This document shows, one piece after another, positions 1 to 64,000 of a stretch of 64,000 bases of DNA. The position numbers were made by a program, and so were the translations under genes. A model generated the notes under the pieces. The model was not told the DNA's origin. It saw nothing but the letters and a program-made list of their open reading frames with translations, and ran no database searches. The stretch is from an uncultured virus (IMG/VR IMGVR_UViG_3300044644_001243). Its lineage: Duplodnaviria > Heunggongvirae > Uroviricota > Caudoviricetes. The first letter of the stretch is position 1. Each line of letters begins with the position of its first letter. Location of the stretch: positions 62,001 to 126,000 of the IMG/VR virus record IMGVR_UViG_3300044644_001243; one strand, written 5' to 3'.

Positions 1-99
1 TTAGACGTGTTAGTTACATCTAATCTAGAAACTACAACTATTAAAAATGCAATTCAATTTGACGTAGTTAATCAATCAGATTTAAGAAAAGGACAATAA
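1..99 (+). CDS. Partial CDS (3' end), hypothetical
   Basis: Frame 1 open from the window start (LDVLVTSNLETTTIKNAIQFDVVNQSDLRKGQ*), stop 2 nt before the next ATG. Confidence 0.6.
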   Translation, partial: LDVLVTSNLETTTIKNAIQFDVVNQSDLRKGQ

Positions 100-100
100 T

Positions 101-427
101 ATGAAAAGTTTTATAAAAAAAAGAATTAGAGAACAAATTAGTTTAGATGAAAAAAATTTAAATTATTCTAATGTTTGTAAAAAAATGACTATTAATTCTT
201 TTGAAGAAGCCTTTAATAATGTTGAAGAAGCCTTAAAAAACGTTGATAGAATAACTAGGTATAAGATTATGCGAAAAATTTATACACCTTTACATAATTT
301 AAAACATGAGCAAGATTTAATAGCTAATGAAGTTAAAGAAAAAGGTATGTCTGGTGATTCAATTCCAGATGAAGCTGACACATATTGGCACCAAATACAA
401 AATATATTTTGTAAAGGTATTTACTAA
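101..427 (+). CDS. Hypothetical protein with IKxxIRE N-terminal leader (putative virion protein)
   Basis: 108 aa ORF starting MKSFIKKRIRE. Confidence 0.75.
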   Translation: MKSFIKKRIREQISLDEKNLNYSNVCKKMTINSFEEAFNNVEEALKNVDRITRYKIMRKIYTPLHNLKHEQDLIANEVKEKGMSGDSIPDEADTYWHQIQNIFCKGIY

Positions 428-553
428 AAACATTTTTTCACTATATTTATAAATGTGTTAACTCACGTATTGGTCCCGACCAGAAATGGTTTAGAGCTGT
501 CAAGGCAGCAAAGGTATCGGTACAATAATAACAAAAATTAAAAGTTAATTAAA

Positions 554-1423
554 ATGTATTTAAATTATTCTGCGGCACAATCTGTGCCTACAGCTAATAT
601 TGCTGTGAACAAATCAAGACTTAAAGTCTACAACAATACGGGCGATATGCCAACGTATTATCTACAAAAGGGACAAGAGTTCCAAATCGAATTATTTAAT
701 CCAACAACGGATGTTATTCTGGCTAAAATCATACTTAATGGTAATCCTATTTCACAAGGTGGTTTGGTATTGAACCCTGGCCAAAGAGTATTCTTAGACA
801 GATACTTAGATGTTGCTAAAAAATTCTTATTTGATACTTATGAAGTTTCAAATACTGAAGAAGTTAAAAAAGCAATCGAAAAGAATGGTGATTTCAAAGT
901 AGAATTCTACAGAGAAAGAGTTCCTAATTACTTAAACACACTAGCAATAAATAGTAATACTGCTAGAGGTTTTGGTGGAACTATAAACAATACAACAATT
1001 GGTGGGTATGCTTCATCTATACCTAACGGTAGCGTTAATATTACAAACACATCTGGTCATATTGGGTCTACTGCGTTATATACTTCTTCAGTTAGTAATA
1101 GTGTACCAACACTTGATTCAATGAATGATATGTTATCAATGGACGCACCAAAAGAAGCTAATCCAACTAGAACGCTAAAGAGTCGTTCTAAGAGCATAGA
1201 AACTGGTAGAGTAGAGCAAGGTTCAGTTTCTGACCAAAAGGTTGTTACAGTGGATAAAAAGTTTGAATACTGGGCTTTTCACACTATTGAATGTAAAATG
1301 TTACCAGTGTCACAAAAAATAAACACAGTTGAAGATATCAATGTAAAAGTATACTGCACAAACTGTGGTGCTAAATTAGGAAAAGGACACAAGTTTTGTG
1401 GTCAATGCGGCACAAAAGCATAA
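554..1423 (+). CDS. Hypothetical protein with C-terminal zinc ribbon
   Basis: 289 aa; ends YCTNCG...KFCGQCG (two CxxC pairs). Confidence 0.8.
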   Translation: MYLNYSAAQSVPTANIAVNKSRLKVYNNTGDMPTYYLQKGQEFQIELFNPTTDVILAKIILNGNPISQGGLVLNPGQRVFLDRYLDVAKKFLFDTYEVSNTEEVKKAIEKNGDFKVEFYRERVPNYLNTLAINSNTARGFGGTINNTTIGGYASSIPNGSVNITNTSGHIGSTALYTSSVSNSVPTLDSMNDMLSMDAPKEANPTRTLKSRSKSIETGRVEQGSVSDQKVVTVDKKFEYWAFHTIECKMLPVSQKINTVEDINVKVYCTNCGAKLGKGHKFCGQCGTKA

Positions 1424-1452
1424 AATAAATTAACGAGTTAACACATAAATTA

Positions 1453-1482
1453 AAACCGAGGATTTGCATCTTCGGTTTTTTT
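1453..1482 (+). terminator. Intrinsic terminator
   Basis: aaaaccgaggat-ttgc-atcttcggtttt hairpin followed by a T run. Confidence 0.75.
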
Positions 1483-1509
1483 ATTGTACATTAGTTAAAA
1501 AATATTGTT

Positions 1510-1674
1510 ATGAAAAATATGAAATTAGAATTAGTAGAAGCAGCGTTAACTGACATTAAAAATTTAGTTAAAGAAAATCCAAATGATATGGATTTAGGTA
1601 AACGTGTTAGAAGTTACTTCCTTAATTTACCAGAAGTGGTTAAAGAATTTAAAGAAGAAATAGATAAACAATAA
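1510..1674 (+). CDS. Small hypothetical phage protein (PNDMDLG motif), 54 aa
   Basis: Read manually: MKNMKLELVEAALTDIKNLVKENPNDMDLGKRVRSYF...; below the ORF-track length cutoff. Confidence 0.65.
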   Translation: MKNMKLELVEAALTDIKNLVKENPNDMDLGKRVRSYFLNLPEVVKEFKEEIDKQ

Positions 1675-1703
1675 TTATTTCACTTAGTTTTATATTAATA
1701 AAA

Positions 1704-2402
1704 TTAACCGTATTTAACTTTTCCCATTACACATAATTGTAAAAATACGTCTGCGTCATCTGCATCAAACTGGCCATTTAAAATTCTATAATGTATTTCA
1801 CTATATTCATTTTTTAATAAATTAATAGCATCTAATATTTTATCAATATCAACATAACCCAAATAACCCTTTTCATTCATATATTCATATCCATCATCAG
1901 AATCATCACCAATATTCTCATCTTTATCATAGAAATACATTTTACCTCCACCTAATAAAAATTTACTAATTGCTTTACTACCATGTACACCCATATGTTG
2001 AATATCATACTTAACATCTTTAGGTAGATGTTTAATATAATACCAATAATTAGAACCACCTTCTAATGCTGTTGTAAATAAGTTAATTAAATCTGTGCGT
2101 TCTAAAGGTTTAGTTTCAATATTTTTATTAGAATTACTATTAGAACTTCGTGCATGAAATTCAGCTTCTTCCTTACTTGAAATTACTCGTCTTAATGTGG
2201 TTTCCCATGCGTCTAATGAGGCTTTATCGTAAATAGATAATTCACTTTTATTTTTAATATTAGCAATTAACTTTTTTAAAACATCTATTGTTTCTTCATC
2301 ACTACTAGTAATCTCAACAATCAAACCCTTAGATACTAGATATCTTTGCTCAGCTAATAGATTAGCTTTTTGAATATTTTTGTCTTTATCAAATCTTCTC
2401 AT
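1704..2402 (-). CDS. Hypothetical protein (putative virion-associated)
   Basis: 232 aa ORF with upstream ATATTTAT motif. Confidence 0.75.
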   Translation of the reverse strand: MRRFDKDKNIQKANLLAEQRYLVSKGLIVEITSSDEETIDVLKKLIANIKNKSELSIYDKASLDAWETTLRRVISSKEEAEFHARSSNSNSNKNIETKPLERTDLINLFTTALEGGSNYWYYIKHLPKDVKYDIQHMGVHGSKAISKFLLGGGKMYFYDKDENIGDDSDDGYEYMNEKGYLGYVDIDKILDAINLLKNEYSEIHYRILNGQFDADDADVFLQLCVMGKVKYG

Positions 2403-2437
2403 ATGTTATTTTTATTAATAAATATTCCTATAAAACA

Positions 2438-2467
2438 AAAAAGCTCCACATTTCTGTAGAGCTTTTA
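2438..2467 (-). terminator. Terminator after the major capsid gene
   Basis: aaaaagctc...gagcttttt inverted repeat with A/T tails. Confidence 0.7.
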
Positions 2468-2487
2468 AGTTTTATGTTAAATTAAGA

Positions 2488-4314
2488 CTATCTTAATTCG
2501 TTAGGGTTGAATGTCATTACACCGTCAACTCTCAAGTGTCCGTAGAAACGATTGTTTACTACTTTCTTAGCGTAACGTGTCATGATACCTTTCACTGGAG
2601 CAAAGTTGAAAGGGTTGTACATTGTTGGAGTTAATTGTAACGGCACGTATGGTGCGTAGATATAACCAGTGTCTAACAATGATTTTCCTTTGTGACCAAT
2701 GATGATAGAGTAAGCTGGTGCATAAGGGTCACGGTACACTTGGTAACGTCCGCTTAAAGAACCGATTCTTTCAATACCCATGTTGTATTGGTCTTGCTCT
2801 GGGTTAGCATCAGATACGTGGAAGTATTCTAAATCATCAAAGATTGCAGATATCTCAGAAGATACCACGATGAAGTTAGCACCACCTCTTAACGTAGATT
2901 TGTGGATTTGAGCAGAGATTTGGTTTAATTTAGTAATTAAAGTTTGGTTCCACTCTTTTTGAGTATATGGTGATGCAGCAGAAGAAGCTTTTCTCCATCC
3001 GTTGTAATCCCATCTTAATTGCCATGCAGCAGCTTTACGGATATCTCTCAAGATTTCACGGTCAATCTCAGCAGCAACTTGTTCAGATAACATTGCAGTT
3101 AACTCAGCTTCAGCATCGATGTTGTGGAATGCACTAACGTCTTGTGCTAACTCTGGAGACCAAGTAGCTCTTAATTTTCTTTCTTCAACAGATACAACAA
3201 CTTCATCTAATTTGAAAGATACTTCTCCCATTTCAGTTTCAAGTTCTAATGTTGCATACTCAGCCCAAGCAGCGTTGAATGTGAATGCAGATACAGTAGT
3301 TGCAGAAGCACCAACATAACCATCATAAGTAGCTGTACCAGCAGCAGCAGAACCAGCAGCAGTTGTTCCAACTGGGTGGCTTAAATCTAAAGCTAAGTAT
3401 ACAGTACCAGTAGCATCTGTAATTGATGTATAATCTACAATTCCTTTACCATATTTTTGAGTTACTAATCTGAATGGTACAGATTTGTTAGTTGAAACAA
3501 CAACGTTACCATCTTTATCGTAGATGTTAGCTGTAGTAACAACGTTTAATGAAGCTAAGAAAGACTCAGTATCCATATCGTTACCGTCAGCACCAGTCAT
3601 AACCGCTTTGTTAGTGTTGTTTGGTGAGAAACCAGAAACACCAACGATAATTTCTCTAACTGAACCATCAGTAGCAGTAGCTAAAGTACCAGCAGCAGCT
3701 AATCCAGAGAATTCACCATTAGCACCTAAAGATAATTTACTAACGTTAGTATGAGTTCTAATAGTTAAAGTACCTTTAGAGTTGTCAAATAAACCATCGT
3801 TATAGAAAATATCATATAAGTTTTTAGCTTCCATTACTGTAGCAACACATGTTCCAGCAGCTGGTAATACACATGATGGCATACCAGTGTTTGCAAATGA
3901 AGTGTGAGCAGAGTACTGAGAGTTAGTGTAAGTATCAGTATCATAAGCAGAACCTTTATTACCAGCAGAATCAACTCTTGAAGATGTTTGTGGAACAAAG
4001 AAGAACAATTTACCAATTGGCATGTTCATAGCTTGTACAGATACGATATCGTTAGCTAATAATTTAGAGAAAACTCTTCTTACGATAGGGAAAACTACAG
4101 TTTCGAAAGAACCAGAGTTTGTTGCTGTCGTAGTTTCAGTTAATAATGAAGACGCTTGGTTTTCATATAACTGAGCGATGTTTTCTTTTACGTGGCCTCT
4201 AAGACCCTCTAAGAATCCTAATGATTCCCATTTGTTTTGAGTTTCCAAACGGATAGCTTTCATGTGGTTTAATCCGATGTTACCTACTTGTCCAGATGTT
4301 AATAAATGTGACAT
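2488..4314 (-). CDS. Major capsid protein, T4 gp23-like
   Basis: Motifs VSVQAMNMPIGKLF, RKLRATWSPELAQDVSAFHNIDAEAEL, YAPYVPL, FAPVKGIMTRYA. Confidence 0.95.
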   Translation of the reverse strand: MSHLLTSGQVGNIGLNHMKAIRLETQNKWESLGFLEGLRGHVKENIAQLYENQASSLLTETTTATNSGSFETVVFPIVRRVFSKLLANDIVSVQAMNMPIGKLFFFVPQTSSRVDSAGNKGSAYDTDTYTNSQYSAHTSFANTGMPSCVLPAAGTCVATVMEAKNLYDIFYNDGLFDNSKGTLTIRTHTNVSKLSLGANGEFSGLAAAGTLATATDGSVREIIVGVSGFSPNNTNKAVMTGADGNDMDTESFLASLNVVTTANIYDKDGNVVVSTNKSVPFRLVTQKYGKGIVDYTSITDATGTVYLALDLSHPVGTTAAGSAAAGTATYDGYVGASATTVSAFTFNAAWAEYATLELETEMGEVSFKLDEVVVSVEERKLRATWSPELAQDVSAFHNIDAEAELTAMLSEQVAAEIDREILRDIRKAAAWQLRWDYNGWRKASSAASPYTQKEWNQTLITKLNQISAQIHKSTLRGGANFIVVSSEISAIFDDLEYFHVSDANPEQDQYNMGIERIGSLSGRYQVYRDPYAPAYSIIIGHKGKSLLDTGYIYAPYVPLQLTPTMYNPFNFAPVKGIMTRYAKKVVNNRFYGHLRVDGVMTFNPNELR

Positions 4315-4346
4315 AATTGTTTTTTATTTATTGTTATTTAATGTTA

Positions 4347-5618
4347 TTATCTTTTTTCAACTCTGTTGATTAAATCTTTAATCCTTTGAGTTGAAGGGTC
4401 AACATAAGCAGTACTTTCATTTAATTGTTTTGAAGTACTTGTAGTTGATTCCTTTATTAATTTGTTTTCTAGCGATTCAGTGATTGGTTTTCTTGTTTCC
4501 AATTCATTAGAAATCACTTTGTATAATTTTTTAGATTCTACTAAGTTACTTGCTTGGTCAAATCTTTTTAAAATACTTTGTTTTTCAGCTTTAGTTGTTG
4601 AATGCTCAGTAAACAATCTTGTAATATAAGTCAAGTTTGAATTGAACACTACAGTCTCAACTAACTTTGTTCTAAATTCTTTAAGAGCTGTTCTGAATTC
4701 TTGATTCTCAGTTTTTAATTTTTTAGCCTCAGTTAATAAGCTGTTATATTTTTTTGCTGTTTCAGAAACGATTTGTCTAGCTTTTTGAACTTCTTGTAAA
4801 GATTCCTTTTCAGATTCTGGTGCTAAAGTACGGCCACCGCTGTATTTTTTACCATGAGCATGAGCAAGAGCTTGACTTTCATCTAATTCATCTTCTTCTT
4901 CAGAATCATCATTAGCAGCAATAAGGTTTGTTTCTTCCTCATCTTCTTCACCACCTTCTTCATCTTCTTCTTCTTCTTCAGAATCTTCATCGTCTAACTC
5001 AATGTTATATTCAGTGTCTTCTTCTTCTTCAGAATCATCACCACCAATAACTGTTAAATCTTCTTCATCAGAATCATCACTAGCAAATTCATCAGAACCA
5101 AAATCTTCTTCGTCATTTTCAACATCTTTTAAAGAATCTAACTTAATGATATACTCACCTGGTTCAGTAATGTTAATGTGAACTTCATCACCAACAATTT
5201 CAAAACCATCTTGAGATGTTATTTTCTTGTACATGTCAAAAATTTCTTCATCGCTACTTCCAACCATATTGGTTACCTCTGGTGCCTCAACACCCATTTC
5301 TACTTCGTCTTCCATATTCATGTCTAGACCTTCTTCTTCATAGGCTTCAGTAACTTCTTTTTTCTCTTTAGCTTCTTCACCTTTTTCATGCTCAGCTTTT
5401 TCTTTTTCTTTCGATTCAGATTTTTCATGCTCAGCGTGAGATGCTTCTTCTAAAGTTTCTTCTTCATAAATCTCTTCATCTAAAGATTCTTTCACAACAC
5501 TATCAATTTCTTCTTTCGCTACAGAACGAAGTATTTCTTTTGTGTTAGCATTAAGAGCGTTTTCGATATTTTTAATATCTAATAATGCTTCTTCTAGTAT
5601 TGATTTTTTTTCTGCCAT
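4347..5618 (-). CDS. Prohead core/scaffold protein (gp22-like)
   Basis: Highly acidic with a coiled-coil C-terminus; lies between the protease and capsid genes. Confidence 0.75.
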   Translation of the reverse strand: MAEKKSILEEALLDIKNIENALNANTKEILRSVAKEEIDSVVKESLDEEIYEEETLEEASHAEHEKSESKEKEKAEHEKGEEAKEKKEVTEAYEEEGLDMNMEDEVEMGVEAPEVTNMVGSSDEEIFDMYKKITSQDGFEIVGDEVHINITEPGEYIIKLDSLKDVENDEEDFGSDEFASDDSDEEDLTVIGGDDSEEEEDTEYNIELDDEDSEEEEEDEEGGEEDEEETNLIAANDDSEEEDELDESQALAHAHGKKYSGGRTLAPESEKESLQEVQKARQIVSETAKKYNSLLTEAKKLKTENQEFRTALKEFRTKLVETVVFNSNLTYITRLFTEHSTTKAEKQSILKRFDQASNLVESKKLYKVISNELETRKPITESLENKLIKESTTSTSKQLNESTAYVDPSTQRIKDLINRVEKR

Positions 5619-5725
5619 TTTTAATATTTTTAATTTTAAAAATTAATTTAGTAATAAGATTTTACCTCATTTGTTTATAAATATGTGTGTTAGTGCGAAA
5701 AAACCTTTTTTTCGCAAAAAAAAAA

Positions 5726-6448
5726 TTATTCAGATAAAAATTTATCTAAATCATCTATTAAGTTTTCTTTTAACAAAGGCTTGGTTTTTACTTCGTTCTC
5801 AACGTAAGGTTTTAATTCTTCTATTGACGTTCCCATCCATGAACCTGGTGTACTAGGTGCTGTTACAACGTCCCAACAAATTATTTCAAAATCGTCTTGA
5901 ACTATTTGCTCACCATTTTTACCTTCTTTAAGTGAACCAACGCCACGAGAAGAAACACCGATTTTAATTCTATTTCTTAACATGTTGGCAACATCATCAC
6001 CTTTACATGATATAATTCCATAGTTAATAAAACCTGGGCTCATTATGATTTCCATCTTACCCATAAGAGTATGACCTTCCCACCATGTTTCAATAATATT
6101 GTGTGAAATTCTATCACCAGCAATAATAGAACTTTCTGGGTGGTCTAATTCACCTACAGCTCTGCGTTCACGAATTGCTTCTTGATAAAGTTTGTCTTGA
6201 CTTTTTAGAACTACTTCTGGATAAACTCTACCATTTCTATTTAAGACACCGAATTTTTGTAATACGACATAAACGATAAGAGGCTCTGCAATAACAACTT
6301 TGCCAGATTCTAATTTTTTGATTTCGTTAATGAAAGGATGGTTTCTAGGTTCATCTGGACTAATGTATCCAGCATCGTGTTCAATTAGTCCACCCCAACC
6401 GCTTTCACCACGTTTTAATATTTTAAAGTCTTTATAATTTATATCCAT
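5726..6448 (-). CDS. Prohead core protease, T4 gp21-like
   Basis: NRNGRVY, GELDHP, GVSSRGVGSL, DVVTAPS motifs. Confidence 0.95.
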   Translation of the reverse strand: MDINYKDFKILKRGESGWGGLIEHDAGYISPDEPRNHPFINEIKKLESGKVVIAEPLIVYVVLQKFGVLNRNGRVYPEVVLKSQDKLYQEAIRERRAVGELDHPESSIIAGDRISHNIIETWWEGHTLMGKMEIIMSPGFINYGIISCKGDDVANMLRNRIKIGVSSRGVGSLKEGKNGEQIVQDDFEIICWDVVTAPSTPGSWMGTSIEELKPYVENEVKTKPLLKENLIDDLDKFLSE

Positions 6449-6487
6449 AATTTAGTTGCTTATAGATATAAATATATTCTATTAATA

Positions 6488-6510
6488 AAAAAAGCCCCAA
6501 ACGGGGCTTT
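6488..6510 (-). terminator. Intrinsic terminator
   Basis: aaagcccc-aaac-ggggcttt hairpin. Confidence 0.7.
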
Positions 6511-6512
6511 AT

Positions 6513-6950
6513 TTAATTTTTTTTCTTATTAAATTTAAATGATTTGTTTGTTTCAAATGTTGCGAACATTAAATCGGTCAGTTCATCAACGGTGTTTGTA
6601 ATTTCAATTGAATTGATGGATAAAGCTTCTTTCATAAAAAAGGTTACTTCGCAATTCATAAAACTTCTTTTACCTAACTTTATACCAGATTCCCTTATAT
6701 CTAAATCAACAATTGTTCTATCTTTGTTAAAGATTGTTTTATTAGCATCTAAATAGTTAAATAACGTTTGTTTTATTTTTTTATTTAAAGACCTAATATC
6801 AAAACTATAATTGTTCGTTTCATCTTTTATCGGTTCGAGCCACGATGAAATATTTAAGTAGATTGATTTTGGGTTCTTATTGTTTACAGTACCATATGTG
6901 ATATTGTAATTTTTAAAATTGTTGTTTTTAATTTCTTTTCCAGTCTTCAT
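6513..6950 (-). CDS. Hypothetical protein
   Basis: 145 aa ORF in the head module. Confidence 0.75.
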   Translation of the reverse strand: MKTGKEIKNNNFKNYNITYGTVNNKNPKSIYLNISSWLEPIKDETNNYSFDIRSLNKKIKQTLFNYLDANKTIFNKDRTIVDLDIRESGIKLGKRSFMNCEVTFFMKEALSINSIEITNTVDELTDLMFATFETNKSFKFNKKKN

Positions 6951-6993
6951 ATATTTTTTATTTAATTATATGAAAAATCCTGGAATAAGTCAA

Positions 6994-7791
6994 CTACCTT
7001 GTCTTTAAACTATTCTTTAAATCAACTAATTTGCTTATGTTTTTAACATAATCTTCATTAATTTCAATTTTATCTCTTAATAATTTATCTTTAACTTTTA
7101 ACAATTTATCTTTAGTGTCCAAATCAGATTCAGTTAATTTTTCATCAATCATTGTTATACATTCTCTAAGTGTTTCTGTATAAACTGTTTTCTTTTCTTC
7201 GTCATCTGAACCAATTAAAGCTTTAATAATTTTTTTATCAGATTCCTCAAGTTCAGAATATCTTTCATTATATTTTTCAACCATTAAGTTAGTTAATAAA
7301 CTATTTGGTAAATTAAAAGATTCTTTAATTTCTTTTTCTTTATTATTTAAAATATAATTTACGATAAAATCTTTTGAATCAATAATCTTATTAATGTTCT
7401 TTGGTGTTTTATCTGTGAAAATTAAAAATGATAAATTTTCATGTAATTCTTTTTTATCATAATCATTATCATTTTCAAATAAAATATTTGTTAATAACGC
7501 ACTGTTAGCTTCCATAATATCTTTCTTTTTGAATTTAGACATAATATCTAAACACTCATCTAAAAATACTTTAGCTTTTAATTCATTACTCTCAACTTTA
7601 TTTTCAATAAGATTATATATTAAAAATTGATTCTTTAATATGACGTTTTCTTTGATGGTTCTAACGTAATCTTTAAATAAAGTTTTTTTATCTTTATCCT
7701 TTGTAACTACGCTTTCAACTAATATATCATTATATACGTTTTTAAGTTTACCAAAATTCTGAACTGTTTTTGTAATGTCTATTTTACCCAT
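6994..7791 (-). CDS. Hypothetical head-module protein
   Basis: 265 aa helical ORF downstream of the portal gene. Confidence 0.75.
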   Translation of the reverse strand: MGKIDITKTVQNFGKLKNVYNDILVESVVTKDKDKKTLFKDYVRTIKENVILKNQFLIYNLIENKVESNELKAKVFLDECLDIMSKFKKKDIMEANSALLTNILFENDNDYDKKELHENLSFLIFTDKTPKNINKIIDSKDFIVNYILNNKEKEIKESFNLPNSLLTNLMVEKYNERYSELEESDKKIIKALIGSDDEEKKTVYTETLRECITMIDEKLTESDLDTKDKLLKVKDKLLRDKIEINEDYVKNISKLVDLKNSLKTR

Positions 7792-7832
7792 TTTAATGTT
7801 TTATTATAAATATGCTGTTATAATCATAAATA

Positions 7833-9863
7833 TTACTCTTCTAACATTTTATCGATGTCATCTATAATATTATCTAATTCAGAATTTATTTTTAAATTCT
7901 TATCGTATATTTTAACTTTTTCAGATTTAACTTCGTTATCAGAATTAATACTTTCAACAAGAACATCTAAATGTCTGTTTTTATATTTTCTTTTACGGTT
8001 ATCTAAAGTTTTTGATAAGGTAGTTTTTCTTTCTGTTAATAAATTATTCAACCTATTCAATGATTCAGTTATAGTTGGAGTTGGAGCTGGTTCCTCTGGA
8101 GCAGCACCCTCTTCTGCTGGTGCTTCACCTTCTGCTGGTGCTTCACCTTCTGCTGGTGTTTCATCACCAAAATCTAAATCTTCACCACCAGTTGTTCCAC
8201 CTCCGAAACCACCACCGAAGCTTCCGCCTCCGCCTCCGCCTCCAGCAGCATCACCACCTTCTTCTGGTGCACCGCCACCGCCAGCTTTAGCAGCTTCAAT
8301 GTCACCAAAAATATTATCAACTTCGTCAAACATTCTAGTATGTTTAATAACATTAGCAGTATTAGCCAATTCAGCAGCTGCTGCTTTCTCCATACGTTGT
8401 TCAAGTAAGTCTTGTTTGATTTCATCATCAGACCATCCTAAAATTTCTCTATGAGCACGTGTCCATGACATAGCACCAAATCCGTTACCAATATCAGACA
8501 CAGCATCTTTAAGAGCTGTAATTTTAAGTTGTAAATGTTCAACGTTAAGCATCTCTGCTTGAGTTGATGGGTTATTAAGTGTTAATGAAAAATTATCCAA
8601 TTCATCTTCAAAACCTAATATGTATAAGTGAATAATTGCAATCTTATTTAATTCTTGAATCATTGATTGTTGAATGCGATTAATAGTTCTAGAGAAACGA
8701 ATATCTTGTAAAGCTAAGTTCTTACCTTCACCAGATGTTTCATCAAAACCTAAGAATGGTTTAGGTACACGTAATGCTGTAAATAAATTACCTCTTAAAT
8801 ATTCAATATCCGCAATTTGGTCCAAGTTAGATGCACCTGGCAACGTATCAATTGGGTTTGGTGCAGACTCATCCCTAACTGGAATAAAGAAATCTTGGTC
8901 ATTAGATAACTGATTGTAACGTAAATCAATTTGACCAGTTTGTGGGTCAATGATTGGCATACGTTTAAACCTATCAGCAATTGCATTTACATATTGTTCA
9001 ACATCAGCATCATCAATGTTACCAACATATATTTTGTAAACACGTCTTTCTGGAGCTCTAGTCACACGATATACAAGCATTGAATCCTCAGATAACAATA
9101 ACTGTTTCCATACACGTCTAGCCTTCTCTAATACAGATGTACCATAAGGTAAACGTCTATCATCACCTAGTAATCTAAAATGTGCCATTTGCCATGAATT
9201 AAATTCAACATCACGACCTCTCCAATAAAATTTAACTTTGTCTGAAGCTTCATCTTCTGGTTTATTTTTTTCTCTACCAGTGATTAGGTCAAACAAACTA
9301 CCTTCACGTCTTTCCATTTCATAGTTAGGCATTTGTTTTGCAGCAATAATACCATCTCTATCATTTATATTTAAAAATACAAAGTTATCACCATACTTAC
9401 ATGTGTTTCTAGTCCACATAGGTAATGATGTATGTATGTCTAATCGATTATAAAATAAATCTTCTAATATACCTTTAATTCGTTTACTATCAGAATAAAC
9501 ATTCAACATTTTACCAACTCTGTTTACAGTAGTTGATTCTTCCATCATCACATCTAACGCTGCCGCAATAGCTGGATAAAACTCCATTGATTCAAAATCA
9601 GAGTACGAACCAATACGAGTTGTTTCATAGTTTATAGATTGTTGAAACATTCCATTCTCAACTTTTTTCCAAACTTGTCCTAAATATTTATTTTGTTGAG
9701 CTTGTAATTTTGTTGTTTCAAATTCCTCACGACTAGTTGTTTTTAATAACTCACTAGAACCAATGTTATATCTTTTAGTTGAGTCTTTTGGTTGCAACTT
9801 TACACCATCTGGACTAATAACTTGGTTTAGTTTTTGAAATATTGTTAAATTTTTATTTGCCAT
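7833..9863 (-). CDS. Portal protein, T4 gp20-like
   Basis: EDSMLVYRVTRAPERRVYKIYVGN, DFFIPVR, IDTLPGA, ALRVPK motifs; Gly/Pro/Glu-rich tail. Confidence 0.95.
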   Translation of the reverse strand: MANKNLTIFQKLNQVISPDGVKLQPKDSTKRYNIGSSELLKTTSREEFETTKLQAQQNKYLGQVWKKVENGMFQQSINYETTRIGSYSDFESMEFYPAIAAALDVMMEESTTVNRVGKMLNVYSDSKRIKGILEDLFYNRLDIHTSLPMWTRNTCKYGDNFVFLNINDRDGIIAAKQMPNYEMERREGSLFDLITGREKNKPEDEASDKVKFYWRGRDVEFNSWQMAHFRLLGDDRRLPYGTSVLEKARRVWKQLLLSEDSMLVYRVTRAPERRVYKIYVGNIDDADVEQYVNAIADRFKRMPIIDPQTGQIDLRYNQLSNDQDFFIPVRDESAPNPIDTLPGASNLDQIADIEYLRGNLFTALRVPKPFLGFDETSGEGKNLALQDIRFSRTINRIQQSMIQELNKIAIIHLYILGFEDELDNFSLTLNNPSTQAEMLNVEHLQLKITALKDAVSDIGNGFGAMSWTRAHREILGWSDDEIKQDLLEQRMEKAAAAELANTANVIKHTRMFDEVDNIFGDIEAAKAGGGGAPEEGGDAAGGGGGGGSFGGGFGGGTTGGEDLDFGDETPAEGEAPAEGEAPAEEGAAPEEPAPTPTITESLNRLNNLLTERKTTLSKTLDNRKRKYKNRHLDVLVESINSDNEVKSEKVKIYDKNLKINSELDNIIDDIDKMLEE

Positions 9864-9910
9864 CTTTTCTTTTTCTTTAAATATACTTAAATCTTTAATA
9901 AATTAAATAG

Positions 9911-10150
9911 TTATTCCACATAATCGCAAGCTACATAAGCTTCACGTTTTATTGTCGAACCAACATATACATCTAAATAAGCATAAGTTGTAATCCAATC
10001 TTCACCATTAGAAAAAGGGATTGCGGTACAATAATTTTTATTTGCATTATCGTTATCTCGGTTATTTTTACCAGAACCAAAATCGTTAGGTAGTGGTGAC
10101 CAACTGTAAATATAATTTGATAAATTCTTTCTAATAAATCTTGCTGCCAT
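9911..10150 (-). CDS. Hypothetical protein
   Basis: 79 aa ORF between the terminase and portal genes. Confidence 0.65.
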   Translation of the reverse strand: MAARFIRKNLSNYIYSWSPLPNDFGSGKNNRDNDNANKNYCTAIPFSNGEDWITTYAYLDVYVGSTIKREAYVACDYVE

Positions 10151-10161
10151 TGTTATAATTT

Positions 10162-11928
10162 TTATTTCATTTTACCGAATAACCATGCATATTCACCTTT
10201 AGGGTCTTGAACATTTTTATATGCTGCGTGATTAGGGTTTATTTTAGTTTCTGGTTTCTTTGTTTCTGGGTTTATTGTTGTTCTTGTTGGGGATGATTGA
10301 ACATTACTAGAAGTTACCCAACTAGACAAAATTGCCTTTGTCTGTTTTTCTAATCTTTCTAAATTCTTAAATGAATGTTCCATAACCCACAAAGCCATTC
10401 CCAATGACATAAGTAAATCATCATGATAACCTTCCATGTGGTCTGGTCTACCATTTTTATAAATAAATGTTTTCATTTCAGAAATAATTCGACTAGAACG
10501 TATCTTAACAGCATTGGTTCTTATCTTATACTCTAAATTTGAAATCATTGGTAGACGCACGTTTGTTGCGTGGAAACCTGGTATTTTGTTTTGTTTGTTA
10601 TATGATGTCAACTCTCTTTGTCTAGCAGATAATATTTTACCACTAGAATCATCATAATGCAATCTTTTGTATTCAAATTCCAATAGTTTCAATACCGTAG
10701 AAACACCCATACCACCAGTAACATCGACAACTGTATATGCTTTGTATAATTCACCGTATTCTTCAACTATTTGAGCCAATAAATCTGGTTGTATTTTACC
10801 TTGATACTCCATTACTTGTTCCATAGTTGTAAAATCTATGATAACAATAGTTGATGAATCCTCTCCATCACCCCTAGAAACGTCCACACCCATAATATAT
10901 TGATGGTCTTCTTGAGGTTCTTCCCACACCCATATCTCTTGTTCTAAACCACTAGTGAATTTAGGTATCATAACATTGTGTTTCTCATGAAATTCAATAT
11001 ACTCTTCATTGATTACGTTACCCCCAGAACCGATAAATGATACATCAAGCTCTTGTGCAATCATTTTAGCGTCATTATTCATACCCCTACACATTTCTTC
11101 ATACCATGAAGATGTAGGTTTCCAACCTTCGGCTATACGAGCGTTATAAGATGCAAATGTAAATTCATATTCTATTTCAGTGTCATCCCCCTTATACCAT
11201 CTTAAATCCTTATTGTAACGTAAATCTTCATACCATTTCATTTCAATGATGTTGAAGTTGTTCTTTTTGTTTCTAGCTTGGTCGTATGTTTTGTAATACA
11301 ACGCATCCATACCGTTAGGTGTGGAAATAAGCGTTGCTCTACCCCCAGTACCTAATGCTGTAAGTGCAGCACCAAATACTTCGGCACCATTATCAATATA
11401 TGCAGCCTCGTCCATGATTAAGAATGTAGGTGTAAAACCCCTTAATGCATCCTTTGATGTTGCTACCGCTTTTACACGACTACCATTAGGTAATTTGATT
11501 TCTTTTTTAGAATCCGTAAGGAATATAGATTTACCTTCGTTTTTAGCATTACCGTAATATTCATTACCCCAAACCCATCTAGGTAATTGACCTAAAAAGT
11601 CTTTAATTTTAGCTAAGAACTCGAAAGCTAACTCTTGCTTATTGGCAATGATTAGAATCGCTTCTGGGTTATCTGCGTCAGCAAAACCAACTTTTATTGA
11701 CATATAAGCAGCTGTTGTTGTTGATACACCAGCTTGCCTAGGTTTAGTTACGATGTTAAATCTATTCTTTTCGTATGCGGATATAATTTCTTTTTGTCTA
11801 GGAAATAATCTGAAAGGTACGAAACCTTCTTGCGTTTTATCAAACGTCTCCAAATATGTTTCAATAGCATAAATTGGGTTAGTTAAACACCTAGCATATT
11901 CCTTAAATATTTCTTGTCTAGTTAACAT
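10162..11928 (-). CDS. terL: Terminase large subunit, T4 gp17-like
   Basis: Walker A region KPRQAGVST, Walker B LIMDEAA, ISTPNG, nuclease GVDVSRG and HDDLLM. Confidence 0.95.
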   Translation of the reverse strand: MLTRQEIFKEYARCLTNPIYAIETYLETFDKTQEGFVPFRLFPRQKEIISAYEKNRFNIVTKPRQAGVSTTTAAYMSIKVGFADADNPEAILIIANKQELAFEFLAKIKDFLGQLPRWVWGNEYYGNAKNEGKSIFLTDSKKEIKLPNGSRVKAVATSKDALRGFTPTFLIMDEAAYIDNGAEVFGAALTALGTGGRATLISTPNGMDALYYKTYDQARNKKNNFNIIEMKWYEDLRYNKDLRWYKGDDTEIEYEFTFASYNARIAEGWKPTSSWYEEMCRGMNNDAKMIAQELDVSFIGSGGNVINEEYIEFHEKHNVMIPKFTSGLEQEIWVWEEPQEDHQYIMGVDVSRGDGEDSSTIVIIDFTTMEQVMEYQGKIQPDLLAQIVEEYGELYKAYTVVDVTGGMGVSTVLKLLEFEYKRLHYDDSSGKILSARQRELTSYNKQNKIPGFHATNVRLPMISNLEYKIRTNAVKIRSSRIISEMKTFIYKNGRPDHMEGYHDDLLMSLGMALWVMEHSFKNLERLEKQTKAILSSWVTSSNVQSSPTRTTINPETKKPETKINPNHAAYKNVQDPKGEYAWLFGKMK

Positions 11929-12039
11929 AAAATTAATTCAATTTATTAATAAATATGTTCAAACTAAACAAAATCGTTTATTATAAATAAATAAGGGCCC
12001 TAACTAAGGGCCCTTACTATTATTTTATGTTAGTTTAAT

Positions 12040-13344
12040 TTAAAATAATTCACCAATATCAAACCCTTCATCAGTAAAACCATCACCATCGGAATCATCA
12101 TTGTTAGTATCATTCATAAGGTCTTCAATATCAAACCCTTCATCATCGGAATAACCATCGGAATTTGCTTCGTTGTAACTATTAAGTTCGTTCATTGCCT
12201 CTTCTTCTTGTAAACCATGTTTAACTTCATTTACAATATCAGTTATAATTTTTTTACCTTGTTTTGTATTAGCCATTACTTCTTTCATTTTCATGTTAAA
12301 CTCATCTACTGGCAACGCTGATAATTCACTAAACACATGGTGTTTTAAAGAGAAATCGTCAGCTTCAAATAAATTTGTAAAACGAGACCAAAGTGCTGGA
12401 CCTAAACGCATATCCCATGGTTCAGCTGCTAAGAAATCTGCTTTATCAACAACAAACTTACCAATTTTTTTATCTTTTGGTAAACCATGTGCTGAAAGTA
12501 TTTCCATAACACCTTTAACTAATTCATGGATAAGCACTGGGAAAACCATAGCTTGTGCTGTTATAACACATTTAGGGTTTTCACTTGTAGGGAAATCAAC
12601 TCTAACTACACCACCACTAACACCGTTTTCCATATTTGGTATTATGTAATACATGTAATCAGCGTTAGCCATTAGTTTTGAATATTTGTTAGGTAATTTA
12701 GGGTCCAAATCAGATAACTCATCATCAACCATGTGATACATGTGATTACATTTTTTAGCTGAACCTTGTATCATAGCGTTAAGAAATCTACGTTTATAAA
12801 CTTCTTTGTTAGCATTAGTTAATTCATCATGATTCTCAAACTCAACTTCGGAAATAATAGGTCTAGGGTTTTTCTTAGTCCCCTCAATATTGATTTCAGT
12901 TGTTAACTCAGCGTTTATTTCAACAATATCTTCTGACATGTCAAATTCTTCTCTAATCATTTTAACTGCCAGTTCTTCTAACTTCTTTTTGTGTTTTTTC
13001 TCTAACTCAATAGTTTCTTTAACTAAAGGTAATGAATTTCTCATTACATCTGTTTCGTTAACATAGTCACACTCAAATACTCTTTTATATCTTTTAACTA
13101 CTTCAGAAAATCTTTCACCCATTACTTTTTCTTCAAATGATGAATCATCACCTTCTGGCAACGCAGCATTATTACCTAAAGAATGGTTTCTTTTGATTAA
13201 ATCTTCTTCTAATTTAGAATTCATTCTTTCAGAAATATTTTCTGGATAAACAACAGATTCATTCAATCTTTTTTCACCTTTCAATTGCTTACCTAATAAT
13301 GACTTTTTAAGTGCTTCTTCTGCTATTTTTTTATAATTACTCAT
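12040..13344 (-). CDS. Hypothetical protein (putative head-associated)
   Basis: 434 aa ORF with an acidic tail. Confidence 0.8.
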   Translation of the reverse strand: MSNYKKIAEEALKKSLLGKQLKGEKRLNESVVYPENISERMNSKLEEDLIKRNHSLGNNAALPEGDDSSFEEKVMGERFSEVVKRYKRVFECDYVNETDVMRNSLPLVKETIELEKKHKKKLEELAVKMIREEFDMSEDIVEINAELTTEINIEGTKKNPRPIISEVEFENHDELTNANKEVYKRRFLNAMIQGSAKKCNHMYHMVDDELSDLDPKLPNKYSKLMANADYMYYIIPNMENGVSGGVVRVDFPTSENPKCVITAQAMVFPVLIHELVKGVMEILSAHGLPKDKKIGKFVVDKADFLAAEPWDMRLGPALWSRFTNLFEADDFSLKHHVFSELSALPVDEFNMKMKEVMANTKQGKKIITDIVNEVKHGLQEEEAMNELNSYNEANSDGYSDDEGFDIEDLMNDTNNDDSDGDGFTDEGFDIGELF

Positions 13345-13366
13345 TTACTTATTTATTATAACTTTA

Positions 13367-14014
13367 TTATTGTTCTGAACCTTCATCAGTTATTTGTTTT
13401 TTACCAAACACTTTACCTTCATAGAATTTTTTAAATTCTCTTAGATTCATATATTTTTCTTCTTCACTTAATCCGTTCTTAACTAATTCTTGGATTGTTT
13501 TGAATTTTTTAAAACTATTACTTTTTTCATTGACAACATAGTGTTTATATTCAGATAAACCCATTTCTTTTATCTCATCAATATCATCTTTAGCAACATG
13601 TTGTGTGTTTTCTTTCTCTAACATTTCTTTCATTGGTAATGCAACTTCTTTTTCAAAATGCTCAACTTCATAAATGTTTCTGTCCTCTAAACACATAACT
13701 GACAATACAACTTCTTTATTAGGTTTAACCCCTCTAACCATTCTGTAATTTTTGTCACCAATAGCAAATGGTTGTGATATTTTACCAGTTTTGTCATCAA
13801 CCACATTTGATAAATATTTTATTGTTGCTTGGTCTTGTGGTTCAATAACAGCATCAATATCTTCTTCTTCATTGAATAATGAGTCTGGTGTTACTTGGAT
13901 ATCTACTTTTTTACCTTTTAAAGCGTCAACAGTTGATGCTAATTCATTTTTCGGTGTAAAAACAGTAGTACCATCATCTCCTAAAGCTTCTTGTAGTTTA
14001 TTTTTGTTTTTCAT
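13367..14014 (-). CDS. Hypothetical protein
   Basis: 215 aa ORF coupled to the upstream gene. Confidence 0.75.
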   Translation of the reverse strand: MKNKNKLQEALGDDGTTVFTPKNELASTVDALKGKKVDIQVTPDSLFNEEEDIDAVIEPQDQATIKYLSNVVDDKTGKISQPFAIGDKNYRMVRGVKPNKEVVLSVMCLEDRNIYEVEHFEKEVALPMKEMLEKENTQHVAKDDIDEIKEMGLSEYKHYVVNEKSNSFKKFKTIQELVKNGLSEEEKYMNLREFKKFYEGKVFGKKQITDEGSEQ

Positions 14015-14411
14015 GATTATTTTTATTATATTGTAATGTTAGGTCTTTTTCATAAAGTTTAGTTTCAACTACACTTATTGGTTCACCAAATTTAAAGCAA
14101 ATTCGTTTTTCTGGGTAAGAATCATATGCGTTGATGTTTTCCCATGCTAATGCTATAACACCATCTATGGCATCCCAAACAGCAAAAGTATCGCTATCTT
14201 GTATTACATCAAATTTAATTTCAGACTCTAACCTACCAACCTTTTTAATAAAATGGTCGTGTGGTGCTGATGGTCTTCCAGAGGCTGGAAAAGTATCCCA
14301 GTCATCTCCATCAATATCAACTATTGAGTCTGAAAATATAAATTCGTATAGGTAGTTTTCTTTGTAGTCCTTACCTATTTTATTCATGTAAATTAAAAAC
14401 AAATCTTTCAT
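13998..14411 (-). CDS. Hypothetical protein
   Basis: 137 aa; start overlaps the upstream stop (TAATG). Confidence 0.75.
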   Translation of the reverse strand: MKDLFLIYMNKIGKDYKENYLYEFIFSDSIVDIDGDDWDTFPASGRPSAPHDHFIKKVGRLESEIKFDVIQDSDTFAVWDAIDGVIALAWENINAYDSYPEKRICFKFGEPISVVETKLYEKDLTLQYNKNNHEKQK

Positions 14412-16060
14412 TATTTACTTGCTTTTGGGTCTGTTTTTGGCAACGTATTAGGTTCAATAGTATACGGTTTGTTTCTTCTGCTAGGTAAATCATTAGGTTT
14501 AACTTCACTTGGGTTAGGTTTAACTTGTGGTTTAACTTGTGGTTCAACCATTGGCTCTGCATGATTAAAAGTTTCTTGAATTTTCATAGTTAGATATTTT
14601 TTATCAAATATACTACTTTTTATCGATTCTTTCAAGTCTTCACCAACAATTTTTGAAACTGGAGTTGATGACCACATTTTACAAGACCAATATTTAGGTG
14701 TTGTTCTATCTTTAGCTTGTGAACATTTATGTCTAGCTCTAAATGATTTTTTGTTTTTTGGGTTATCTCTTTTGATTTCCATTTTAGGGTCACCAAAATT
14801 AACTTTAACAACATTACCTTTACTGTTTTTAACGTAAACTTTGAATTTTTTAGAATCACCTTTGGTTGGTTTTCCTAATTTAACTTTTCTACCTTGATAT
14901 TCGGCTTCATTCAAATTAATATTCTCAACTGAACCATAATCATCTTCGTAACCACCTTCAGTAGAACCATCGTATTCCAATGCATCTTCATGGTCTTCCA
15001 TATCAACAGATTTCCATGCATCACCACTTTTAGTCTCATTCATTAAGAAATCAAACACTTGGTCCATGTTGTTTTTTGCTTCAGCAATATGGTCAGCAGC
15101 CCAATCATGACCACTATTTAATATTGCCTCAATTTTACCTTCATCTAAATCTAACATCAAACCAGCTTGTCTTCTCATTTGCTCTAAATTACTGAAAAAC
15201 ATATATCTAGTAGGTGATTCTTCACCTTCCATATTTTCATGTGTTTCTGTTAATTCATCCCATGTTTTTTTGTCTGGATAACCTTTATCACCTGGTTTTG
15301 CTGGTGCTTCACCTCTATCATGTTTAGCGTGTATGTTAGCCCATAAACCTTCAGATTCTTCTAACTTTTTTAATCTACAAGAACCTTTTGCACCTTTTTT
15401 AGTTCCAGGTACTCTTTCAGCATTATGCCAACAACCACCATCTTCAAACATGTAATCATTAGATTTTGGTTGAAACATTTCATTTCTTTTTGGTTCATCT
15501 AAGAATAAGTTTTCATAGATTGAAAGTTCTTGTAACCCTTCTTCATCATCAGCAGTATCATCTGGCATGCCACCACCAGTGTCATCACCGAAATCGCCAA
15601 AGTCGCCAGAATCATCGCTGGAATCATCTTGATTATCAGCATTAATATCTTCATTATCTTCACCATCATCACCAGATGTATTAATTTTTTTGATTATATC
15701 TTTTCTATCTTCTTCATCCATTTCAGCAGTGTTTGTTGCTGAAATAACTGAATTAATTGCAAACTTTTCTAACTCAAAATCTGGTTTACCTTGTTCTTTT
15801 GTATAACCTCTAAGTGCTTCACCTAATTTTCCAGAAAGTTGTTGAATGAATTTTTTTGGGTCGGTATCTTCGTCAGCTTCAACACCAGCGTCAAAAGGCT
15901 CATCATCAAATGGCTTATCGTCTTTTACTGGTTCTTCCTCACTACCAAAATCACCAAAACCAGCCTCATCAGCTGGTTCGGAAATAGGTTCAGCTGGAGC
16001 TGGTGCTGCTGGAGCATCAACTTTCAGCTTGTATTTTGTATCTTCGTTTACTTTAGTGCT
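14411..16060 (-). CDS. Acidic putative virion protein; C-terminal part reached by a -1 frameshift from 16048-17142
   Basis: Frame of ORF 14411-15721 stays open upstream without an ATG up to the A10 run at 16060-16069. Confidence 0.7.
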   Translation of the reverse strand, partial: STKVNEDTKYKLKVDAPAAPAPAEPISEPADEAGFGDFGSEEEPVKDDKPFDDEPFDAGVEADEDTDPKKFIQQLSGKLGEALRGYTKEQGKPDFELEKFAINSVISATNTAEMDEEDRKDIIKKINTSGDDGEDNEDINADNQDDSSDDSGDFGDFGDDTGGGMPDDTADDEEGLQELSIYENLFLDEPKRNEMFQPKSNDYMFEDGGCWHNAERVPGTKKGAKGSCRLKKLEESEGLWANIHAKHDRGEAPAKPGDKGYPDKKTWDELTETHENMEGEESPTRYMFFSNLEQMRRQAGLMLDLDEGKIEAILNSGHDWAADHIAEAKNNMDQVFDFLMNETKSGDAWKSVDMEDHEDALEYDGSTEGGYEDDYGSVENINLNEAEYQGRKVKLGKPTKGDSKKFKVYVKNSKGNVVKVNFGDPKMEIKRDNPKNKKSFRARHKCSQAKDRTTPKYWSCKMWSSTPVSKIVGEDLKESIKSSIFDKKYLTMKIQETFNHAEPMVEPQVKPQVKPNPSEVKPNDLPSRRNKPYTIEPNTLPKTDPKASK

Positions 16061-17142
16061 TTTTTTTTTAATTCACCATCTAAAAGTGTATCTAATCTAT
16101 TGATAGATTCTTCTAAACTATGACCATAAGGACCAACATCTGTTTTAACTGAAGACGTAGTTGGTGTTTTTAAAACTCTTAACTTACCTTCTGTGTCATC
16201 CATTAAATTTTTAATGTTTTCATTACCGTTAGAATTACGGTATAAATCTCTATAATAATCTAATACTTTTTCTAATGCATTTACACTCATTGAGTCATGA
16301 ACTTGACTTGAAGACACTGTAATTTCTTCCAACTCAACCCCACCTCTTAATTTAGCGAAATCTTCACCATCAATTTTTGTTGGGTCACCACCTAAAGCAG
16401 CTAAATCTTTTTGTTTATCAGAGTATTCTTTTTCTTCTTCTGCCATTCTATCTATTATTTCTTGAATAGCCATCTCTTCTTCAGTCATTTCCATGTCATC
16501 ACCCATGTATGCTTTATTCCCATGTAAATTACCTTCACCAGTAAAGCCCATACCAAATGCTTCGCTAACGTTTACTTTTTCAAATTCATCAGCAGCATCT
16601 TTATCAGCAACATTGTCACCGAATTGACCTTCTTCTTTACCTTCTTTAGCTTTGTTGGATAACGGAGTACCAGCTTTATCAACAATATATTCTGTATTGT
16701 CACCAACACCTTTAGTAGCACTTAATGAAGCGTTATCTTTCATACCAGTGTGGTGTTCTAATAAATTATCATCTTCAAATACGTTAATATCACCACCTCT
16801 GTTATAAGATTCAGATAATGATTTGAATTTTAAATTTAATTGTTTGATTGCTTTAGCATATGAAGGATAAGCTTCAGATTTTTTGTTTTGTAGACCACCA
16901 ATATATTTGAAATCTTCTAAAACTAAACCAGTTGTTTTGTCAGTTTTTTTGATGTAATATTCATGGTTTTCTCTAACGATAGCATAAGCATTACCATCTG
17001 GACCAACTTTAGTTAATTCAACAGCATGGTTAGATTTATTTTCATTTTCATTCAAAGGTTTAATACCCATAAGTGCTAATTGACGCTCATGAATTTCGTT
17101 ACCTTTAAGACCAATTGGATTGATTAAATTTTTATTTTTCAT
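16048..17142 (-). CDS. Acidic putative virion protein (N-terminal part of the frameshifted gene)
   Basis: 364 aa ending ELKKKALK* across an A10 run. Confidence 0.8.
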   Translation of the reverse strand: MKNKNLINPIGLKGNEIHERQLALMGIKPLNENENKSNHAVELTKVGPDGNAYAIVRENHEYYIKKTDKTTGLVLEDFKYIGGLQNKKSEAYPSYAKAIKQLNLKFKSLSESYNRGGDINVFEDDNLLEHHTGMKDNASLSATKGVGDNTEYIVDKAGTPLSNKAKEGKEEGQFGDNVADKDAADEFEKVNVSEAFGMGFTGEGNLHGNKAYMGDDMEMTEEEMAIQEIIDRMAEEEKEYSDKQKDLAALGGDPTKIDGEDFAKLRGGVELEEITVSSSQVHDSMSVNALEKVLDYYRDLYRNSNGNENIKNLMDDTEGKLRVLKTPTTSSVKTDVGPYGHSLEESINRLDTLLDGELKKKALK

Positions 17143-17158
17143 ATGTTTAATTTGTTTT

Positions 17159-17404
17159 TTATTTAAAAGATGTACTACCTAATATAACATCTTTATTAAC
17201 ACCTAGTAAGTAACATCCAGTACCGCCACTTACAGAATTTATGTTTATATAAATACTTGATGCACCACCCATATTCATAGTTAATCCATTCAAAACAATA
17301 GAACAACCAGAAGGGCCACCATACAATTCAGAATAAGTATGTGCTGTTAAATTGGCAGCATTAGCTGGAACTATTACACTATGTACTTCATTTATTTTTG
17401 CCAT
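17159..17404 (-). CDS. Small beta-rich hypothetical protein (possibly structural)
   Basis: 81 aa; ATATTTAT motif upstream. Confidence 0.7.
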   Translation of the reverse strand: MAKINEVHSVIVPANAANLTAHTYSELYGGPSGCSIVLNGLTMNMGGASSIYININSVSGGTGCYLLGVNKDVILGSTSFK

Positions 17405-17464
17405 TTTATTATATTTAATTATAAATATTGTAAAAAAATAAAAAAAGCACCTTTTGGGTGCTTT

Positions 17465-17665
17465 TTATTTGTCTTTCTTTATTGATATGTATATATCACC
17501 ATACCAACCGAATACTTCATCGTCAAATTCAGTTGATGGTTTAAATTCACTAATATTAATTTCCATTTCTTCAAAATAAGATTCATTTGGAAATCTAACC
17601 TTAACTTTTGTTTTCCTTCTATGGTGAGGAATTAAGTCACTATAATTGTCGCTTCTTTCTGGCAT
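17465..17665 (-). CDS. Hypothetical protein
   Basis: 66 aa ORF followed by the hairpin aaagcacc-tttt-gggtgcttt. Confidence 0.65.
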   Translation of the reverse strand: MPERSDNYSDLIPHHRRKTKVKVRFPNESYFEEMEINISEFKPSTEFDDEVFGWYGDIYISIKKDK

Positions 17666-17678
17666 ATATTTTTAATTT

Positions 17679-18956
17679 TTAATTTGATAATGGTGCTTTT
17701 ATAGTTGGGTGGGCTTTATAACCTATTATTTCAAAATCATCAATCAACCATTGTTCTGGAACAAATGATGGTTCATTATTAAAATGAAGTTTAATATTTA
17801 GTGTAGGTAATGGATATGGTTCTCTAGTTCTTTTGGGTATTTCAAACTCATCACACACTTTTGTGAATTTTTCATCACTCATTCCTTCTTGTAATCTACT
17901 TAAATCCAATTTAGGATTCTCATAACACATACAAACTCTTTCATCAACTCTCAAGTATCTACCAATCTGTTCCATGGCTTGTTCAACATGATTTGAATAC
18001 AAGTGAACATCACCCAAGTTCCCTATTAATTCATCTGGAACCATATTAACTTCTTTTGCAATGATTTCCAATAACAATCCATAAGAAGCAATGTTGAATG
18101 GTAAACCTAAGAATGTATCCACTGAACGTTGATTCCACATTAATGAAATTGCTCTGGTTGGGATATTTAATTTTTCACATTGTTCTATCCAACCTTCTTC
18201 ACTTTGGTTTCCTAAAAATGTATTTAATATTGGTAATACTTTTTTAGCAATAACTTTTCTTTCTTCCAAACTCAATTCTCTTGTATAAACTTGAAATCCA
18301 TAATGACAAGGTGGAAGTACCATTGAATCTAATTCTCCAACATTCCAAGCGTTTACCATCAAACGTCTTGAATCTGGATTGTTTTTAAGGTCATTGATTA
18401 GGTTTGCGATTTGGTCTATCTCATATTCTTTAAAAAATAAACCTCTACCACCTAATAATGGGTCTTCAATATTATCTGTATTTAAAAATGAGTCTGTATC
18501 TATACCACCCCAACTTCTCCATTGCTTACCATATACTGGACCTAAATCACCCCACTTATTAGCAAACTTATCATCTGTTTTGATTTTGTTGATGAATTCT
18601 TCTTGTGTTAATGTTGGTAACTTAATTGATGTAGGCCCAAATCCATCATATTCTGAGGTTTCTATACTATTCCAATAGTTCTTATAAGCATCACCATTCC
18701 AAATATGACAATCATTATCCAAAAGGTATTTGATGTTGGTATCACCACGTAAGAACCATATAAGTTCAGTTATAATACCTTTCATATACATCTTCTTTGT
18801 TGTAAGAAGTGGAAAACCATCACTCATTTTGTGACGAATTTGTCTCCCAAAGACAGAAATGGTACCCGTTCCAGTTCTATCACCTTTCTGAGTACCATTT
18901 TCTAAAATGTCTTTTAATAAATCTGTATAAGTTTTATCTAGATTATTCATGGACAA
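17679..18956 (-). CDS. thyA: Thymidylate synthase
   Basis: DRTGTGT, FPLLTTKK, LGPVYGKQWR, LPPCH, QRSVDTFLGLPFNIASY, GDVHLYSNH. Confidence 0.97.
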   Translation of the reverse strand: MSMNNLDKTYTDLLKDILENGTQKGDRTGTGTISVFGRQIRHKMSDGFPLLTTKKMYMKGIITELIWFLRGDTNIKYLLDNDCHIWNGDAYKNYWNSIETSEYDGFGPTSIKLPTLTQEEFINKIKTDDKFANKWGDLGPVYGKQWRSWGGIDTDSFLNTDNIEDPLLGGRGLFFKEYEIDQIANLINDLKNNPDSRRLMVNAWNVGELDSMVLPPCHYGFQVYTRELSLEERKVIAKKVLPILNTFLGNQSEEGWIEQCEKLNIPTRAISLMWNQRSVDTFLGLPFNIASYGLLLEIIAKEVNMVPDELIGNLGDVHLYSNHVEQAMEQIGRYLRVDERVCMCYENPKLDLSRLQEGMSDEKFTKVCDEFEIPKRTREPYPLPTLNIKLHFNNEPSFVPEQWLIDDFEIIGYKAHPTIKAPLSN

Positions 18957-19410
18957 TTTCTGGTTTTAAATTTTTAACTTTTTCAAAAGTTGAAATTTTA
19001 TCTTTTAATCCAGTTAATGAAGCTGTTGTTACATTACCATTTTTCAAATAGTTGCTGATAATATCACTCATGTTTTGTAACATTTCTTTTACAGCAGCAT
19101 CTGGTGTAATCTGTGATACTTCTAAATCTTTAATTTGTTCTACTTCTTTTAATATTTCAGTTGTGTCAACATTATCCAATTTGCTGCTAGTGTATTTTTT
19201 GATGTTTGTGTTTAACACTGAACCTTGACTATCTGCTGTTTCAAAACGCATGTAATCAGTTGCTGCAACATCAACGTATTTGTATTGGCCTCCATTACTG
19301 AAAATAATTGTTAATTCATTTGTAACAGTGTTGTAAACCGATGCACAAATGTTTGATGACGAATAAATTGCTTTTACGATTCCGTCTTTTTCTTTTCTTT
19401 TTAAAATCAT
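18943..19410 (-). CDS. KTSC domain protein
   Basis: SSNI..YN...L.I.F.NG.QY.Y.DV......F..ADSQG pattern. Confidence 0.75.
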   Translation of the reverse strand: MILKRKEKDGIVKAIYSSSNICASVYNTVTNELTIIFSNGGQYKYVDVAATDYMRFETADSQGSVLNTNIKKYTSSKLDNVDTTEILKEVEQIKDLEVSQITPDAAVKEMLQNMSDIISNYLKNGNVTTASLTGLKDKISTFEKVKNLKPEIVHE

Positions 19411-19426
19411 ACTTTTTTATTTTTAT

Positions 19427-19669
19427 TTATTTTTTATTATGTGTTCTATAAGAATTTATCTCATTTAAATGAAATATTTTTGATGTTTGGATAACTTCTT
19501 TAATCTCTTCATTATATTCTTTCGTGGTGATTACCACGTAGTTACCAGTTATGAACATTCCAGCATCTTCAAATTCAACCTTACTTAACGAAGGCATAAC
19601 TACGTCATTTACAACTGTTTTGACTAACAATTCAACCTTTCTAAAGGTAGGTATAATATTTGAATTCAT
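19427..19669 (-). CDS. Hypothetical protein
   Basis: 80 aa ORF with an upstream TTGACT...TATATTTG promoter. Confidence 0.7.
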   Translation of the reverse strand: MNSNIIPTFRKVELLVKTVVNDVVMPSLSKVEFEDAGMFITGNYVVITTKEYNEEIKEVIQTSKIFHLNEINSYRTHNKK

Positions 19670-19778
19670 TATTTACTTTTTATACAAATATACTAATATT
19701 TATGTTAGAAGTCAAGATTGACTAATTAAAAAATTATATGTATTTTTGCACATAATTAAACTAAATTAAATATAAATT

Positions 19779-22292
19779 ATGAATAGAGAAGTTTACCCAA
19801 AAGTAAAACAGATTATGAGCAAATCAGCTGGAGAAGCTAAAGCTTTTGAAGATGTTAAAGTAAGACCAGAACATATCCTTTTATCTATATTAGCAGACAA
19901 TGATAACACGTGTACAAAAATGTTAAAAGACCATTTTAAACTTGATGTTATAGATTTATATGATAAGTTTTCTGATTTTATTAGAAAAAATGATTTAACA
20001 CCTAGAGGTTATACTAGCACTAGAAAAACGTTACCATTTTCAGATGAAACAAAAACGTTAATCAAAGAATTAGAAAAACAATGTGAAGAGTTAAATCATA
20101 ACATGATTGACACGCAACATATACTATTAGTTATGTTGAACAATAAAAATAATATTTCTGAATTTTTAAGCAAAATTGGGTTAAACTATTACGATTTTAG
20201 ACGAATTGTTAAGTTAGATTCACCATCTGGTGATAAGTTTACTAACAGTTCAATTGATGATGATAATGACGAAACTGAAAGTTTTAGAAAGAAAAGTAAA
20301 ATTGTTGAAAACAAAAGTAAAACTCCAGTGTTAGATAATTTCTGTAGAGATGTATCTAAAGCTGTTGAAAAAGGTGAAATTGACCCAGTTGTTGGTCGTG
20401 AAAAAGAAATCAAAAGAGTATCTCAAATTTTATCTAGAAGAAAAAAGAATAATCCAGTTTTGATAGGTGAGCCTGGTGTTGGTAAAACATCTATTGTTGA
20501 AGGACTTGCTCAACTTATTAAAGACGGTAACGCACCTAGAACATTAATCAACAAGAAAATTTATAGTTTAGACTTAGCGTCAATTGTTGCTGGTACAAAA
20601 TATCGTGGACAGTTTGAAGAAAGAATGAAAGCTGTTCTAGAAGAATGTAAAGCAAATCCAGATGTTGTCTTGTTTATAGATGAGTTACATACAATTGTAG
20701 GTGCTGGTAATGCTTCTGGTTCACTAGATGCTTCAAACATCTTTAAACCAGCTTTAGCACGTGGTGAGCTGCAAGTAATTGGTGCAACAACATTAGATGA
20801 ATACAGAGAAAACATTGAGAAAGATGGTGCGTTGACTAGACGTTTCCAACAAGTACTTGTTGAAGAACCAACATTGGAAGAAACAAAAGTTATCTTAAAC
20901 AATATCAAAGAAAAATATGAAAATCATCATAAAGTAAAATACACTGACGAAGCAATTGAAGAATGTGTTAAATTATCTGCTAGATATATCATGGATAGGT
21001 CTATGCCAGATAAAGCTATTGATGTATTGGATGAAGCTGGTGCAACAACTAATGTTGGTGTTGAAAAACCAGAAAACATTAAAGAATTAGAATCAAAAAT
21101 TAAAGAAATCAACGAAAAGAAAAAAGATGTTGTAAAAAAACAAAAATATGAAGAAGCAGCTAAACTTCGTGATGATGAGAAAAAAATCACTGAAGAGTTA
21201 GAAAAAGTAATGGCTGAATGGCAATCAACTTTAGATAAAAAAGTTACTGAAGTTGGTGTTGAAATTATTTCTGAGGTGGTTTCAATGATGACTGGTATTC
21301 CGTTAACAAAAATATCTACACAAGAAAGTAAAAGATTAATGAACTTAGATAAAGAGTTAATGGGTAAAGTTATTGGTCAAGATGAAGCAGTAACTAAAGT
21401 TATTAAAGCAATCAAAAGAAATAGAATTGGAATTAAAGATAAAAACAAACCAGTTGGTTCATTTATCTTCTTAGGTCCTACTGGTGTCGGTAAAACGTTG
21501 TTAGCTAAATTTTTAGCAGAGCAAGTTTATGGTGACGCAGAATCTTTAATTAGAATTGACATGTCAGAATACATGGAGAAACATTCGGTATCTAGATTAG
21601 TAGGTCCACCTCCAGGTTACGTTGGTTATGACCAAGGTGGTCAGTTAACTGAAAAAGTTAGACGTAAACCACATTGTGTTATTTTATTTGACGAGATTGA
21701 AAAAGCACATGAAGATGTTTTCAATATTTTACTTCAATTATTAGATGAAGGACATCTAACAGATGGTTTAGGTAGAAAAATTAACTTTAAAAACTCTCTT
21801 ATTATTATGACATCAAACATTGGTGTTAAAGAAGTTGCAACATTTGGTCAAACAATGGGGTTTGAAACAGCAGCATCAATTGTTGGTGAAGAAAATAGAG
21901 CTCGTTCAATTATTGAAAAAGCATTAAAGAAAAAATTCAAACCAGAGTTTTTAAATCGTATTGATGAAGCTATCGTATTCAAAAGTTTATCACAAGAAGA
22001 TATCCATAAAATTATTTACTTGGAAATCAAAAAACTTGAAGAACGTGTAATCGAAATGGGTTATAAATTAAATGTGACCAAAGAAGCTATTGAATTCTTA
22101 GGAAGACAAGGTTATGACGAAGCATATGGTGCTAGACCATTAGCTAGAGCAATCCAACATTATGTTGAGGACACAGTAGCCGATGAGATTCTAAATGAAA
22201 ATTTCAAAGAGGGTGAAACCATAGAAGTTTCATTCGATGAGAAGAAAGAAGAATTGGTCATAAAGCAAGCAAAGACTAAAAAAACAAAATAA
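19779..22292 (+). CDS. clpC: ClpC/ClpB-family AAA+ ATPase (Clp protease ATP-binding subunit)
   Basis: Clp N domain, two Walker A motifs (GEPGVGKT, GPTGVGKT), UVR-like middle coil, GARPL, IGF-like MGF loop. Confidence 0.9.
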   Translation: MNREVYPKVKQIMSKSAGEAKAFEDVKVRPEHILLSILADNDNTCTKMLKDHFKLDVIDLYDKFSDFIRKNDLTPRGYTSTRKTLPFSDETKTLIKELEKQCEELNHNMIDTQHILLVMLNNKNNISEFLSKIGLNYYDFRRIVKLDSPSGDKFTNSSIDDDNDETESFRKKSKIVENKSKTPVLDNFCRDVSKAVEKGEIDPVVGREKEIKRVSQILSRRKKNNPVLIGEPGVGKTSIVEGLAQLIKDGNAPRTLINKKIYSLDLASIVAGTKYRGQFEERMKAVLEECKANPDVVLFIDELHTIVGAGNASGSLDASNIFKPALARGELQVIGATTLDEYRENIEKDGALTRRFQQVLVEEPTLEETKVILNNIKEKYENHHKVKYTDEAIEECVKLSARYIMDRSMPDKAIDVLDEAGATTNVGVEKPENIKELESKIKEINEKKKDVVKKQKYEEAAKLRDDEKKITEELEKVMAEWQSTLDKKVTEVGVEIISEVVSMMTGIPLTKISTQESKRLMNLDKELMGKVIGQDEAVTKVIKAIKRNRIGIKDKNKPVGSFIFLGPTGVGKTLLAKFLAEQVYGDAESLIRIDMSEYMEKHSVSRLVGPPPGYVGYDQGGQLTEKVRRKPHCVILFDEIEKAHEDVFNILLQLLDEGHLTDGLGRKINFKNSLIIMTSNIGVKEVATFGQTMGFETAASIVGEENRARSIIEKALKKKFKPEFLNRIDEAIVFKSLSQEDIHKIIYLEIKKLEERVIEMGYKLNVTKEAIEFLGRQGYDEAYGARPLARAIQHYVEDTVADEILNENFKEGETIEVSFDEKKEELVIKQAKTKKTK

Positions 22293-22297
22293 TAATT

Positions 22298-22327
22298 AAA
22301 GGCTGAATTTTTTTCAGCCTTTTTTTA
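22298..22327 (+). terminator. Intrinsic terminator
   Basis: aaaggctgaa-ttttt-ttcagccttt followed by a T run. Confidence 0.75.
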
Positions 22328-22338
22328 TATTTATATGT

Positions 22339-22743
22339 ATGAAACCAACAATTAAACAATTATTAAGAGAAAGACTTTTAACAAAAGATGAAACTGATGT
22401 TAGAGACGTTGCTGATTTCGTAAATTTTGCAAAAGATTATCTTAAAATAGAAGATGATGTTAAAGTTGAATTAGCGTTTAAAAAAACACCAGATTTAAGA
22501 ACAACAGCTTACTACAATAATGGTGATAAAAGAGTTAAGATTTATGTTAAAGATAGAGCAATTATCGATGTATGTAGGTCAATTGCTCATGAATTAGTTC
22601 ATCATAAACAAAATATAAGTGGTGCTTTTGAAGATGCGGAAGACCCAGGTGCGGATGGTAGTGAATTTGAAAATGAAGCTAATGCAGTTGCTGGTGTGAT
22701 AATAAGAAAATGGGGTAGAATACACCCAGAAATATACGAATAA
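22339..22743 (+). CDS. HExxH zincin-like metallopeptidase-domain protein
   Basis: RSIAHELVHHKQ ... ENEANAVAG; N-terminal IKQLLRE leader. Confidence 0.75.
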   Translation: MKPTIKQLLRERLLTKDETDVRDVADFVNFAKDYLKIEDDVKVELAFKKTPDLRTTAYYNNGDKRVKIYVKDRAIIDVCRSIAHELVHHKQNISGAFEDAEDPGADGSEFENEANAVAGVIIRKWGRIHPEIYE

Positions 22744-22747
22744 GATT

Positions 22748-24193
22748 ATGCCATATACACATAGAGAAGTTGGTGATAAAGATTGCGTTTATAAAAAAGG
22801 TAGCGAAAAAAAAGTTGGTTGTACTACTGGTGATGTTAATGATTATTTAGGTGCTCTTCACGCTAATGTTAAAACAGAAGAATTAGAAGAACTAAATGAA
22901 AGTTTAATCGCTGTAGGTAGAGATAAAATGTATGCTGCGATAGTTAACATTAAAGATTCAATCAAAGATAATGTAGTTAACACTTCAGATGCAGTAAAGA
23001 CAATTGTTAAATCAATCAAAACTGGTCAAGAATTAACAAAAGAACAAAAAACAAAAATAGGTGATGACCTTAAAAAACTTTTAAAAAGTTTAGGGTATGG
23101 TGCTGTGTTTATGCTGCCTGGTGGTTCAGTGTTTATAATCACCTTCAATTTAATAAAAAAAATTATGGATAAGAAAAAACTTAACGAATCAAACAAATTA
23201 AAAGGTGGTAAAGCTGATAAGCTAACACCAAAAGAAATTGCTGATAAATTTGATGTTACAACAAAAATGGTTAAAGACCAAATAAAAAAAGGAAAAAAGA
23301 TTGAATCTGAGCACACTAGTGATGAAGAAAAACAAACTGAAATTGCTGAAGACCATGTATCTGAATTTCCAGATTATTATGATAGAATTGAAAAAATGGA
23401 AAAAGAAGCTAAAAAGTATTGGGGTAAAAAAACAAATGAAACAAAAAGTTTTATTAAAAAATTGCTTAGAGAAAATCTACAACCAAACGAACCAAAAAAT
23501 TTAGATAATGAATTAATGAAAGCTGGTGTACCAGCAGATATGGTTGACGATGTACCAGTAAAATTAATATACCCTAATGGAGAAGAAAAATTATTAAACC
23601 CTAATTTAGAAGAAGGTGCTAGAGAATTTGTTTTTGCGTGTTTAATCGCTGCAAGTGGTTTAGTTCAATCATGTGCTAAAGAAGGTGATGTACATGGTTA
23701 TAACACAAACGTACATGGTATTGAATATACTGTTGTAGACGCTGCTGATGAAAACACTGTTTTAACTCCAGAAGAAGAACAACAAGGTATTAAATTAATA
23801 ACAGTTACTGCAAATAATGGTCAAACTAAAACTGTTAAGGCTAAATTATTTAAAGACCAACAAGGTAATGCTAGTGGTGGTTGGGCGTTCAAGGAAAAAC
23901 CATCTGAAATAGAATTAGCAATACATGGTTTTGGTCAAACAAAAAAAGAAGAAATGAGAAGCAACGCTTCTTTTAATAAAGGTGATAAAATTGCTGATTA
24001 TACAGTTGCTAAATCTAGTAAACAACCTTATGGTGTAAGTCCTTTAAAAACTATTAGAGATTCAGAGTATTTTAAAAATGCAATAAATTACATCAAACAA
24101 GGACCAATACAACAACAAGATTTCAATAAAGAAATGCAAGAAAAAGGAATAGGTATAACAGCTCAAGACGCAATAAAATATTATGGTAACTAA
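22748..24193 (+). CDS. Multidomain hypothetical protein (DUF5661-like segment; putative virion protein)
   Basis: EHT...EIAEDHVSEFPDYYDRI segment; internal IKKLLRE motif. Confidence 0.7.
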   Translation: MPYTHREVGDKDCVYKKGSEKKVGCTTGDVNDYLGALHANVKTEELEELNESLIAVGRDKMYAAIVNIKDSIKDNVVNTSDAVKTIVKSIKTGQELTKEQKTKIGDDLKKLLKSLGYGAVFMLPGGSVFIITFNLIKKIMDKKKLNESNKLKGGKADKLTPKEIADKFDVTTKMVKDQIKKGKKIESEHTSDEEKQTEIAEDHVSEFPDYYDRIEKMEKEAKKYWGKKTNETKSFIKKLLRENLQPNEPKNLDNELMKAGVPADMVDDVPVKLIYPNGEEKLLNPNLEEGAREFVFACLIAASGLVQSCAKEGDVHGYNTNVHGIEYTVVDAADENTVLTPEEEQQGIKLITVTANNGQTKTVKAKLFKDQQGNASGGWAFKEKPSEIELAIHGFGQTKKEEMRSNASFNKGDKIADYTVAKSSKQPYGVSPLKTIRDSEYFKNAINYIKQGPIQQQDFNKEMQEKGIGITAQDAIKYYGN

Positions 24194-24209
24194 ATAAGAA
24201 AAGGAGGTT

Positions 24210-24692
24210 TTAAACCTCCTTTTTTATTTCACCAATATATTCAAAACTGCCACATATTCTTTTATTATCAACGTAATGATTGTTGAATAACTTATCATGC
24301 GTTACGTCAGTCCTTAATTTCTTATTCTTAGATGTTGGTTTCCATTTATTCGATTTAATCATATAATCATACATCTTAGGGTGTGAACTTCTAGAAAAAA
24401 ATCTATGACTTTCATCTAAGTGTATTTGAGCGACTGCTTCAATAAATCTAACACCTATACCCATTCCTTGAAAATCTGGCAGCACAACGACTCTATGACC
24501 CCTCCATGCGTTTTTTAATGTACCACTAGGCATAGTTATTGATGATAAAAAACCAATAACCGTATCTTCCCATACTGCAACATAACATCTAGACGCTTTA
24601 TTTATACTTGAATCTAAATAGTGATGGTCTTTAAACATTCCCCAACCATCATTTGTTGTGCGATATACTTTGACATTGATTTCTGGGCGGAC
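24210..24692 (-). CDS. GNAT acetyltransferase (Mom-like, HHYL type); probably translated as a -1 frameshift fusion with the upstream ATPase
   Basis: FKDHHYL, RVVVLPDFQGMGIG (acetyl-CoA motif A); frame open upstream of ATG 24638 up to the T9 run. Confidence 0.8.
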   Translation of the reverse strand, partial: VRPEINVKVYRTTNDGWGMFKDHHYLDSSINKASRCYVAVWEDTVIGFLSSITMPSGTLKNAWRGHRVVVLPDFQGMGIGVRFIEAVAQIHLDESHRFFSRSSHPKMYDYMIKSNKWKPTSKNKKLRTDVTHDKLFNNHYVDNKRICGSFEYIGEIKKEV

Positions 24693-25303
24693 AAAAAAAA
24701 ACCGTCCATCAGTTCACCCGTGTCCGTATTAATAACCCAATCTGGCTCCAGCCATTCGACCACATCCATATGACATGTGGATATTACAATATTTGTTACG
24801 TCATTATTTTTAACGTATCTAGATAAAGCCACAGAAGCCGCTCTAGCAACATTTCTATCAACTACCGAGGTGTATTCATCTATGACAGCATTTGATGTTA
24901 TCTTACGAGCTAAATCAGCCCTAAATTTCTCTCCGTTGGATAATACACTATATGGTTTATACCATGATGGTATAGAATTGAATCCAACTGAACTTAATCT
25001 ATTGATTCCGTCCTCTGGATTTTCAAAATGTGATATGATTGATTTATTGTCATCCCATGTTGGTTGTTCTTCCAAACCAAAATGTTTTAACAAAGTTGAT
25101 TTACCAGAACCACTAGAACCTACAATAACACCTATCTTAAATTGTTTGGGTAGGGTAGAAGGTAATTTCCATGGGTAAAATGTTGAAGTTCCATCAAACA
25201 AACAATCAAATGCTGTTTCGCTTGCAACAATAAACTCATCTTTTTCTACGACTGATGTTAATGGTTTTTCTTCTCTTTGTAACTTTTCAATAATTGAATT
25301 CAT
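24614..25303 (-). CDS. ABC-type ATPase domain protein
   Basis: Walker A GSSGSGKST, signature-like LSNGEK, Walker B IDEY, H-loop STCH. Confidence 0.85.
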   Translation of the reverse strand: MNSIIEKLQREEKPLTSVVEKDEFIVASETAFDCLFDGTSTFYPWKLPSTLPKQFKIGVIVGSSGSGKSTLLKHFGLEEQPTWDDNKSIISHFENPEDGINRLSSVGFNSIPSWYKPYSVLSNGEKFRADLARKITSNAVIDEYTSVVDRNVARAASVALSRYVKNNDVTNIVISTCHMDVVEWLEPDWVINTDTGELMDGFFLSAQKSMSKYIAQQMMVGECLKTITI

Positions 25304-25394
25304 AAAACTTTTAAAATAAATATGAACTCAAAACAAAAAAAGGTTGAGAATTATTTCCCAACCTAATTTTAATTTCTTTACTAAACGATAGATA

Positions 25395-25601
25395 TTATTT
25401 TTTACTTTCAGTTAAAGCTTTGAATTTAGCTTCTAACTTAGCAATTTTACCTTCTAAGATAGCATTTTTATTCTCGTTAGCTTTAGCGTTTTCTTGAATC
25501 CATTCTTGTTTTTGGATAGCAACAGCTTCATTAACAATATTATCTATCAAATCTATTAATTTAGATTCTTTAATAGCAACAACTTTTTTACCGTTTGACA
25601 T
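25395..25601 (-). CDS. Small coiled-coil hypothetical protein
   Basis: 68 aa; ATATTTAT motif upstream. Confidence 0.7.
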   Translation of the reverse strand: MSNGKKVVAIKESKLIDLIDNIVNEAVAIQKQEWIQENAKANENKNAILEGKIAKLEAKFKALTESKK

Positions 25602-25677
25602 TTTTCTAAGTTTTAATTAAATCTTATTTTTATTTATAAATATGTGTTATTTTTTAAAAAACACAATTTATTAAAAA

Positions 25678-25842
25678 TTAATTTTCAATTTCAACCACAT
25701 CAAATAAATGCAATAATGTGTTCCTATCAAATTTTTTTCTAAAACAAAAGAATTCTATAGCTTCTTCAAAATTATTAGCTGAAATTGTATTTATAACATC
25801 TCCAGATTTATTCGTTAACCCATATTTTTTCATAATAACCAT
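25678..25842 (-). CDS. Hypothetical protein
   Basis: Short ORF; start moved downstream of the ATATTTAT motif. Confidence 0.55.
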   Translation of the reverse strand: MVIMKKYGLTNKSGDVINTISANNFEEAIEFFCFRKKFDRNTLLHLFDVVEIEN

Positions 25843-25887
25843 TTTAGTATAAATATATAAATAATGTTTCAAAATATAAAGATTTAA

Positions 25888-26394
25888 TTAACATTTTTTA
25901 TCGGCAGCAGAAGAAGCAGCCCATGCATCTGGTTTAACCTTGAACTCATAACCCATACCTAAAATATAACCAACAGCTTGTTGTAAAGCTTTGTTAGACT
26001 CATGTGTTGGGTCTGGATTAATGTCAGCGTGTATTTCTAATGGAATATCATATAAATCTAACAACGGTGCTAATCCATAAGCGACTTCAACCGACTTACC
26101 AACTTCATATACCATTCTCTCATTAACCAACTCTTTATTAGTCTGTTTAAAGGCATGATAATATGTTGACGAAATGATTAAACCACCACGTCCAACAACA
26201 ACACCACCTAAATCCTCACTTGTTTTAATAAGGATAACAGTAGCGAACTTATAAGTTCCTTTTTCAGCTTTTTGTGAGTCAGTACCAATTGATACTCTCA
26301 TTGAATAACCTTTAGTTAATTCTTCTTCGATAACTTTTTCCAAATATTCAATTATTGGTTCATCGATTAATTTGTCGTTTCTTTTCCATTCCAT
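25888..26394 (-). CDS. RNase H-like protein, YkuK/DUF458 family
   Basis: IGTDSQ, EIHADIN, KP.AWAASSAAD motifs. Confidence 0.8.
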   Translation of the reverse strand: MEWKRNDKLIDEPIIEYLEKVIEEELTKGYSMRVSIGTDSQKAEKGTYKFATVILIKTSEDLGGVVVGRGGLIISSTYYHAFKQTNKELVNERMVYEVGKSVEVAYGLAPLLDLYDIPLEIHADINPDPTHESNKALQQAVGYILGMGYEFKVKPDAWAASSAADKKC

Positions 26395-26442
26395 AACGTA
26401 TTATATTAAAATAAAAAAGGGGCCTATTAGGTCCCCTTATCT

Positions 26443-27861
26443 TTAAATTAAAGCTGTTGGTAACAACTCCTTTAATTTTTTAAAGTTTTCAGAACCTATG
26501 TCTTCTTCTTTTACACCTATTCTATATAAAGACCCACCGTTAGATTTGTCTAAATATTTTATTTCTTCTGGAATCTCCGTAATAGGATTCCCAATTATGT
26601 TTAAAAATTGTAACTTTTTCAAATTACCAATCTCTTTTGGTAATGACTTAATATTGTTTTCAGTCAATACAAGCATTTCTAACTTATCCAATTTACCAAT
26701 AGATGGGTGCAGCTCAACCATTTTAGCATTGCAGATAATTAATTGGTCTAAAATTTTAAACTTACTAATATCTGGCAACCTAGGTATTTCTCTTGTCATA
26801 AATCTTATTGTCGGTGTAGTGTCTTCAATCAATTCAAAAAGACTTTCTGCAAAACCAAACTTAATTAAATAATCTAAATAAACATTGTTTTCAATACCTT
26901 TTTTATGTGCCTTGGCCATCCCTATTAATTCTTCATAGAAAAAATTAGTAATACCTTCACTCTCCATTAATACTTTCTCAAAAATACTTACATTCTGACC
27001 ATTATGTCTATCCTTTAACTGATTAGTTTCAAAGTGAATCTGAAACACCTCACTAGTCTTACCTTCAAAGAATTCGTTTGGTACTATAATATAAATATTA
27101 GACTTATCACCGTTAGGTTTTTTATAATTCTCTGTATAATTTTTAAACATACCATTACCTTTCCTAGCAGTACACCAGTTAGCAAAATTATCAAAAGCTA
27201 CATTGGCTTCTGTTGATTTAGGTATAAAGAGAGTAAACTTTCTATCTCTAACTGGTATCTCCGCTTGACCTATCTCTACAAATTTTAAAAGTGTTCTTTC
27301 TAACGCACTTGGAGTCTTTTCAATAAATGGGTCAACAGCGTCAAACAATTGGGATAACGATTTATACTGATTAATGTCCGTTGGGTCTTTAACATCTTTT
27401 AAAATGTAACTACCGTTGCATAATTCTTTAAATTTTCGTTTCCTCTTATTGTCCTCAAAAATAGTTAAATACTTATTTGCTTGTGGTAAATCTTCCATAA
27501 CCAATCTGACAGCAATATCAATAGAGTTTTTGTTGTCATCCTTGATTAATCTAGTAAATAAATTTAACATCCATTGCAAATAAATTTTATTATCTGTTGG
27601 GTCGGCACCAATCATATCAGAAAATACTGAAGAACAAACGCTAACTATTTTTAATTTACGTTCTTTTTCATTAATCTTTTCAGATAAAATACCTATCACT
27701 TCACCAAAACTTGATTTAATAAGTTGTGGTGTGTAACCTTGTCCAACCAATTGTTCTAATTTATTGGTTATATTTGTTTGATTATCTTTAGAGTCACATT
27801 CGAAAACATCAAACAATTCAGCTAAAAAAGTTAATCTATCTTTAACGTTTATTTGTTCCAT
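26443..27861 (-). CDS. Leucine-rich-repeat protein with an N-terminal phage domain (NWCT motif)
   Basis: C-terminal LxxLxLxxNxIxxLPxEIGxLxxL repeats. Confidence 0.8.
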   Translation of the reverse strand: MEQINVKDRLTFLAELFDVFECDSKDNQTNITNKLEQLVGQGYTPQLIKSSFGEVIGILSEKINEKERKLKIVSVCSSVFSDMIGADPTDNKIYLQWMLNLFTRLIKDDNKNSIDIAVRLVMEDLPQANKYLTIFEDNKRKRKFKELCNGSYILKDVKDPTDINQYKSLSQLFDAVDPFIEKTPSALERTLLKFVEIGQAEIPVRDRKFTLFIPKSTEANVAFDNFANWCTARKGNGMFKNYTENYKKPNGDKSNIYIIVPNEFFEGKTSEVFQIHFETNQLKDRHNGQNVSIFEKVLMESEGITNFFYEELIGMAKAHKKGIENNVYLDYLIKFGFAESLFELIEDTTPTIRFMTREIPRLPDISKFKILDQLIICNAKMVELHPSIGKLDKLEMLVLTENNIKSLPKEIGNLKKLQFLNIIGNPITEIPEEIKYLDKSNGGSLYRIGVKEEDIGSENFKKLKELLPTALI

Positions 27862-27910
27862 ATAAAATTATTTTATTCAAATATACTAAAATAAAATGAT
27901 TTAATCAATC

Positions 27911-28255
27911 TTATTTTAAAAATTGATTAAAATAATCTTCATCGATAAATTCCTCAATTCTTTTCTTTAAAAACCAAACTAAATCGTTGACTATTTCGTT
28001 CTCCCTATCTATGATTTCTAATATAACTTTGTTATGGTCTTCACCATCACTAAAACGATATTTTACTTCTTTTATGTAATCTCTTTTTGTGTCTTTTTTA
28101 ATCTCATCGATAATTAATTCATATATCTCCCATCTCCCAGCCTTCTCCTCATCAATTGTATCTAAAATGTTACTAATGTAAGTGTTATAAGCTTTATCTA
28201 AAAATGTACGATTGTTTTTATTTGACTGGTTTAATAGACTTTTTTTTGTTGTCAT
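27911..28255 (-). CDS. Hypothetical protein
   Basis: 114 aa; resembles the next ORF (EVKYRFSDGEDHNKVILEII). Confidence 0.7.
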   Translation of the reverse strand: MTTKKSLLNQSNKNNRTFLDKAYNTYISNILDTIDEEKAGRWEIYELIIDEIKKDTKRDYIKEVKYRFSDGEDHNKVILEIIDRENEIVNDLVWFLKKRIEEFIDEDYFNQFLK

Positions 28256-28334
28256 CGTTAAATTTATTAATAAAAGTTATTTACTAATAAATATCAAAAT
28301 CATTCGGATTAACCTTAAAATTTATATTATTAAA

Positions 28335-28649
28335 TTAAAAATTTTTAATTTTATAGTATAACCTTTCTAACTCTGGATTTAAGAAATTTAAAGACTCTAT
28401 GACTTCAATACAAGCAGCGTTAGGGTCTAAATTATCAGTTAGTTTATATTGTAATTCTTTTACCTTAACCATATCATTTAATGAATTTTTAATCTCTAAA
28501 ATAACTTGATTATAAGTCAACCATTCAATCTTTTTATTGTCATTGATTAGTTGTTCAGTCAACTTATATTCATACTCAGTTTCTAATCTAGTAATGAAAT
28601 TACCATAGTTATCTCTAAGTATCTTTTTTATTTTAGATTTAAGTTTCAT
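28335..28649 (-). CDS. Hypothetical protein
   Basis: 104 aa; IKKILRD leader; ELQYKLTDNLDPNAACIEVI. Confidence 0.7.
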   Translation of the reverse strand: MKLKSKIKKILRDNYGNFITRLETEYEYKLTEQLINDNKKIEWLTYNQVILEIKNSLNDMVKVKELQYKLTDNLDPNAACIEVIESLNFLNPELERLYYKIKNF

Positions 28650-28653
28650 CTCA

Positions 28654-28992
28654 TTATAATGATACGTTTTTACTCAACTGATAATCATCATTAATTGTTC
28701 CAGAAACCCAGTCTCTAATAACTTGTTTTATAAATTCTTCATTAACATCAAATTTATAATTCATGTATTCATATAATGACTTTACTGACATTAACTCTTC
28801 ATCAATCTTATTCTTTATTTTGATTTCATTAAAGTATTCTCCACCCTCTCTAACGTATGCATCAACTCGTTCATAATAATTGTCTAAAAACTCTTTTAAC
28901 GTCTTAACCATGTTGCTATGAGCATTAGCTTCAAATAGATTTTGTTTAAGAGTTTTTAATTGAGATTCTGTTATTATAATTTTCTTTTTCAT
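28654..28992 (-). CDS. Hypothetical protein (putative virion protein)
   Basis: 112 aa starting MKKKIIITESQL. Confidence 0.7.
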   Translation of the reverse strand: MKKKIIITESQLKTLKQNLFEANAHSNMVKTLKEFLDNYYERVDAYVREGGEYFNEIKIKNKIDEELMSVKSLYEYMNYKFDVNEEFIKQVIRDWVSGTINDDYQLSKNVSL

Positions 28993-29016
28993 ATCTATAA
29001 ATATCTTAATTAAAAT

Positions 29017-29044
29017 AAAAAGGCCCCTTGTGGGGCCTTTTTTT
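29017..29044 (-). terminator. Terminator (bidirectional-looking)
   Basis: aaaaggcccc-ttgt-ggggcctttt. Confidence 0.75.
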
Positions 29045-29367
29045 TAGTTTAATAATTGGTTGATAATTTCTTGAAAACTTTTTTCGTCTTTATACCCCAC
29101 AACCCGATTTAGTTCCTCACCTTTGCTATCCATAAAGATAACTGTTGGAACACCTCTAATTGAATATTTTTGTGCTATATCAATGTTCTCATCAACATTA
29201 ACCTTACCGATAGTAACGCTATTGTCTTTGTTAGATTCAGATAATGAATCAATCACTGGAAGCAGCATTTTGCAAGGACCACACCATGGGGCCCAAAAGT
29301 CTAATACTGTGATGTTTTTTTCTTTTAAAACATCTTCAAAATTGTTTTTTGTAACGTCTATTGCCAT
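29044..29367 (-). CDS. trxA: Thioredoxin
   Basis: DFWAPWCGPCKM active site; cis-Pro motif GVPT. Confidence 0.95.
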   Translation of the reverse strand: MAIDVTKNNFEDVLKEKNITVLDFWAPWCGPCKMLLPVIDSLSESNKDNSVTIGKVNVDENIDIAQKYSIRGVPTVIFMDSKGEELNRVVGYKDEKSFQEIINQLLN

Positions 29368-29427
29368 TTACTTAAATTTATATTTTTGTTATAGTTATAA
29401 ATATACTAAATATAAATCAAAAAATCA

Positions 29428-29676
29428 ATGACTGATAAAACAATTATATTAAGATTTTTAAATAAAGAGTTTCCAGATTCACATCCAGCAATTTATATTT
29501 ATGTTTGCGGCCATAAAAGGTCAGAACAAACAGCAATAAATAAACTAATGGATTTAACTAGATTAATATTTTGCCCTCCATTAAATACTGACTATGTATT
29601 ATCAATCATCAAAGAATACCTACAAATCAAAAAAGTACAATATAAAAATGGTTTAATCAAAATTAAACCATACTAA
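29428..29676 (+). CDS. Hypothetical protein
   Basis: 82 aa; resembles 30089-30331. Confidence 0.6.
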   Translation: MTDKTIILRFLNKEFPDSHPAIYIYVCGHKRSEQTAINKLMDLTRLIFCPPLNTDYVLSIIKEYLQIKKVQYKNGLIKIKPY

Positions 29677-29981
29677 TCAAACAAATTACCACTAGCGTTT
29701 TTTTCAGCCTCCACACACTTCTGAAACTCAATTAAAGTGTCTAATTTTAAAAACTTTTTTAAATAATCTAAAGACTCAACATCTGAAAAACCATATATTT
29801 TATTCAGATAATTGAAAACCTTTATAATCTGTGCTGTTTCTTTATTATCGATAGAATTGGTTTCTATTGAAACCTTTAAGGTTTTACAATAATTAACATA
29901 AGTCATAAAATGAGATGACTTATATAATTTATAAGTTATTTCACATATACTTAAATAAACATAATTATTAAATTTTTGCAT
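29673..29981 (-). CDS. Hypothetical protein
   Basis: 102 aa ORF. Confidence 0.55.
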   Translation of the reverse strand: MQKFNNYVYLSICEITYKLYKSSHFMTYVNYCKTLKVSIETNSIDNKETAQIIKVFNYLNKIYGFSDVESLDYLKKFLKLDTLIEFQKCVEAEKNASGNLFD

Positions 29982-30088
29982 ATAGTTTTTAATTAAGCTG
30001 CATATTTATTTGTATGGAAAATGAAGCATTAGAAATTGTTATTATTGATGAATGGGATAACCATATTGGTGACCATAATATTTTTTAA

Positions 30089-30331
30089 ATGGACGAAACC
30101 GAATATAAACTAATTATTAATTTTTTGAAACGAAATTATCCTATCATGAGGATAAAAGATAAAACTCGTTTCAAAAGAGCAATTGTTTTAGATAACGGTG
30201 GTGTCTATTTTTTAAGCGATGAACAATCACATATTAAATTAAGGGGTGACTTATTGTCAGTCCTTAAATTAGTATTTTATTGCCGTGAAGATATCGCTAA
30301 ACTATCAATAAAACAATATCTAAACTTGTAG
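30089..30331 (+). CDS. Hypothetical protein
   Basis: 80 aa ORF. Confidence 0.6.
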   Translation: MDETEYKLIINFLKRNYPIMRIKDKTRFKRAIVLDNGGVYFLSDEQSHIKLRGDLLSVLKLVFYCREDIAKLSIKQYLNL

Positions 30332-30916
30332 TTACCATTCTTCAATTTTTTGTAATCTTATTTCATTCCAAGTATTGCAATTATAACCATTAATACTACA
30401 TTCTATTTGGTTAATTCTCATACCTAAAATCTTATTTTCATAATCTATAACATACAAAGTAAAAGGTCTTGAACTACCACCCATCAATTGTTGCTGCATA
30501 CCTTCTATTGGGTCTTCAATTATTGTTGTATTCATTCCAATATAATTAACCATATAATGTTTTGTGGAATCATCATTAATAATTAAACGACCATTACCTG
30601 GGTAATTAAACGGTTTATAAAATGAATAAGTTGTCACATCCTTTTCAATATTTTCAATATCAAAGTATGCCCCACCCCACCTTAGACTTGAAACAGTTTT
30701 TAAACTGTCAAAATGACTATACTTAACCATCTCACCAGTTTCATGATTATTAATAAACATCGTGCCACCAATAACTAAAAATTTTCCCCATCTAGAAATT
30801 TTTTTGGTGTCTTCTTTTGATGTAAAATTATAATTATAAGTATCACTTGCAAATTTACTTTCTTTCTCACAAGAAAATAAAAATAAAACTAAAAATAAAT
30901 AAAATATTTTTTTCAT
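30332..30916 (-). CDS. Putative lipoprotein
   Basis: MKKIFYLFLVLFLFSC lipobox-like signal typical of Bacteroidota. Confidence 0.75.
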   Translation of the reverse strand: MKKIFYLFLVLFLFSCEKESKFASDTYNYNFTSKEDTKKISRWGKFLVIGGTMFINNHETGEMVKYSHFDSLKTVSSLRWGGAYFDIENIEKDVTTYSFYKPFNYPGNGRLIINDDSTKHYMVNYIGMNTTIIEDPIEGMQQQLMGGSSRPFTLYVIDYENKILGMRINQIECSINGYNCNTWNEIRLQKIEEW

Positions 30917-30996
30917 AACTTTTTTTTACAAATTTATAAATATTTTTTAAATAAAACAAATTATTTACATTTTAATAAAAAATATTATTTTTTATC

Positions 30997-31626
30997 ATGG
31001 CAAAAACTAAAAAACAATTATTGGTAGAACTTATCCCAACAACATGTCATTACTCAAATGTAAGAACAACTGTTAAAACAGAAGAATGGGATAAAATTAG
31101 AAAAATATCCTACACTGCCGCTGGTAACAAATGTGAAATCTGTGGCGACACTGGTAAAAATCAAGGTAAAAGACATAACGTTGAATGTCACGAAATATGG
31201 GAATACGATGATGAAAACCATATTCAAAAACTAGTAGGTCTTATATCACTGTGTCCAAACTGCCATTTGACCAAACATATAGGTAGAGCTATGGCCATGG
31301 GGTCTGAAAAAGTATGCTATAGTCAATTAGCTAACGTAAACAAATGGTCAATGGAACAAATACAGAAGCATATTTTAGAGTCATTTGAGACCCATAAAGA
31401 GCGTTCTAAACATGAATGGACATTAGATATCAGTCTGCTAGAAAGAGAACCTTACAACATAAAATTAAAACCATTCAAAGAACGTATATTTGAAGTTAAA
31501 AAATATAAAAAACGTCCTAAGAAAAAGAAATTACCAACAGATAAAAAGAAAATACACCCAAAAGCTAAAATCGCTGCGGCACTTAAACCAAAATCAAGTA
31601 CCAGTAAAAGACCACCTAAAAGTTAA
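30997..31626 (+). CDS. HNH endonuclease-like protein with a basic tail
   Basis: CEICG...ECHEIW...LCPNCHLTKH. Confidence 0.8.
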   Translation: MAKTKKQLLVELIPTTCHYSNVRTTVKTEEWDKIRKISYTAAGNKCEICGDTGKNQGKRHNVECHEIWEYDDENHIQKLVGLISLCPNCHLTKHIGRAMAMGSEKVCYSQLANVNKWSMEQIQKHILESFETHKERSKHEWTLDISLLEREPYNIKLKPFKERIFEVKKYKKRPKKKKLPTDKKKIHPKAKIAAALKPKSSTSKRPPKS

Positions 31627-32348
31627 TAATGAATTAGCGACCAATTACCAGAATGGTCTTCAACCAACGCTGTATTAGATTCAACCCAATCACCAGAATT
31701 CATATATTCAATACCATCAATAACTCTGATTTCAGCTTTATGTATGTGTCCACAAATAACACCATCAAAATTCAACGACTTTGAATGCGATACCATATGG
31801 TTTTCAAAATCACCAATGAAATTAGTTGCACTCTTTACAGAACTTTTTATTCTTTTTGACAATGAAAAATATTCCTTACCCCTAAATGCTCGGTATTTGT
31901 TATACCACTTGTTTAACCAAAGTGTTAAATCATAACCAATAGAACCAATCTTGGCCAACCATTTCATTTCGTTAACAAAAACATCAAAGATATCACCATG
32001 CAGCACTAAATACTTCTTTCCATTCAAAGCATATAGTTCATAATTCTCAATAATCTTTATATTACCTAAACTCATTGGTATAAAATCATGTAAAAAATCA
32101 TCATGATTCCCTCTAATCCATAAAACTTTAGTCTTATAAGCCTTTTTCATTATCTTTCTAACACATCTCATGTGTTCTTGCGACCAAGAGTTACCTCTTT
32201 TTAAAGCCCATCCATCAATAATGTCACCATTCAATATCAATGTCTCACATTTAATCTCCTCCAAAAATCTAGATATGTCCTCTGTCCTAGAATAAGTTGA
32301 ACCTAAATGTAAATCCGAAATTATAACCGTTCTATAATTCATAACCAA
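31623..32348 (-). CDS. Metallophosphoesterase, UDP-2,3-diacylglucosamine hydrolase (LpxH)-like
   Basis: ISDLHLG, GDIIDGW, GNHD, HGD, CGHIH, NSGDWVES. Confidence 0.88.
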   Translation of the reverse strand: MVMNYRTVIISDLHLGSTYSRTEDISRFLEEIKCETLILNGDIIDGWALKRGNSWSQEHMRCVRKIMKKAYKTKVLWIRGNHDDFLHDFIPMSLGNIKIIENYELYALNGKKYLVLHGDIFDVFVNEMKWLAKIGSIGYDLTLWLNKWYNKYRAFRGKEYFSLSKRIKSSVKSATNFIGDFENHMVSHSKSLNFDGVICGHIHKAEIRVIDGIEYMNSGDWVESNTALVEDHSGNWSLIHY

Positions 32349-33043
32349 TAACCAACGTCTTTTTTAAAATACTCTTTGTTATTCTTCTTTATTGTATTGT
32401 TTATGAAATATTTTATCATATTTATCACTCCCAATTTTTTAAAACGTCTATCATCAGTATATGTGTATTCATTTAAAATAACATATCTTTCTGGGTTTAT
32501 TTCTTTGCTTAGAAAATAATCTTCACAATGCATAAGTGATTCATCAAAACCACCAATCTTGAAAAACATATCTTTATTTATCATCATGTAAGACCCAACA
32601 ACAAATGGTTTATCTAATTTTGATAAATAGAAAATTATATTACAAAAACTATAAACAATCTTTATCTTTAAATTGTTTTCAATATTTAATAAACAACCCA
32701 ATAAATCAGCTCTCTTTTTTTTGAAAACTTTTAAAGAATCTAAAATTAATGTTGTGTTTTTAAAATAAGTGTCCGAATCTAAAAACAATAAAATTTCACC
32801 TTCAGCCTCTAAAGCACCAAGATTCCTTCCAACAGATGGCAAACCACCTTTTATTATTTTTAAATTGGGTAATAAATCAAAATAAGAATTTATAATTTTG
32901 ATTGTATTGTCAGTCGATTCAGCGTCAGCTATGATTACCTCCACATTTTGTGGTAAATTCTGTTCAACTAAACAATCTAATAACTTACCTATGTATCTTT
33001 CTTCGTTTTTACAAGGTATAACAATTGATAACATTATTTCCAT
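32339..33043 (-). CDS. Glycosyltransferase family 2
   Basis: SIVIPCKNEE, DAESTD, RNLGA, FLDSD, GGFDE, ED. Confidence 0.9.
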   Translation of the reverse strand: MEIMLSIVIPCKNEERYIGKLLDCLVEQNLPQNVEVIIADAESTDNTIKIINSYFDLLPNLKIIKGGLPSVGRNLGALEAEGEILLFLDSDTYFKNTTLILDSLKVFKKKRADLLGCLLNIENNLKIKIVYSFCNIIFYLSKLDKPFVVGSYMMINKDMFFKIGGFDESLMHCEDYFLSKEINPERYVILNEYTYTDDRRFKKLGVINMIKYFINNTIKKNNKEYFKKDVGYWL

Positions 33044-33105
33044 ACCTATAAATAGATAATTCATAGGTAATATGATGTTAACAAATTGTCAAATTTATTT
33101 AAAGA

Positions 33106-33492
33106 TTATTTATTTTTGTTCTTCTCCATAAGTTCGTTCAATAACTTTTTCATGGCTCCATGGTCATCCAATATAACCTTATACTTTTCAGTCCTAGACC
33201 CATCAATATCATCCCATGCAATATTGCAATTAGGACATTGATAATAACCGTTCTGTCCAGTAAAATCATAATCACCGTCTGATGGTTCAATATAAATTAA
33301 ATGACTGAACCTTCTAGGGTTCTCTGGTGTCCAATTATATAACCTTTTAGCTTGATTCAATAAATCCTCTTCATTTAACGTAGGGTAATTACTTTTTAAT
33401 GCATCCATTGCATCACCTTTGTCCCATGAATGTCCACACTCTGGACAATTACCACTTGCGTTTTCTTCTGTTATTTTATATTTTTCCACCAT
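33106..33492 (-). CDS. Zn-finger hypothetical protein
   Basis: CPECG ... CPNC. Confidence 0.7.
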   Translation of the reverse strand: MVEKYKITEENASGNCPECGHSWDKGDAMDALKSNYPTLNEEDLLNQAKRLYNWTPENPRRFSHLIYIEPSDGDYDFTGQNGYYQCPNCNIAWDDIDGSRTEKYKVILDDHGAMKKLLNELMEKNKNK

Positions 33493-33979
33493 TATCTATT
33501 ATTTTATCTAAATTCTTTTTAACATATGTTTCACAAAAATCTAACACTGCTTCATATATTGTTTCTTTTTTTGTCACCTCCCTCGCACCGCTGCCATACT
33601 CAGCAAACGTTGCACATTCATTGAACCACATTCTATGTGTGTTTACATCTTTGAACTTTTCAATAGTGCTGAAATAACCCATTCCCTCAATACATTCAAC
33701 AGCATACATTAACAAATCCCAGTTATCTTTAAAATTTATTTCTTTGTCATCGTAACGTTTACCGTTTATAAGATGCCATTTTTCGTGTTCATGCAAATAA
33801 AAAGCTTCATGAGTTTCTGGGTCACAAAATGCCAATATAAGAGTTTGCTTCATTTTAAACTCCATCTCAATTTTATAATCTTCCCATGTTTTAATCTTCA
33901 AATCAATCTTAAAATCAATAGGTTTTGTTTTTCGATTTCTATGATAAGCATCCCAATCATTAATACATTTTAAATCCAT
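33476..33979 (-). CDS. Hypothetical protein
   Basis: 167 aa; WDLLMYAVECIE segment. Confidence 0.7.
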   Translation of the reverse strand: MDLKCINDWDAYHRNRKTKPIDFKIDLKIKTWEDYKIEMEFKMKQTLILAFCDPETHEAFYLHEHEKWHLINGKRYDDKEINFKDNWDLLMYAVECIEGMGYFSTIEKFKDVNTHRMWFNECATFAEYGSGAREVTKKETIYEAVLDFCETYVKKNLDKIIDNGGKI

Positions 33980-34066
33980 ATACTTTATTTTTCCCTAATA
34001 TACTCTATTATTTTAACAAAACAAACACTTATATTAATATTTATATATTTATAAAATAAAAAACTT

Positions 34067-35188
34067 ATGGTTAATATTAAAAAACTAATAAAAGAATCAC
34101 TTAGAAAAAACTTTAATATGTTAGAAGCCAAATCTGATTTTGACTCTAGTATGTCTGACGTTTTTAAAACAATGTTTAAGATTGCTAAAGCACAAGAAAT
34201 GTATGGTCCTAACTCTGATGTAGATGATAATGTTAAACAATATTTTGATAGTGAATATGAAGGTCAAGCAGTATTACCAATATTAATTTCACCACGTGGT
34301 GACGCAAGATTGGGAACTAATACTGTATCTGCTGCTAATAATAAAAAAAATGATAAAATAGGTTTTATTAGAAAAAACGCTAGTTACATGTGGTTTAATA
34401 TTATGGCTAATAGAGGTATCGAACACAGTCTTAACACTAACGGACCACTTGGGTCAGCCAATGAACCTAGAGATAATTTTGCTATTACTAGAAAAGGTTT
34501 ACAATCAGCTGACGATAATTCTGTTATTAAAACAAGTAGCGGTAGAAAATTTTCAAAAGAAACTGAATACCTACAAGATAACCAAAAATTAGTTAGTTTT
34601 ATATATGGAATTAAAGATTCAAAATTAAAACAAAATATTATTAATTTAATAAATGATAAAGGGTTAGATGGTGTTGTTGACGTAGATTATGATGTGCCTG
34701 GTTCTCCAGCTTCAGATGCAATAATAAAAGCTTATTTGATTTATGGTGAAATGATATTGGATTACGTTATTATTAATACCCCTGGTTTTGATGCATATAC
34801 ATCATATGGTGATGCCAAAAATACTGATTCTTACCAACAAATGTCTGCTGACCCAGAAAGAAAAAAACAAAAATTAAGAATGGATTTCAGAACCGCATAT
34901 AAACAAAAAGTAGGTAAAGAACCATCCGAAGAAGAAATAAAAACTTTCTTACAATCAGATTCAGAAAACGCAGAACAATATTTACAAAACAATGATATCA
35001 AAAAAGGTGAAAGAGATTTAATTAGTCTTAGAAATGAACCAGATTTCGATATTAGCTCATTATCAGATAAAGATAAAAGAAGATATAGAACTTACCAAGA
35101 CTTAGTTAGAAAACAAGAACGTGGTCAAGAACTAACAAATGATGAAAAACGAGAGTTTAGAACTTTAAGTGCTAAATTTAAAAAATAA
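34067..35188 (+). CDS. Hypothetical protein (putative virion protein)
   Basis: 373 aa; IKKLIKE leader; ATATTTAT upstream. Confidence 0.8.
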   Translation: MVNIKKLIKESLRKNFNMLEAKSDFDSSMSDVFKTMFKIAKAQEMYGPNSDVDDNVKQYFDSEYEGQAVLPILISPRGDARLGTNTVSAANNKKNDKIGFIRKNASYMWFNIMANRGIEHSLNTNGPLGSANEPRDNFAITRKGLQSADDNSVIKTSSGRKFSKETEYLQDNQKLVSFIYGIKDSKLKQNIINLINDKGLDGVVDVDYDVPGSPASDAIIKAYLIYGEMILDYVIINTPGFDAYTSYGDAKNTDSYQQMSADPERKKQKLRMDFRTAYKQKVGKEPSEEEIKTFLQSDSENAEQYLQNNDIKKGERDLISLRNEPDFDISSLSDKDKRRYRTYQDLVRKQERGQELTNDEKREFRTLSAKFKK

Positions 35189-35216
35189 AAAAAGGGGTTG
35201 CAAAACCCCTTTTTTA
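35186..35216. terminator. Bidirectional terminator between convergent genes
   Basis: aaaaaaggggtt-gcaa-aacccctttttt. Confidence 0.8.
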
Positions 35217-35218
35217 TT

Positions 35219-36442
35219 TTAAAACGGTAAATCATCTTCAATAAACTCACCCAATGGATTTGGTAAACTATCATGGAAAACATTCATACACTCTTTCTTA
35301 AAACCTTCTTCATACTTTTTAATATCTTTGTTAAACTCATCTAAATATGCGTTAACCTCGTCATACAATTCTTTTGGTGCGTCACAGTTGCCATAACCTC
35401 TAAACTGATTTATAAATAATGTTTTTTCTGAATCCATCATATTTAATTTAGGTCTATTCCATTGAATTCCATACCTTAAATCTAACGTGTACTGACCAAT
35501 AGATAATATAGAACATGTACCATTGTTTACTTGTGGTCCATATGTACCAACACAATGACTTTGTTTCTTACCCTCAGAAATTAAATCATGATTTGTTTTA
35601 AGAATCTGATAATTAGAAAAAGCAGCAAAATCTAAATAAACCGTTTTGTTTGATAACATCGATAACGGTTCAAACTCTAATATCACATCAATGTGTTTTT
35701 TATACAACATGTCATGAAACTGTTTAATCCTTTTCGCTTTCCATGCACAATTTATTTTCTCACCAAAAGATTGAGCAAATCTACATGTGTCATAAATTAA
35801 ATGGTTTTTAAAAAATTCTGGCGTTAGTTTATCTAAGTTTATAAACAAATGCTTATACTGCTTCCAAAGAAACTTTATATTATCATTTTCCTTAATAGCA
35901 ATATCCAAAACTTTTGCAACATTATGGTTAACACCATATACATGCTTTATTAATTTTTCCTTGTTAAATAACTTCTTCTTGTTAATGGTTGTCAACGTTA
36001 ATGAATAACAACTAGTAACATCTAAAGCATTTCGCAACCAACCAAATTTATTAATAAAATGTTCTCTAACTTTCCAATTGGTAAACGCATTAAAGTTTGC
36101 AACAGTCAACGGTTTCATAAGACCATTAAGTTTAAAGTAAAAAGATTTGGTCTCATGTTTATATATGAAGATATGGTTCGTCTTATTACGTCTATACATA
36201 ATATTGTTTTTTGAAAAACTAATATTGTTGGTAAATGAAACAATTCTAAAATCTTTGTTGGGATATTCAAACAACCAAATAGTATTCTCACTGTATCCGT
36301 CTCTATTAGCATTCTCAAATATGATTCTGGCTTTTTGTTTGTCTTGCTTGTAGATATCAACCAATCTATCCCTTTTTACATTATTAACATCTTTATGCAA
36401 TAACGTACTAGTAAACTCACTTTGTTCTTTTTTGTTTTTCAT
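35219..36442 (-). CDS. PcfJ-like domain protein
   Basis: DLISEGKKQSHCVGTY ... QFRGYGNC. Confidence 0.75.
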   Translation of the reverse strand: MKNKKEQSEFTSTLLHKDVNNVKRDRLVDIYKQDKQKARIIFENANRDGYSENTIWLFEYPNKDFRIVSFTNNISFSKNNIMYRRNKTNHIFIYKHETKSFYFKLNGLMKPLTVANFNAFTNWKVREHFINKFGWLRNALDVTSCYSLTLTTINKKKLFNKEKLIKHVYGVNHNVAKVLDIAIKENDNIKFLWKQYKHLFINLDKLTPEFFKNHLIYDTCRFAQSFGEKINCAWKAKRIKQFHDMLYKKHIDVILEFEPLSMLSNKTVYLDFAAFSNYQILKTNHDLISEGKKQSHCVGTYGPQVNNGTCSILSIGQYTLDLRYGIQWNRPKLNMMDSEKTLFINQFRGYGNCDAPKELYDEVNAYLDEFNKDIKKYEEGFKKECMNVFHDSLPNPLGEFIEDDLPF

Positions 36443-36482
36443 GATAAATTTATTTTAAAACACAAATGTAAAAAACTTTTTT

Positions 36483-37142
36483 CTAATAAACAAATACTGA
36501 TGAAGATTTTTTTAATAATCCATACCCATCAATAATCGCTTTGTCTTCATGCAGCATAGGAACCAACCTTAATTCACCCCTACATTCTTCACCACCAACA
36601 ACACATTCCTCATCAACCGCAATTGTAATCTTAAATCCATCCTTAACACAGTTAATAAATAATCTATTGTGTATCTGCTCTAAGTATCTTGAATCAACCC
36701 AGTTATAATTATGGTCGTGTGGTGGCCCCTCATTATATACCCAACCAATTTGGTCTGGCGTGGCAATTAATTTTAAAACTTCAGCTTCATAAAAAAGTCC
36801 ACCGTTCTCATCAATAACTTTCCATCTCTCCTCTTCATCCATAAACAATCCGTTTACTTCATGTATAACACCGTTAACGTAAAATAAATCGCTTATGTTT
36901 AATAACTCATTTGAAACAATAACTGGCAGCAAAGGATATAAACTACCACCATGATATTTTTCATCAATACCATATAAACCATACATAAATCCCAATGAAT
37001 CATCAGAGATAGAATCAACCCAATAAAAATCTTCTTTTGTTGTAGGTGGGGTAGAGCTTAAAGAAACAATAGTGTCATGCTTTAAAACAATATTCTTATC
37101 AACGATAAATCTTAAATCATACTCTTTAATTTTGAACTCCAT
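36483..37142 (-). CDS. Hypothetical protein
   Basis: About 220 aa ORF. Confidence 0.7.
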   Translation of the reverse strand: MEFKIKEYDLRFIVDKNIVLKHDTIVSLSSTPPTTKEDFYWVDSISDDSLGFMYGLYGIDEKYHGGSLYPLLPVIVSNELLNISDLFYVNGVIHEVNGLFMDEEERWKVIDENGGLFYEAEVLKLIATPDQIGWVYNEGPPHDHNYNWVDSRYLEQIHNRLFINCVKDGFKITIAVDEECVVGGEECRGELRLVPMLHEDKAIIDGYGLLKKSSSVFVY

Positions 37143-37199
37143 AATAAATGTTTTTATCAAAACTACACACTAATTTATTATATTACAAGTTTTTTTAAA

Positions 37200-38018
37200 T
37201 TATTTTTGTAATCCCTTATAAATGTCGTTTTTTAATTTTTTATAACTTTTCTCATCAGCTGTTAAAGGTTTAAGAGAAAATAACTCAACAATAAAACTAT
37301 ATAAATCATTTTCACTCTTAAATAATTTAGCAGCTTTTATATCTTCCATATGTTCTACAACACCAAAATACATAGCATCAGCTTTATTATATGCTGTTAA
37401 ATTCTCAATAAACCACCACAACCATTTCTGCTTGTTCGCATCTTTACCAAAAACTTTTCTAATAATCGTAATTAAAGTAGATATGTTTGCTGTATATTCA
37501 TGCTGAGATTTTAAATACTTATCATAACTTTTATCATACTCACTCTTAGGGTCTCCTTTACTTAACGCAAATTTACTACCACTAGGCTCAGCACCCTTCT
37601 TATCATAATACTTATTGAACACATGCTTATCCCTAACCAATGGGTCCATAGCGTGAACCAACTCATGATTAAGCAAAGCTGAAAAAGTATTGGCATCATA
37701 ATCAAAAAACGCCAAATTTAACAATACTGTATCTGTAATTGTATCCATCCTACCAGCACCAACATCTTTACCATCATTATATAACCCAACATCAATATTT
37801 AACGGTTTACCAGCATTATCTTTTAATTTAAAATAATCTTTAAATGCTATCAAAGGATTATTATAAGACCTATTTAATGTCTTCTGCTTATAATCATCCA
37901 AATTAGTTTTTATTAAATCAAATAATACCCCAAATTTCTGAATCACATCGTTAGGTATCTCAATAGTACCTTCGTCCAATAAACTTTCCCTTAATAATGT
38001 CTTTATAATATTTTTCAT
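37200..38018 (-). CDS. HExxH-motif hypothetical protein (putative virion metallopeptidase)
   Basis: NHELVHAMD; IKTLLRE leader; ATATTTAT upstream. Confidence 0.75.
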   Translation of the reverse strand: MKNIIKTLLRESLLDEGTIEIPNDVIQKFGVLFDLIKTNLDDYKQKTLNRSYNNPLIAFKDYFKLKDNAGKPLNIDVGLYNDGKDVGAGRMDTITDTVLLNLAFFDYDANTFSALLNHELVHAMDPLVRDKHVFNKYYDKKGAEPSGSKFALSKGDPKSEYDKSYDKYLKSQHEYTANISTLITIIRKVFGKDANKQKWLWWFIENLTAYNKADAMYFGVVEHMEDIKAAKLFKSENDLYSFIVELFSLKPLTADEKSYKKLKNDIYKGLQK

Positions 38019-38088
38019 TTAATTAATTTTATTTATAAATATTGACTTATTTTAATACAGACCATAATATTAAATAAAACGTTTTATT

Positions 38089-38766
38089 ATGGAAATTTTA
38101 TTCGATGGAAAAAATAATAGATTTATTAACGATAAACTTAAAAATGTTATCATAGATGAATATGTTAATACCGAAGCCCTTAAAAAAGACTTAACGGAAA
38201 AATATAATATAACATCATCCATCCTAAATAAAATATTAAAAAACTCAACAAAACTATATTGCAACTGCTTAATCTGTGGTCAAAATGATATTAATAAATT
38301 TAAAAAAGATAATAAGAAAAAATGCAAAGACTGCATCAATAAAGACTCTTCTGTAAGATACCAAAAACTATCCGACATAGATAAAAAAAAATATCTTATA
38401 AGACAACATAAATGGGTTAAAAATAATATCATTAAATGTAGAATACTGTCAGCAAAACATAGAGCCAAAAAAAAAGACCTTAACTTCGATATAGATGAAG
38501 ACTTTATAAACAACCTACTAATAGAACAAAATTATAAATGCAAATATAGCGGCCAGATTCTTGACATATCATCCGTAGGTTCACAAGATACTAAAATGAA
38601 TATATACGGACTCTCTATTGATAGAATAGATTCTAAAAAAGGATACACAAAAGATAACGTGGTCCTTGTTGCGTCAATTGTTAACACTATGAAAAATGAA
38701 CTTACAGAAGCAGATTTCCTAGCGTTTATAAAAACCCTATATGACTATAATTTTAAAAACGACTAA
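38089..38766 (+). CDS. HNH-like (homing-type) endonuclease
   Basis: CxxC motifs; CKYSG...SIDRIDSKKGYTKDNVVLV...VNTMK. Confidence 0.8.
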   Translation: MEILFDGKNNRFINDKLKNVIIDEYVNTEALKKDLTEKYNITSSILNKILKNSTKLYCNCLICGQNDINKFKKDNKKKCKDCINKDSSVRYQKLSDIDKKKYLIRQHKWVKNNIIKCRILSAKHRAKKKDLNFDIDEDFINNLLIEQNYKCKYSGQILDISSVGSQDTKMNIYGLSIDRIDSKKGYTKDNVVLVASIVNTMKNELTEADFLAFIKTLYDYNFKND

Positions 38767-38874
38767 CTCCTTTTTTTTTGCTGCAACTTTTTCCGAAAAA
38801 AATTTTTTTAAAATAGGGGGTCTCCTTTTTTTGTTGCAACTTTTTCCAGAAAAAAATTTTTTTAAATAAGGGGT
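38767..38874. repeat. Two imperfect ~54 bp direct repeats
   Basis: ctcc(T)nG(c/t)tgcaactttttcc(a)gaaaaaaatttttttaaa(a)ta(g/a)ggggt at 38767-38821 and 38822-38874. Confidence 0.85.
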
Positions 38875-38924
38875 CCTAAAAATAAAGTCAAAAAATTTTC
38901 CCAAAAAAAATTTCGTGAACAGCA

Positions 38925-39015
38925 TCAAGCCCCACATACACCCAACATACGGGAGGGCTAACGGAGGGGGGTTACAAGGAGGGGGTACATAGGGAGGACT
39001 GCCGTATAGGGGGTA
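38925..39015. other. C-rich to G-rich junction with G-tracts (candidate origin or genome end)
   Basis: cccacatacacccaacatac followed by gggagggctaacggaggggggttacaaggagggggtacatagggagg...gggg. Confidence 0.5.
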
Positions 39016-39159
39016 ATTAGCCGTTTTAAGCAACTTTCTATTAAAAGTAATATCTTTGTATACCTAACAACAAAAACACGTCTTAAAACTAATTAAAACG
39101 TGTTTTGTAATTAAAAATGTATAGGCAAAAAAAAAAGTACCTTTCGGTACTTTCTTTTG

Positions 39160-39744
39160 TTATAGTGTCAATCCTTGCATTTTAAATTCGCCTTGCTGAA
39201 AGATGAAAGTTTTATATTTGCTTTGCTTAAAGTCGCAAAGTTTTTTGATTTTGTTTTGTACGATTGTCAATTCTTTGCTTTTCGTTTCTTTGTATTCGAC
39301 TGCTTCCAAAACACGTTTTTTAACTACTAAACCAAACACATGAATTTCGTTTGTTTCGTTATGTACTTTAATACCTTTTGCAAGGTGCGTATAAGCCTCA
39401 ATTTGGGCTTGTGAACGTACTATTGTACTATCTTTTTCAGCCAATAATTTTGCTTTCGTTTCTGGGTTAGATAATCTTTTTTCAAGGCTTGAAAAAAGGT
39501 TATTGTAAGCCAAAGTAATTAAGTCGATAGAATAAGTTTTTTCCAACTTTTCAAAGATAGTAGTTTGATTTGCTTGTAATGAATTAAAATCATTCATTAA
39601 ACAATTTTCGTAACTAATACCACTAACGATAAGTTGTTTACTTAATTCGCCTTGTGCGTTTCTATATGTAGTACCTACAAAGGTTGTACCTTTGATTGTT
39701 TTACCTACTGCTACTACGTTGTTGTTTTGTGTTTGCGTTTTCAT
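39160..39744 (-). CDS. Hypothetical protein (early-type)
   Basis: 194 aa with own promoter (TTGCA...TAACTTTG) and terminator (aaagtacc-tttc-ggtacttt). Confidence 0.8.
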   Translation of the reverse strand: MKTQTQNNNVVAVGKTIKGTTFVGTTYRNAQGELSKQLIVSGISYENCLMNDFNSLQANQTTIFEKLEKTYSIDLITLAYNNLFSSLEKRLSNPETKAKLLAEKDSTIVRSQAQIEAYTHLAKGIKVHNETNEIHVFGLVVKKRVLEAVEYKETKSKELTIVQNKIKKLCDFKQSKYKTFIFQQGEFKMQGLTL

Positions 39745-39910
39745 AATTTAAAAGTTTTAATGATTAATAACTTTGACAAAGTTACACATTAAATTGACTA
39801 TTGCAACAAAAAATTAAAAATAATTCACTCAAAGTTATTAACAATAAAAAAAATTGAATTGTTAATAACTTTTGCTTGCATATTAAATTTATCCTTCCTA
39901 TATTTGTAGT

Positions 39911-39960
39911 GTACAATTAAGGTACGTGCCGTGGGAATGGAAGAGTAGACTCCAACCTGG
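39911..39960 (+). ncRNA. Repeated structured element copy 1 (putative sRNA)
   Basis: TATATTTG at 39899, then gtac..gtac GTG ccgt-GGGA-atgg AAGAGTAGACTCC. Confidence 0.6.
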
Positions 39961-40161
39961 GTTTTATTTTTTTAATATGCAAGTTTTTTTTTAAAAAAAG
40001 TTATTAACAATTTAGTGTTAATAACTTTGAAAAAAAAAAGTGAAAAAAGTTTTGGTTATTTAAAATTTATCCCTATCTTTGTATTGTTCAATTGAGGATA
40101 TGATATGTACTTCGGTTGGGCGTTAGTTCTTTTTTTATTTATTTTTTAATACTTTTTTGTT

Positions 40162-40485
40162 ATGAAAACATTGGTAAACATTTACGCACAAGTTGAGGAA
40201 AACTATGCTGCTCACACGTGGGATGGTCAAGGGGAATGTCCACAACATTGGAAAAAGAAAGGTGGTAAAATCTTTCAAGTCAACCTTAATGTTGATTACC
40301 TTATGTATGACGAGGAACGCTCAATAAACGCTTTCAAACGTCTGCTACAAGACGAGTCTAACGAGGGGTATCGGTATACGTATACCGAACACGAAATCGT
40401 GTGGCACGAACCTATCGTCTTGAATGACGACAAGTTCTTGGAATACGTGCACGCACAAGCACGTGACGTTGAAGTTGAGTACTAA
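40162..40485 (+). CDS. Hypothetical protein
   Basis: 107 aa; TTTG...TATCTTTG promoter upstream. Confidence 0.75.
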   Translation: MKTLVNIYAQVEENYAAHTWDGQGECPQHWKKKGGKIFQVNLNVDYLMYDEERSINAFKRLLQDESNEGYRYTYTEHEIVWHEPIVLNDDKFLEYVHAQARDVEVEY

Positions 40486-40615
40486 ATGTACAGAAATCTG
40501 TCCATAGGGTTATACCTTATGGACTTTTTTCGTTTATATTAATTTTTTTTTGGTTAGGGTATTGTGGGAATCAAAATTAATGTTATCTTTGTAGGGTAAT
40601 TCAAAATCGTTCTTT

Positions 40616-40834
40616 ATGTTACGTGTAGTTGTAAGACAAGTTGGAAATTGTCTATTAGTTAGGGAAGGTGAAAAATTCTTTGCCGAACAAGTTGGAAATG
40701 ACGTTAGGGCTGACATACCAAAAGTTAAGTATGAACGTCTAAAGATTGAATCTGACGACTTATTTGAGTATCTAATACCTATGCTTATTAGAAACGAAAT
40801 TAGTCGTCCTATCTTTGAAAAATTGGGGGTTTAA
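40616..40834 (+). CDS. Hypothetical protein
   Basis: 72 aa; own promoter and terminator. Confidence 0.65.
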   Translation: MLRVVVRQVGNCLLVREGEKFFAEQVGNDVRADIPKVKYERLKIESDDLFEYLIPMLIRNEISRPIFEKLGV

Positions 40835-40862
40835 AAATCCCCTTTTTTATTTAGTATAGTTC

Positions 40863-40935
40863 GTTCACGTATGGACGTGTCGGAGTCTACTCTCTCACTT
40901 TGCTTAGCGACTTGTCTCGACTATCAATCATTGAC
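40863..40935 (-). ncRNA. Repeated structured element copy 2
   Basis: TATCTTTG, then gtc... gagaGAGTAGACTCC gacacgtccatacgtgaac on the minus strand. Confidence 0.6.
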
Positions 40936-41072
40936 AAAACAAAGATAGATAATAGAAATGATATATGCAAACAATTATTAAAAATAATTTTATTTTTTTT
41001 TTCGTTAAGGTATTGTGGGAATGAAAAAAAGTATTATCTTTGTAATAAGTTATTCATTTAAATTTTTTCCTT

Positions 41073-41492
41073 ATGTCACACATTATTTCATCTTCGGCTC
41101 TTTTTTCAGTTATCAAGGCTGAAAAAAACAATAGTGGTTCTGATTTCACTATTAAGTCTATTGCTACGGGCAAAGACTACACGTATGCTATCTCTCGTTC
41201 TAAATTTAAGGGCAATTGGTACACGCATATTAGCGTTGAACAAGAGTACCAAAAATTCGTTCGTTTGGGGTCTTATTTCAAGGGTAAGATTTACCAAAAA
41301 GGGCAAGTGGTTAACTCGCCATCGGCAACAGCAATTTGTTGGGTGCTTGAAAGGGTTGAACAAAGCAAGTTCGACTTGTTGGATGAGAAGGTTCAAGTTA
41401 TGCATACGGGCAATTGCATACGTTGTGGACGCACGTTAACGGACGCACAATCCATCGAACGTGGGTTAGGTCCGACTTGTGCAAGTCTTTAA
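41073..41492 (+). CDS. DUF6011-like zinc-finger protein
   Basis: CIRCGRTLTDAQSIERGLGPTC. Confidence 0.8.
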   Translation: MSHIISSSALFSVIKAEKNNSGSDFTIKSIATGKDYTYAISRSKFKGNWYTHISVEQEYQKFVRLGSYFKGKIYQKGQVVNSPSATAICWVLERVEQSKFDLLDEKVQVMHTGNCIRCGRTLTDAQSIERGLGPTCASL

Positions 41493-41549
41493 CCGACTGA
41501 AAAGGGTTCATTAAATGAACTCTTTTTTTTATTGGCATACGTTAAAAAA

Positions 41550-41616
41550 GTATAGACGTGTCGGAGTCTAGTCTTTTGCTTTGGTTAGCAACTTGTCTCG
41601 ATTATCAATCATTGAC
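41550..41616 (-). ncRNA. Repeated structured element copy 3
   Basis: GATATTTG, then gtc... aaaGACTAGACTCC gacacgtctatac on the minus strand; near-identical to copy 2. Confidence 0.6.
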
Positions 41617-41952
41617 AATACAAATATCGTAATTAGATTTTAGATATGCAAGAAAAAAGTGAATTATTTTTAAATTATTTTTTGCTCTTATTTTAATTCG
41701 TTTTAAGACGTTTTAAAGTTGTTTTGGTATTATGTATTGGTTTAGTATTTAAAGTTTATTACAAGCAACAATACAAGCAAAAAAAGAATAAGAATAGTAT
41801 AAAGATTAATGTTATAAATAAGATTAGATAGGAATAAAAAAAAATAAAAAAAGATTAAAAAATGTTTGGTTATTTAAAAATTATGTTTATCTTTGTATCG
41901 TCCAAATGAGGGACAAAAGTTCTTTTTCTTACTTATTTTTTTTCTTTTTGTT

Positions 41953-42213
41953 ATGGAAGCAAATTGTTTTCACGGAACTGATACGTATGGACGTTCAGTT
42001 CAAGTTGGTATACGTCAAGATGGCGTTGCATTCTTCAGAACATATCGTTATAACGGCTATGGTATGGGAATGACCAAATGGGAAATGTTGAACGATTACG
42101 TTCACCAACCATACAAAAGTTCGTCTGCCGTTTATGGCGAAAAGACTCACATCAAGTGGGGCTTTAACGAACTCACTGGGTATACCAACCCAAGAATGAG
42201 ACTACCAAAGTAG
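41953..42213 (+). CDS. Hypothetical protein
   Basis: Start revised to MEANCFHG, downstream of the TATCTTTG promoter. Confidence 0.7.
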   Translation: MEANCFHGTDTYGRSVQVGIRQDGVAFFRTYRYNGYGMGMTKWEMLNDYVHQPYKSSSAVYGEKTHIKWGFNELTGYTNPRMRLPK

Positions 42214-42368
42214 TCTCATTTTTTTTTGTCTTATAATTTACTTATTGTAAGTATTATTATTCAAACATTATATTTTTTATTTGATAACAACTAATTGATT
42301 AAATTAGGGGGTGTGGTGGCAACCAATGTACAGAAATATGTACATAGGTCGCACCTACCATTTAGTTA

Positions 42369-42665
42369 TTAATTTACATCAATTAAATTTCCGTCCCATT
42401 CAACATCATTCAGAAACCATTTACCTTTGGTTTGATTTATTTTTACGTTAGGTAAACCATTTAACCTTTCTTTTGTTGTTGCCGTTTCATACCCACAATT
42501 AGTAATTGATAAGGTTCTTTCGGGGTCGTTGTATTGATAAGCGATTGCGTTGCCAAATAGTTTTAGTATTGTTACGTTAGGCAAAACTTCTACACTTGTG
42601 TTACCATTTTTAAAAGTTTCAGCATTTAAAAACTTTTCGATTGCTTTTTCAGTAATTGTTCTCAT
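42369..42665 (-). CDS. Hypothetical protein
   Basis: 98 aa; TTKERLN motif. Confidence 0.75.
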   Translation of the reverse strand: MRTITEKAIEKFLNAETFKNGNTSVEVLPNVTILKLFGNAIAYQYNDPERTLSITNCGYETATTKERLNGLPNVKINQTKGKWFLNDVEWDGNLIDVN

Positions 42666-42748
42666 TGTGTTTATGTTTATTTGTTTATGTAAAGATAGTA
42701 AATATAAATGGTACTACCAAACGATAGTACCATTTATTTTAATTTATT

Positions 42749-43132
42749 TTATACGTGTAGTGAATATGCTATTATCATATAAACACTATCTTCGACTTCA
42801 TCTAAATTTAGATTTTCACCTATATAATATTCTTTACCTTTCCATTTTATACATTTGTGGTCGTCCATCATTAGTTCAACATAGTGGTCTGATTCATTTT
42901 CATCAACTTCAATACCATAAGTTTCGATAAACGAATTAACTTCACTATCTTTGACTAAATCATAGTCCAATGTATATTGATTGATATACTCAAAACAATC
43001 TTCAATAGTGTTGATTGGTGCGATTCTAAATTTATCGTCATTAGCGATTAAATTAACTTTGTCAATCAATTCTTGTTTAGAATTTAATGTTGCAAGTTCT
43101 TTGTTTTTCTTTGTGTCGATTAAAGTATACAT
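42749..43132 (-). CDS. Hypothetical protein
   Basis: 127 aa with own promoter. Confidence 0.7.
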   Translation of the reverse strand: MYTLIDTKKNKELATLNSKQELIDKVNLIANDDKFRIAPINTIEDCFEYINQYTLDYDLVKDSEVNSFIETYGIEVDENESDHYVELMMDDHKCIKWKGKEYYIGENLNLDEVEDSVYMIIAYSLHV

Positions 43133-43194
43133 AGTATTAATTATTTGTTTCCGTAAAGATAGTGAATAGTTTTGACTTATGCAAGTTTATTTGT

Positions 43195-43548
43195 TTATAT
43201 TTCGTTATCATTATCTACCAAACATTTGTCCATTAATTCAATTAAATTAATTCTATCCTCTATTGATAAATCCCACATTTTAATTGAATGTTTTGTAAAT
43301 TTTCCGTCTGCCGTTACTACTTCAATATCGTAGTAATTACCAACTTTAAGAACTTTTAGTGGGTGTACATCAAATACGTTGCCCGTTTCTTTATCTCTAA
43401 TTTCTAGGTAATTATCGGGTGTGTCATTTTCTAAATCTTTTTCATCAAAGATAACAAATTCTTTTTGTTGATATAACATTTCCTCGAATGTCATTTGGAT
43501 ATGTGTTTTTAAAACATCTATATCTCTTTTTAAAGCACTTATTCTCAT
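43195..43548 (-). CDS. Hypothetical protein (paralog of the next ORF)
   Basis: IFDEKDLENDTPDNYLEIRDKETGNVFDVHPLKV. Confidence 0.8.
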   Translation of the reverse strand: MRISALKRDIDVLKTHIQMTFEEMLYQQKEFVIFDEKDLENDTPDNYLEIRDKETGNVFDVHPLKVLKVGNYYDIEVVTADGKFTKHSIKMWDLSIEDRINLIELMDKCLVDNDNEI

Positions 43549-43626
43549 TTTAGTTTATTTTAATTGTTTATTTATACAACAAAGATATGGATAAGTTTTC
43601 ACTTATCCAAATCTTTTTATAGTTTT

Positions 43627-43950
43627 TTACAAACTATTTTCCATTAATTCTATTAGGGTAATTTTGTCTTGTGTGCTTGATAAATCTTGCAACTTAATCA
43701 AGTGTCTTACAAAACTTCCGTCTGCTTCAACTACAAGTATTCCATTTTGGGTTACTTTTAGTGGGTGGACATCAAACACGTTTCCCGTAATATCATTACG
43801 CATTTCAAGGTAATCATCGGGTGTGTCGTGTTCTAAATCACATTCATCAAAGATTACTATTTCTTCTTGTTTCTCCAACAACTCATTAAAGTAGTGGTAA
43901 ACTTGTTTTTCTAATTGTTCTAAATCTTTGTTTAAGTTTTTGCTTGACAT
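43627..43950 (-). CDS. Hypothetical protein (paralog of the previous ORF)
   Basis: IFDECDLEHDTPDDYLEMRNDITGNVFDVHPLKV; start revised to MSSK. Confidence 0.8.
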   Translation of the reverse strand: MSSKNLNKDLEQLEKQVYHYFNELLEKQEEIVIFDECDLEHDTPDDYLEMRNDITGNVFDVHPLKVTQNGILVVEADGSFVRHLIKLQDLSSTQDKITLIELMENSL

Positions 43951-44010
43951 AATATAAGTTTTAAATTGTTTGTTTAACAAAGATAAGCATAATGTTTTGA
44001 TTATGCAAAT

Positions 44011-44250
44011 TTATTTTGCACAATCTTTACATAAATCTACATCATCACCAAATACCATTTCATCACGTGTAAACCCACCACCACAATTTTGACAACAAAA
44101 TGTAGGTTCTTCATCCAACCATTCAACTACTCTTTTGACTACATCAACTAAATCACTTTCATCGTCAAATTCTGCGTGTTCATTATTGTCTGCGTGTTGC
44201 TCAATAATGATTTTAAATACTCTCTCTAAATTTTCTAATGTGCATTCCAT
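44011..44250 (-). CDS. Zn-finger hypothetical protein
   Basis: CQNC...CKDC; start revised to MECT. Confidence 0.7.
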   Translation of the reverse strand: MECTLENLERVFKIIIEQHADNNEHAEFDDESDLVDVVKRVVEWLDEEPTFCCQNCGGGFTRDEMVFGDDVDLCKDCAK

Positions 44251-44389
44251 AATATATTGTTTTAAAGTTATACTACAAATATAAGCATTGAATCTTGTTG
44301 CCACAACATACTATAATTAGCATTTAATTTTTTTTAAATTATTTTCATTTTTGTGTTGGATATATCAAAATTATTTCTATCTTTGTTAT

Positions 44390-44436
44390 GTCAGTAAGAC
44401 GTGCTACGAGAGTAGAAGAGTAGACTCCGTTGCGTG
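44390..44436 (+). ncRNA. Repeated structured element copy 4
   Basis: TATCTTTG at 44378; gtc..gac GTG ctac-GAGA-gtag AAGAGTAGACTCC. Confidence 0.6.
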
Positions 44437-44587
44437 TATATGTTTCGTGTGTGCGTTACTGCATAAAAAAAGTGGCAACCATTCGGCAACCACTTCCTCG
44501 TTATAATCAAAACACTAAACAAACACAATTTAGTTTTTTGCGTTGATTGAAACCCCATAATAGATTTCAATCAACATTATTTCTTTA

Positions 44588-44734
44588 TCATACATAATCC
44601 TCTTGCATTAACTTGTTAATATAATTCTTTTTATGTTTATCTTTGCGTTGAAACGCTTTTTTAGACTTGTGAACACTACTCTTTAATGCTTGTTGCATTT
44701 CGTGCTGGGTTAAGGTTATTTCTTTAAATTTCAT
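44588..44734 (-). CDS. Small basic hypothetical protein, 48 aa
   Basis: Read manually: MKFKEITLTQHEMQQALKSSVHKSKKAFQRKDKHKK... Confidence 0.6.
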   Translation of the reverse strand: MKFKEITLTQHEMQQALKSSVHKSKKAFQRKDKHKKNYINKLMQEDYV

Positions 44735-44819
44735 TTCTTTTATCTAAATAATTACACACTAATTTGATTACTGCTAATCCTCCTAATAAGATTCCTAAAT
44801 AAACGATTTTGCCTAACAT
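44724..44819 (-). CDS. Small membrane peptide, 31 aa
   Basis: MLGKIVYLGILLGGLAVIKLVCNYLDKRNEI directly after a promoter cassette. Confidence 0.5.
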   Translation of the reverse strand: MLGKIVYLGILLGGLAVIKLVCNYLDKRNEI

Positions 44820-44896
44820 AACTTTTTGTTTTAATTTGTTTGTGAAACAAAGATAAGGATAATCTTTCGATTATCCAAATCTTTTTTTAAAATGTT

Positions 44897-45517
44897 TTAG
44901 TTATTTTCTAATAACTTTACAACCCCATTAGGTAATTCGTTATCAGTACCATCTAAAATCAACACTACATCAGTTCTCATAAAGTCTTTGATATAAACAT
45001 AGTTGCCATTAACTCTGCCAAACTTTTGTGCGTTTTGTGGTGTACTTTCCCCATTGTCGCCATCTTGGTATTTCTCTCTGACAAATACTCTATTATCAAC
45101 AACAACTATTTCACCAACATCACCAACTTCCTCACCACTATATTCTACCACTCCATTAAGGACATAACCATTCGGTGCTAGAATTTTGTGAATAAGATAA
45201 ACTAACCATTCAGTATAGTTATAAAACTTCTCACCACAATCCCACTCAATACCCATTCGGTCATCGCTAGGTGTCCATTGATTCCAAAGACTTGGTTGAG
45301 TGCTTGGTGGCTCATTAAAATCTACTACATTGTCTTCGTGGTCTTGTCCAAAACTTCCACCACCAAATACGTAAAACTCACCTTGTACTCCAAACACTTC
45401 ATCAGTGTTTCTTTCCATTCTGCGTGTTTCGTTGAACAATTTTAAGTATTGTTCCATCTTTGGACTTAACTCCTTGTTAAGTTCAAATCTACCACTAAAA
45501 TCAGTTGTGTAACCCAT
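44897..45517 (-). CDS. Hypothetical protein
   Basis: 206 aa; MGYTTDF...QPSLWNQW...EKFYNYTEWL. Confidence 0.8.
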   Translation of the reverse strand: MGYTTDFSGRFELNKELSPKMEQYLKLFNETRRMERNTDEVFGVQGEFYVFGGGSFGQDHEDNVVDFNEPPSTQPSLWNQWTPSDDRMGIEWDCGEKFYNYTEWLVYLIHKILAPNGYVLNGVVEYSGEEVGDVGEIVVVDNRVFVREKYQDGDNGESTPQNAQKFGRVNGNYVYIKDFMRTDVVLILDGTDNELPNGVVKLLENN

Positions 45518-45655
45518 TGTAATTTGTTTTATTGATTAATACCTTACAAAGATAAACATTCTTTTTTAATTTCCTACTATATTGTGAAAAATAAATAAAT
45601 TATTTTTTTTTACTTTTTTTGTTGCACAAGTCAATATTATTACTATCTTTGTTAT

Positions 45656-45717
45656 GTACGATTAAGGTACGTGCTGCGAGAGTAGAAGAGTAGACTCCAA
45701 CACGTCCATACGTGAAC
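45656..45717 (+). ncRNA. Repeated structured element copy 5
   Basis: TATCTTTG at 45644; ctgc-GAGA-gtag AAGAGTAGACTCC aacacgt-ccat-acgtgaac. Confidence 0.6.
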
Positions 45718-45958
45718 AAAATAAAAATGAAAAAACAAAGTTGTATAAATAGGAATTGGGAATAGGTAAACCCTATTCCCAACAACACCTCTAACGAAAC
45801 ATTCCTCTAAGTCATTTACAATATGAAAGGTTTGTCAAAGCATAATTAGTGATAAACAATACGGAAAGGGGAACTAATTATGCAATGATGTATCGTTACC
45901 AAGTCTACGAGGTTCAGCAGAGTATTTTCCTCTCATATAAACCCTTTCCTACTATATT

Positions 45959-46186
45959 TTAATTTTCTTCTAATTCTTCTATATCTTTAAATTCTTCTTT
46001 CATCTTGTTTTCAGTTTGTTTCTTGTCTACAAACAACACAACAGCCGATAAACACCCAAAGGTTAGAAAACTCCATAAGTTTATCATTAATGCGTCATTG
46101 GTTTCTGAATAGAAAAATATACCTACTAGTGAAACAATTTGACCTACTATACCTAATACTGCCAAAATAAATAATTCTTTTTTCAT
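45959..46186 (-). CDS. Small membrane protein
   Basis: 75 aa with two hydrophobic segments. Confidence 0.7.
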   Translation of the reverse strand: MKKELFILAVLGIVGQIVSLVGIFFYSETNDALMINLWSFLTFGCLSAVVLFVDKKQTENKMKEEFKDIEELEEN

Positions 46187-46264
46187 AATGTTTGTTTTTT
46201 AATTGATTTCTTTTATCAAAGGTAAGGAATTGTTTTTACAATTCCAAACCTTTTTTAACTTTTT

Positions 46265-46459
46265 TTAATTTTTTTCTTGTGTTGGTTTACACCCTACATA
46301 TAAGCAAGGGATAAACGATACCATACCAACTATCATCATAGTATTGGCAACCAACTCTTCGGTTTGTGTTCTGCCACCCATTCCTACCATTAATCCGATA
46401 AGGATAACTATCAAAGTGGAAACGAACCACCAACTCCAATTGTACTGCGAAATTTTCAT
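46265..46459 (-). CDS. Small membrane protein
   Basis: 64 aa with two hydrophobic segments. Confidence 0.7.
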   Translation of the reverse strand: MKISQYNWSWWFVSTLIVILIGLMVGMGGRTQTEELVANTMMIVGMVSFIPCLYVGCKPTQEKN

Positions 46460-46534
46460 CTTGTGTATGTTTTAATGATTATGAAACAAAGATAAGCATA
46501 ATCTTTTGATTATGCAAACCTTTTTTAACTTTTT

Positions 46535-46879
46535 TTATTTTAATTTTAACCAATTATGATTCAATACTACTTTAACGATTTCTTCTTCTTCCGTTTCAGA
46601 TAAAATAAAGGTATTACAAGTTTTTTGATTAAACCTTGTCATTTCTTTTACAAGTTTTTTAAACCCACTAAATGCTGTGTAACTTTCCCATACAACCCCA
46701 CCTTCATTTTTGTTACGTTGTACTGGGCTAACTGAAAGTTTTATACCTCTACCCTCAACACTACCACTAAAATAGTTCATACCACCTAAATCATAGTATA
46801 ATTCAACTTTTAAGTGTGTAATGTTTTTGTCGTTTGGTAACACTTCTAAATACTTTTTGCTAATTGATGTCTTGCTCAT
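46535..46879 (-). CDS. Hypothetical protein
   Basis: 114 aa; YYDLGGMNYF. Confidence 0.75.
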   Translation of the reverse strand: MSKTSISKKYLEVLPNDKNITHLKVELYYDLGGMNYFSGSVEGRGIKLSVSPVQRNKNEGGVVWESYTAFSGFKKLVKEMTRFNQKTCNTFILSETEEEEIVKVVLNHNWLKLK

Positions 46880-47013
46880 AATGTTTTGTTTTAATGATTA
46901 TAGTACAAATATAAACATTCTTTTTTAATTGTGCAACATTTTATATAAAATAAAAATAAAATTATTTTTACTTTTTTCTTGCATAATTGATTTATAATTC
47001 CGATATTTGTTAT

Positions 47014-47085
47014 GTCAATGATTCAGACGTGCTACGAGAGTAGAAGAGTAGACTCCAACACGTCCATACGTGAACAACGGCAACC
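47014..47085 (+). ncRNA. Repeated structured element copy 6
   Basis: GATATTTG at 47002; full consensus plus downstream GGCAACC. Confidence 0.6.
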
Positions 47086-47116
47086 AATAAAAAAAGGGTG
47101 TAATACCCTTTAATTT

Positions 47117-47245
47117 TTAATAACCTCCCGTAAAAGTAATTAATATACCTCCATTCTTTTCTTCTGACTCAAAGGTTACTCCCGATTTGATAAACCCATC
47201 TAACATATCAGTAAAAGTTTCAGTTGATACAAATAAAGTTCTCAT
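47117..47245 (-). CDS. Small hypothetical protein, 42 aa
   Basis: Read manually: MRTLFVSTETFTDMLDGFIKSGVTFE...FTGGY. Confidence 0.55.
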   Translation of the reverse strand: MRTLFVSTETFTDMLDGFIKSGVTFESEEKNGGILITFTGGY

Positions 47246-47275
47246 AATGTTTTGTTTTTAGGATATATTTTTAAA

Positions 47276-47491
47276 TTAATTTACATCGTGGTCTTCAACA
47301 ATTTCTAATTGTTCATCAGTTAAAACATCATCAGCAACCATTTCAACATAAAACTTTGTAAAAGGTATTTCATTTTCAAATTCCTCAACTTGTTCGTTAA
47401 AACTTTCTTTGTTATCAGCAACAATACTTCTACCAATGTTATCAGCACTATTCTTATCAAATGCTGTTATTTGTACATAAACTTTTACCAT
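47276..47491 (-). CDS. Acidic hypothetical protein
   Basis: 71 aa after a promoter cassette. Confidence 0.7.
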   Translation of the reverse strand: MVKVYVQITAFDKNSADNIGRSIVADNKESFNEQVEEFENEIPFTKFYVEMVADDVLTDEQLEIVEDHDVN

Positions 47492-47538
47492 ACTATTTTA
47501 TTTTAATTGATTTATAAAACAAAGATAAGCATAAGTTT

Positions 47539-47700
47539 TCACTTATGCAAATCTTTTTCAAAGTTTTTTACAAAAAAATCAGTAATATTATTTAGTTTTA
47601 TTCTAACTTCTTCTGCGTCTTGTCCATTGTCTTCTAATTGGTCTGCGATGTCATAAAGACTAATCAATTCTTCCCATACTTTTTTAATTTCCTTTTCCAT
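47539..47700 (-). CDS. Hypothetical protein
   Basis: Start revised to MEKEIK. Confidence 0.65.
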   Translation of the reverse strand: MEKEIKKVWEELISLYDIADQLEDNGQDAEEVRIKLNNITDFFVKNFEKDLHK

Positions 47701-47773
47701 AGTTTCTAGTTGTTTAGTGTGAAACAAAGATAAGGAATACATTTCAATATTCCTAATCTTTTAATGATTATTT

Positions 47774-47983
47774 TTAATTTATTTTTACTTCTTTTTTAAC
47801 ACCTTTAAACTTAACAATAAATTTTTGCATTTCATTCCAAGTATTACAATTAAATATGGTTTCATTATTCCCACCAAGTGTTACCAAGTGCCAATCTCCA
47901 CCACCATTTCCCGTAAAGTTATCAGCAATAATACACTTTTCTTCGTGTCCATGATAATCTATTGTATAAACTTCTATTTTCAT
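47774..47983 (-). CDS. Hypothetical protein
   Basis: 69 aa after a promoter cassette. Confidence 0.65.
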   Translation of the reverse strand: MKIEVYTIDYHGHEEKCIIADNFTGNGGGDWHLVTLGGNNETIFNCNTWNEMQKFIVKFKGVKKEVKIN

Positions 47984-48059
47984 AACTTATATTGTTTTAA
48001 TTAGTATATAACAAAGATAAGGAATACTTTTCAATATTCCAAATCTTTTGTAATTATTT

Positions 48060-48719
48060 TTATTGTGCCAACTCAACAAGTTTTTGTTGTGTAGGTTTAT
48101 GACTTTGTATCAATTCGTCCAATGTCATAAATGTTTTACAATTTTCTTTATCTCTATGTAACCATTCGTTGGTATTATAAGTCAAACCAACAATTTTGTA
48201 TGCTTGCACTACTTTACCACTTTCAAGTGTTACTTTAACAATTTCACGTTTAAAATCAACATAGATTTTGTGGTATTGTTTGTTGTTAAAATAATCAAAG
48301 CGACTATCACCACTACTATATTTTTTTGTTTTGCTGACAAAAAATAATTGGGTTTCCCAACCTTTATGTTCACCCAATGGTTGTTCTTTTGTTCGTTCCA
48401 ACATTTTATCCAACGTGTGTTGGTCTTGCTCACTATTAGGGTATCTATACCCCAACTCAACATTTACCACTTTACCAAATTCTTTTTCAAACTCTTTAAT
48501 GTCACTCTTAAATTGCGTCACAAAAACTTTCATCATTGTAAGATTGTGTTTCGCAATAGTTTCTTTGAATCTGTCTTCTTCTTTTAGACACTCATTAATA
48601 GTATCAAAACTAAAACGTGATGTCCCATTAGTTGGTTTAGGGTTTATCCTTGTAAACTCACTAATTAAACTATTTACTAAACCTTGTTGTAAACTTGTTA
48701 ATTGTTCAAACTTTTCCAT
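48060..48719 (-). CDS. Hypothetical protein
   Basis: 219 aa with own promoter. Confidence 0.8.
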   Translation of the reverse strand: MEKFEQLTSLQQGLVNSLISEFTRINPKPTNGTSRFSFDTINECLKEEDRFKETIAKHNLTMMKVFVTQFKSDIKEFEKEFGKVVNVELGYRYPNSEQDQHTLDKMLERTKEQPLGEHKGWETQLFFVSKTKKYSSGDSRFDYFNNKQYHKIYVDFKREIVKVTLESGKVVQAYKIVGLTYNTNEWLHRDKENCKTFMTLDELIQSHKPTQQKLVELAQ

Positions 48720-48858
48720 TGTGTTTTATTTTAATTGATTAATACCCTACAAAGATAAACATTATTTTTAATTCTGCAACTATTTTGTAATAAAATAAAA
48801 ATAAAATTATTTTCACTTTTTGCTTGCATATGTCAAATATTATTGCAATCTTTGTATT

Positions 48859-48927
48859 GTACAATTAAGGTACGTGCTGCGAGAGTAGAAGAGTAGACTC
48901 CGACACGTCTATACGTGAACGGCAACC
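48859..48927 (+). ncRNA. Repeated structured element copy 7
   Basis: AATCTTTG at 48847; full consensus plus GGCAACC. Confidence 0.6.
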
Positions 48928-48948
48928 AACCATAAAAAAAAGGTGACA

Positions 48949-49224
48949 CTACTGCCACCCTTGTTTAGTTATTTTAGGTTTACCATTAATTTTTTCCCAC
49001 TTCTCAAACCATTCTCCCCATTCACCACGTCTGCTACGTGAAACAAAAACTGGGTCTTCACCAATATGATTATCCAAAATATAATCTTTTAATGCTTTCT
49101 TTAATTCAGTATAAGTATTGAATTTCTTTGTTGTGTATTCAGTTCTTACACCATATCTTTCTACTCTGTAATCGTGTAGACTTTCACTTGTCATATACGT
49201 TACTTGTGGTTTAAAATTTGCCAT
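48949..49224 (-). CDS. Hypothetical protein
   Basis: 91 aa; VSRSRRGEWGEWFEKW. Confidence 0.75.
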   Translation of the reverse strand: MANFKPQVTYMTSESLHDYRVERYGVRTEYTTKKFNTYTELKKALKDYILDNHIGEDPVFVSRSRRGEWGEWFEKWEKINGKPKITKQGWQ

Positions 49225-49280
49225 TGTGTTTTATTTAATTTGTTTTAACAAAGATAATACTTACATTTGACAATTCCAAA

Positions 49281-49748
49281 TTATAATGGAAATATTTTTG
49301 CACTTTTAAATTTATACAAAGGTGTGCCAATCGTTTCAAGTATGTCTATTTTATTTGTAAATCTTTCGTTCATACAATCGGCAACAATATAAATTCCGTC
49401 TTTATCACCACAACCAACCAATTTAACTTTTTGCTTATAGTCAAACTTACCACCCCAACGTTTTAATAAATCTCTGCTCATTGCTATAAACTTTTGTTCA
49501 CTTGCTTTAAATGGATTAATTTTTAACATACTTGCTGTCGTGTATGGGTCACTATCACATTGTCCTTCAACTGCGTTATACATAGTTACCATTACTTTGG
49601 TATGTTTAACTTTTTTCTTTTTAGGTGCTTTTGGCTTGATTGTAGCCACTTTCGTATAGTGTGTAGTAATAGTAGTTGTCTTCAATAAATAAACGCAACC
49701 AAAGACAATTAAACTTGATACTAATACTTCTTTGAATTTATACTTCAT
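49281..49748 (-). CDS. 3D-domain (lytic transglycosylase-like) protein with an N-terminal TM segment
   Basis: VTMYNAVEGQCDSDPYTTAS...IAMSRDLL...VADCMNERFTNKIDIL. Confidence 0.75.
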   Translation of the reverse strand: MKYKFKEVLVSSLIVFGCVYLLKTTTITTHYTKVATIKPKAPKKKKVKHTKVMVTMYNAVEGQCDSDPYTTASMLKINPFKASEQKFIAMSRDLLKRWGGKFDYKQKVKLVGCGDKDGIYIVADCMNERFTNKIDILETIGTPLYKFKSAKIFPL

Positions 49749-49849
49749 TGCTTGTTAATTTAGATTGTTTTGCAAATATAAGAAAAACTTTTTAAATAAA
49801 AAAATTTATTTTACTTGTTTTTTAAAAATATTATTACAATCTTTGTATT

Positions 49850-49906
49850 GTCGGTGGACGTGCTACAAGAGTAGAAGAGTAGACTCCGTCACGCCCATAT
49901 GCGAAC
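49850..49906 (+). ncRNA. Repeated structured element copy 8
   Basis: AATCTTTG at 49838; ctac-AAGA-gtag AAGAGTAGACTCC. Confidence 0.6.
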
Positions 49907-49989
49907 GTTATGAAATTATTTAGAATGAATATAAATAACAAAATTATTTTGTTATGTGAAAAATAATGATTACTTTTGTCCCTTGAATA

Positions 49990-50268
49990 ATTATGGGTGT
50001 GACTACTCATATGAATAGTCACGCCATAACTATAAACAACAAACAAACAAGAGAGTGTTTAAGGTACAACACACAACCGATAATACTTTATAATATAGTG
50101 GTGCTATCCCACCCAAGATAGCACACTCGCATACTCATTGGCAACCAAGGTAATTACTCCCCAATCTGCGATAAGTTAATAGTTAGACTATTCACTATAT
50201 ATATGTTTTTTTGGTTATGCTCGGAAACTTAATCCACTACACCATATACCTACCAAAAACTTTCTTTC
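49990..50268 (-). ncRNA. Candidate ~280 nt multi-stem ncRNA
   Basis: Own TTTG...TACATTTG promoter at about 50275-50306, nested stems, terminal hairpin, no credible ORF. Confidence 0.5.
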
Positions 50269-50401
50269 TTATTACAAATGTATGAATTATTTTTTAAACT
50301 TCCAAATAATTCTTAAACTTTTTTTAAACTTTTTTTTCATCACCCCAACACACACCACACACCCCCATACACCACACGAGTACAGATTTCTGTACAAGGT
50401 A

Positions 50402-50680
50402 TTACTTGATAGGTGCTAACACATCTATTTGAGTGTCATCAAACGTATCACTAGCATTTAATGATAGTTTATACACACCATTTGTTTTTGGGTGCAACCT
50501 ATGTCTAACTTCGTGGATAATTTTATCCTTATGTTTATAACTACCCATATATTGCCACTCTTCACCTCCATTCAATGCAACCATTGGTTCATCAATATTC
50601 TCATTGATTGGATGATTAGCAACAAAGTTCCATATGTAATCCCATTCAGTTGAATTGTGTTTTATGTTTAAAAATTCCAT
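50402..50680 (-). CDS. Hypothetical protein
   Basis: 92 aa; EEWQYMGS...HEVRHRLHP. Confidence 0.75.
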   Translation of the reverse strand: MEFLNIKHNSTEWDYIWNFVANHPINENIDEPMVALNGGEEWQYMGSYKHKDKIIHEVRHRLHPKTNGVYKLSLNASDTFDDTQIDVLAPIK

Positions 50681-50697
50681 ATAACAAATGTATGCAA

Positions 50698-51036
50698 TTA
50701 AAATGAGAAATGCAAATGTTTATTAATAAAACTTTCAATATTTTTTCCTTGTACTGCGTCCAAAAATTCATCATCACTAGTATCCAATGTCATAAGTATA
50801 CCATCTGCTTGTTTTGGGTAACCACTATTAAATGGTTCAATACCTTTGCTACTCACATCGTAATTAGATAAAATAGGAATTGAACTAAACCCCACATACC
50901 TTGTTTCAATTTCATCGGGCAAACATTTATATGCGTCTGCCAATAACCATTTAACTTCTTCAACTCTATCTAATTCCATATCTGCACTTTGTTGTGCTAT
51001 AACATTATCGTTATAAATAAATTGTACTAATTTCAT
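50698..51036 (-). CDS. Hypothetical protein
   Basis: 112 aa, operonic. Confidence 0.7.
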   Translation of the reverse strand: MKLVQFIYNDNVIAQQSADMELDRVEEVKWLLADAYKCLPDEIETRYVGFSSIPILSNYDVSSKGIEPFNSGYPKQADGILMTLDTSDDEFLDAVQGKNIESFINKHLHFSF

Positions 51037-51266
51037 TCCCTTGCTAATTTAACATCAATTTCTAAATCAGTTCTGCCACTTCCATAACGTGGTTCAACTT
51101 TACCATTTCTTCTCCATACAACCACAATATAACCATTGTGTAAATTTGGTTTACCACAAATAGGGTCTTGTACCAATCCAACATATAGATTATCTCTTTC
51201 TTTGTACCTTAAATCTTTTATTGGATAACCACCCAACGTTTGTGTTATTTTATCTATATTTTTCAT
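51033..51266 (-). CDS. Hypothetical protein
   Basis: 77 aa; ATGA overlap with the next gene. Confidence 0.7.
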   Translation of the reverse strand: MKNIDKITQTLGGYPIKDLRYKERDNLYVGLVQDPICGKPNLHNGYIVVVWRRNGKVEPRYGSGRTDLEIDVKLARE

Positions 51267-51267
51267 A

Positions 51268-51510
51268 TTAATAAGTTGCTATAAATAAACAAATTTCTTT
51301 TACAAATATTAAATTACATTTTAATAAATCAAAGACAATACGTTCAGCGTTTATTGCATCTATCAAATCTTTTTTATTCATTGATAAATAAAAATAACTT
51401 GCTTCTGCTTCATCTATTTTATCAACACTTTCTGCAAAAGTATCAGTTGATAAAATATTGGTATCTAACATTCTGTTAAATTCTTCAAGTGTCCATTCTT
51501 TAAATTCCAT
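51268..51510 (-). CDS. Hypothetical protein
   Basis: 80 aa with promoter. Confidence 0.7.
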   Translation of the reverse strand: MEFKEWTLEEFNRMLDTNILSTDTFAESVDKIDEAEASYFYLSMNKKDLIDAINAERIVFDLLKCNLIFVKEICLFIATY

Positions 51511-51604
51511 AATTTCTAGTGTTTATTTGTTTCTTCAAAGATAAGTAATTTATTTCAATATTCCAAACAAAAAAGGGTAAAATTAATTTTACCCTTATTT
51601 TATT

Positions 51605-52267
51605 TTATCTTTCCATTAGGTCAAATACTAATTCAGTAAAGCCTTTTGGTATTTCTGCTTTTTTTGAAACAACACTTATTTTATCTCTCGCCCAAACTCC
51701 AATTAACTCAACGTTGCCTTGTTTCTTTTCGGTGCTAACAAAAAAGTCACCACCACCTCTGCCGTTGCCCTCACAAGTCAATAATGGTAAAGGGTGTATT
51801 TTCCATCCGTCACTATCTTTTGGTGTTTTGGTTTTATTAACAAATTCTTTTTTGTCGTGGTTCACCAAATACTTTGCCGTCAAAGGTGCAACCCCTTTGT
51901 AATCGTGTTCATATTTGCTTTTAACACTTTCAGTATGTGTAATTCTACCGATAGTATCAGATAAACTATATAAGTTCACACCTTTTTCTTTCAATACTTT
52001 GCTATTCCAATACTCACTTTCTTCGTCTGCTAATAATTTTATTTCAGCATTTGAAAGTGTTGTTGGGTCTTCCTCGTCTGCATAGTCGCCAGCCCAAACA
52101 AGTTTTTGTGGTGCAACCATAAGTTGTCGTTCAACAAATCTTACCATTGGATTTTTCTCCCAAGAATGTTCCATTAATTTTGCACCACTTCCAAAGTCGT
52201 AAGATGATACACTTGCTATTGGTTTTTGGTTCTCTGCCAAAAATACTGCTTTGTAATACTGTCCCAT
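51605..52267 (-). CDS. Hypothetical protein
   Basis: 220 aa; MGQYY...KLMEHS...WAGDYAD...IHPLPLLT.EGNGRGGGD. Confidence 0.8.
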   Translation of the reverse strand: MGQYYKAVFLAENQKPIASVSSYDFGSGAKLMEHSWEKNPMVRFVERQLMVAPQKLVWAGDYADEEDPTTLSNAEIKLLADEESEYWNSKVLKEKGVNLYSLSDTIGRITHTESVKSKYEHDYKGVAPLTAKYLVNHDKKEFVNKTKTPKDSDGWKIHPLPLLTCEGNGRGGGDFFVSTEKKQGNVELIGVWARDKISVVSKKAEIPKGFTELVFDLMER

Positions 52268-52330
52268 AATATATTGTTTTTATTTGTTTATGTAAAGATA
52301 AGTAAATTATTTCAATCTACCAAATTTATT

Positions 52331-52558
52331 TTAATCTTTTTTCAAAATAATTTCGTGTAGATAAACTTGTGCCTCACTTCCAAAATCATTGTATTGAATT
52401 AGAATAGGATACATACTAAAATCGTCATTATCAAATTCTTCATCAATGTCTTCAATGAAATTGATTGTGTAATCGTTTCCTTTGATTGGGTCGGGGTCAT
52501 TCCAAACCAATTGCTTATTCTCTGACAATGCTTGTTTTAAATCTGCTAAACTTCTCAT
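52331..52558 (-). CDS. Hypothetical protein
   Basis: 75 aa with promoter. Confidence 0.7.
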   Translation of the reverse strand: MRSLADLKQALSENKQLVWNDPDPIKGNDYTINFIEDIDEEFDNDDFSMYPILIQYNDFGSEAQVYLHEIILKKD

Positions 52559-52620
52559 AATATATTGTTTTTATTTGTTTATGTAAAGATAAGTAATTTA
52601 TTTCAAACTACCAAATTTAT

Positions 52621-52896
52621 TTACAACATTTTTCTAACTTTTTCAAAATGTTTTTCTATTTGATTAACAAACTTAATAGCACTTTGCTTTGTTTTAGCAT
52701 AAGCGAAAAACTGACAAAACTCGCTATCAAATTCAATGCCTTTACAATTTATCTTTTCTTGTATAAACTCTTCAAAGTCATAAGCACTCTCAAACTCTTT
52801 TATAGTCATGCTTTTTTTAGGGTTGCCCGTAATGGTAATGTCATCACCATTATCATAAACTTTCATTCCAATTGGGGATATATAAATTGCTTCCAT
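52621..52896 (-). CDS. Hypothetical protein
   Basis: 91 aa with promoter cassette. Confidence 0.7.
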   Translation of the reverse strand: MEAIYISPIGMKVYDNGDDITITGNPKKSMTIKEFESAYDFEEFIQEKINCKGIEFDSEFCQFFAYAKTKQSAIKFVNQIEKHFEKVRKML

Positions 52897-52967
52897 TTGT
52901 TTTTGTTTTATTTGTTTCAGTAAAGATAAGGATAAGTTTTCACTTATCCAAATCTTTTTTAATTATT

Positions 52968-53267
52968 TTACCAAAATAATTGTTTATTCATATCACTTTT
53001 AGTTTCGCACCACTCCAGTATTTGCTCTGCATAATAGTGTGTAGTCAAGTCGCTTAAAAAGTTATACATATCTCTATAAGGATTGCTAAACTTTGTACTA
53101 AACTCTCTGCGTGTCCATTCTTTTGCGTTGGATTGGTCACTACCTTTGTTGCTACCTTTTGAGTAGTCCCACTCTTTACCAATAATGGTAATTTTAGTTT
53201 TTGTTGCGTTCACGGTAATTATACCCCCTTTGCAATACTCTCCAATTTTAAATGTTCTTGTTGCCAT
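52968..53267 (-). CDS. Hypothetical protein
   Basis: 99 aa; TFKIGEYCKGGII. Confidence 0.7.
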   Translation of the reverse strand: MATRTFKIGEYCKGGIITVNATKTKITIIGKEWDYSKGSNKGSDQSNAKEWTRREFSTKFSNPYRDMYNFLSDLTTHYYAEQILEWCETKSDMNKQLFW

Positions 53268-53355
53268 TGTTTTGTTGTTTTATTGATTAATAATAGTAAA
53301 GATAATATAAAAGAATAACACTACCAAATTTTGATAGTGTTATTTTTAAATTATT

Positions 53356-53688
53356 TTATTTAAATAATTGTTCCAACATTTTTTGTCCTTCAAGTTTCTT
53401 TGTTATTTCACTTGCTGTCATCAAATGTGCATAAGGGAATTCATATGCGTCATCTAATGGTATGTGGATAAGTTTCATTGGTCGCATACTTAATACCATA
53501 TACTCTGCGTATCCGTCTGCTACTGCAAATCTAACGATTTCCCCAACGTTTTTACCTTTGTACCCCATATCTTTGATATGTTGTTTTAGGTCTGCAATGT
53601 ATTGTTTGCTTTCCTCTGCATACTTCTGCATAGTACCATTAATGTTAGGTACTTTAATTTCTTTCGGTGCTGAATAAATGTCTGCCAT
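53356..53688 (-). CDS. Hypothetical protein
   Basis: GEIVRFAVADGYAEYMV; start revised to MADIY. Confidence 0.75.
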   Translation of the reverse strand: MADIYSAPKEIKVPNINGTMQKYAEESKQYIADLKQHIKDMGYKGKNVGEIVRFAVADGYAEYMVLSMRPMKLIHIPLDDAYEFPYAHLMTASEITKKLEGQKMLEQLFK

Positions 53689-53789
53689 AACTTTTAATTT
53701 AATTTGTTTCAACAAAGATAATAAATCTTTTTTAAATAAAAAAACTTTTTTTGTTAGGATATTAATTTTTTTTATCTTACATTTGTAAG

Positions 53790-53855
53790 GTCAATCAGTT
53801 AGACGTGCCGTGGGAATGGAAGACTAGACTCCAACACGTCCATACATTGGCAACC
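53790..53855 (+). ncRNA. Repeated structured element copy 9
   Basis: TACATTTG at 53778; ccgt-GGGA-atgg AAGACTAGACTCC; GGCAACC. Confidence 0.6.
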
Positions 53856-53914
53856 ATACCAAAAAAAATGAGTGGTATTGCTACCACCCATTCTCCCATC
53901 AATCAAAACAAACA

Positions 53915-54121
53915 CTACTCGCAAATAGTTTCTTTATTATTTTCGGGTGTTAACCCAACAAATAATGTAATGCTTTCTTCACCATCATCCCAAAGTTCCA
54001 AAAAGTTAAAATACATATCGGTGTCTTCGTCTTCGGGGTGTCCAATGTTGCCTAATAAATTTATTTCAGCGTCTTGGTTTTCAATTTTTTCTAATTGTTT
54101 AATTAAATCTTTTACTTTCAT
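53915..54121 (-). CDS. Hypothetical protein
   Basis: 68 aa starting MKVKDLIKQLE. Confidence 0.7.
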   Translation of the reverse strand: MKVKDLIKQLEKIENQDAEINLLGNIGHPEDEDTDMYFNFLELWDDGEESITLFVGLTPENNKETICE

Positions 54122-54170
54122 AACTTGTATTGTTTAGTTGTTTCTACAAATGTACTATTCTTTTTTTAAT

Positions 54171-54374
54171 CTACCAAACGTTTTCGAAACTTTCTTTATA
54201 AATTTTTAATGCTCCACGATACTTTTCAAATAAGTCATCGTGCATACCCTCATTTGTTTTTTTAAGTTTTTCAAAGTATTGAGAAAGATTCAACTCACTT
54301 GGTTTTTTACTTTTGAATTTTAATGCTCTAATACCACTTTCTATTTTTCGTATACATAATTCTTCGATTCCCAT
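54171..54374 (-). CDS. Hypothetical protein
   Basis: 67 aa. Confidence 0.65.
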   Translation of the reverse strand: MGIEELCIRKIESGIRALKFKSKKPSELNLSQYFEKLKKTNEGMHDDLFEKYRGALKIYKESFENVW

Positions 54375-54400
54375 TTTGATTTAGTTTTATAGTTAATATT

Positions 54401-54688
54401 TTATTGTGCACACAAACCCCATGGTTCAATACTAGTCATTGTTCGTCCGTTTACATTTAAACGCTTGCAAATGAATTCTGCTAACTTTTTATTCCCTATA
54501 GTCCCTTGGTCAATTTCACGTGTACCAATTTGCTCTATAATATAACTTGGTTCCATTCCCAACACTCTATTACAAAACTTAACATCTTGTCCTAAATAAA
54601 AACTTTTAGTCTTTTTAGGTGTTGATACTTCTAGTGTCCAATTATGGTCAAACCCATAACTGCTGCTAATTTTGATTTCTGCTTTCAT
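54401..54688 (-). CDS. Hypothetical protein
   Basis: 95 aa; FYLGQDVKFCNRVLGM. Confidence 0.7.
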   Translation of the reverse strand: MKAEIKISSSYGFDHNWTLEVSTPKKTKSFYLGQDVKFCNRVLGMEPSYIIEQIGTREIDQGTIGNKKLAEFICKRLNVNGRTMTSIEPWGLCAQ

Positions 54689-54697
54689 AACGTTTGA

Positions 54698-54961
54698 TTA
54701 GATTAGTTCAACTTCATAGTCATCAAATACTTCACCAATTTCCTCATCAGAATTTTCGTACCCTATAACAATACTCAAAGGTATAATATCTTGATTACAC
54801 TCATCTAAAATTTCTTGTGGCATAATTGTTATACCTCCGTCTAATAATCCCTCAATGATTCTATAACCTAAGTTTAACGCCATATCCTCTTGGTCTTGGT
54901 CTGCACCACTATTATACATCCAATTGATAAAATCTGCCGTTTTAATTTTTAAAGTTTTCAT
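54698..54961 (-). CDS. Acidic hypothetical protein
   Basis: Start revised to MKTLK. Confidence 0.7.
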   Translation of the reverse strand: MKTLKIKTADFINWMYNSGADQDQEDMALNLGYRIIEGLLDGGITIMPQEILDECNQDIIPLSIVIGYENSDEEIGEVFDDYEVELI

Positions 54962-55035
54962 AATGTTTGTTGTTTTATTTATAATACAAAGATAAGAATA
55001 ATATCCCATACTACCAAATAATATGGGATATATTT

Positions 55036-55329
55036 TTATTTCTTTTTTAATTGCTCTGCAATTTTTTTAAACTCTTCCAAATTTTCATCAACAAATTTTC
55101 GGTCTTCTTCATCGTCATTTACTTGTTTTAAATTTTCCATTTCTCCAAATTCATCAATACTAAACCAAATCTGCTCCATTGTTGCTTCATTGGTCAAAGA
55201 CTGCTCCAAAATGTATTGTGCTTCATCATCATCACAATTGAATTTAGACTTAACGTCTTCCACGTGCCAAAGGTTATCTACAAAGTAACCATTTGCTTTC
55301 AATACTGCTTTTGCTTCTTCTACGTTCAT
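55036..55329 (-). CDS. Hypothetical protein
   Basis: 97 aa; LWHVEDV. Confidence 0.7.
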   Translation of the reverse strand: MNVEEAKAVLKANGYFVDNLWHVEDVKSKFNCDDDEAQYILEQSLTNEATMEQIWFSIDEFGEMENLKQVNDDEEDRKFVDENLEEFKKIAEQLKKK

Positions 55330-55376
55330 AATATTTGTTTTAATTGATTTATAATATCAAAGATAATAATTAGAAA

Positions 55377-55889
55377 TTACAATTCCAAATTTTTATTGAA
55401 AATAATTTCCCCAACTTTCAATTCCCCTTTTACTCGGTCAATTAATCTTTCCAACGATTTTTGTCCCGTAATAGATTTTTTAATCTCTGCAAATTTAGGA
55501 TTGCCCTTGAATGAAATTTGTTTATAACTATATCCGTTAGGTTTACCCCAAACAATATGGTTTTCACATAATTTATCAATCTTTTTTTGCTCTTTTTCTT
55601 TTTCTTTGGCAAATACTAAATCATCAATAACGCTTTCTAATGTTTGGTCAAACTCGTGTGTTTTATCTCCAAAGGTAAATTCTCGTTTTGGTAACCCTTT
55701 GCAAAATAATTCTGCTTGTTTTAACAACTCTCTTTGCCCCTCATAAGGATAATAGTCGGTGCAACCACCACGTCCGTCATTTTTAGCGTGTGCAACTTTC
55801 TTTCCGTTTACAAATACGTCAGCAATAAAACAAGTTGTTTCTTCACTAAACGCTACATTAACTTTTAAGTTTTTCAATTCGATTTTCAT
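55377..55889 (-). CDS. Hypothetical protein
   Basis: 170 aa; SEETTCF...NDGRGG. Confidence 0.75.
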   Translation of the reverse strand: MKIELKNLKVNVAFSEETTCFIADVFVNGKKVAHAKNDGRGGCTDYYPYEGQRELLKQAELFCKGLPKREFTFGDKTHEFDQTLESVIDDLVFAKEKEKEQKKIDKLCENHIVWGKPNGYSYKQISFKGNPKFAEIKKSITGQKSLERLIDRVKGELKVGEIIFNKNLEL

Positions 55890-55969
55890 ATTGTTTTATT
55901 TTATTGTTTTAACAAAGATAAGAATAATAATCCAATCTACCAAATATAAATTGGATTATTTTAATAATT

Positions 55970-56218
55970 TTATAGGTGCGTCATTAACCCACAATTCATA
56001 CACTCACAATATGGTTTCCCACCTTGTGTAACTGCTACACTTTCTTTTGGTAATAAAATCCAACTATTACAATCACACTCTGGACAATTAGCGTTAAAAC
56101 TACCCATACGTTCTTCTAATGTTAATTGGTCTGCACCTTTCAAATAAGGGTAAACGTGGTCTAACACATTTCCTTTTACTTCTTTTAATACTGCTTGAAA
56201 AAATCTTGGCTTGCTCAT
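55970..56218 (-). CDS. Zn-ribbon hypothetical protein
   Basis: CPEC...CMNCG. Confidence 0.7.
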   Translation of the reverse strand: MSKPRFFQAVLKEVKGNVLDHVYPYLKGADQLTLEERMGSFNANCPECDCNSWILLPKESVAVTQGGKPYCECMNCGLMTHL

Positions 56219-56259
56219 AAGTTCTATTGTTTTGTTTTAACAAAGATAAGTATAATATT

Positions 56260-56499
56260 TCAATTATAAAAATATTTTTGAGTATTTTTTGTTAAAATTT
56301 TACACAATTCTTCATAGTCATTATCTCGTTCTTCTTCCGTAGCATAAGAGTAACTTGTATCTTCCACATCAATAAGATAAGGAAAATCTAAATTAAAATC
56401 CTCTTCTTTTGATATAGCCATTTTAGTTATATCATTCTCAATTGATTCTTGATTCCATTTGATTTTATCAATGTCAAAGTTTAAATCTCCGTTTGTCAT
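56260..56499 (-). CDS. Acidic hypothetical protein
   Basis: 79 aa. Confidence 0.7.
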   Translation of the reverse strand: MTNGDLNFDIDKIKWNQESIENDITKMAISKEEDFNLDFPYLIDVEDTSYSYATEEERDNDYEELCKILTKNTQKYFYN

Positions 56500-56577
56500 A
56501 AGTTCTATGTTTTATTTGTTATAACAAAGATAGTAAAAAGAAATGACACTACCAAATGATAGTGCCATTATTTTAAA

Positions 56578-57417
56578 TTATTTTTCTACTTTTTCTAATT
56601 CCTTTTGTATTGTTGCAACCAACTCAAAGTTTTCATTTGCCAACGCAATCTCTTTAAATCGTTCCAACACATTCCTTGCATAGCCACAATCCTCGGTTGG
56701 CATATAATCTCTATCGTATGCAATTTCAATCATTGAATTTGTAAACTTTGATAATTCCTCGTCTTCATCTACATCACAAAAATCATCACCTAAATAATAG
56801 TCTTCACCACCTTGAATATTAAGAGCCATTTCGTATGCTTCACGTGTGCCACCTTCGGGTACATTTTCTTCAATTTCAACTCCACCTACCAAAGTATAAG
56901 TTCCTACATTGTAACCAAAGTCTTCATCAGCATATTCAACTTCAATACGTGCTTCGGGATATTTTTCAGATAGTTTTAAAAATAAGTTGAAAGGTGTACT
57001 CCACGCAGTATTAAAACTTACACTCTCATTATCATCACTCCAATACACATCACTTGCGTTCCACTTTGTACCCCAATTACTAATTTGCCACCCATACCAA
57101 TCAGCATAACCAAATCGTTCAATAAAATCATCGTGCATTTCTTTTGTAATACCTCTCGATACTCCAAAACGTACTTCACTTTCCGTTAATTCACCTTTGG
57201 TAATACGTTCCTCTTGTATATCGTATTCCTCTTGTGTAATAATGCGACAAGGACTTGTTGTACCTACCAATTCAGTTGGTATTGGTGCAATTTGATTAAA
57301 ATCAAATTCTTTGTCTTCACCATTACTATATGGTGTTCCTTTTACTTCTTCTCTAATCTTTGCTAATAAAGTTTCATCAGCAATGATTCTTACGTTGTTT
57401 GTAATCCAGTTTGGCAT
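56578..57417 (-). CDS. DUF1281/YubB ferredoxin-like domain protein
   Basis: MPNW...DWYGWQISNWGTKWNA...FNTAWSTP. Confidence 0.8.
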   Translation of the reverse strand: MPNWITNNVRIIADETLLAKIREEVKGTPYSNGEDKEFDFNQIAPIPTELVGTTSPCRIITQEEYDIQEERITKGELTESEVRFGVSRGITKEMHDDFIERFGYADWYGWQISNWGTKWNASDVYWSDDNESVSFNTAWSTPFNLFLKLSEKYPEARIEVEYADEDFGYNVGTYTLVGGVEIEENVPEGGTREAYEMALNIQGGEDYYLGDDFCDVDEDEELSKFTNSMIEIAYDRDYMPTEDCGYARNVLERFKEIALANENFELVATIQKELEKVEK

Positions 57418-57480
57418 AACTATTTATTTTTATTGATTAATACACTACAAATATAATTACTATTTTTGTTAATTCCAAAT

Positions 57481-57693
57481 TTATAACATAGAAATTATAA
57501 CTTTTATAAAAGATTTTTTAAAACCTCTTTCTTTCAATTCTCTCCATACGTGGTCGTCATCTAATAACTCACACTCTGCTTGGATTCTACCATTAAAGTA
57601 AATGTCAATTACGTAACCATTCGGATTGTAATATACTTTTACTTTTGTTAACCCTTTTTCAATTTGTCCTAAATAAACTTTTTCTTCACTCAT
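57481..57693 (-). CDS. Hypothetical protein
   Basis: 70 aa after a promoter cassette. Confidence 0.65.
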   Translation of the reverse strand: MSEEKVYLGQIEKGLTKVKVYYNPNGYVIDIYFNGRIQAECELLDDDHVWRELKERGFKKSFIKVIISML

Positions 57694-57764
57694 AATGTTT
57701 TGTTTTAATGTTTATCAAAGATAAGCATAAGTTTTCACTTATGCAAATCTTTTTTAAAAATGTT

Positions 57765-58142
57765 TTATATTATTTTATATAAACCAAAATCAACACTACC
57801 AATTTGTTCATACTTTTGATTATCCACTACTTCACCATTTAACAACCAATTTGGTTGCACCCTTGGATTGTATTTAATTCTATGACAATAGGTATCAAGT
57901 TGTAAAAACTTATTTGTGTTAATCACAATTGATTCACACAATACCCACGCACACACAACTTTTTCACCCCCATTATAAATCTTTTCAGCGACTTTCTTAT
58001 GGTTGCCTAACTGACAATTCACCATCACCAATTGAGTGCTTGTAGGGTCATAATATTCAACTTCACCATTAGGGTATTGAACTTTCCATTTCATAAAGTT
58101 CTTACCTCTACCTAAATTGAATCTAACTTTAATTCGTTTCAT
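57765..58142 (-). CDS. Hypothetical protein
   Basis: 125 aa; VRFNLGRGKNFMKW...VCAWV...YNPR. Confidence 0.75.
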   Translation of the reverse strand: MKRIKVRFNLGRGKNFMKWKVQYPNGEVEYYDPTSTQLVMVNCQLGNHKKVAEKIYNGGEKVVCAWVLCESIVINTNKFLQLDTYCHRIKYNPRVQPNWLLNGEVVDNQKYEQIGSVDFGLYKII

Positions 58143-58276
58143 AATCGTTTGTTTAATTGTTCTCTACAAAGATAGTAATTATTTCCATTCCCACAACACT
58201 TTTATTAAAAAAAAATAAAATTATTTTTTTTGCTATTTTACTTGCATATGTCAATTATTATTGCAATCTTTGTATT

Positions 58277-58320
58277 GTCAAGTTAGACGTGCCGTGGGAA
58301 TGGAAGAGTAGACTCCAACG
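58277..58320 (+). ncRNA. Repeated structured element copy 10
   Basis: AATCTTTG at 58265; ccgt-GGGA-atgg AAGAGTAGACTCC. Confidence 0.6.
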
Positions 58321-58356
58321 TGCCTTTTATTTTTTTACACGCACAAAAAAAGTGGG

Positions 58357-58683
58357 TCACCCCACTTTGCGATAGTTTAATGGATAACCCCTATCAGTCC
58401 AACAAACGTTACCATAGGTAAATTCGTTTATATCTGCGTTCTCAACCATTGTAAGATAATATTGGTATGCTATATCCATAGACTCTTTTTTAGTCGTTTG
58501 TGGGGGATAAAACGCAAACATATTTTCTTTTGGGTGTCCATAAAATACTATGTAGATTTTATTCCCTCTGCTACCATATTGGTGTGCGTCTGCAATACTC
58601 TTAAACTTTGTAAAAGATACTGCTTTGTTATTCACTATTAACCCTAATAGTTCTAACTTGTTTCTTACTTCACTTGGTGTCAT
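58357..58683 (-). CDS. Hypothetical protein
   Basis: 108 aa. Confidence 0.7.
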   Translation of the reverse strand: MTPSEVRNKLELLGLIVNNKAVSFTKFKSIADAHQYGSRGNKIYIVFYGHPKENMFAFYPPQTTKKESMDIAYQYYLTMVENADINEFTYGNVCWTDRGYPLNYRKVG

Positions 58684-58686
58684 AAT

Positions 58687-58950
58687 CTAAATTCCTTTTT
58701 CAATTACAAAATAACCATATTTGTATGGTTGTGTACCATAGTCAATGTCGCCCATATCAACGATGTCTTCTCCGTCCTCGGTTTCGTGTACCGATACAAC
58801 TTGATACTCTTCCGTATCAAATTCTTTCACCCTATCAATTTCTTCGGGGTGTAAAAAAAGATAGTCACCATATTCTACACTATCCTCTTCTGCCACTACC
58901 AATCCACCACCATACTTTGCGAAAAATTCTGTCTTTGTCATTGTTGCCAT
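58687..58950 (-). CDS. Acidic hypothetical protein
   Basis: Start revised to MATM. Confidence 0.7.
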   Translation of the reverse strand: MATMTKTEFFAKYGGGLVVAEEDSVEYGDYLFLHPEEIDRVKEFDTEEYQVVSVHETEDGEDIVDMGDIDYGTQPYKYGYFVIEKGI

Positions 58951-59025
58951 AACTCTTATTGTTTTTGTTTGTGAAACAAAGATAAGCATAAGTTTTCACT
59001 TATGCAAATCTTTTTTTAATTTATT

Positions 59026-59334
59026 TTACCAACGAATATAAACATAATAACTCGGACTGCAAATAACAACTTTGAATCCTTTTTCTTCAAGGTAAGGTTT
59101 CATTTTGGTTTCAACCAATCTTTGTAGATTGCTATCATCAAATAATTCACCAACTACTTTGTTGTGTGTATCATCATTTTGATAACTACCAATGGACAAT
59201 TCATTTTTTTTCCATTTTTCTGCCACGTTAACCATTCTTGGAAAAAGTACTTCATTGTATACTCTGTCAAACTTTGGTCTATCAATATCTTTAACTTCAG
59301 ATATTAAACTTTTTAATTTTGCGATGTCATTCAT
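59026..59334 (-). CDS. Hypothetical protein
   Basis: Start revised to MNDIA. Confidence 0.7.
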   Translation of the reverse strand: MNDIAKLKSLISEVKDIDRPKFDRVYNEVLFPRMVNVAEKWKKNELSIGSYQNDDTHNKVVGELFDDSNLQRLVETKMKPYLEEKGFKVVICSPSYYVYIRW

Positions 59335-59415
59335 AATATTAGTTTTAATTTGTTTGTGAAACAAAGATAAGGATAATATTTCGATTATCCAAATCTTTTG
59401 TTATTTTATTTTAAA

Positions 59416-59832
59416 TTATTTTGGTGCAACACAATTATACAATAAGTTCTCCACAATCAATTCCCACGTTGCCGTTTTGTCTTCCTCTGCTTCACTATCG
59501 TAGTATTTTAATACTTCGTTAATCTCTGCAATACTCGGATTCATTTTTAAATCCATAGCAACCCTTACAACGTCTTCAACACTAATTTGTTTTGTTAAGA
59601 TTTCTTCTTCGTCAAACTCACTATTATTTTGGCAACCCTCATACCATAAATCGGGACAATCAGATAAATCCATTACTGACTTGCAACACGCACATTCAAT
59701 TTCAGAATCCATTCTATCGTGTAATAATACACTACCACAATTTCCACACGTTACAATATTAATACTTGCTACTGCATTAACTCTGTTTTGTAACTCAATT
59801 TGTTTTTCTGCTAATTCTCTTTTAGTTTTCAT
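59416..59832 (-). CDS. Zn-finger hypothetical protein
   Basis: CGNCG...CACC...CPDL. Confidence 0.75.
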   Translation of the reverse strand: MKTKRELAEKQIELQNRVNAVASINIVTCGNCGSVLLHDRMDSEIECACCKSVMDLSDCPDLWYEGCQNNSEFDEEEILTKQISVEDVVRVAMDLKMNPSIAEINEVLKYYDSEAEEDKTATWELIVENLLYNCVAPK

Positions 59833-59915
59833 AATGTTTGTTTTTGATTACAATACAAATATAGTAAAAATAAAATAACCTACCAAATATTTGATAGGTT
59901 ATTTTTAAATTATTT

Positions 59916-60353
59916 TTAATTTCTTCTTCTTGGAAAAAACCCTTGGTCGGGGTCACCTAAACTACAAGTCTCCAAATCTTCATACGTACCTTTGAATGAA
60001 GCTGAAACTAATTTTAAAGGGTATTTAAGTTTTAATATTTGTTCATCGTAACAACCAATGTCAATACCTTTACTTCTATTGTAATCAGTATGTTCATCAA
60101 TTTGTTTCATCAATGGATATTCACCCTCAAATTTCAAATCCTCTGCATTGTTCCAAAATGCTAATAGTTCATACATATCGTATTTAGGTTCACCACTAAT
60201 TTCTTTTGTTCCTAGTTCACCATAATCTTGATAGTAATCTTTGATAAACCCACCACCAAATTCTTTTGGTATTAAGAATTTAAAAGGTGTACCATAAGCA
60301 ACATTTTCAGTGTTCGTTAATTCATCTGCTTTGTTCCAACTAAAACTTCCCAT
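59916..60353 (-). CDS. Hypothetical protein
   Basis: 145 aa; MGSFSW...YELLAFWN...YPLKLV...DPDQG. Confidence 0.75.
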   Translation of the reverse strand: MGSFSWNKADELTNTENVAYGTPFKFLIPKEFGGGFIKDYYQDYGELGTKEISGEPKYDMYELLAFWNNAEDLKFEGEYPLMKQIDEHTDYNRSKGIDIGCYDEQILKLKYPLKLVSASFKGTYEDLETCSLGDPDQGFFPRRRN

Positions 60354-60429
60354 AATCTTTATTTTTAATGTTTAACAAATATAAGAATAATAATCCAATC
60401 TACCAAATATAAATTGGATTATTATTAAA

Positions 60430-60624
60430 TTATTTGTTGTACTTATCTTTTAAGAAATTTTCCATACATTCGTATTCACCTTTGGTGTCAACATTGAATT
60501 TGCTTTTGTCATACTCATCATATAAACTTGGCAAATCATCCCATTGCTCGTCATAACAAGCGTCAGCAAATTCCTTGTCATAAAATTTGATAAGGTTGCT
60601 AAATAAATACATACTATAATCCAT
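60430..60624 (-). CDS. Hypothetical protein
   Basis: Start revised to MDYSM. Confidence 0.65.
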   Translation of the reverse strand: MDYSMYLFSNLIKFYDKEFADACYDEQWDDLPSLYDEYDKSKFNVDTKGEYECMENFLKDKYNK

Positions 60625-60714
60625 AGGTTCTAAAGTTTTAATTGGTTTGTTTAACAAATATAAGAATAAAGATTGGATAAACAATAACATTCATCCAATC
60701 TTTTTAATTTTATT

Positions 60715-61554
60715 TTAAACTAATTTACCTTGGTTACTCAAAATTCGTTTCTCTTCCAACAAATCTTTTGTATTACTTTCAGTACTACTCATTATTAGTT
60801 GCCTTAACATTTGGTCTTCCATACCAACTTCCTTTAAGATATACTGCATAGTTTCTCCGTCAACATCAATTACTTTTAACTTCGCAATAATGTCTTTTAC
60901 AATATTATGGTTATCATCTGAATAACATAAAAAAGTTGGTACACTTGGTAACTCAAAGTCTTCTTTAAACATATCTCTAAAATAGCCACCATTTTGTTGG
61001 TTATTTGCTTTTTCATCCAACCATTCAACTTTAACACAATTATCGTTACTTTCGTGTTCCGTTGTATAGTCTTCGGTTACTCTCGCTTTAGCACCACCAT
61101 TAACACTATAATATTGTCTTGTTTCTTTCCACTCAACAATACTATCTTTTGGTATTAATACCTTTGGTTCTTCCTTGGGTAATGTTGCAACATATTCTGC
61201 TACACTTCTAGGTTTAAATTTATCCTCTATTTCTTCTTTTGGTTCTTCGAATAAACCATACCAATTACACTCTATTGGTTCATTAATGGTTAAATCTAAT
61301 GCAATGTTAATATCAGTAACACTTCTTTGTAGTATCTCTACATTATCATACCCAATACTTTCTTCCAATTTAACTTGATTAGTAAATAGTATCTCGTGAC
61401 TATCAACATTAGTACGTTTAACACATTCAATACGTTTTTCAACTTCTGCTATCTTATCAGACAAATCTGTCAACGCCATATCAACTTCATCACCTATTTG
61501 ATACAAGTCCCAACGTTTTAAAGTTTCTACTAAATTGTTAAATTCATTTCTCAT
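60715..61554 (-). CDS. Hypothetical protein
   Basis: About 280 aa; start revised to MRNEF. Confidence 0.75.
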   Translation of the reverse strand: MRNEFNNLVETLKRWDLYQIGDEVDMALTDLSDKIAEVEKRIECVKRTNVDSHEILFTNQVKLEESIGYDNVEILQRSVTDINIALDLTINEPIECNWYGLFEEPKEEIEDKFKPRSVAEYVATLPKEEPKVLIPKDSIVEWKETRQYYSVNGGAKARVTEDYTTEHESNDNCVKVEWLDEKANNQQNGGYFRDMFKEDFELPSVPTFLCYSDDNHNIVKDIIAKLKVIDVDGETMQYILKEVGMEDQMLRQLIMSSTESNTKDLLEEKRILSNQGKLV

Positions 61555-61592
61555 AATATTTGTTTTTAATTGTTTCAACAAAGATAAATAAA

Positions 61593-61862
61593 CTATTTCA
61601 ATTTTCCAAATTTATTTTCAAATTTCTTACTTACCCAACTATAATTCCCACTTGCAAAAATTTCCATTATCTCATTATCAACATAATCACCCTCGGCAAT
61701 TAGATTCATAACCCTATTATGTTTTTTAGCAAATAATTTTTTATCTTTGTGGTCGCCCATTGGATAAAAATAAATGTGTGTACTTGTTTCTAATACCCTC
61801 TCGTATTTTATATCGTCAGTACTACGTAAACAACTTTTAACTATTTTCATAACATTAATCAT
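61593..61862 (-). CDS. Hypothetical protein
   Basis: 89 aa. Confidence 0.65.
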   Translation of the reverse strand: MINVMKIVKSCLRSTDDIKYERVLETSTHIYFYPMGDHKDKKLFAKKHNRVMNLIAEGDYVDNEIMEIFASGNYSWVSKKFENKFGKLK

Positions 61863-62085
61863 TAATATGTTCCCAACCCTCTAACTCTTCCAATTCCATA
61901 CCCATAGGTCTTAACCCATATGGTTCTGCGTCCAAATAGTAATCAAAGGTATAACCCAATGGTTCTATCTCACTCAATATCCTATCTAACTCAAAATAGG
62001 TGTTTCCACTATCCTCATCAAATGATTCCAATATTGCTTGTACTTCGTTTGGTATCAACTCTGGTGTTTCAAATAAATCTTTCAT
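61855..62085 (-). CDS. Hypothetical protein
   Basis: 76 aa; GYTFDYYLDAEPYGL. Confidence 0.7.
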   Translation of the reverse strand: MKDLFETPELIPNEVQAILESFDEDSGNTYFELDRILSEIEPLGYTFDYYLDAEPYGLRPMGMELEELEGWEHIND

Positions 62086-62145
62086 AACTTTTATTGTTTT
62101 GTTTAATCAAAGATAAGCATAAGTTTTCACTTATGCAAATCTTTT

Positions 62146-62685
62146 TTAATAATTCGTAACTAATTTTAATTGATAATCATAACTGAATTTTCCGTTGTTA
62201 TGTTCATCACAACATTTAGCACAAGCATAAGTCTTTCTAATCACTTTGTGTTTTGGTGTTTCTTTACCACAACTCTCACATAACAAAGTATATTTTGATT
62301 TAGGTAAATTAACACTATCACTACTAAAACATCTTTTAGCGTCACAACCAATTTGTTTTGCAATATGTTGCCAATTGTACCCATGACCTCTTCCGTCCCT
62401 TACACCATACACGTGAACACAAAATGCGTGTGCCAATTCGTGCAACATAGTGTCAGTAATCTTTGTGTCTATTTTATCTAAATTTTCATTACATAGTGGC
62501 ATAGATAAACCAATAGTTTTTTTACCATAACTACAGCAACCAAATCTACGTTTTGCACTATCAAACTTAAACGTATAACCTAATTGTTCACCACTCAATG
62601 TATAAACCCCATGGTACGTGTTAAACGTGAATTGTTTTGTCATTAATGTTTCTGCCATTAATCTTACGTCATTTAAATTTTTCAT
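62146..62685 (-). CDS. SprT-like zinc metalloprotease
   Basis: AKRRFGCC, TMLHELAH, GHG..W, C-terminal CxxC pairs. Confidence 0.85.
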   Translation of the reverse strand: MKNLNDVRLMAETLMTKQFTFNTYHGVYTLSGEQLGYTFKFDSAKRRFGCCSYGKKTIGLSMPLCNENLDKIDTKITDTMLHELAHAFCVHVYGVRDGRGHGYNWQHIAKQIGCDAKRCFSSDSVNLPKSKYTLLCESCGKETPKHKVIRKTYACAKCCDEHNNGKFSYDYQLKLVTNY

Positions 62686-62818
62686 TGTGTTTTGTTTTAT
62701 TGTTCCCTACAAAGATAAACATTATTTTTAATTCTGCAACTATTTTGTGAGAAAATAATTATTTTTTTTTATGCAACAAAAGTTTGTTTTTTAAATATAT
62801 TATCCCTACCTTTGTTTT

Positions 62819-62875
62819 GTTGGTGGTGATAACCGAAACGGGTCGAGGGAAATCTTGAAAGAGTAGACTCCAACC
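62819..62875 (+). ncRNA. Repeated structured element copy 11 (divergent)
   Basis: TACCTTTG at 62807; cgagg-GAAA-tcttg AAAGAGTAGACTCC. Confidence 0.55.
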
Positions 62876-62990
62876 TACCTTATATTTTTTTTACCATATA
62901 AGAAAAAAATTTGCAAAGGTACAAAATAAATTCGACCTTTGCAAATAAAGTTATTTACAAGGGGGTGTTGATAACCCCCTTGTAACTTTG

Positions 62991-63875
62991 TTAGTAATTT
63001 AAAGCAAATTCCAAACTTGCTTGGTTCATATTGTAACCCGTTCCTTGTAACAAAGTTTCAACTTTACCATTGTCACGTTTTGGTGCTGACAATTCGTGTG
63101 TAGTGTAATATGTAATTCCACTATGTAAACCCCACAACGTGTCACCTTTGCTATTCATTTCACGTTCAATAGCGTTGTATAAAGCATCCATTTTGTTTAT
63201 ACTACGTGTAGACTTATCTGACAAGTCTTTTACACTTGTATACACTTTGTCAAACCCTAATAAGTGTTTAACCATTTTGTGTGCCAAATCACGTGAAACT
63301 TGCGTACTTGCAAATTGATTGTAGATTTCAATTTGTCTTAATGATTCAGATAAAGCCGTTTCAATAAGGAAAGGAATTTCTTTGATTCTACGTTCCAAAC
63401 TTGCCGTATGACGAAATTTAGATTGTCCACTTTTGTAGAACTTAAAAAATTGGTTACTGCAACTCATAGTTAAATCACCAATACCTACCGATAGACCCGT
63501 ACTGCCGTCATTACTATCCACGATAGTAATATACTTCTTAATAGTGTCACCATTAACTTTGCCGTCACCATTGATAGCAAGTTGTAAAAACACTTTGCGT
63601 CCACCATTCAACGCACCACCTTTGGTAACTTGAATATCGTTTCCGAAAGGTTCAATTCCACGCATAACCAACTCAACAACCTCTTCGTTTTGAGATACCG
63701 TATAACCCTCTTTTACGGTGTTAATCACTTCATTCGTGCTTGAATTAATCAAACCGAAATACTCACTTGGTACATAGATACCATTAGAATTTAAAGCCAT
63801 CATAGGTGCTTTTTCAATTGTAAAATCTAATCCATTAGACTTTAAAATTTCTTGTACTTTTTCTTGTGTGTTCAT
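62991..63875 (-). CDS. DUF932 (LGT_TIGR03299-type) protein
   Basis: GLDFTIEK, YTVSQNEE, GGRKVFLQ, SNDGS, CSNQF, RHT, TLWGLHSGITYY. Confidence 0.85.
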   Translation of the reverse strand: MNTQEKVQEILKSNGLDFTIEKAPMMALNSNGIYVPSEYFGLINSSTNEVINTVKEGYTVSQNEEVVELVMRGIEPFGNDIQVTKGGALNGGRKVFLQLAINGDGKVNGDTIKKYITIVDSNDGSTGLSVGIGDLTMSCSNQFFKFYKSGQSKFRHTASLERRIKEIPFLIETALSESLRQIEIYNQFASTQVSRDLAHKMVKHLLGFDKVYTSVKDLSDKSTRSINKMDALYNAIEREMNSKGDTLWGLHSGITYYTTHELSAPKRDNGKVETLLQGTGYNMNQASLEFALNY

Positions 63876-64000
63876 CTTATTTGTTTTTTAGATTATTAAT
63901 ACATTACAAATGTAACGCTTTTTTTTTAATTTCCAAACTTTTTATATAAAATAATGAAAAAAAAATTATTTTTATTTTTAATCACTTTTTTCTTGCATAT

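What the first reader, a model, noticed from the sequence alone, without database searches (positions are those of the whole stretch)
39020..64000. Early region is purged of AGCT (and apparently GGCC) while the rest of the genome is not
Seen, by eye: AGCT is very common in 1-38 kb, but I found only one site in 39-64 kb (about 60000). GGCC occurs repeatedly before 38.6 kb and I saw none after it. CCWGG and GGWCC also look rare there. Inference: this segment may enter the cell first, or be exposed before an anti-restriction or DNA-modification function acts, analogous to the first-step-transfer DNA of T5. That would imply staged injection or a terminal repeat beginning near 39 kb.
Basis: partly seen in the sequence, partly recalled or inferred. 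Interest (0 to 1): 0.7.

Follow-up and report, generated by a model that had tools for sequence, protein, structure and literature searches.

The report
Restriction-site-free early-gene island in jumbo phage
A 28.6-kb block of small early genes in an uncultured T4-like giant lake phage has lost almost every copy of several four-letter restriction-enzyme targets that are common in the rest of its genome, which most likely marks the DNA that meets host enzymes before the phage can defend itself.

Summary
AGCT occurs 133 times before window position 39020 and once after it. CATG (127 against 6) behaves the same way. After codon and amino-acid correction, AGCT is 1 against 32.9 expected and CATG 7 against 40.1. 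GGCC is weak in this genome alone but supported by four related phage lineages. CCWGG and GGWCC are not significant.

A longer contig of the same phage shows a bounded island from window 37677 to 66297, just past the window end. It holds about 55 small genes, mostly of unknown function, behind Bacteroidota-type host promoters. The whole genome separately lacks GATC, CCGG, GCGC and CGCG.

Relatives purge different words (CATG+GTAC, or GGCC only). In all of them the purge starts at the same conserved non-coding landmark.

The best reading, at about 0.5, is early-exposed DNA under restriction selection, as in T5 first-step-transfer DNA, perhaps within a terminal repeat. Contig depth steps 1.4-1.8x at the far edge. 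Fixed ends are unproven, and the T4-type terminase argues against them.

The principle is already published for T5 and T7-like phages. This scan has noted similar islands in other lake phages.

The parts
37678..64000 (.). Island purged of AGCT, CATG, GGCC and CCGC/GCGG, and partly of CTAG, CCAG/CTGG and ACAG/CTGT. It continues to about 66297 in window-frame coordinates, beyond the window.
   Evidence: Changepoint fit 37677-66297, 8 AGCT+CATG sites inside against 6.0/kb outside. Codon-aware observed/expected by 6-kb bins: AGCT 3 against 62 across 38-68 kb, and close to expectation elsewhere. All-4-mer test.
38089..38766 (+). HNH / endonuclease VII-type endonuclease gene at the near edge. It still carries GGCC, GGWCC and CTAG but no AGCT or CATG.
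   Evidence: PHROGs phrog_3322 endonuclease E 3.5e-24, phrog_1035 endonuclease VII, phrog_3118 HNH. Site positions.
38767..39159 (.). Conserved non-coding landmark 'B0'. It has two tandem A/T-tract plus hairpin (terminator-like) repeats at 38768-38880, a C-rich stretch, and a run of G3-G6 blocks at 38952-39014. A + strand host-type promoter follows.
   Evidence: Sequence. A 60-nt window with at least 42% G (4-7 such windows per genome) lies 300-600 nt inside the start of the purged zone in 4 of 4 genomes: R1 38938, G002 65022, G003 288619, G004 81824 on the other strand. The element aligns across the four. The flanking genes are syntenic.
39160..39744 (-). Last gene of the leftward early block (194 aa, no family). 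It holds one of the 7 residual CATG sites (39339).
   Evidence: A homologue lies next to B0 in G003.
40162..42213 (+). Small rightward operon of four short genes (one with DUF6011) with its own host-type promoters. It converges on the leftward genes at 42.2-42.4 kb, where a TGTACA-N6-TGTACA motif sits (42327-42344).
   Evidence: (family D14).
42369..63875 (-). About 48 small leftward genes, most behind their own promoter. Few have family matches: Kyano_Gp96, DUF1281_C/Api92-like (56578-57417), L5 gp82-like, SprT-like (62146-62685), DUF932 (62991-63875).
   Evidence: ORF list. Pfam, PHROGs. PADLOC: 0 of 57 proteins matched.
44825..44899 (-). Example of the repeated promoter unit. Read on the - strand it is TTTG, then about 20 nt holding an inverted repeat, then TAtcTTTG. 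There are 20 or more copies in the island.
   Evidence: Repeat family D1, 20 copies. TTTG-N17-23-TAnnTTTG: 36 of the 82 matches in 206 kb lie in the 24 kb of 40-64 kb. [quoted passage not shown]
60000..60003 (.). The only AGCT in the island.

Best explanation
The island is the phage's host-RNA-polymerase-driven early-gene module. It is kept free of a set of short restriction-type words because, for a time after infection, this stretch alone is exposed to sequence-specific double-strand DNA nucleases of the host. During that time the phage's countermeasures, presumably encoded among the island's unknown genes, are not yet working.

The most likely reason for exposure of this region only is that it is the first DNA in the cell. 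On this view the genome has a fixed leading end at the conserved landmark B0 (window about 38.8-39.0 kb). The roughly 28-kb island is transferred and expressed first, as with T5 first-step-transfer DNA. The island may be present at both genome ends as a long terminal repeat.

Words that no countermeasure covers (GATC, CCGG, GCGC, CGCG) are purged from the whole genome.

Shown: the depletion, its edges, its word precision and strand symmetry, its maintenance, its coincidence with host-type promoters, and its conservation of place with change of words among relatives.

Inferred: restriction enzymes as the selecting agent, early expression, the order of entry, and the terminal repeat.
For: 1. Size and specificity.
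- AGCT 1 against 32.9 and CATG 7 against 40.1 after codon correction.
- AGCT matches expectation in every 6-kb bin of 206 kb except 38-68 kb.
- Of 136 four-letter classes, 12 have z below -4 in the island, and 6 of those 12 are palindromes, against 16 palindromes among the 136.
- One-letter neighbours of AGCT and CATG are normal or enriched.

2. The signal is at the level of double-stranded DNA.
- Non-palindromic words fall on both strands: ACAG 13 against 54 and CTGT 2 against 24; GCGG 0 against 13 and CCGC 0 against 3.7.
- Intergenic DNA is purged too.

3. Selection is ongoing.
- There are 1,076 and 1,237 one-step precursors of AGCT and CATG in the island. About 36-41 new sites per lineage would be expected at 10% change.
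- Yet the closest distinct relative (72-83% nt identity) has 0 CATG and 3 AGCT in 13.3 kb of island, then 22 CATG in the next 7.5 kb, at the same far edge.

4. The cause is positional and not a matter of gene history.
- G004 purges CATG (5 against 39.3) and GTAC (11 against 37.3) but not AGCT.
- GGCC-free zones: G002 2 against 41.2, G004 0 against 26.0, G003 0 against 7.4, this phage 1 against 8.8.
- All zones start beside the same syntenic genes and the same G-run element.
- In G004 and G002 the GGCC zone runs 53-56 kb from that common start, further than the CATG zone. That is a one-sided, nested pattern.

5. Early character: 36 of 82 host-type promoter matches fall in 12% of the contig.

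6. Copy number.
- In 4 of 4 runs laid, the contig on the island side of the far edge has 1.42-1.8x the depth of the flank contigs.
- In the deepest run, depth is flat at 48-54 up to window about 67.1 kb and then 86.7.
- Three runs show no contig break at the step.

7. Precedent.
- T5/BF23 are restricted only through sites in the FST region (PMC10644984, passages; bioRxiv 10.1101/866236, abstract and passages).
- The same holds for the leading region of T7-like Murciavirus (PMC12455610, abstract and Discussion).

8. Link to restriction-modification: the only relative with GCGC sites (74) is the only one with a C5 cytosine methyltransferase gene.
Against: - The large terminase is closest to T4 gp17 among solved structures (E 2e-21), and capsid, portal and protease are T4-type. 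By established knowledge T4 packages by the headful with permuted ends. The Murciavirus paper states that leading-region avoidance should not apply to headful phages.
- No contig of this phage ends at B0. 3 of 3 further viral contigs read through it, and the complete relative G003 closes on a 127-nt assembly overlap.
- The end of the record at 66170 lies beside a 21-25-nt repeat and need not be a physical end.
- Depth comes from contigs only, one value per contig. Sharing of the island among co-occurring strains cannot be excluded.
- Nearly all island genes are transcribed towards B0, so T7-style polymerase-driven entry from B0 does not fit.
- No known anti-restriction gene, T5 A1/A2/dmp homologue or DNA methyltransferase was found in the 206 kb held. 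About 40% of the genome is missing.
- In this genome alone GGCC is weak (0 against 4.7), and the extension of its gap beyond 66 kb is not significant (0 against 2.3).
Confidence: 0.5

Rival explanations
1. No staged entry. The genome is headful-packaged and permuted like T4, and the whole DNA enters at once. Only the early-transcribed zone is then accessible to nucleases, because the rest is shielded until protection is in place. The shield could be co-injected or host DNA-coating proteins, condensation, or a compartment. B0 would then be a transcription boundary and not a genome end.
For: - T4-type terminase, capsid and portal.
- B0 carries tandem terminator-like hairpins and separates the promoter-dense block from the conserved flank.
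- The purged zones track promoter density in G002, G003 and G004.
- All contigs read through B0.
Against: - No such shield is known for T4-like phages (my recollection), and no candidate gene was identified here.
- It does not explain the 1.4-1.8x depth step at the far edge.
- In G004 the GGCC-free zone (26.6-82.2 kb) is far wider than the promoter cluster.
Confidence: 0.18
2. Staged entry as in the main reading, but the nucleases avoided are the phage's own. Island-encoded early enzymes shred host DNA at AGCT, CATG, GGCC and similar words while only the island is in the cell. The island must therefore lack those words, and the later-arriving DNA need not.
For: - Same positional evidence as the main reading.
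- The sets of words differ between lineages whose island gene content also differs.
- More than 45 island proteins have no family match, and restriction endonucleases are hard to recognise by sequence.
- T5 degrades host DNA during first-step transfer, and Davison proposes a restriction-like A1 activity (bioRxiv 10.1101/866236, passages).
Against: - No nuclease fold or family was detected inside the island. 0 of 57 proteins matched PADLOC. The only endonuclease hit is the HNH gene at the edge.
- It requires many specificities in one phage.
- The co-occurrence of a C5 methyltransferase and GCGC sites in G003 fits host restriction-modification more simply.
Confidence: 0.12
3. History or composition. 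The island is a mobile or fast-evolving accessory region whose word usage reflects another origin, relaxed constraint, or a regional mutation bias. It would not reflect present selection on this region.
For: - Island genes are small, poorly conserved and rearranged among relatives.
- Codon usage differs from the rest: GCT 0.56 to 0.24, CAT 0.74 to 0.40.
- ACGT is about 2x enriched in the island.
Against: - The purge is uniform over 53 ORFs and the intergenic DNA, with edges sharp to 1-2 kb.
- It is exact to the word, with neighbouring words normal.
- It is maintained against the expected re-creation of sites.
- It starts at the same landmark in four lineages that purge different words.
- G+C is the same inside and outside, 0.302 against 0.303.
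- The codon shifts are those the avoided words would cause.
Confidence: 0.07

Closest known systems
First-step-transfer (pre-early) DNA in the ~10-kb terminal repeat of phage T5 / BF23 (Tequintavirus)
   Same: - A discrete block of about 8% of the genome: 28.6 kb of an estimated 340-360 kb here, 7.9-8.3% in T5.
- The block holds small host-promoter-driven genes of mostly unknown function.
- Restriction sites are absent from the block but tolerated elsewhere.
- A long repeat-rich non-coding stretch lies at the inner edge. Here that is the 990-nt gap at 65324-66313, the largest gap in 206 kb.
- There is a possible two-fold copy number.
T5 facts come from PMC10644984 and bioRxiv 10.1101/866236 (passages read).
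   Different: - No homologue of A1, A2 or dmp was found.
- There is no cluster of DnaA boxes at either edge.
- The virion and terminase genes are T4-type and not T5-type.
- Fixed ends, the terminal repeat and two-step transfer are not shown.
- Many four-letter words are purged, not a few six-letter sites.
- The genome is also completely free of four other words.
Leading-region restriction-motif avoidance in T7-like phages (Murciavirus, Autographiviridae; PMC12455610)
   Same: Restriction-modification selection acts on a sub-genomic scale. The motif matters only in the variable early region, which also carries anti-defence genes. Related phages differ in which motifs the region holds.
   Different: - That case is experimental, concerns one Type I motif, and involves a short genome with known fixed ends and transcription-driven entry.
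- Here the genes point towards the proposed leading end, the words are Type II-like four-letter words, and entry is untested.
Genome-wide avoidance of short palindromes in phages (recalled: Sharp 1986; Rocha et al. 2001; Rusinov et al. 2018)
   Same: Complete loss of GATC, CCGG and CGCG, and in most relatives GCGC, from 122-362 kb of DNA in four related genomes.
   Different: The finding is a second, regional tier on top of the genome-wide one.
Host-takeover module in the terminal redundancy of SPO1-like phages and long terminal repeats of Herelleviridae (recalled, not checked here)
   Same: Many small early genes, each behind a strong host-type promoter, packed in one block.
   Different: There is no sequence relationship. 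I did not check whether those repeats are depleted of restriction sites.

Membership tests
T5-type first-step-transfer region | Restriction sites absent from the block while present and tolerated in the rest of the genome | tested here: met
   AGCT 1 and CATG 7 in 28.6 kb against 508 and 555 in the other 177 kb. Codon-aware tests.
T5-type first-step-transfer region | The block lies in a long direct terminal repeat of a genome with fixed ends | tested here: inconclusive
   Contig depth is 1.42-1.8x on the island side of the far edge in 4 of 4 runs. Contigs read through both edges.
T5-type first-step-transfer region | Two-step DNA transfer with an injection stop signal | not testable with these tools
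   This needs infection experiments. Only a 990-nt conserved non-coding gap at the far edge is seen.
T5-type first-step-transfer region | Pre-early genes A1, A2 and dmp | tested here: not met
   No such family among 53 (Pfam) or 57 (PHROGs) island and edge proteins. The block is analogous, not homologous.
Leading-region avoidance as in T7-like phages | Early genes transcribed away from the entering end, so that the polymerase pulls DNA in | tested here: not met
   With B0 as the leading end, all but about 6 island genes point towards it. The feature would be met only if the far edge led.
Leading-region avoidance as in T7-like phages | A known early anti-restriction gene (Ocr, ArdA or similar) in the region | tested here: not met
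   No match in Pfam, PHROGs or PADLOC. Most proteins have no family, so an unknown one is possible.
T4-like phage with headful packaging | Gp23-type capsid, Gp20-type portal, prohead protease and gp17-type large terminase | tested here: met
   Pfam Gp23 4.3e-72, Portal_T4 1.2e-71, Peptidase_S77, Terminase_6N. T4 gp17 is the best solved match, E 2e-21. The best cultured capsid match has only 37-42% identity.
T4-like phage with headful packaging | Circularly permuted, terminally redundant virion DNA | not testable with these tools
   This needs raw reads or virion DNA. The relative G003 closes on a 127-nt overlap, which fits either a permuted genome or a collapsed repeat.

The most novel reading that the evidence does not exclude
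These T4-like giant phages do package by the headful and inject permuted DNA, yet restriction acts only on the early-transcribed zone. Something unknown would then shield the remaining 90% or more of the incoming genome from nucleases until early genes have acted. The conserved G-run landmark at B0 would mark the edge of the unshielded zone. That would be a new way to obtain sub-genomic restriction selection without staged injection.
Probability: 0.15. Interest if true: 0.85.

Novelty: new member of a known kind. Interest (0 to 1): 0.6.

Why it matters
Restriction selection focused on the first-exposed DNA is experimentally established only for T5-like and T7-like coliphage relatives.

In this case the same signature appears at very large effect size, AGCT about 80-fold below the flank density. 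It occurs in an uncultured family of giant (about 350 kb) T4-like lake phages that probably infect Bacteroidota. Related lineages purge different words from one conserved starting point.

If the reading holds, three things follow:
- It predicts fixed ends and staged or shielded entry in a T4-like lineage, where neither is expected.
- It points to about 55 unknown early genes as a place to look for anti-restriction functions.
- It shows that word-depletion maps can reveal the order of entry and early regions from metagenomic sequence alone.

The two-tier pattern also separates enzymes the phage can neutralise (words purged in the island only) from those it cannot (words purged genome-wide).

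Tried and rejected
- Contig ends as termini. 3 of 8 related loci are cut 1.2-3.2 kb upstream of the DUF932 gene, and the window's record ends at 66170. The ends do not align to one position. The record's end sits by a 21-25-nt inverted repeat that also explains the 'loose end' at L110:17480. I rejected this as evidence.\n- No RNA holder was listed among 22 runs, so there is no expression data. All runs were Logan contigs, so read starts could not be seen. The GGCC, CCGC and CAGG gaps reach 76-82 kb, but expectations there are too low (GGCC 0 against 2.3). I kept this only for G004 and G002.\n- DnaA boxes as in the T5 stop-signal region: no cluster at either edge.\n- DNA methyltransferases that might protect the rest of the genome. 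PF01555 and PF02086 matched in 0 of 4 records. PF00145 matched only in G003.\n- PADLOC: 0 of 57 proteins matched.\n- Rfam: one sub-threshold MicX hit. No tRNA genes.\n- Cultured relatives. There is no close one. I fetched the first 50 kb of Flavobacterium phage immuto. It is a different phage, with family A polymerase and DpdA genes, and I did not follow it.\n- A flank protein (PcfJ-like) found only the same phage.\n- A degenerate pattern for the B0 element returned 120 stretches, mostly chance hits. Neighbours of AGCT and CATG are not depleted here.\n- mRNA-level causes were rejected because both strands are depleted alike.\n- Literature. Five full-text searches found the T5/BF23 and Murciavirus cases. 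None concerned T4-like, giant or Bacteroidota phages.

Full report
**What the DNA is.** The window is positions 62001-126000 of a 128,170-bp IMG/VR virus record rated 38% complete. It encodes a T4-type major capsid protein, portal, prohead protease and large terminase. G+C is about 30%. No cultured phage is close. The capsid protein reaches only 37-42% identity to Flavobacterium phage immuto, a Microcystis phage and uncultured huge phages.

A 205,931-bp contig (G001) is the same phage, with 366 mismatches over 128 kb, and reads on past the end of the record. Two more contigs from other samples are 99.99-100% identical over 20 kb. A relative, G003, is complete at 362,102 bp and closes on a 127-nt assembly overlap. 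I use 'window-frame' coordinates throughout, so values above 64000 lie beyond the window on G001.

**The observation.**
- AGCT occurs 133 times before 39020 and once after, at 60000.
- GGCC occurs 19 times before and 0 after.

CATG (127 against 6) and CTAG (87 against 14) behave likewise. ACGT, GTAC and TGCA do not.

I shuffled synonymous codons among the 56 ORFs beyond 39.0 kb, 300 times, which keeps the proteins and the region's own codon usage. The results:
- AGCT 1 against 32.9 +/- 4.7.
- CATG 7 against 40.1 +/- 4.6.
- CTAG 11 against 31.1.
- GGCC 0 against 4.7.
- CCWGG 0 against 1.5.
- GGWCC 1 against 4.0.

GGCC is weak in this genome, and CCWGG and GGWCC fail.

Expected counts per gene, drawn from the rest-of-genome codon usage, match observed AGCT in every 6-kb bin of the 206 kb except 38-68 kb, where the total is 3 against 62. 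A two-rate fit on AGCT+CATG gives an island at 37677-66297, with 8 sites inside against 6.0 per kb outside and an ln likelihood ratio of 128. The island is bounded. CATG resumes at 66297 and AGCT at 67214.

**A second, genome-wide tier.** GATC, CCGG, GCGC and CGCG are absent from the whole record. They are also absent from G001 and G002. G004 has none of GATC or CCGG and one each of CGCG and GCGC. G003 lacks GATC, CCGG and CGCG but has 74 GCGC. G003 is the only one of the four records with a C5 cytosine methyltransferase gene. CAGG/CCTG is about ten-fold low everywhere, 44 against 461.

**What kind of signal it is.** Of 136 four-letter classes tested with codon shuffles, 12 have z below -4 in the island, and 6 of those are palindromes. 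The island-specific ones are:
- AGCT and CATG.
- CCGC/GCGG, 0 against 16.1.
- CTAG, 11 against 30.
- CCAG/CTGG, 10 against 31.
- ACAG/CTGT, 15 against 77.5.

Non-palindromic words fall on both strands although nearly all genes lie on one strand, and the 7.85 kb of intergenic DNA has no AGCT, CATG or GGCC. One-letter neighbours of AGCT and CATG are normal or enriched. G+C is equal inside and outside. This points to recognition of exact words in double-stranded DNA, as by restriction enzymes. It does not point to codon usage, mRNA features or a mutation bias. From memory, these words are the targets of AluI, NlaIII/FatI, HaeIII, AciI and BfaI-type enzymes. I did not check REBASE.

**What the island holds.** It holds about 55 small ORFs. 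All but about six are on the - strand, and most have no family match. The exceptions include DUF932, an SprT-like protein and a DUF1281_C/Api92-like protein.

Nearly every gene has its own copy of a repeated unit which, on the coding strand, reads TTTG, about 20 nt with an inverted repeat, then TAtcTTTG. The -7 box TAnnTTTG is the one conserved in Flavobacterium and Bacteroides (PMC7641319, passages read). Of the 82 full-motif matches in 206 kb, 36 lie in the 24 kb of 40-64 kb. That the block is early, and that the host is a member of Bacteroidota, are inferences from these promoters.

**Relatives.** The closest distinct relative (locus L090, 72-83% nt identity where alignable) has 0 CATG and 3 AGCT in 13.3 kb of island, then 22 CATG in 7.5 kb. 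The switch falls at the homologous far edge. The island has more than 1,000 one-step precursors of each word, so drift would have made tens of new sites at that divergence. The purge is therefore actively maintained.

- G004, a third lineage, purges CATG (5 against 39.3) and GTAC (11 against 37.3) over 60-82.7 kb, its promoter cluster, but not AGCT.
- GGCC is missing from the early zone in every lineage: 1 against 8.8 here, 2 against 41.2 in G002, 0 against 26.0 in G004, 0 against 7.4 in G003.
- 7 of 8 related loci have no GGCC at all. The eighth has six, all in its last 4.5 kb.
- In G004 and G002 the GGCC-free zone is 53-56 kb, longer than the CATG zone, and both share one end.

That shared end is syntenic with the near edge here, next to homologues of the 35.2-37.1 kb genes. 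In all four genomes it carries the same non-coding element: tandem A/T-tract hairpins, a C-rich stretch and a run of G blocks. This landmark (B0, window 38767-39159) is the common origin of the purged zones.

**Mechanism.** A cut anywhere kills a phage genome, so selection confined to one region needs exposure confined to that region. The established cases are T5/BF23 and T7-like Murciavirus. In T5/BF23, sites matter only in the first-step-transfer DNA of the terminal repeat (PMC10644984, passages; bioRxiv 10.1101/866236, abstract and passages). In Murciavirus, a Type I motif matters only in the first-injected region (PMC12455610, abstract and Discussion).

The island resembles the T5 case in several ways:
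- Its share of the genome is about 8%.
- Its content is small genes behind host-type promoters.
- It has sharp edges.
- A long conserved non-coding gap lies at the inner edge (65324-66313, the largest gap in 206 kb, 73% identical to L090).

The one-sided nesting of zones from B0 fits polar entry from B0.

**The terminal-repeat hint.** Only contigs were available. In 4 of 4 runs the contig covering the island side of the far edge has 1.42-1.8x the depth of the flank contigs. In the deepest run, depth is 48-54 for more than 6 kb and then 86.7 from window about 67.1 kb inward. The other three runs have no contig break at the step, which suits a change in copy number better than a second strain joining. 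Solving for a two-fold step puts it at 65.6-66.0 kb in all four runs. A 1.7-fold step at 67.1 kb fits about as well. This is a hint and not a demonstration, and the near edge could not be examined.

**Against the staged-entry reading.**
- The terminase is T4 gp17-like, and T4 packages by the headful. The Murciavirus authors note that leading-region avoidance should not apply to such phages.
- All contigs read through B0.
- Island genes point towards B0.
- No A1/A2/dmp, Ocr/Ard-type or methyltransferase gene was found in the 206 kb held.

I therefore give staged or first entry about 0.5. A shielded-genome alternative without staged entry gets 0.18. Avoidance of the phage's own early nucleases gets 0.12. 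History or composition gets 0.07.

**Novelty.** The principle is known. The case is new for T4-like giant phages, and I found no such report in five full-text searches. Earlier notes of this scan describe similar restriction-site-free early islands in other uncultured lake phages. I did not test those. They agree in kind, and they suggest the phenomenon is widespread in freshwater phages.

Noticed in passing
whole record; also G001, G002, G003, G004: GATC, CCGG, GCGC and CGCG are entirely absent from 128-233 kb of DNA. GATC alone would be expected about 300 times in G001 coding DNA. G003 tolerates 74 GCGC and is the only record with a C5 cytosine methyltransferase gene (G003:316718-317614).
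   Followed up: partly
G001 coding DNA outside the island: CAGG/CCTG is about ten-fold under-represented genome-wide (44 against 461). CCAG/CTGG is strongly over-represented outside the island (999 against 637, z +22). Neither is explained.
   Followed up: no
window 39915-39985, 44390-44475, 45660-45745, 47018-47100, 48863-48945, 49849-49935, 53794-53880, 58278-58348, 62833-62903; one more at window-frame about 65.5 kb: A repeated + strand unit, antisense to the island genes. It has a host-type promoter, then a conserved core of about 50 nt (ACGTGC...GAAGAGTAGACTCC), then in some copies a T-run. The predicted small stem-loops have 4 pairs with compensatory changes. No Rfam family matches. It is a candidate small-RNA family.
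   Followed up: partly
window 43557-62159 (20 copies, e.g. 44825-44899): Island promoters carry a short inverted repeat, e.g. GGATAATC-GAAA-GATTATCC, between the -33 and -7 boxes. It could be an operator, or a terminator overlapping the next promoter.
   Followed up: no
window 38952-39014 and homologous sites G002:65022, G003:288619, G004:81824: A conserved run of G3-G8 blocks, of G-quadruplex-like spacing, in otherwise 30% G+C genomes. It is preceded by a C-rich stretch and tandem A/T-tract hairpins. It lies at the start of the purged zone in 4 of 4 lineages. Its function is unknown; it could be a terminus, packaging site, origin or insulator.
   Followed up: partly
window 42327-42344; 50380-50400 (inverted, partial); window-frame 66144 and 66619: The motif TGTACAGAAAT(A/C)TGTACA occurs only at the convergence point of the island's two gene blocks, at one internal gap, and twice at the far edge. 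It looks like a protein-binding site.
   Followed up: no
G001, window-frame about 108-125 kb (L108): A cluster of NAD-related genes: NAMPT, ribose-phosphate pyrophosphokinase, two Nudix proteins, NADAR, Macro and Sir2. Elsewhere on the arm are two sigma factors, SmpB, an RNase R/II-type nuclease, DHFR and dCMP deaminase.
   Followed up: no
G001, window-frame 69254-74159 (+): Four large genes of 479, 331, 331 and 479 aa with no family match. They look like two pairs of paralogues, and public-run contigs break repeatedly there.
   Followed up: no
own record 1-32 kb (window-frame -62 to -30 kb): GTAC density varies strongly, 45-56 per 8 kb in some bins against about 10 in others. The high bins are in the region of Laminin_G_3 repeat proteins and large structural genes.
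   Followed up: no
window 38-66 kb: ACGT is about two-fold enriched in island coding DNA (93 against 44 expected). Codon usage shifts towards ACG (Thr) and CGT (Arg). This is possibly a by-product of avoiding the purged words.
   Followed up: no

What the first reader, a model, noticed from the sequence alone, without database searches (positions are those of the whole stretch)
39899..62875. Dispersed family of 11 promoter-driven hairpin elements with an invariant AGA(G/C)TAGACTCC core: candidate multicopy phage small-RNA system
Seen: core positions are 39943, 40882(-), 41563(-), 44418, 45688, 47046, 48891, 49877, 53822, 58306 and 62861. Every copy follows a Bacteroidota-type -7 box (nAnnTTTG) and starts with GT after a fixed 4-nt spacer. 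Most begin with a short 5' hairpin of variable loop (gtc..gac or gtac..gtac). In the nine + strand copies a second hairpin with covarying stems follows, mostly with GNRA loops (ctac-GAGA-gtag, ctgc-GAGA-gtag, ccgt-GGGA-atgg, cgagg-GAAA-tcttg). Then come the core and often cacgt-c(c/t)at-acgtg. GACGTG can alternatively pair with CACGTC to close a three-way junction. The elements sit in intergenic gaps, mostly back-to-back with a gene promoter and antisense to local coding, and they flip where the genes flip (40.9 and 41.6 kb). A + strand TTGCATAT at the window end suggests a twelfth copy. Inference: fixed start spacing, G-U pairs and GNRA loops favour an early, highly expressed RNA of roughly 45-80 nt. 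Possible roles are a decoy for host RNA-binding defence proteins (as with pseudo-ToxI or RNA anti-CRISPRs), a base-pairing sRNA, or an R-loop primer. I do not recognise it as a known family.
Basis: partly seen in the sequence, partly recalled or inferred. Interest (0 to 1): 0.9.

Follow-up and report, generated by a model that had tools for sequence, protein, structure and literature searches.

The report
Multicopy promoter-driven phage small RNA family
A giant uncultured lake phage carries thirteen separately promoted copies of a short folded RNA gene with an unchanging 9-12 letter stretch, a family that also occurs in many other uncultured phages, matches no catalogued RNA, and has no known job.

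Summary
The 12-mer AGASTAGACTCC occurs 11 times in the window (0 in 100 shuffles) and 13 times in the 128-kb phage contig.

Every copy lies 26-42 nt behind a Bacteroidota-type promoter (nAnnTTTG, 4 nt, GT).

Pattern scans found the family in many uncultured phage contigs. Jumbo phages of 200-350 kb hold 2-13 copies. Ten smaller phage records hold one copy each, some behind a different promoter-like box.

Two hairpins are kept by compensatory changes: 91% of cells paired against 69% in shuffles, in two separately collected sets. The hairpin next to the core has 58 G-U pairs and no A-C pairs, so the folding strand is the promoter's sense strand.

There is no Rfam match, tRNA or literature hit.

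Tested and not supported:
- a host copy or full-length target of the core in 301 Bacteroidota genomes;
- rRNA or boxA mimicry;
- an obligatory neighbouring protein;
- a covarying closing helix.

Expression could not be tested because no RNA run was listed. Single-sequence folds are no more stable than shuffles.

Best reading: an undescribed family of promoter-proximal structured phage RNAs, amplified here for dosage. A cis-acting transcription element is the main rival. Function is unknown.

The parts
39876..39963 (+). Copy 1: promoter (39876-39906), inferred start 39911, P1, P2, core 39942-39953, tail; T-run follows
40872..40970 (-). Copy 2: promoter (40940-40970), inferred start 40935, core 40882-40893, third hairpin present
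41553..41651 (-). Copy 3: promoter (41621-41651), inferred start 41616, core 41563-41574 (C variant)
44356..44438 (+). Copy 4: promoter (44356-44385), inferred start 44390, core 44417-44428
45622..45708 (+). Copy 5: promoter (45622-45651), inferred start 45656, core 45687-45698
46979..47066 (+). Copy 6: promoter (46979-47009), inferred start 47014, core 47045-47056; bidirectional terminator at 47093-47111
48824..48911 (+). Copy 7: promoter (48824-48854), inferred start 48859, core 48890-48901
49815..49897 (+). Copy 8: promoter (49815-49845), inferred start 49850, core 49876-49887
53778..53842 (+). Copy 9: -7 box only (tacatttg), inferred start 53790, core 53821-53832 (C variant)
58242..58326 (+). 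Copy 10: promoter (58242-58272), inferred start 58277, core 58305-58316; T-run follows
62784..62881 (+). Copy 11: promoter (62784-62814), inferred start 62819, core 62860-62871, family-typical tail AACCTACC plus T-run
63993..64000 (+). Start of the promoter of copy 12, cut by the window end (core at window-equivalent 64066; copy 13 at 65579)

Best explanation
Each element is a small independent transcription unit of an undescribed phage RNA family. Host RNA polymerase starts at a canonical Bacteroidota promoter (inferred). The first 50-65 nt of the transcript form a variable 5' hairpin (P1), a conserved GGG or GTG linker and a second hairpin (P2) whose sequence changes freely while its pairing is kept (shown by covariation). 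P2 is followed by an unpaired, nearly invariant stretch (AGAGUAGACUCC; most constant part GUAGACUCC) and a conserved tail (RWCCUACC or RWCACGYC).

I infer that the invariant stretch, displayed beside P2, is a recognition surface for a conserved partner, most likely a protein. I also infer that the RNA acts in trans and by amount. That would explain why this jumbo phage keeps 13 strongly promoted copies in its early-gene region while smaller phages keep one. What it binds is not known.
For: Real repeat: 11 of 11 exact cores in the window against 0 in shuffles; 13 in the contig.

Promoter: nAnnTTTG, 4 nt, GT in 13 of 13 copies. In a scan that did not ask for a promoter, 59 of 62 unique copies have a -7-type or TGATAATA box 18-110 nt upstream on the sense strand. 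The controls give 23 of 62 downstream and 18 of 62 on the opposite strand.

Structure:
- On 77 distinct sequences, 91.1% of cells pair against 69.3% in shuffles (0 of 500 shuffles reach it). Slid controls give 25-48%.
- On 60 distinct sequences from the promoter-blind scan, 91.0% pair against 69.5%.
- P2 is 100% and 99.3% paired, and 3 of its 4 pairs show changes on both sides.

Strand: P2 has 39 and 19 G-U or U-G cells and 0 A-C or C-A cells.

Spread: the first viral-contig scan gave 106 stretches and the second 69. Copy counts were 13, 8, 7 and 2 in four jumbo records. Each of 10 smaller phage records had 1 copy.

Not a known family: no Rfam match and no tRNA or tmRNA.

No conserved downstream gene: cross-group protein comparison found no gene family that always follows the element. 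That argues against a gene-specific leader.
Against: - No transcript evidence: all 24 listed runs are DNA.
- Single-sequence folds are no more stable than shuffles (z from -0.39 to +0.31 for 6 of 6 tested).
- The 3' ends are not uniform. Five of 13 copies have a T-run at 54-69 nt, three reach bidirectional terminators at about 100-116 nt, and five have no clear sense-strand terminator. This fits a 5' leader as well as a discrete small RNA.
- In the single-copy phages the element points the same way as the following run of small ORFs. That fits a cis-acting leader.
- No partner was identified. The one protein shared near the element across groups is present in only 4 of 10 records.
- The 100% core conservation in my alignments is by construction, because both scans demanded the exact core. 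A model search in related genomes found 5 of 20 copies with 1-2 core changes.
Confidence: 0.45

Rival explanations
1. It is a cis-acting promoter-proximal RNA element, a regulated terminator or antiterminator. It would work like a riboswitch or attenuator, or like the put or nut sites of lambdoid phages. The nascent element, alone or with a factor bound to the core, would decide whether the polymerase stops at the T-run or terminator just downstream or reads on. In single-copy phages it would read on into early genes. In this jumbo phage it would read on into antisense transcription of the converging gene.
For: - The element always begins at or near the transcript's 5' end.
- 19 of 63 promoter-blind copies and 5 of 13 local copies have a T-run right after the tail.
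- The 3' strand of P1 overlaps the stretch that can pair with the tail, which gives two exclusive folds. In one subgroup the tail helix reaches -11 to -15 kcal/mol.
- In 3 of 6 minimum-energy folds a helix closes around P2 and the core.
- Single-copy elements are co-oriented with downstream ORF runs.
Against: - In this phage 12 of 13 copies face non-coding or antisense sequence, so there is no operon to switch on.
- The tail helix shows no covariation beyond chance (102 of 500 permutations as good; 57% paired).
- T-run copies do not pair their tails better than the others (mean -6.4 against -6.6 kcal/mol).
- The core does not resemble the boxA motif seen in rRNA leaders of 14 sampled genomes.
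Confidence: 0.25
2. It is a DNA-level portable regulatory cassette. The repeated unit would be a bidirectional promoter plus terminator module that spreads by recombination among early genes, like the PeSL cassettes of T4-type phages. The core would be a DNA site for a phage protein, and the short RNA would be a by-product.
For: - The phage has a T4-type terminase and a region of small unknown ORFs.
- The whole 200-bp module is conserved between copies: gene start, gene promoter, AT spacer, then element promoter.
- The same region holds compact terminator-in-promoter hairpins.
- Early genes are shared at up to 86% amino-acid identity with other element-bearing phages.
- PeSLs are described as composite terminator/promoter motifs that mediate shuffling (PMC4122927, abstract read).
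Against: - A recombination cassette does not explain covarying stems with strand-specific G-U pairs.
- It does not explain a 12-nt core held constant while the flanks diverge.
- It does not explain why the element is kept behind a different promoter-like box in other phage groups.
- The distance from the core to either promoter varies (26-46 nt), which is unlike a promoter element.
Confidence: 0.12
3. It is an RNA decoy that mimics a host RNA, such as a CRISPR repeat (RNA anti-CRISPR), a type III antitoxin repeat, or an rRNA or tRNA segment. It would soak up the protein that normally binds that RNA.
For: - Multicopy, strongly promoted and early-region placement suits a stoichiometric decoy.
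- Racrs are solitary repeat units in phage genomes (PMC10651486; search listing and start of abstract only).
Against: - The exact core occurs in only 27 of 301 sampled Bacteroidota genomes, 29 hits in all on both strands. It is never in an array; the one genome with 3 hits has them spread over 20 kb of one contig. The backwards control pattern hits at least as often by my reading of the table.
- A promoter-plus-core scan of 185,579 species' genomes gave 69 stretches. Nearly all are single hits in unrelated taxa, and multicopy hits occur only on short MAG contigs.
- The Flavobacterium rRNA operon has no match better than 9 of 12.
- The host is unknown, so a mimic of a rare host RNA is not excluded.
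Confidence: 0.05
4. It is a replication primer or origin. A promoter-driven structured RNA next to AT-rich DNA would form a persistent R-loop that primes DNA synthesis.
For: - T/A-rich runs follow several copies.
- Single-copy elements sit near contig ends or at divergence points.
Against: - Thirteen origins within 26 kb is implausible.
- No skew switch is centred on the cluster.
- Nothing ties the core to a replication protein.
- Contig ends of permuted genomes are arbitrary.
Confidence: 0.04

Closest known systems
FopS/GibS multicopy small RNAs of Bacteroides thetaiotaomicron (PMC11697453, passages read)
   Same: Both are multicopy (14 FopS paralogues) and Bacteroidota-type promoter-driven. 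Both have a conserved single-stranded stretch plus hairpin. A dosage argument has been made for the multiple loci.
   Different: FopS is chromosomal. Its seed is at the extreme 5' end, followed by a terminator hairpin. The paper says its consensus was deposited in Rfam. The present elements match no Rfam model, are phage-borne, place the invariant stretch after two hairpins, and have no identified target.
RNA anti-CRISPRs (Racrs, solitary repeat units; PMC10651486, listing and abstract start only)
   Same: Both are small, promoter-driven, non-coding phage RNAs that can be multicopy and act by binding host proteins.
   Different: Racrs copy the host's CRISPR repeat. Here the core was not found in any array among 301 Bacteroidota genomes, and it stays constant across phages with different promoter types.
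PeSL promoter-early stem-loop cassettes of T4-type phages (PMC4122927 abstract read; PMC2839356 listing only)
   Same: Both are repeated promoter-plus-stem-loop modules between small variable early genes of a T4-superfamily phage. Both are plausibly spread by recombination.
   Different: PeSLs are a terminator hairpin joined to an early promoter serving the next gene. The present element is its own transcription unit pointing away from that gene, with an invariant unpaired core. True PeSL-like hairpins also exist in this window as a separate feature.
Promoter-proximal antitermination RNAs of lambdoid phages (put of HK022; nut boxA/boxB). Recalled, no paper read here.
   Same: Both consist of two stem-loops or a hairpin plus a conserved single-stranded box, placed directly behind early promoters in more than one copy per genome.
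   Different: There is no similarity between the core and the boxA motif seen in Bacteroidota rRNA leaders. Most copies here face no operon. Action on the polymerase is untested.

Membership tests
Any Rfam 15 family | Covariance-model match at or near the gathering score | tested here: not met
   No hits at gathering over the window. At E<=5 over 39.8-64 kb there are only two sub-threshold chance hits, MicX and PyrG leader. Across 20 loci of other subgroups there is one hit at E 0.86.
tRNA / tmRNA | Cloverleaf or tmRNA recognised by ARAGORN | tested here: not met
   0 genes in the window.
FopS/GibS small RNAs | Match to the Rfam-deposited consensus; 5' single-stranded seed followed by a terminator hairpin | tested here: not met
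   No Rfam match. The invariant stretch lies 26-46 nt from the start, behind two hairpins.
FopS/GibS small RNAs | Binding by RbpB and repression of SusC-like mRNAs | not testable with these tools
   Needs CLIP or gel shifts; the host is unknown.
RNA anti-CRISPR (Racr) | Sequence mimics a CRISPR repeat of the host | tested here: inconclusive
   No array-like multiple hits of the core in 301 sampled Bacteroidota genomes. The true host is unknown.
Type III antitoxin mimic (pseudo-ToxI) | Tandem short repeats that fold into a toxin-binding pseudoknot | tested here: not met
   Copies are dispersed, 681-4,555 nt apart in the window, each with its own promoter. No tandem-repeat program was run.
PeSL cassette | Composite terminator hairpin plus early promoter flanking variable ORFs | tested here: inconclusive
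   The module has a promoter pair and lies by terminators. The element itself is a separate unit with covarying RNA stems and an unpaired core. Recombination junctions were not analysed.
nut/boxA antitermination site | A boxA like that of the host's rRNA leader next to a hairpin | tested here: not met
   rRNA leaders and spacers of the sampled genomes show a GTTCTTTGA-type box. The best match of the core in any leader is 8 of 12.
put-like polymerase-binding RNA | Nascent two-stem RNA renders the transcribing polymerase terminator-resistant in cis | not testable with these tools
   Needs in vitro transcription. Only the promoter-proximal position is shown.
Single-strand hairpin promoter for a virion RNA polymerase (N4 type; recalled) | Short stem with a fixed small loop at a fixed distance from the start | tested here: not met
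   P2 loops range from 3 to about 14 nt and stems from 4 to 7 bp. The distance to both flanking promoters varies.

The most novel reading that the evidence does not exclude
The RNA is an RNA-based counter-defence. It would be a compact aptamer or protein sponge, made in large amounts from many early promoters, that captures a bacterial immune component. That component could be a defence protein or a nucleotide second messenger. Phage protein sponges do this job; here RNA would do it. The invariant bulge would be the binding pocket, and copy number would scale with the load to be absorbed.
Probability: 0.12. Interest if true: 0.9.

Novelty: new variant of a known kind. Interest (0 to 1): 0.66.

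Why it matters
Phage-encoded small RNAs are few, and almost none are known from phages of Bacteroidota. This family occurs in many uncultured phage contigs. Its sequence core does not drift while everything around it does. It reaches 13 promoter-driven copies in one genome.

That pattern points to a conserved molecular partner during early infection. Finding the partner would open a new piece of phage-host biology, whether it proves to be transcription control, host takeover or counter-defence.

The family is also a practical marker. It flags phage fragments that were binned into bacterial MAGs, and it marks early-gene regions of uncultured jumbo phages.

Tried and rejected
- Sequencing runs: no RNA holder was listed among the 24 runs, all lake or freshwater DNA. 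Expression stays untested.
- Megablast of 25 kb against cultured phages: no match. TerL tblastn gave at most 30.7% identity, so there is no cultured relative to borrow data from.
I reached genomes through loci instead.
- rRNA mimicry or complementarity: the Flavobacterium rrn operon gives a best match of 9 of 12. rRNA leaders and spacers of 14 sampled genomes show no core-like motif. The shared GTAGAC in two Flavobacterium leaders is a 6-mer and is not general.
- boxA/nut idea: rejected.
- Full-length host target or copy: 29 hits in 27 of 301 genomes, no more than the control.
- Targets within the phage: no complement within 2 mismatches of the 12-mer. The complementary 8-mer occurs once outside the copies, and 7-mers occur at chance frequency.
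- Partner protein: Pfam on 52 early-region ORFs gave only DUFs, Kyano_Gp96, SprT-like and DUF932. The Kyano_Gp96-like protein near the element in three phage groups is found in only 4 of 10 element-bearing records.
The tail's best partner shifts between the 5' end, the P1 3' strand and the P2 3' strand.
- Thermodynamic stability: z-scores near 0.
- Literature string search for the core: 31 papers; none of the 10 listed is relevant (primers or unrelated viral RNAs).
- Resemblances I considered only by eye and dropped: tRNA T-arm, 16S 3' end, sarcin-ricin loop, single-subunit polymerase promoters, RNase III sites. None survived comparison across family members.

Full report
WHAT THE WINDOW IS

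The window is bases 62,001-126,000 of a 128,170-bp uncultured virus record, rated 38% complete. It encodes a major head protein, portal, large terminase, thymidylate synthase and a large ATP-dependent protease. The terminase is at most 30.7% identical to those of cultured phages. The nearest are a Microcystis phage, Flavobacterium 'immuto' phages and T4-like cyanophages. Megablast of 25 kb finds nothing among cultured phages. DNA runs that hold the stretch are lake and freshwater metagenomes.

From about 39 kb onward the window is a run of small ORFs, mostly on the - strand. Of the 52 I scanned against Pfam, 44 have no hit. Nearly every one has its own Bacteroidota-type promoter of the form TTG-N18-22-nAnnTTTG. 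Sigma-70-type consensus sites are not enriched (96 found, 111 expected). Terminator-like hairpins are enriched (35 found, 5.8 expected). I read this as the early, variable region of a distant T4-superfamily jumbo phage of a Bacteroidota host. That reading is an inference.

AGASTAGACTCC occurs 11 times in the window and never in 100 shuffles. It occurs 13 times in the contig.

All 13 copies have nAnnTTTG, a 4-nt spacer and GT. Ten of the 11 in-window copies also have the -33 TTG at the right distance. A near-identical 206-kb record of the same phage has the same 13 copies and no more.

Upstream of most copies lies a conserved 200-bp module. It consists of the start codon of a - strand gene, that gene's own promoter, about 40 nt of A/T, and then the element's promoter pointing the other way. 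The constant feature is therefore 'back to back with a gene promoter'. Being antisense to the gene it runs towards follows from that. The exception is copy 39942, which faces + strand genes.

IT IS A FAMILY FAR BEYOND THIS GENOME

A scan of viral contigs for the promoter-plus-core pattern gave 106 stretches. After removing duplicates and 9 loci that looked like chance hits, 84 unique copies remained.

The same pattern over one genome for each of 185,579 prokaryote species gave 69 stretches. Nearly all were single hits in unrelated taxa. Multicopy hits occurred only on short MAG contigs, which I take to be binned phage fragments.

A second viral scan asked only for core plus the common tail, with no promoter. 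It gave 69 stretches and 63 unique copies. Of the 62 with enough flank, 59 have a -7-type box or a TGATAATA box 18-110 nt upstream on the sense strand. The controls gave 23 of 62 downstream and 18 of 62 on the opposite strand.

This second scan revealed further subgroups:
- one with a TTTA variant of the -7 box;
- one (phages of roughly 70-130 kb) with the -7 box about 70 nt upstream and more structured RNA on both sides;
- one (phages of roughly 46-64 kb) with a TGATAATAT-type box a few nt before the element and no 5' hairpin.

Ten of 10 records of the last two subgroups hold exactly one copy. Four of those records are at least 90% complete. There the element points the same way as the following run of small ORFs. 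Among jumbo records, the model found 13, 8, 7 and 2 copies.

STRUCTURE

I built a covariance model from 7 clean copies with two 4-bp helices and searched the loci of the first scan. That gave 109 matches, 77 of them distinct.
- 91.1% of cells pair against 69.3% after shuffling partners (0 of 500 shuffles reach it). Sliding the partner by 1-3 columns gives 25-48%.
- P2, the hairpin next to the core, is paired in 100% of cells. Three of its four pairs change on both sides.
- P1 is paired in 83.6% of cells.

A second model built from that alignment, run on the promoter-blind set, gave 71 matches, 60 distinct, with 91.0% against 69.5% paired and P2 at 99.3%. Both alignments are fitted to the model, which favours the structure. 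The slid controls argue that the signal is nevertheless real.

P2 contains 39 and 19 G-U or U-G cells and no A-C or C-A cells in the two sets. The folding strand is therefore the one the upstream promoter reads. A structure on the gene-sense strand, or a symmetric DNA cruciform, is unlikely.

GNRA loops are a local habit of this genome, not a family feature.

They appear in 3 of 6 minimum-energy folds and are strong in one subgroup. However:
- only 57% of cells pair in a fixed register;
- a permutation test is not significant (102 of 500);
- the tail's best partner moves about.

Because the P1 3' strand is also the candidate partner of the tail, the two folds would exclude each other.

Single sequences are no more stable than shuffles (z from -0.39 to +0.31).

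The core's 100% identity in my alignments is imposed by the scans. When the model was run on related genomes, 15 of 20 copies had the exact core and 5 had one or two changes. All 5 keep GAC and four keep ACTCC, and the changes are spread over positions 1-6 and 11.

WHAT IT IS NOT

- No Rfam family, and no tRNA or tmRNA.
- No literature hit for the core string: of 31 papers holding a term, the 10 listed are primers or unrelated viral RNAs.
- Not a copy of, or full-length complement to, a conserved host sequence. The core occurs in 27 of 301 sampled Bacteroidota genomes, 29 hits in all on both strands. It is never arrayed, and by my reading of the table the backwards control hits at least as often.
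- Not related to the rRNA operon or its boxA.
- No complement in the phage contig itself.
- No obligatory neighbouring protein.

HOW IT MOST LIKELY WORKS

Shown:
- separate units each behind a promoter-like box;
- two covarying hairpins on the sense strand;
- a nearly invariant unpaired stretch and tail;
- wide distribution in phages and none in host chromosomes searched;
- copy number from 1 to 13.

Inferred: host polymerase makes a short 5'-structured RNA early in infection, and the invariant stretch is a docking site for a conserved partner.

I favour a trans-acting, dosage-dependent RNA (0.45) for three reasons. Thirteen strong promoters facing non-coding or antisense DNA make sense mainly as a way to make much RNA. 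No conserved gene follows the element across groups. And the conserved part is the 5' 50-65 nt, whatever the 3' end is.

The main rival (0.25) is a cis-acting regulated terminator or antiterminator. It is supported by the strict promoter-proximal position, the T-runs, the two exclusive folds, and the co-orientation with ORF runs in single-copy phages.

A DNA-level portable promoter cassette of the PeSL kind (0.12) explains the spread of the module but not the RNA-type constraints. Host-RNA mimicry (0.05) and R-loop priming (0.04) have little support.

COMPARISON WITH KNOWN SYSTEMS

The element works most like the multicopy small RNA families of Bacteroides (FopS/GibS; PMC11697453, passages read). 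It is not a member of that family. It shares its genomic setting with T4-type PeSL cassettes (PMC4122927, abstract read), but it is a distinct unit. Real PeSL-like terminator-in-promoter hairpins occur separately in this window. Racrs (PMC10651486; listing and abstract start only) share the logic of a phage decoy RNA, but their defining repeat mimicry was not found here.

Earlier notes of this scan on other genomes (e1-5374883, e1-5942085, e1-5678966) describe what appears to be the same family and also leave the function open. They are unchecked AI notes. I could not compare sequences with them.

VERDICT

This is a real, undescribed and widespread phage RNA family, seen here at its highest copy number so far in my searches. 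The RNA reading is supported by comparative evidence. The proposed roles remain untested, and two of them (host-RNA decoy, full-length base-pairing) are weakened.

Noticed in passing
window 47520-47550, 57716-57746, 58977-59007, 62108-62138 (identical); variants at 44848-44878, 46217-46247, 46487-46517, 48012-48042, 52930-52949, 59362-59392; all - strand: Many - strand gene promoters carry an 8-bp palindrome with a GAAA-type loop between the -33 TTG and the -7 box (TTG-GCATAAGT-GAAA-ACTTATGC-TTATCTTTG). The arms change together between copies. The hairpin plus the T-rich -7 box also scores as an intrinsic terminator. One 31-nt unit may therefore end one gene and start the next, much like the PeSL terminator/promoter cassettes of T4-type phages.
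   Followed up: partly
window 49916-49938; also after copy 13 (window-equivalent about 65.6 kb) and in L023, L024, L038, L055, L091, L112, L185, L186, L188, L189 and the TTTA-box subgroup (L205, L210 and others): An imperfect palindrome of about 23 bp (TTATTTAGAATGAWTATAAATAA type) recurs 15-35 nt downstream of the element in many phages, in place of the T-run. It could be an operator or an AT-rich hairpin. It is unexplained.
   Followed up: no
window 42369-42665 (-): A 98-aa protein (Pfam Kyano_Gp96, E 3.5e-10) has homologues about 1.5 kb downstream of the element in two other phage groups (39-47% identity). It is missing from 6 of 10 element-bearing records searched, two of which are complete jumbo genomes.
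   Followed up: yes
window 43195-43950 (-) and related loci L274, L275, L279, L187, L188: Small early-region ORFs are shared between this jumbo phage, other jumbo phages and the roughly 130-kb phages at 50-86% amino-acid identity. The structural genes have no close relatives. This suggests an exchanged pool of early-gene cassettes.
   Followed up: partly
L118-L120, L179 (a 'Bacteroidales' MAG), L150-L151 (a 'Saccharibacteria' MAG), G276 contig 5: Short contigs of bacterial MAGs carry 2-4 copies of the element. They are probably phage fragments binned with bacterial genomes.
   Followed up: no
L276, L277, L280, L281, L241 (the roughly 46-64 kb phage group): A GCTATACAC / GTGTATAGC motif flanks the single-copy element on one or both sides. 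A second TGATAATAT-type box lies about 90 nt downstream. Neither is explained.
   Followed up: no
L274, L275, L279 (the roughly 70-130 kb phage group): Here the element sits inside a longer non-coding stretch. About 65 nt lie between the -7 box and the GGG linker. A G-rich region downstream can form a 9-bp long-range helix. This may be a larger RNA of which the element is one domain.
   Followed up: no
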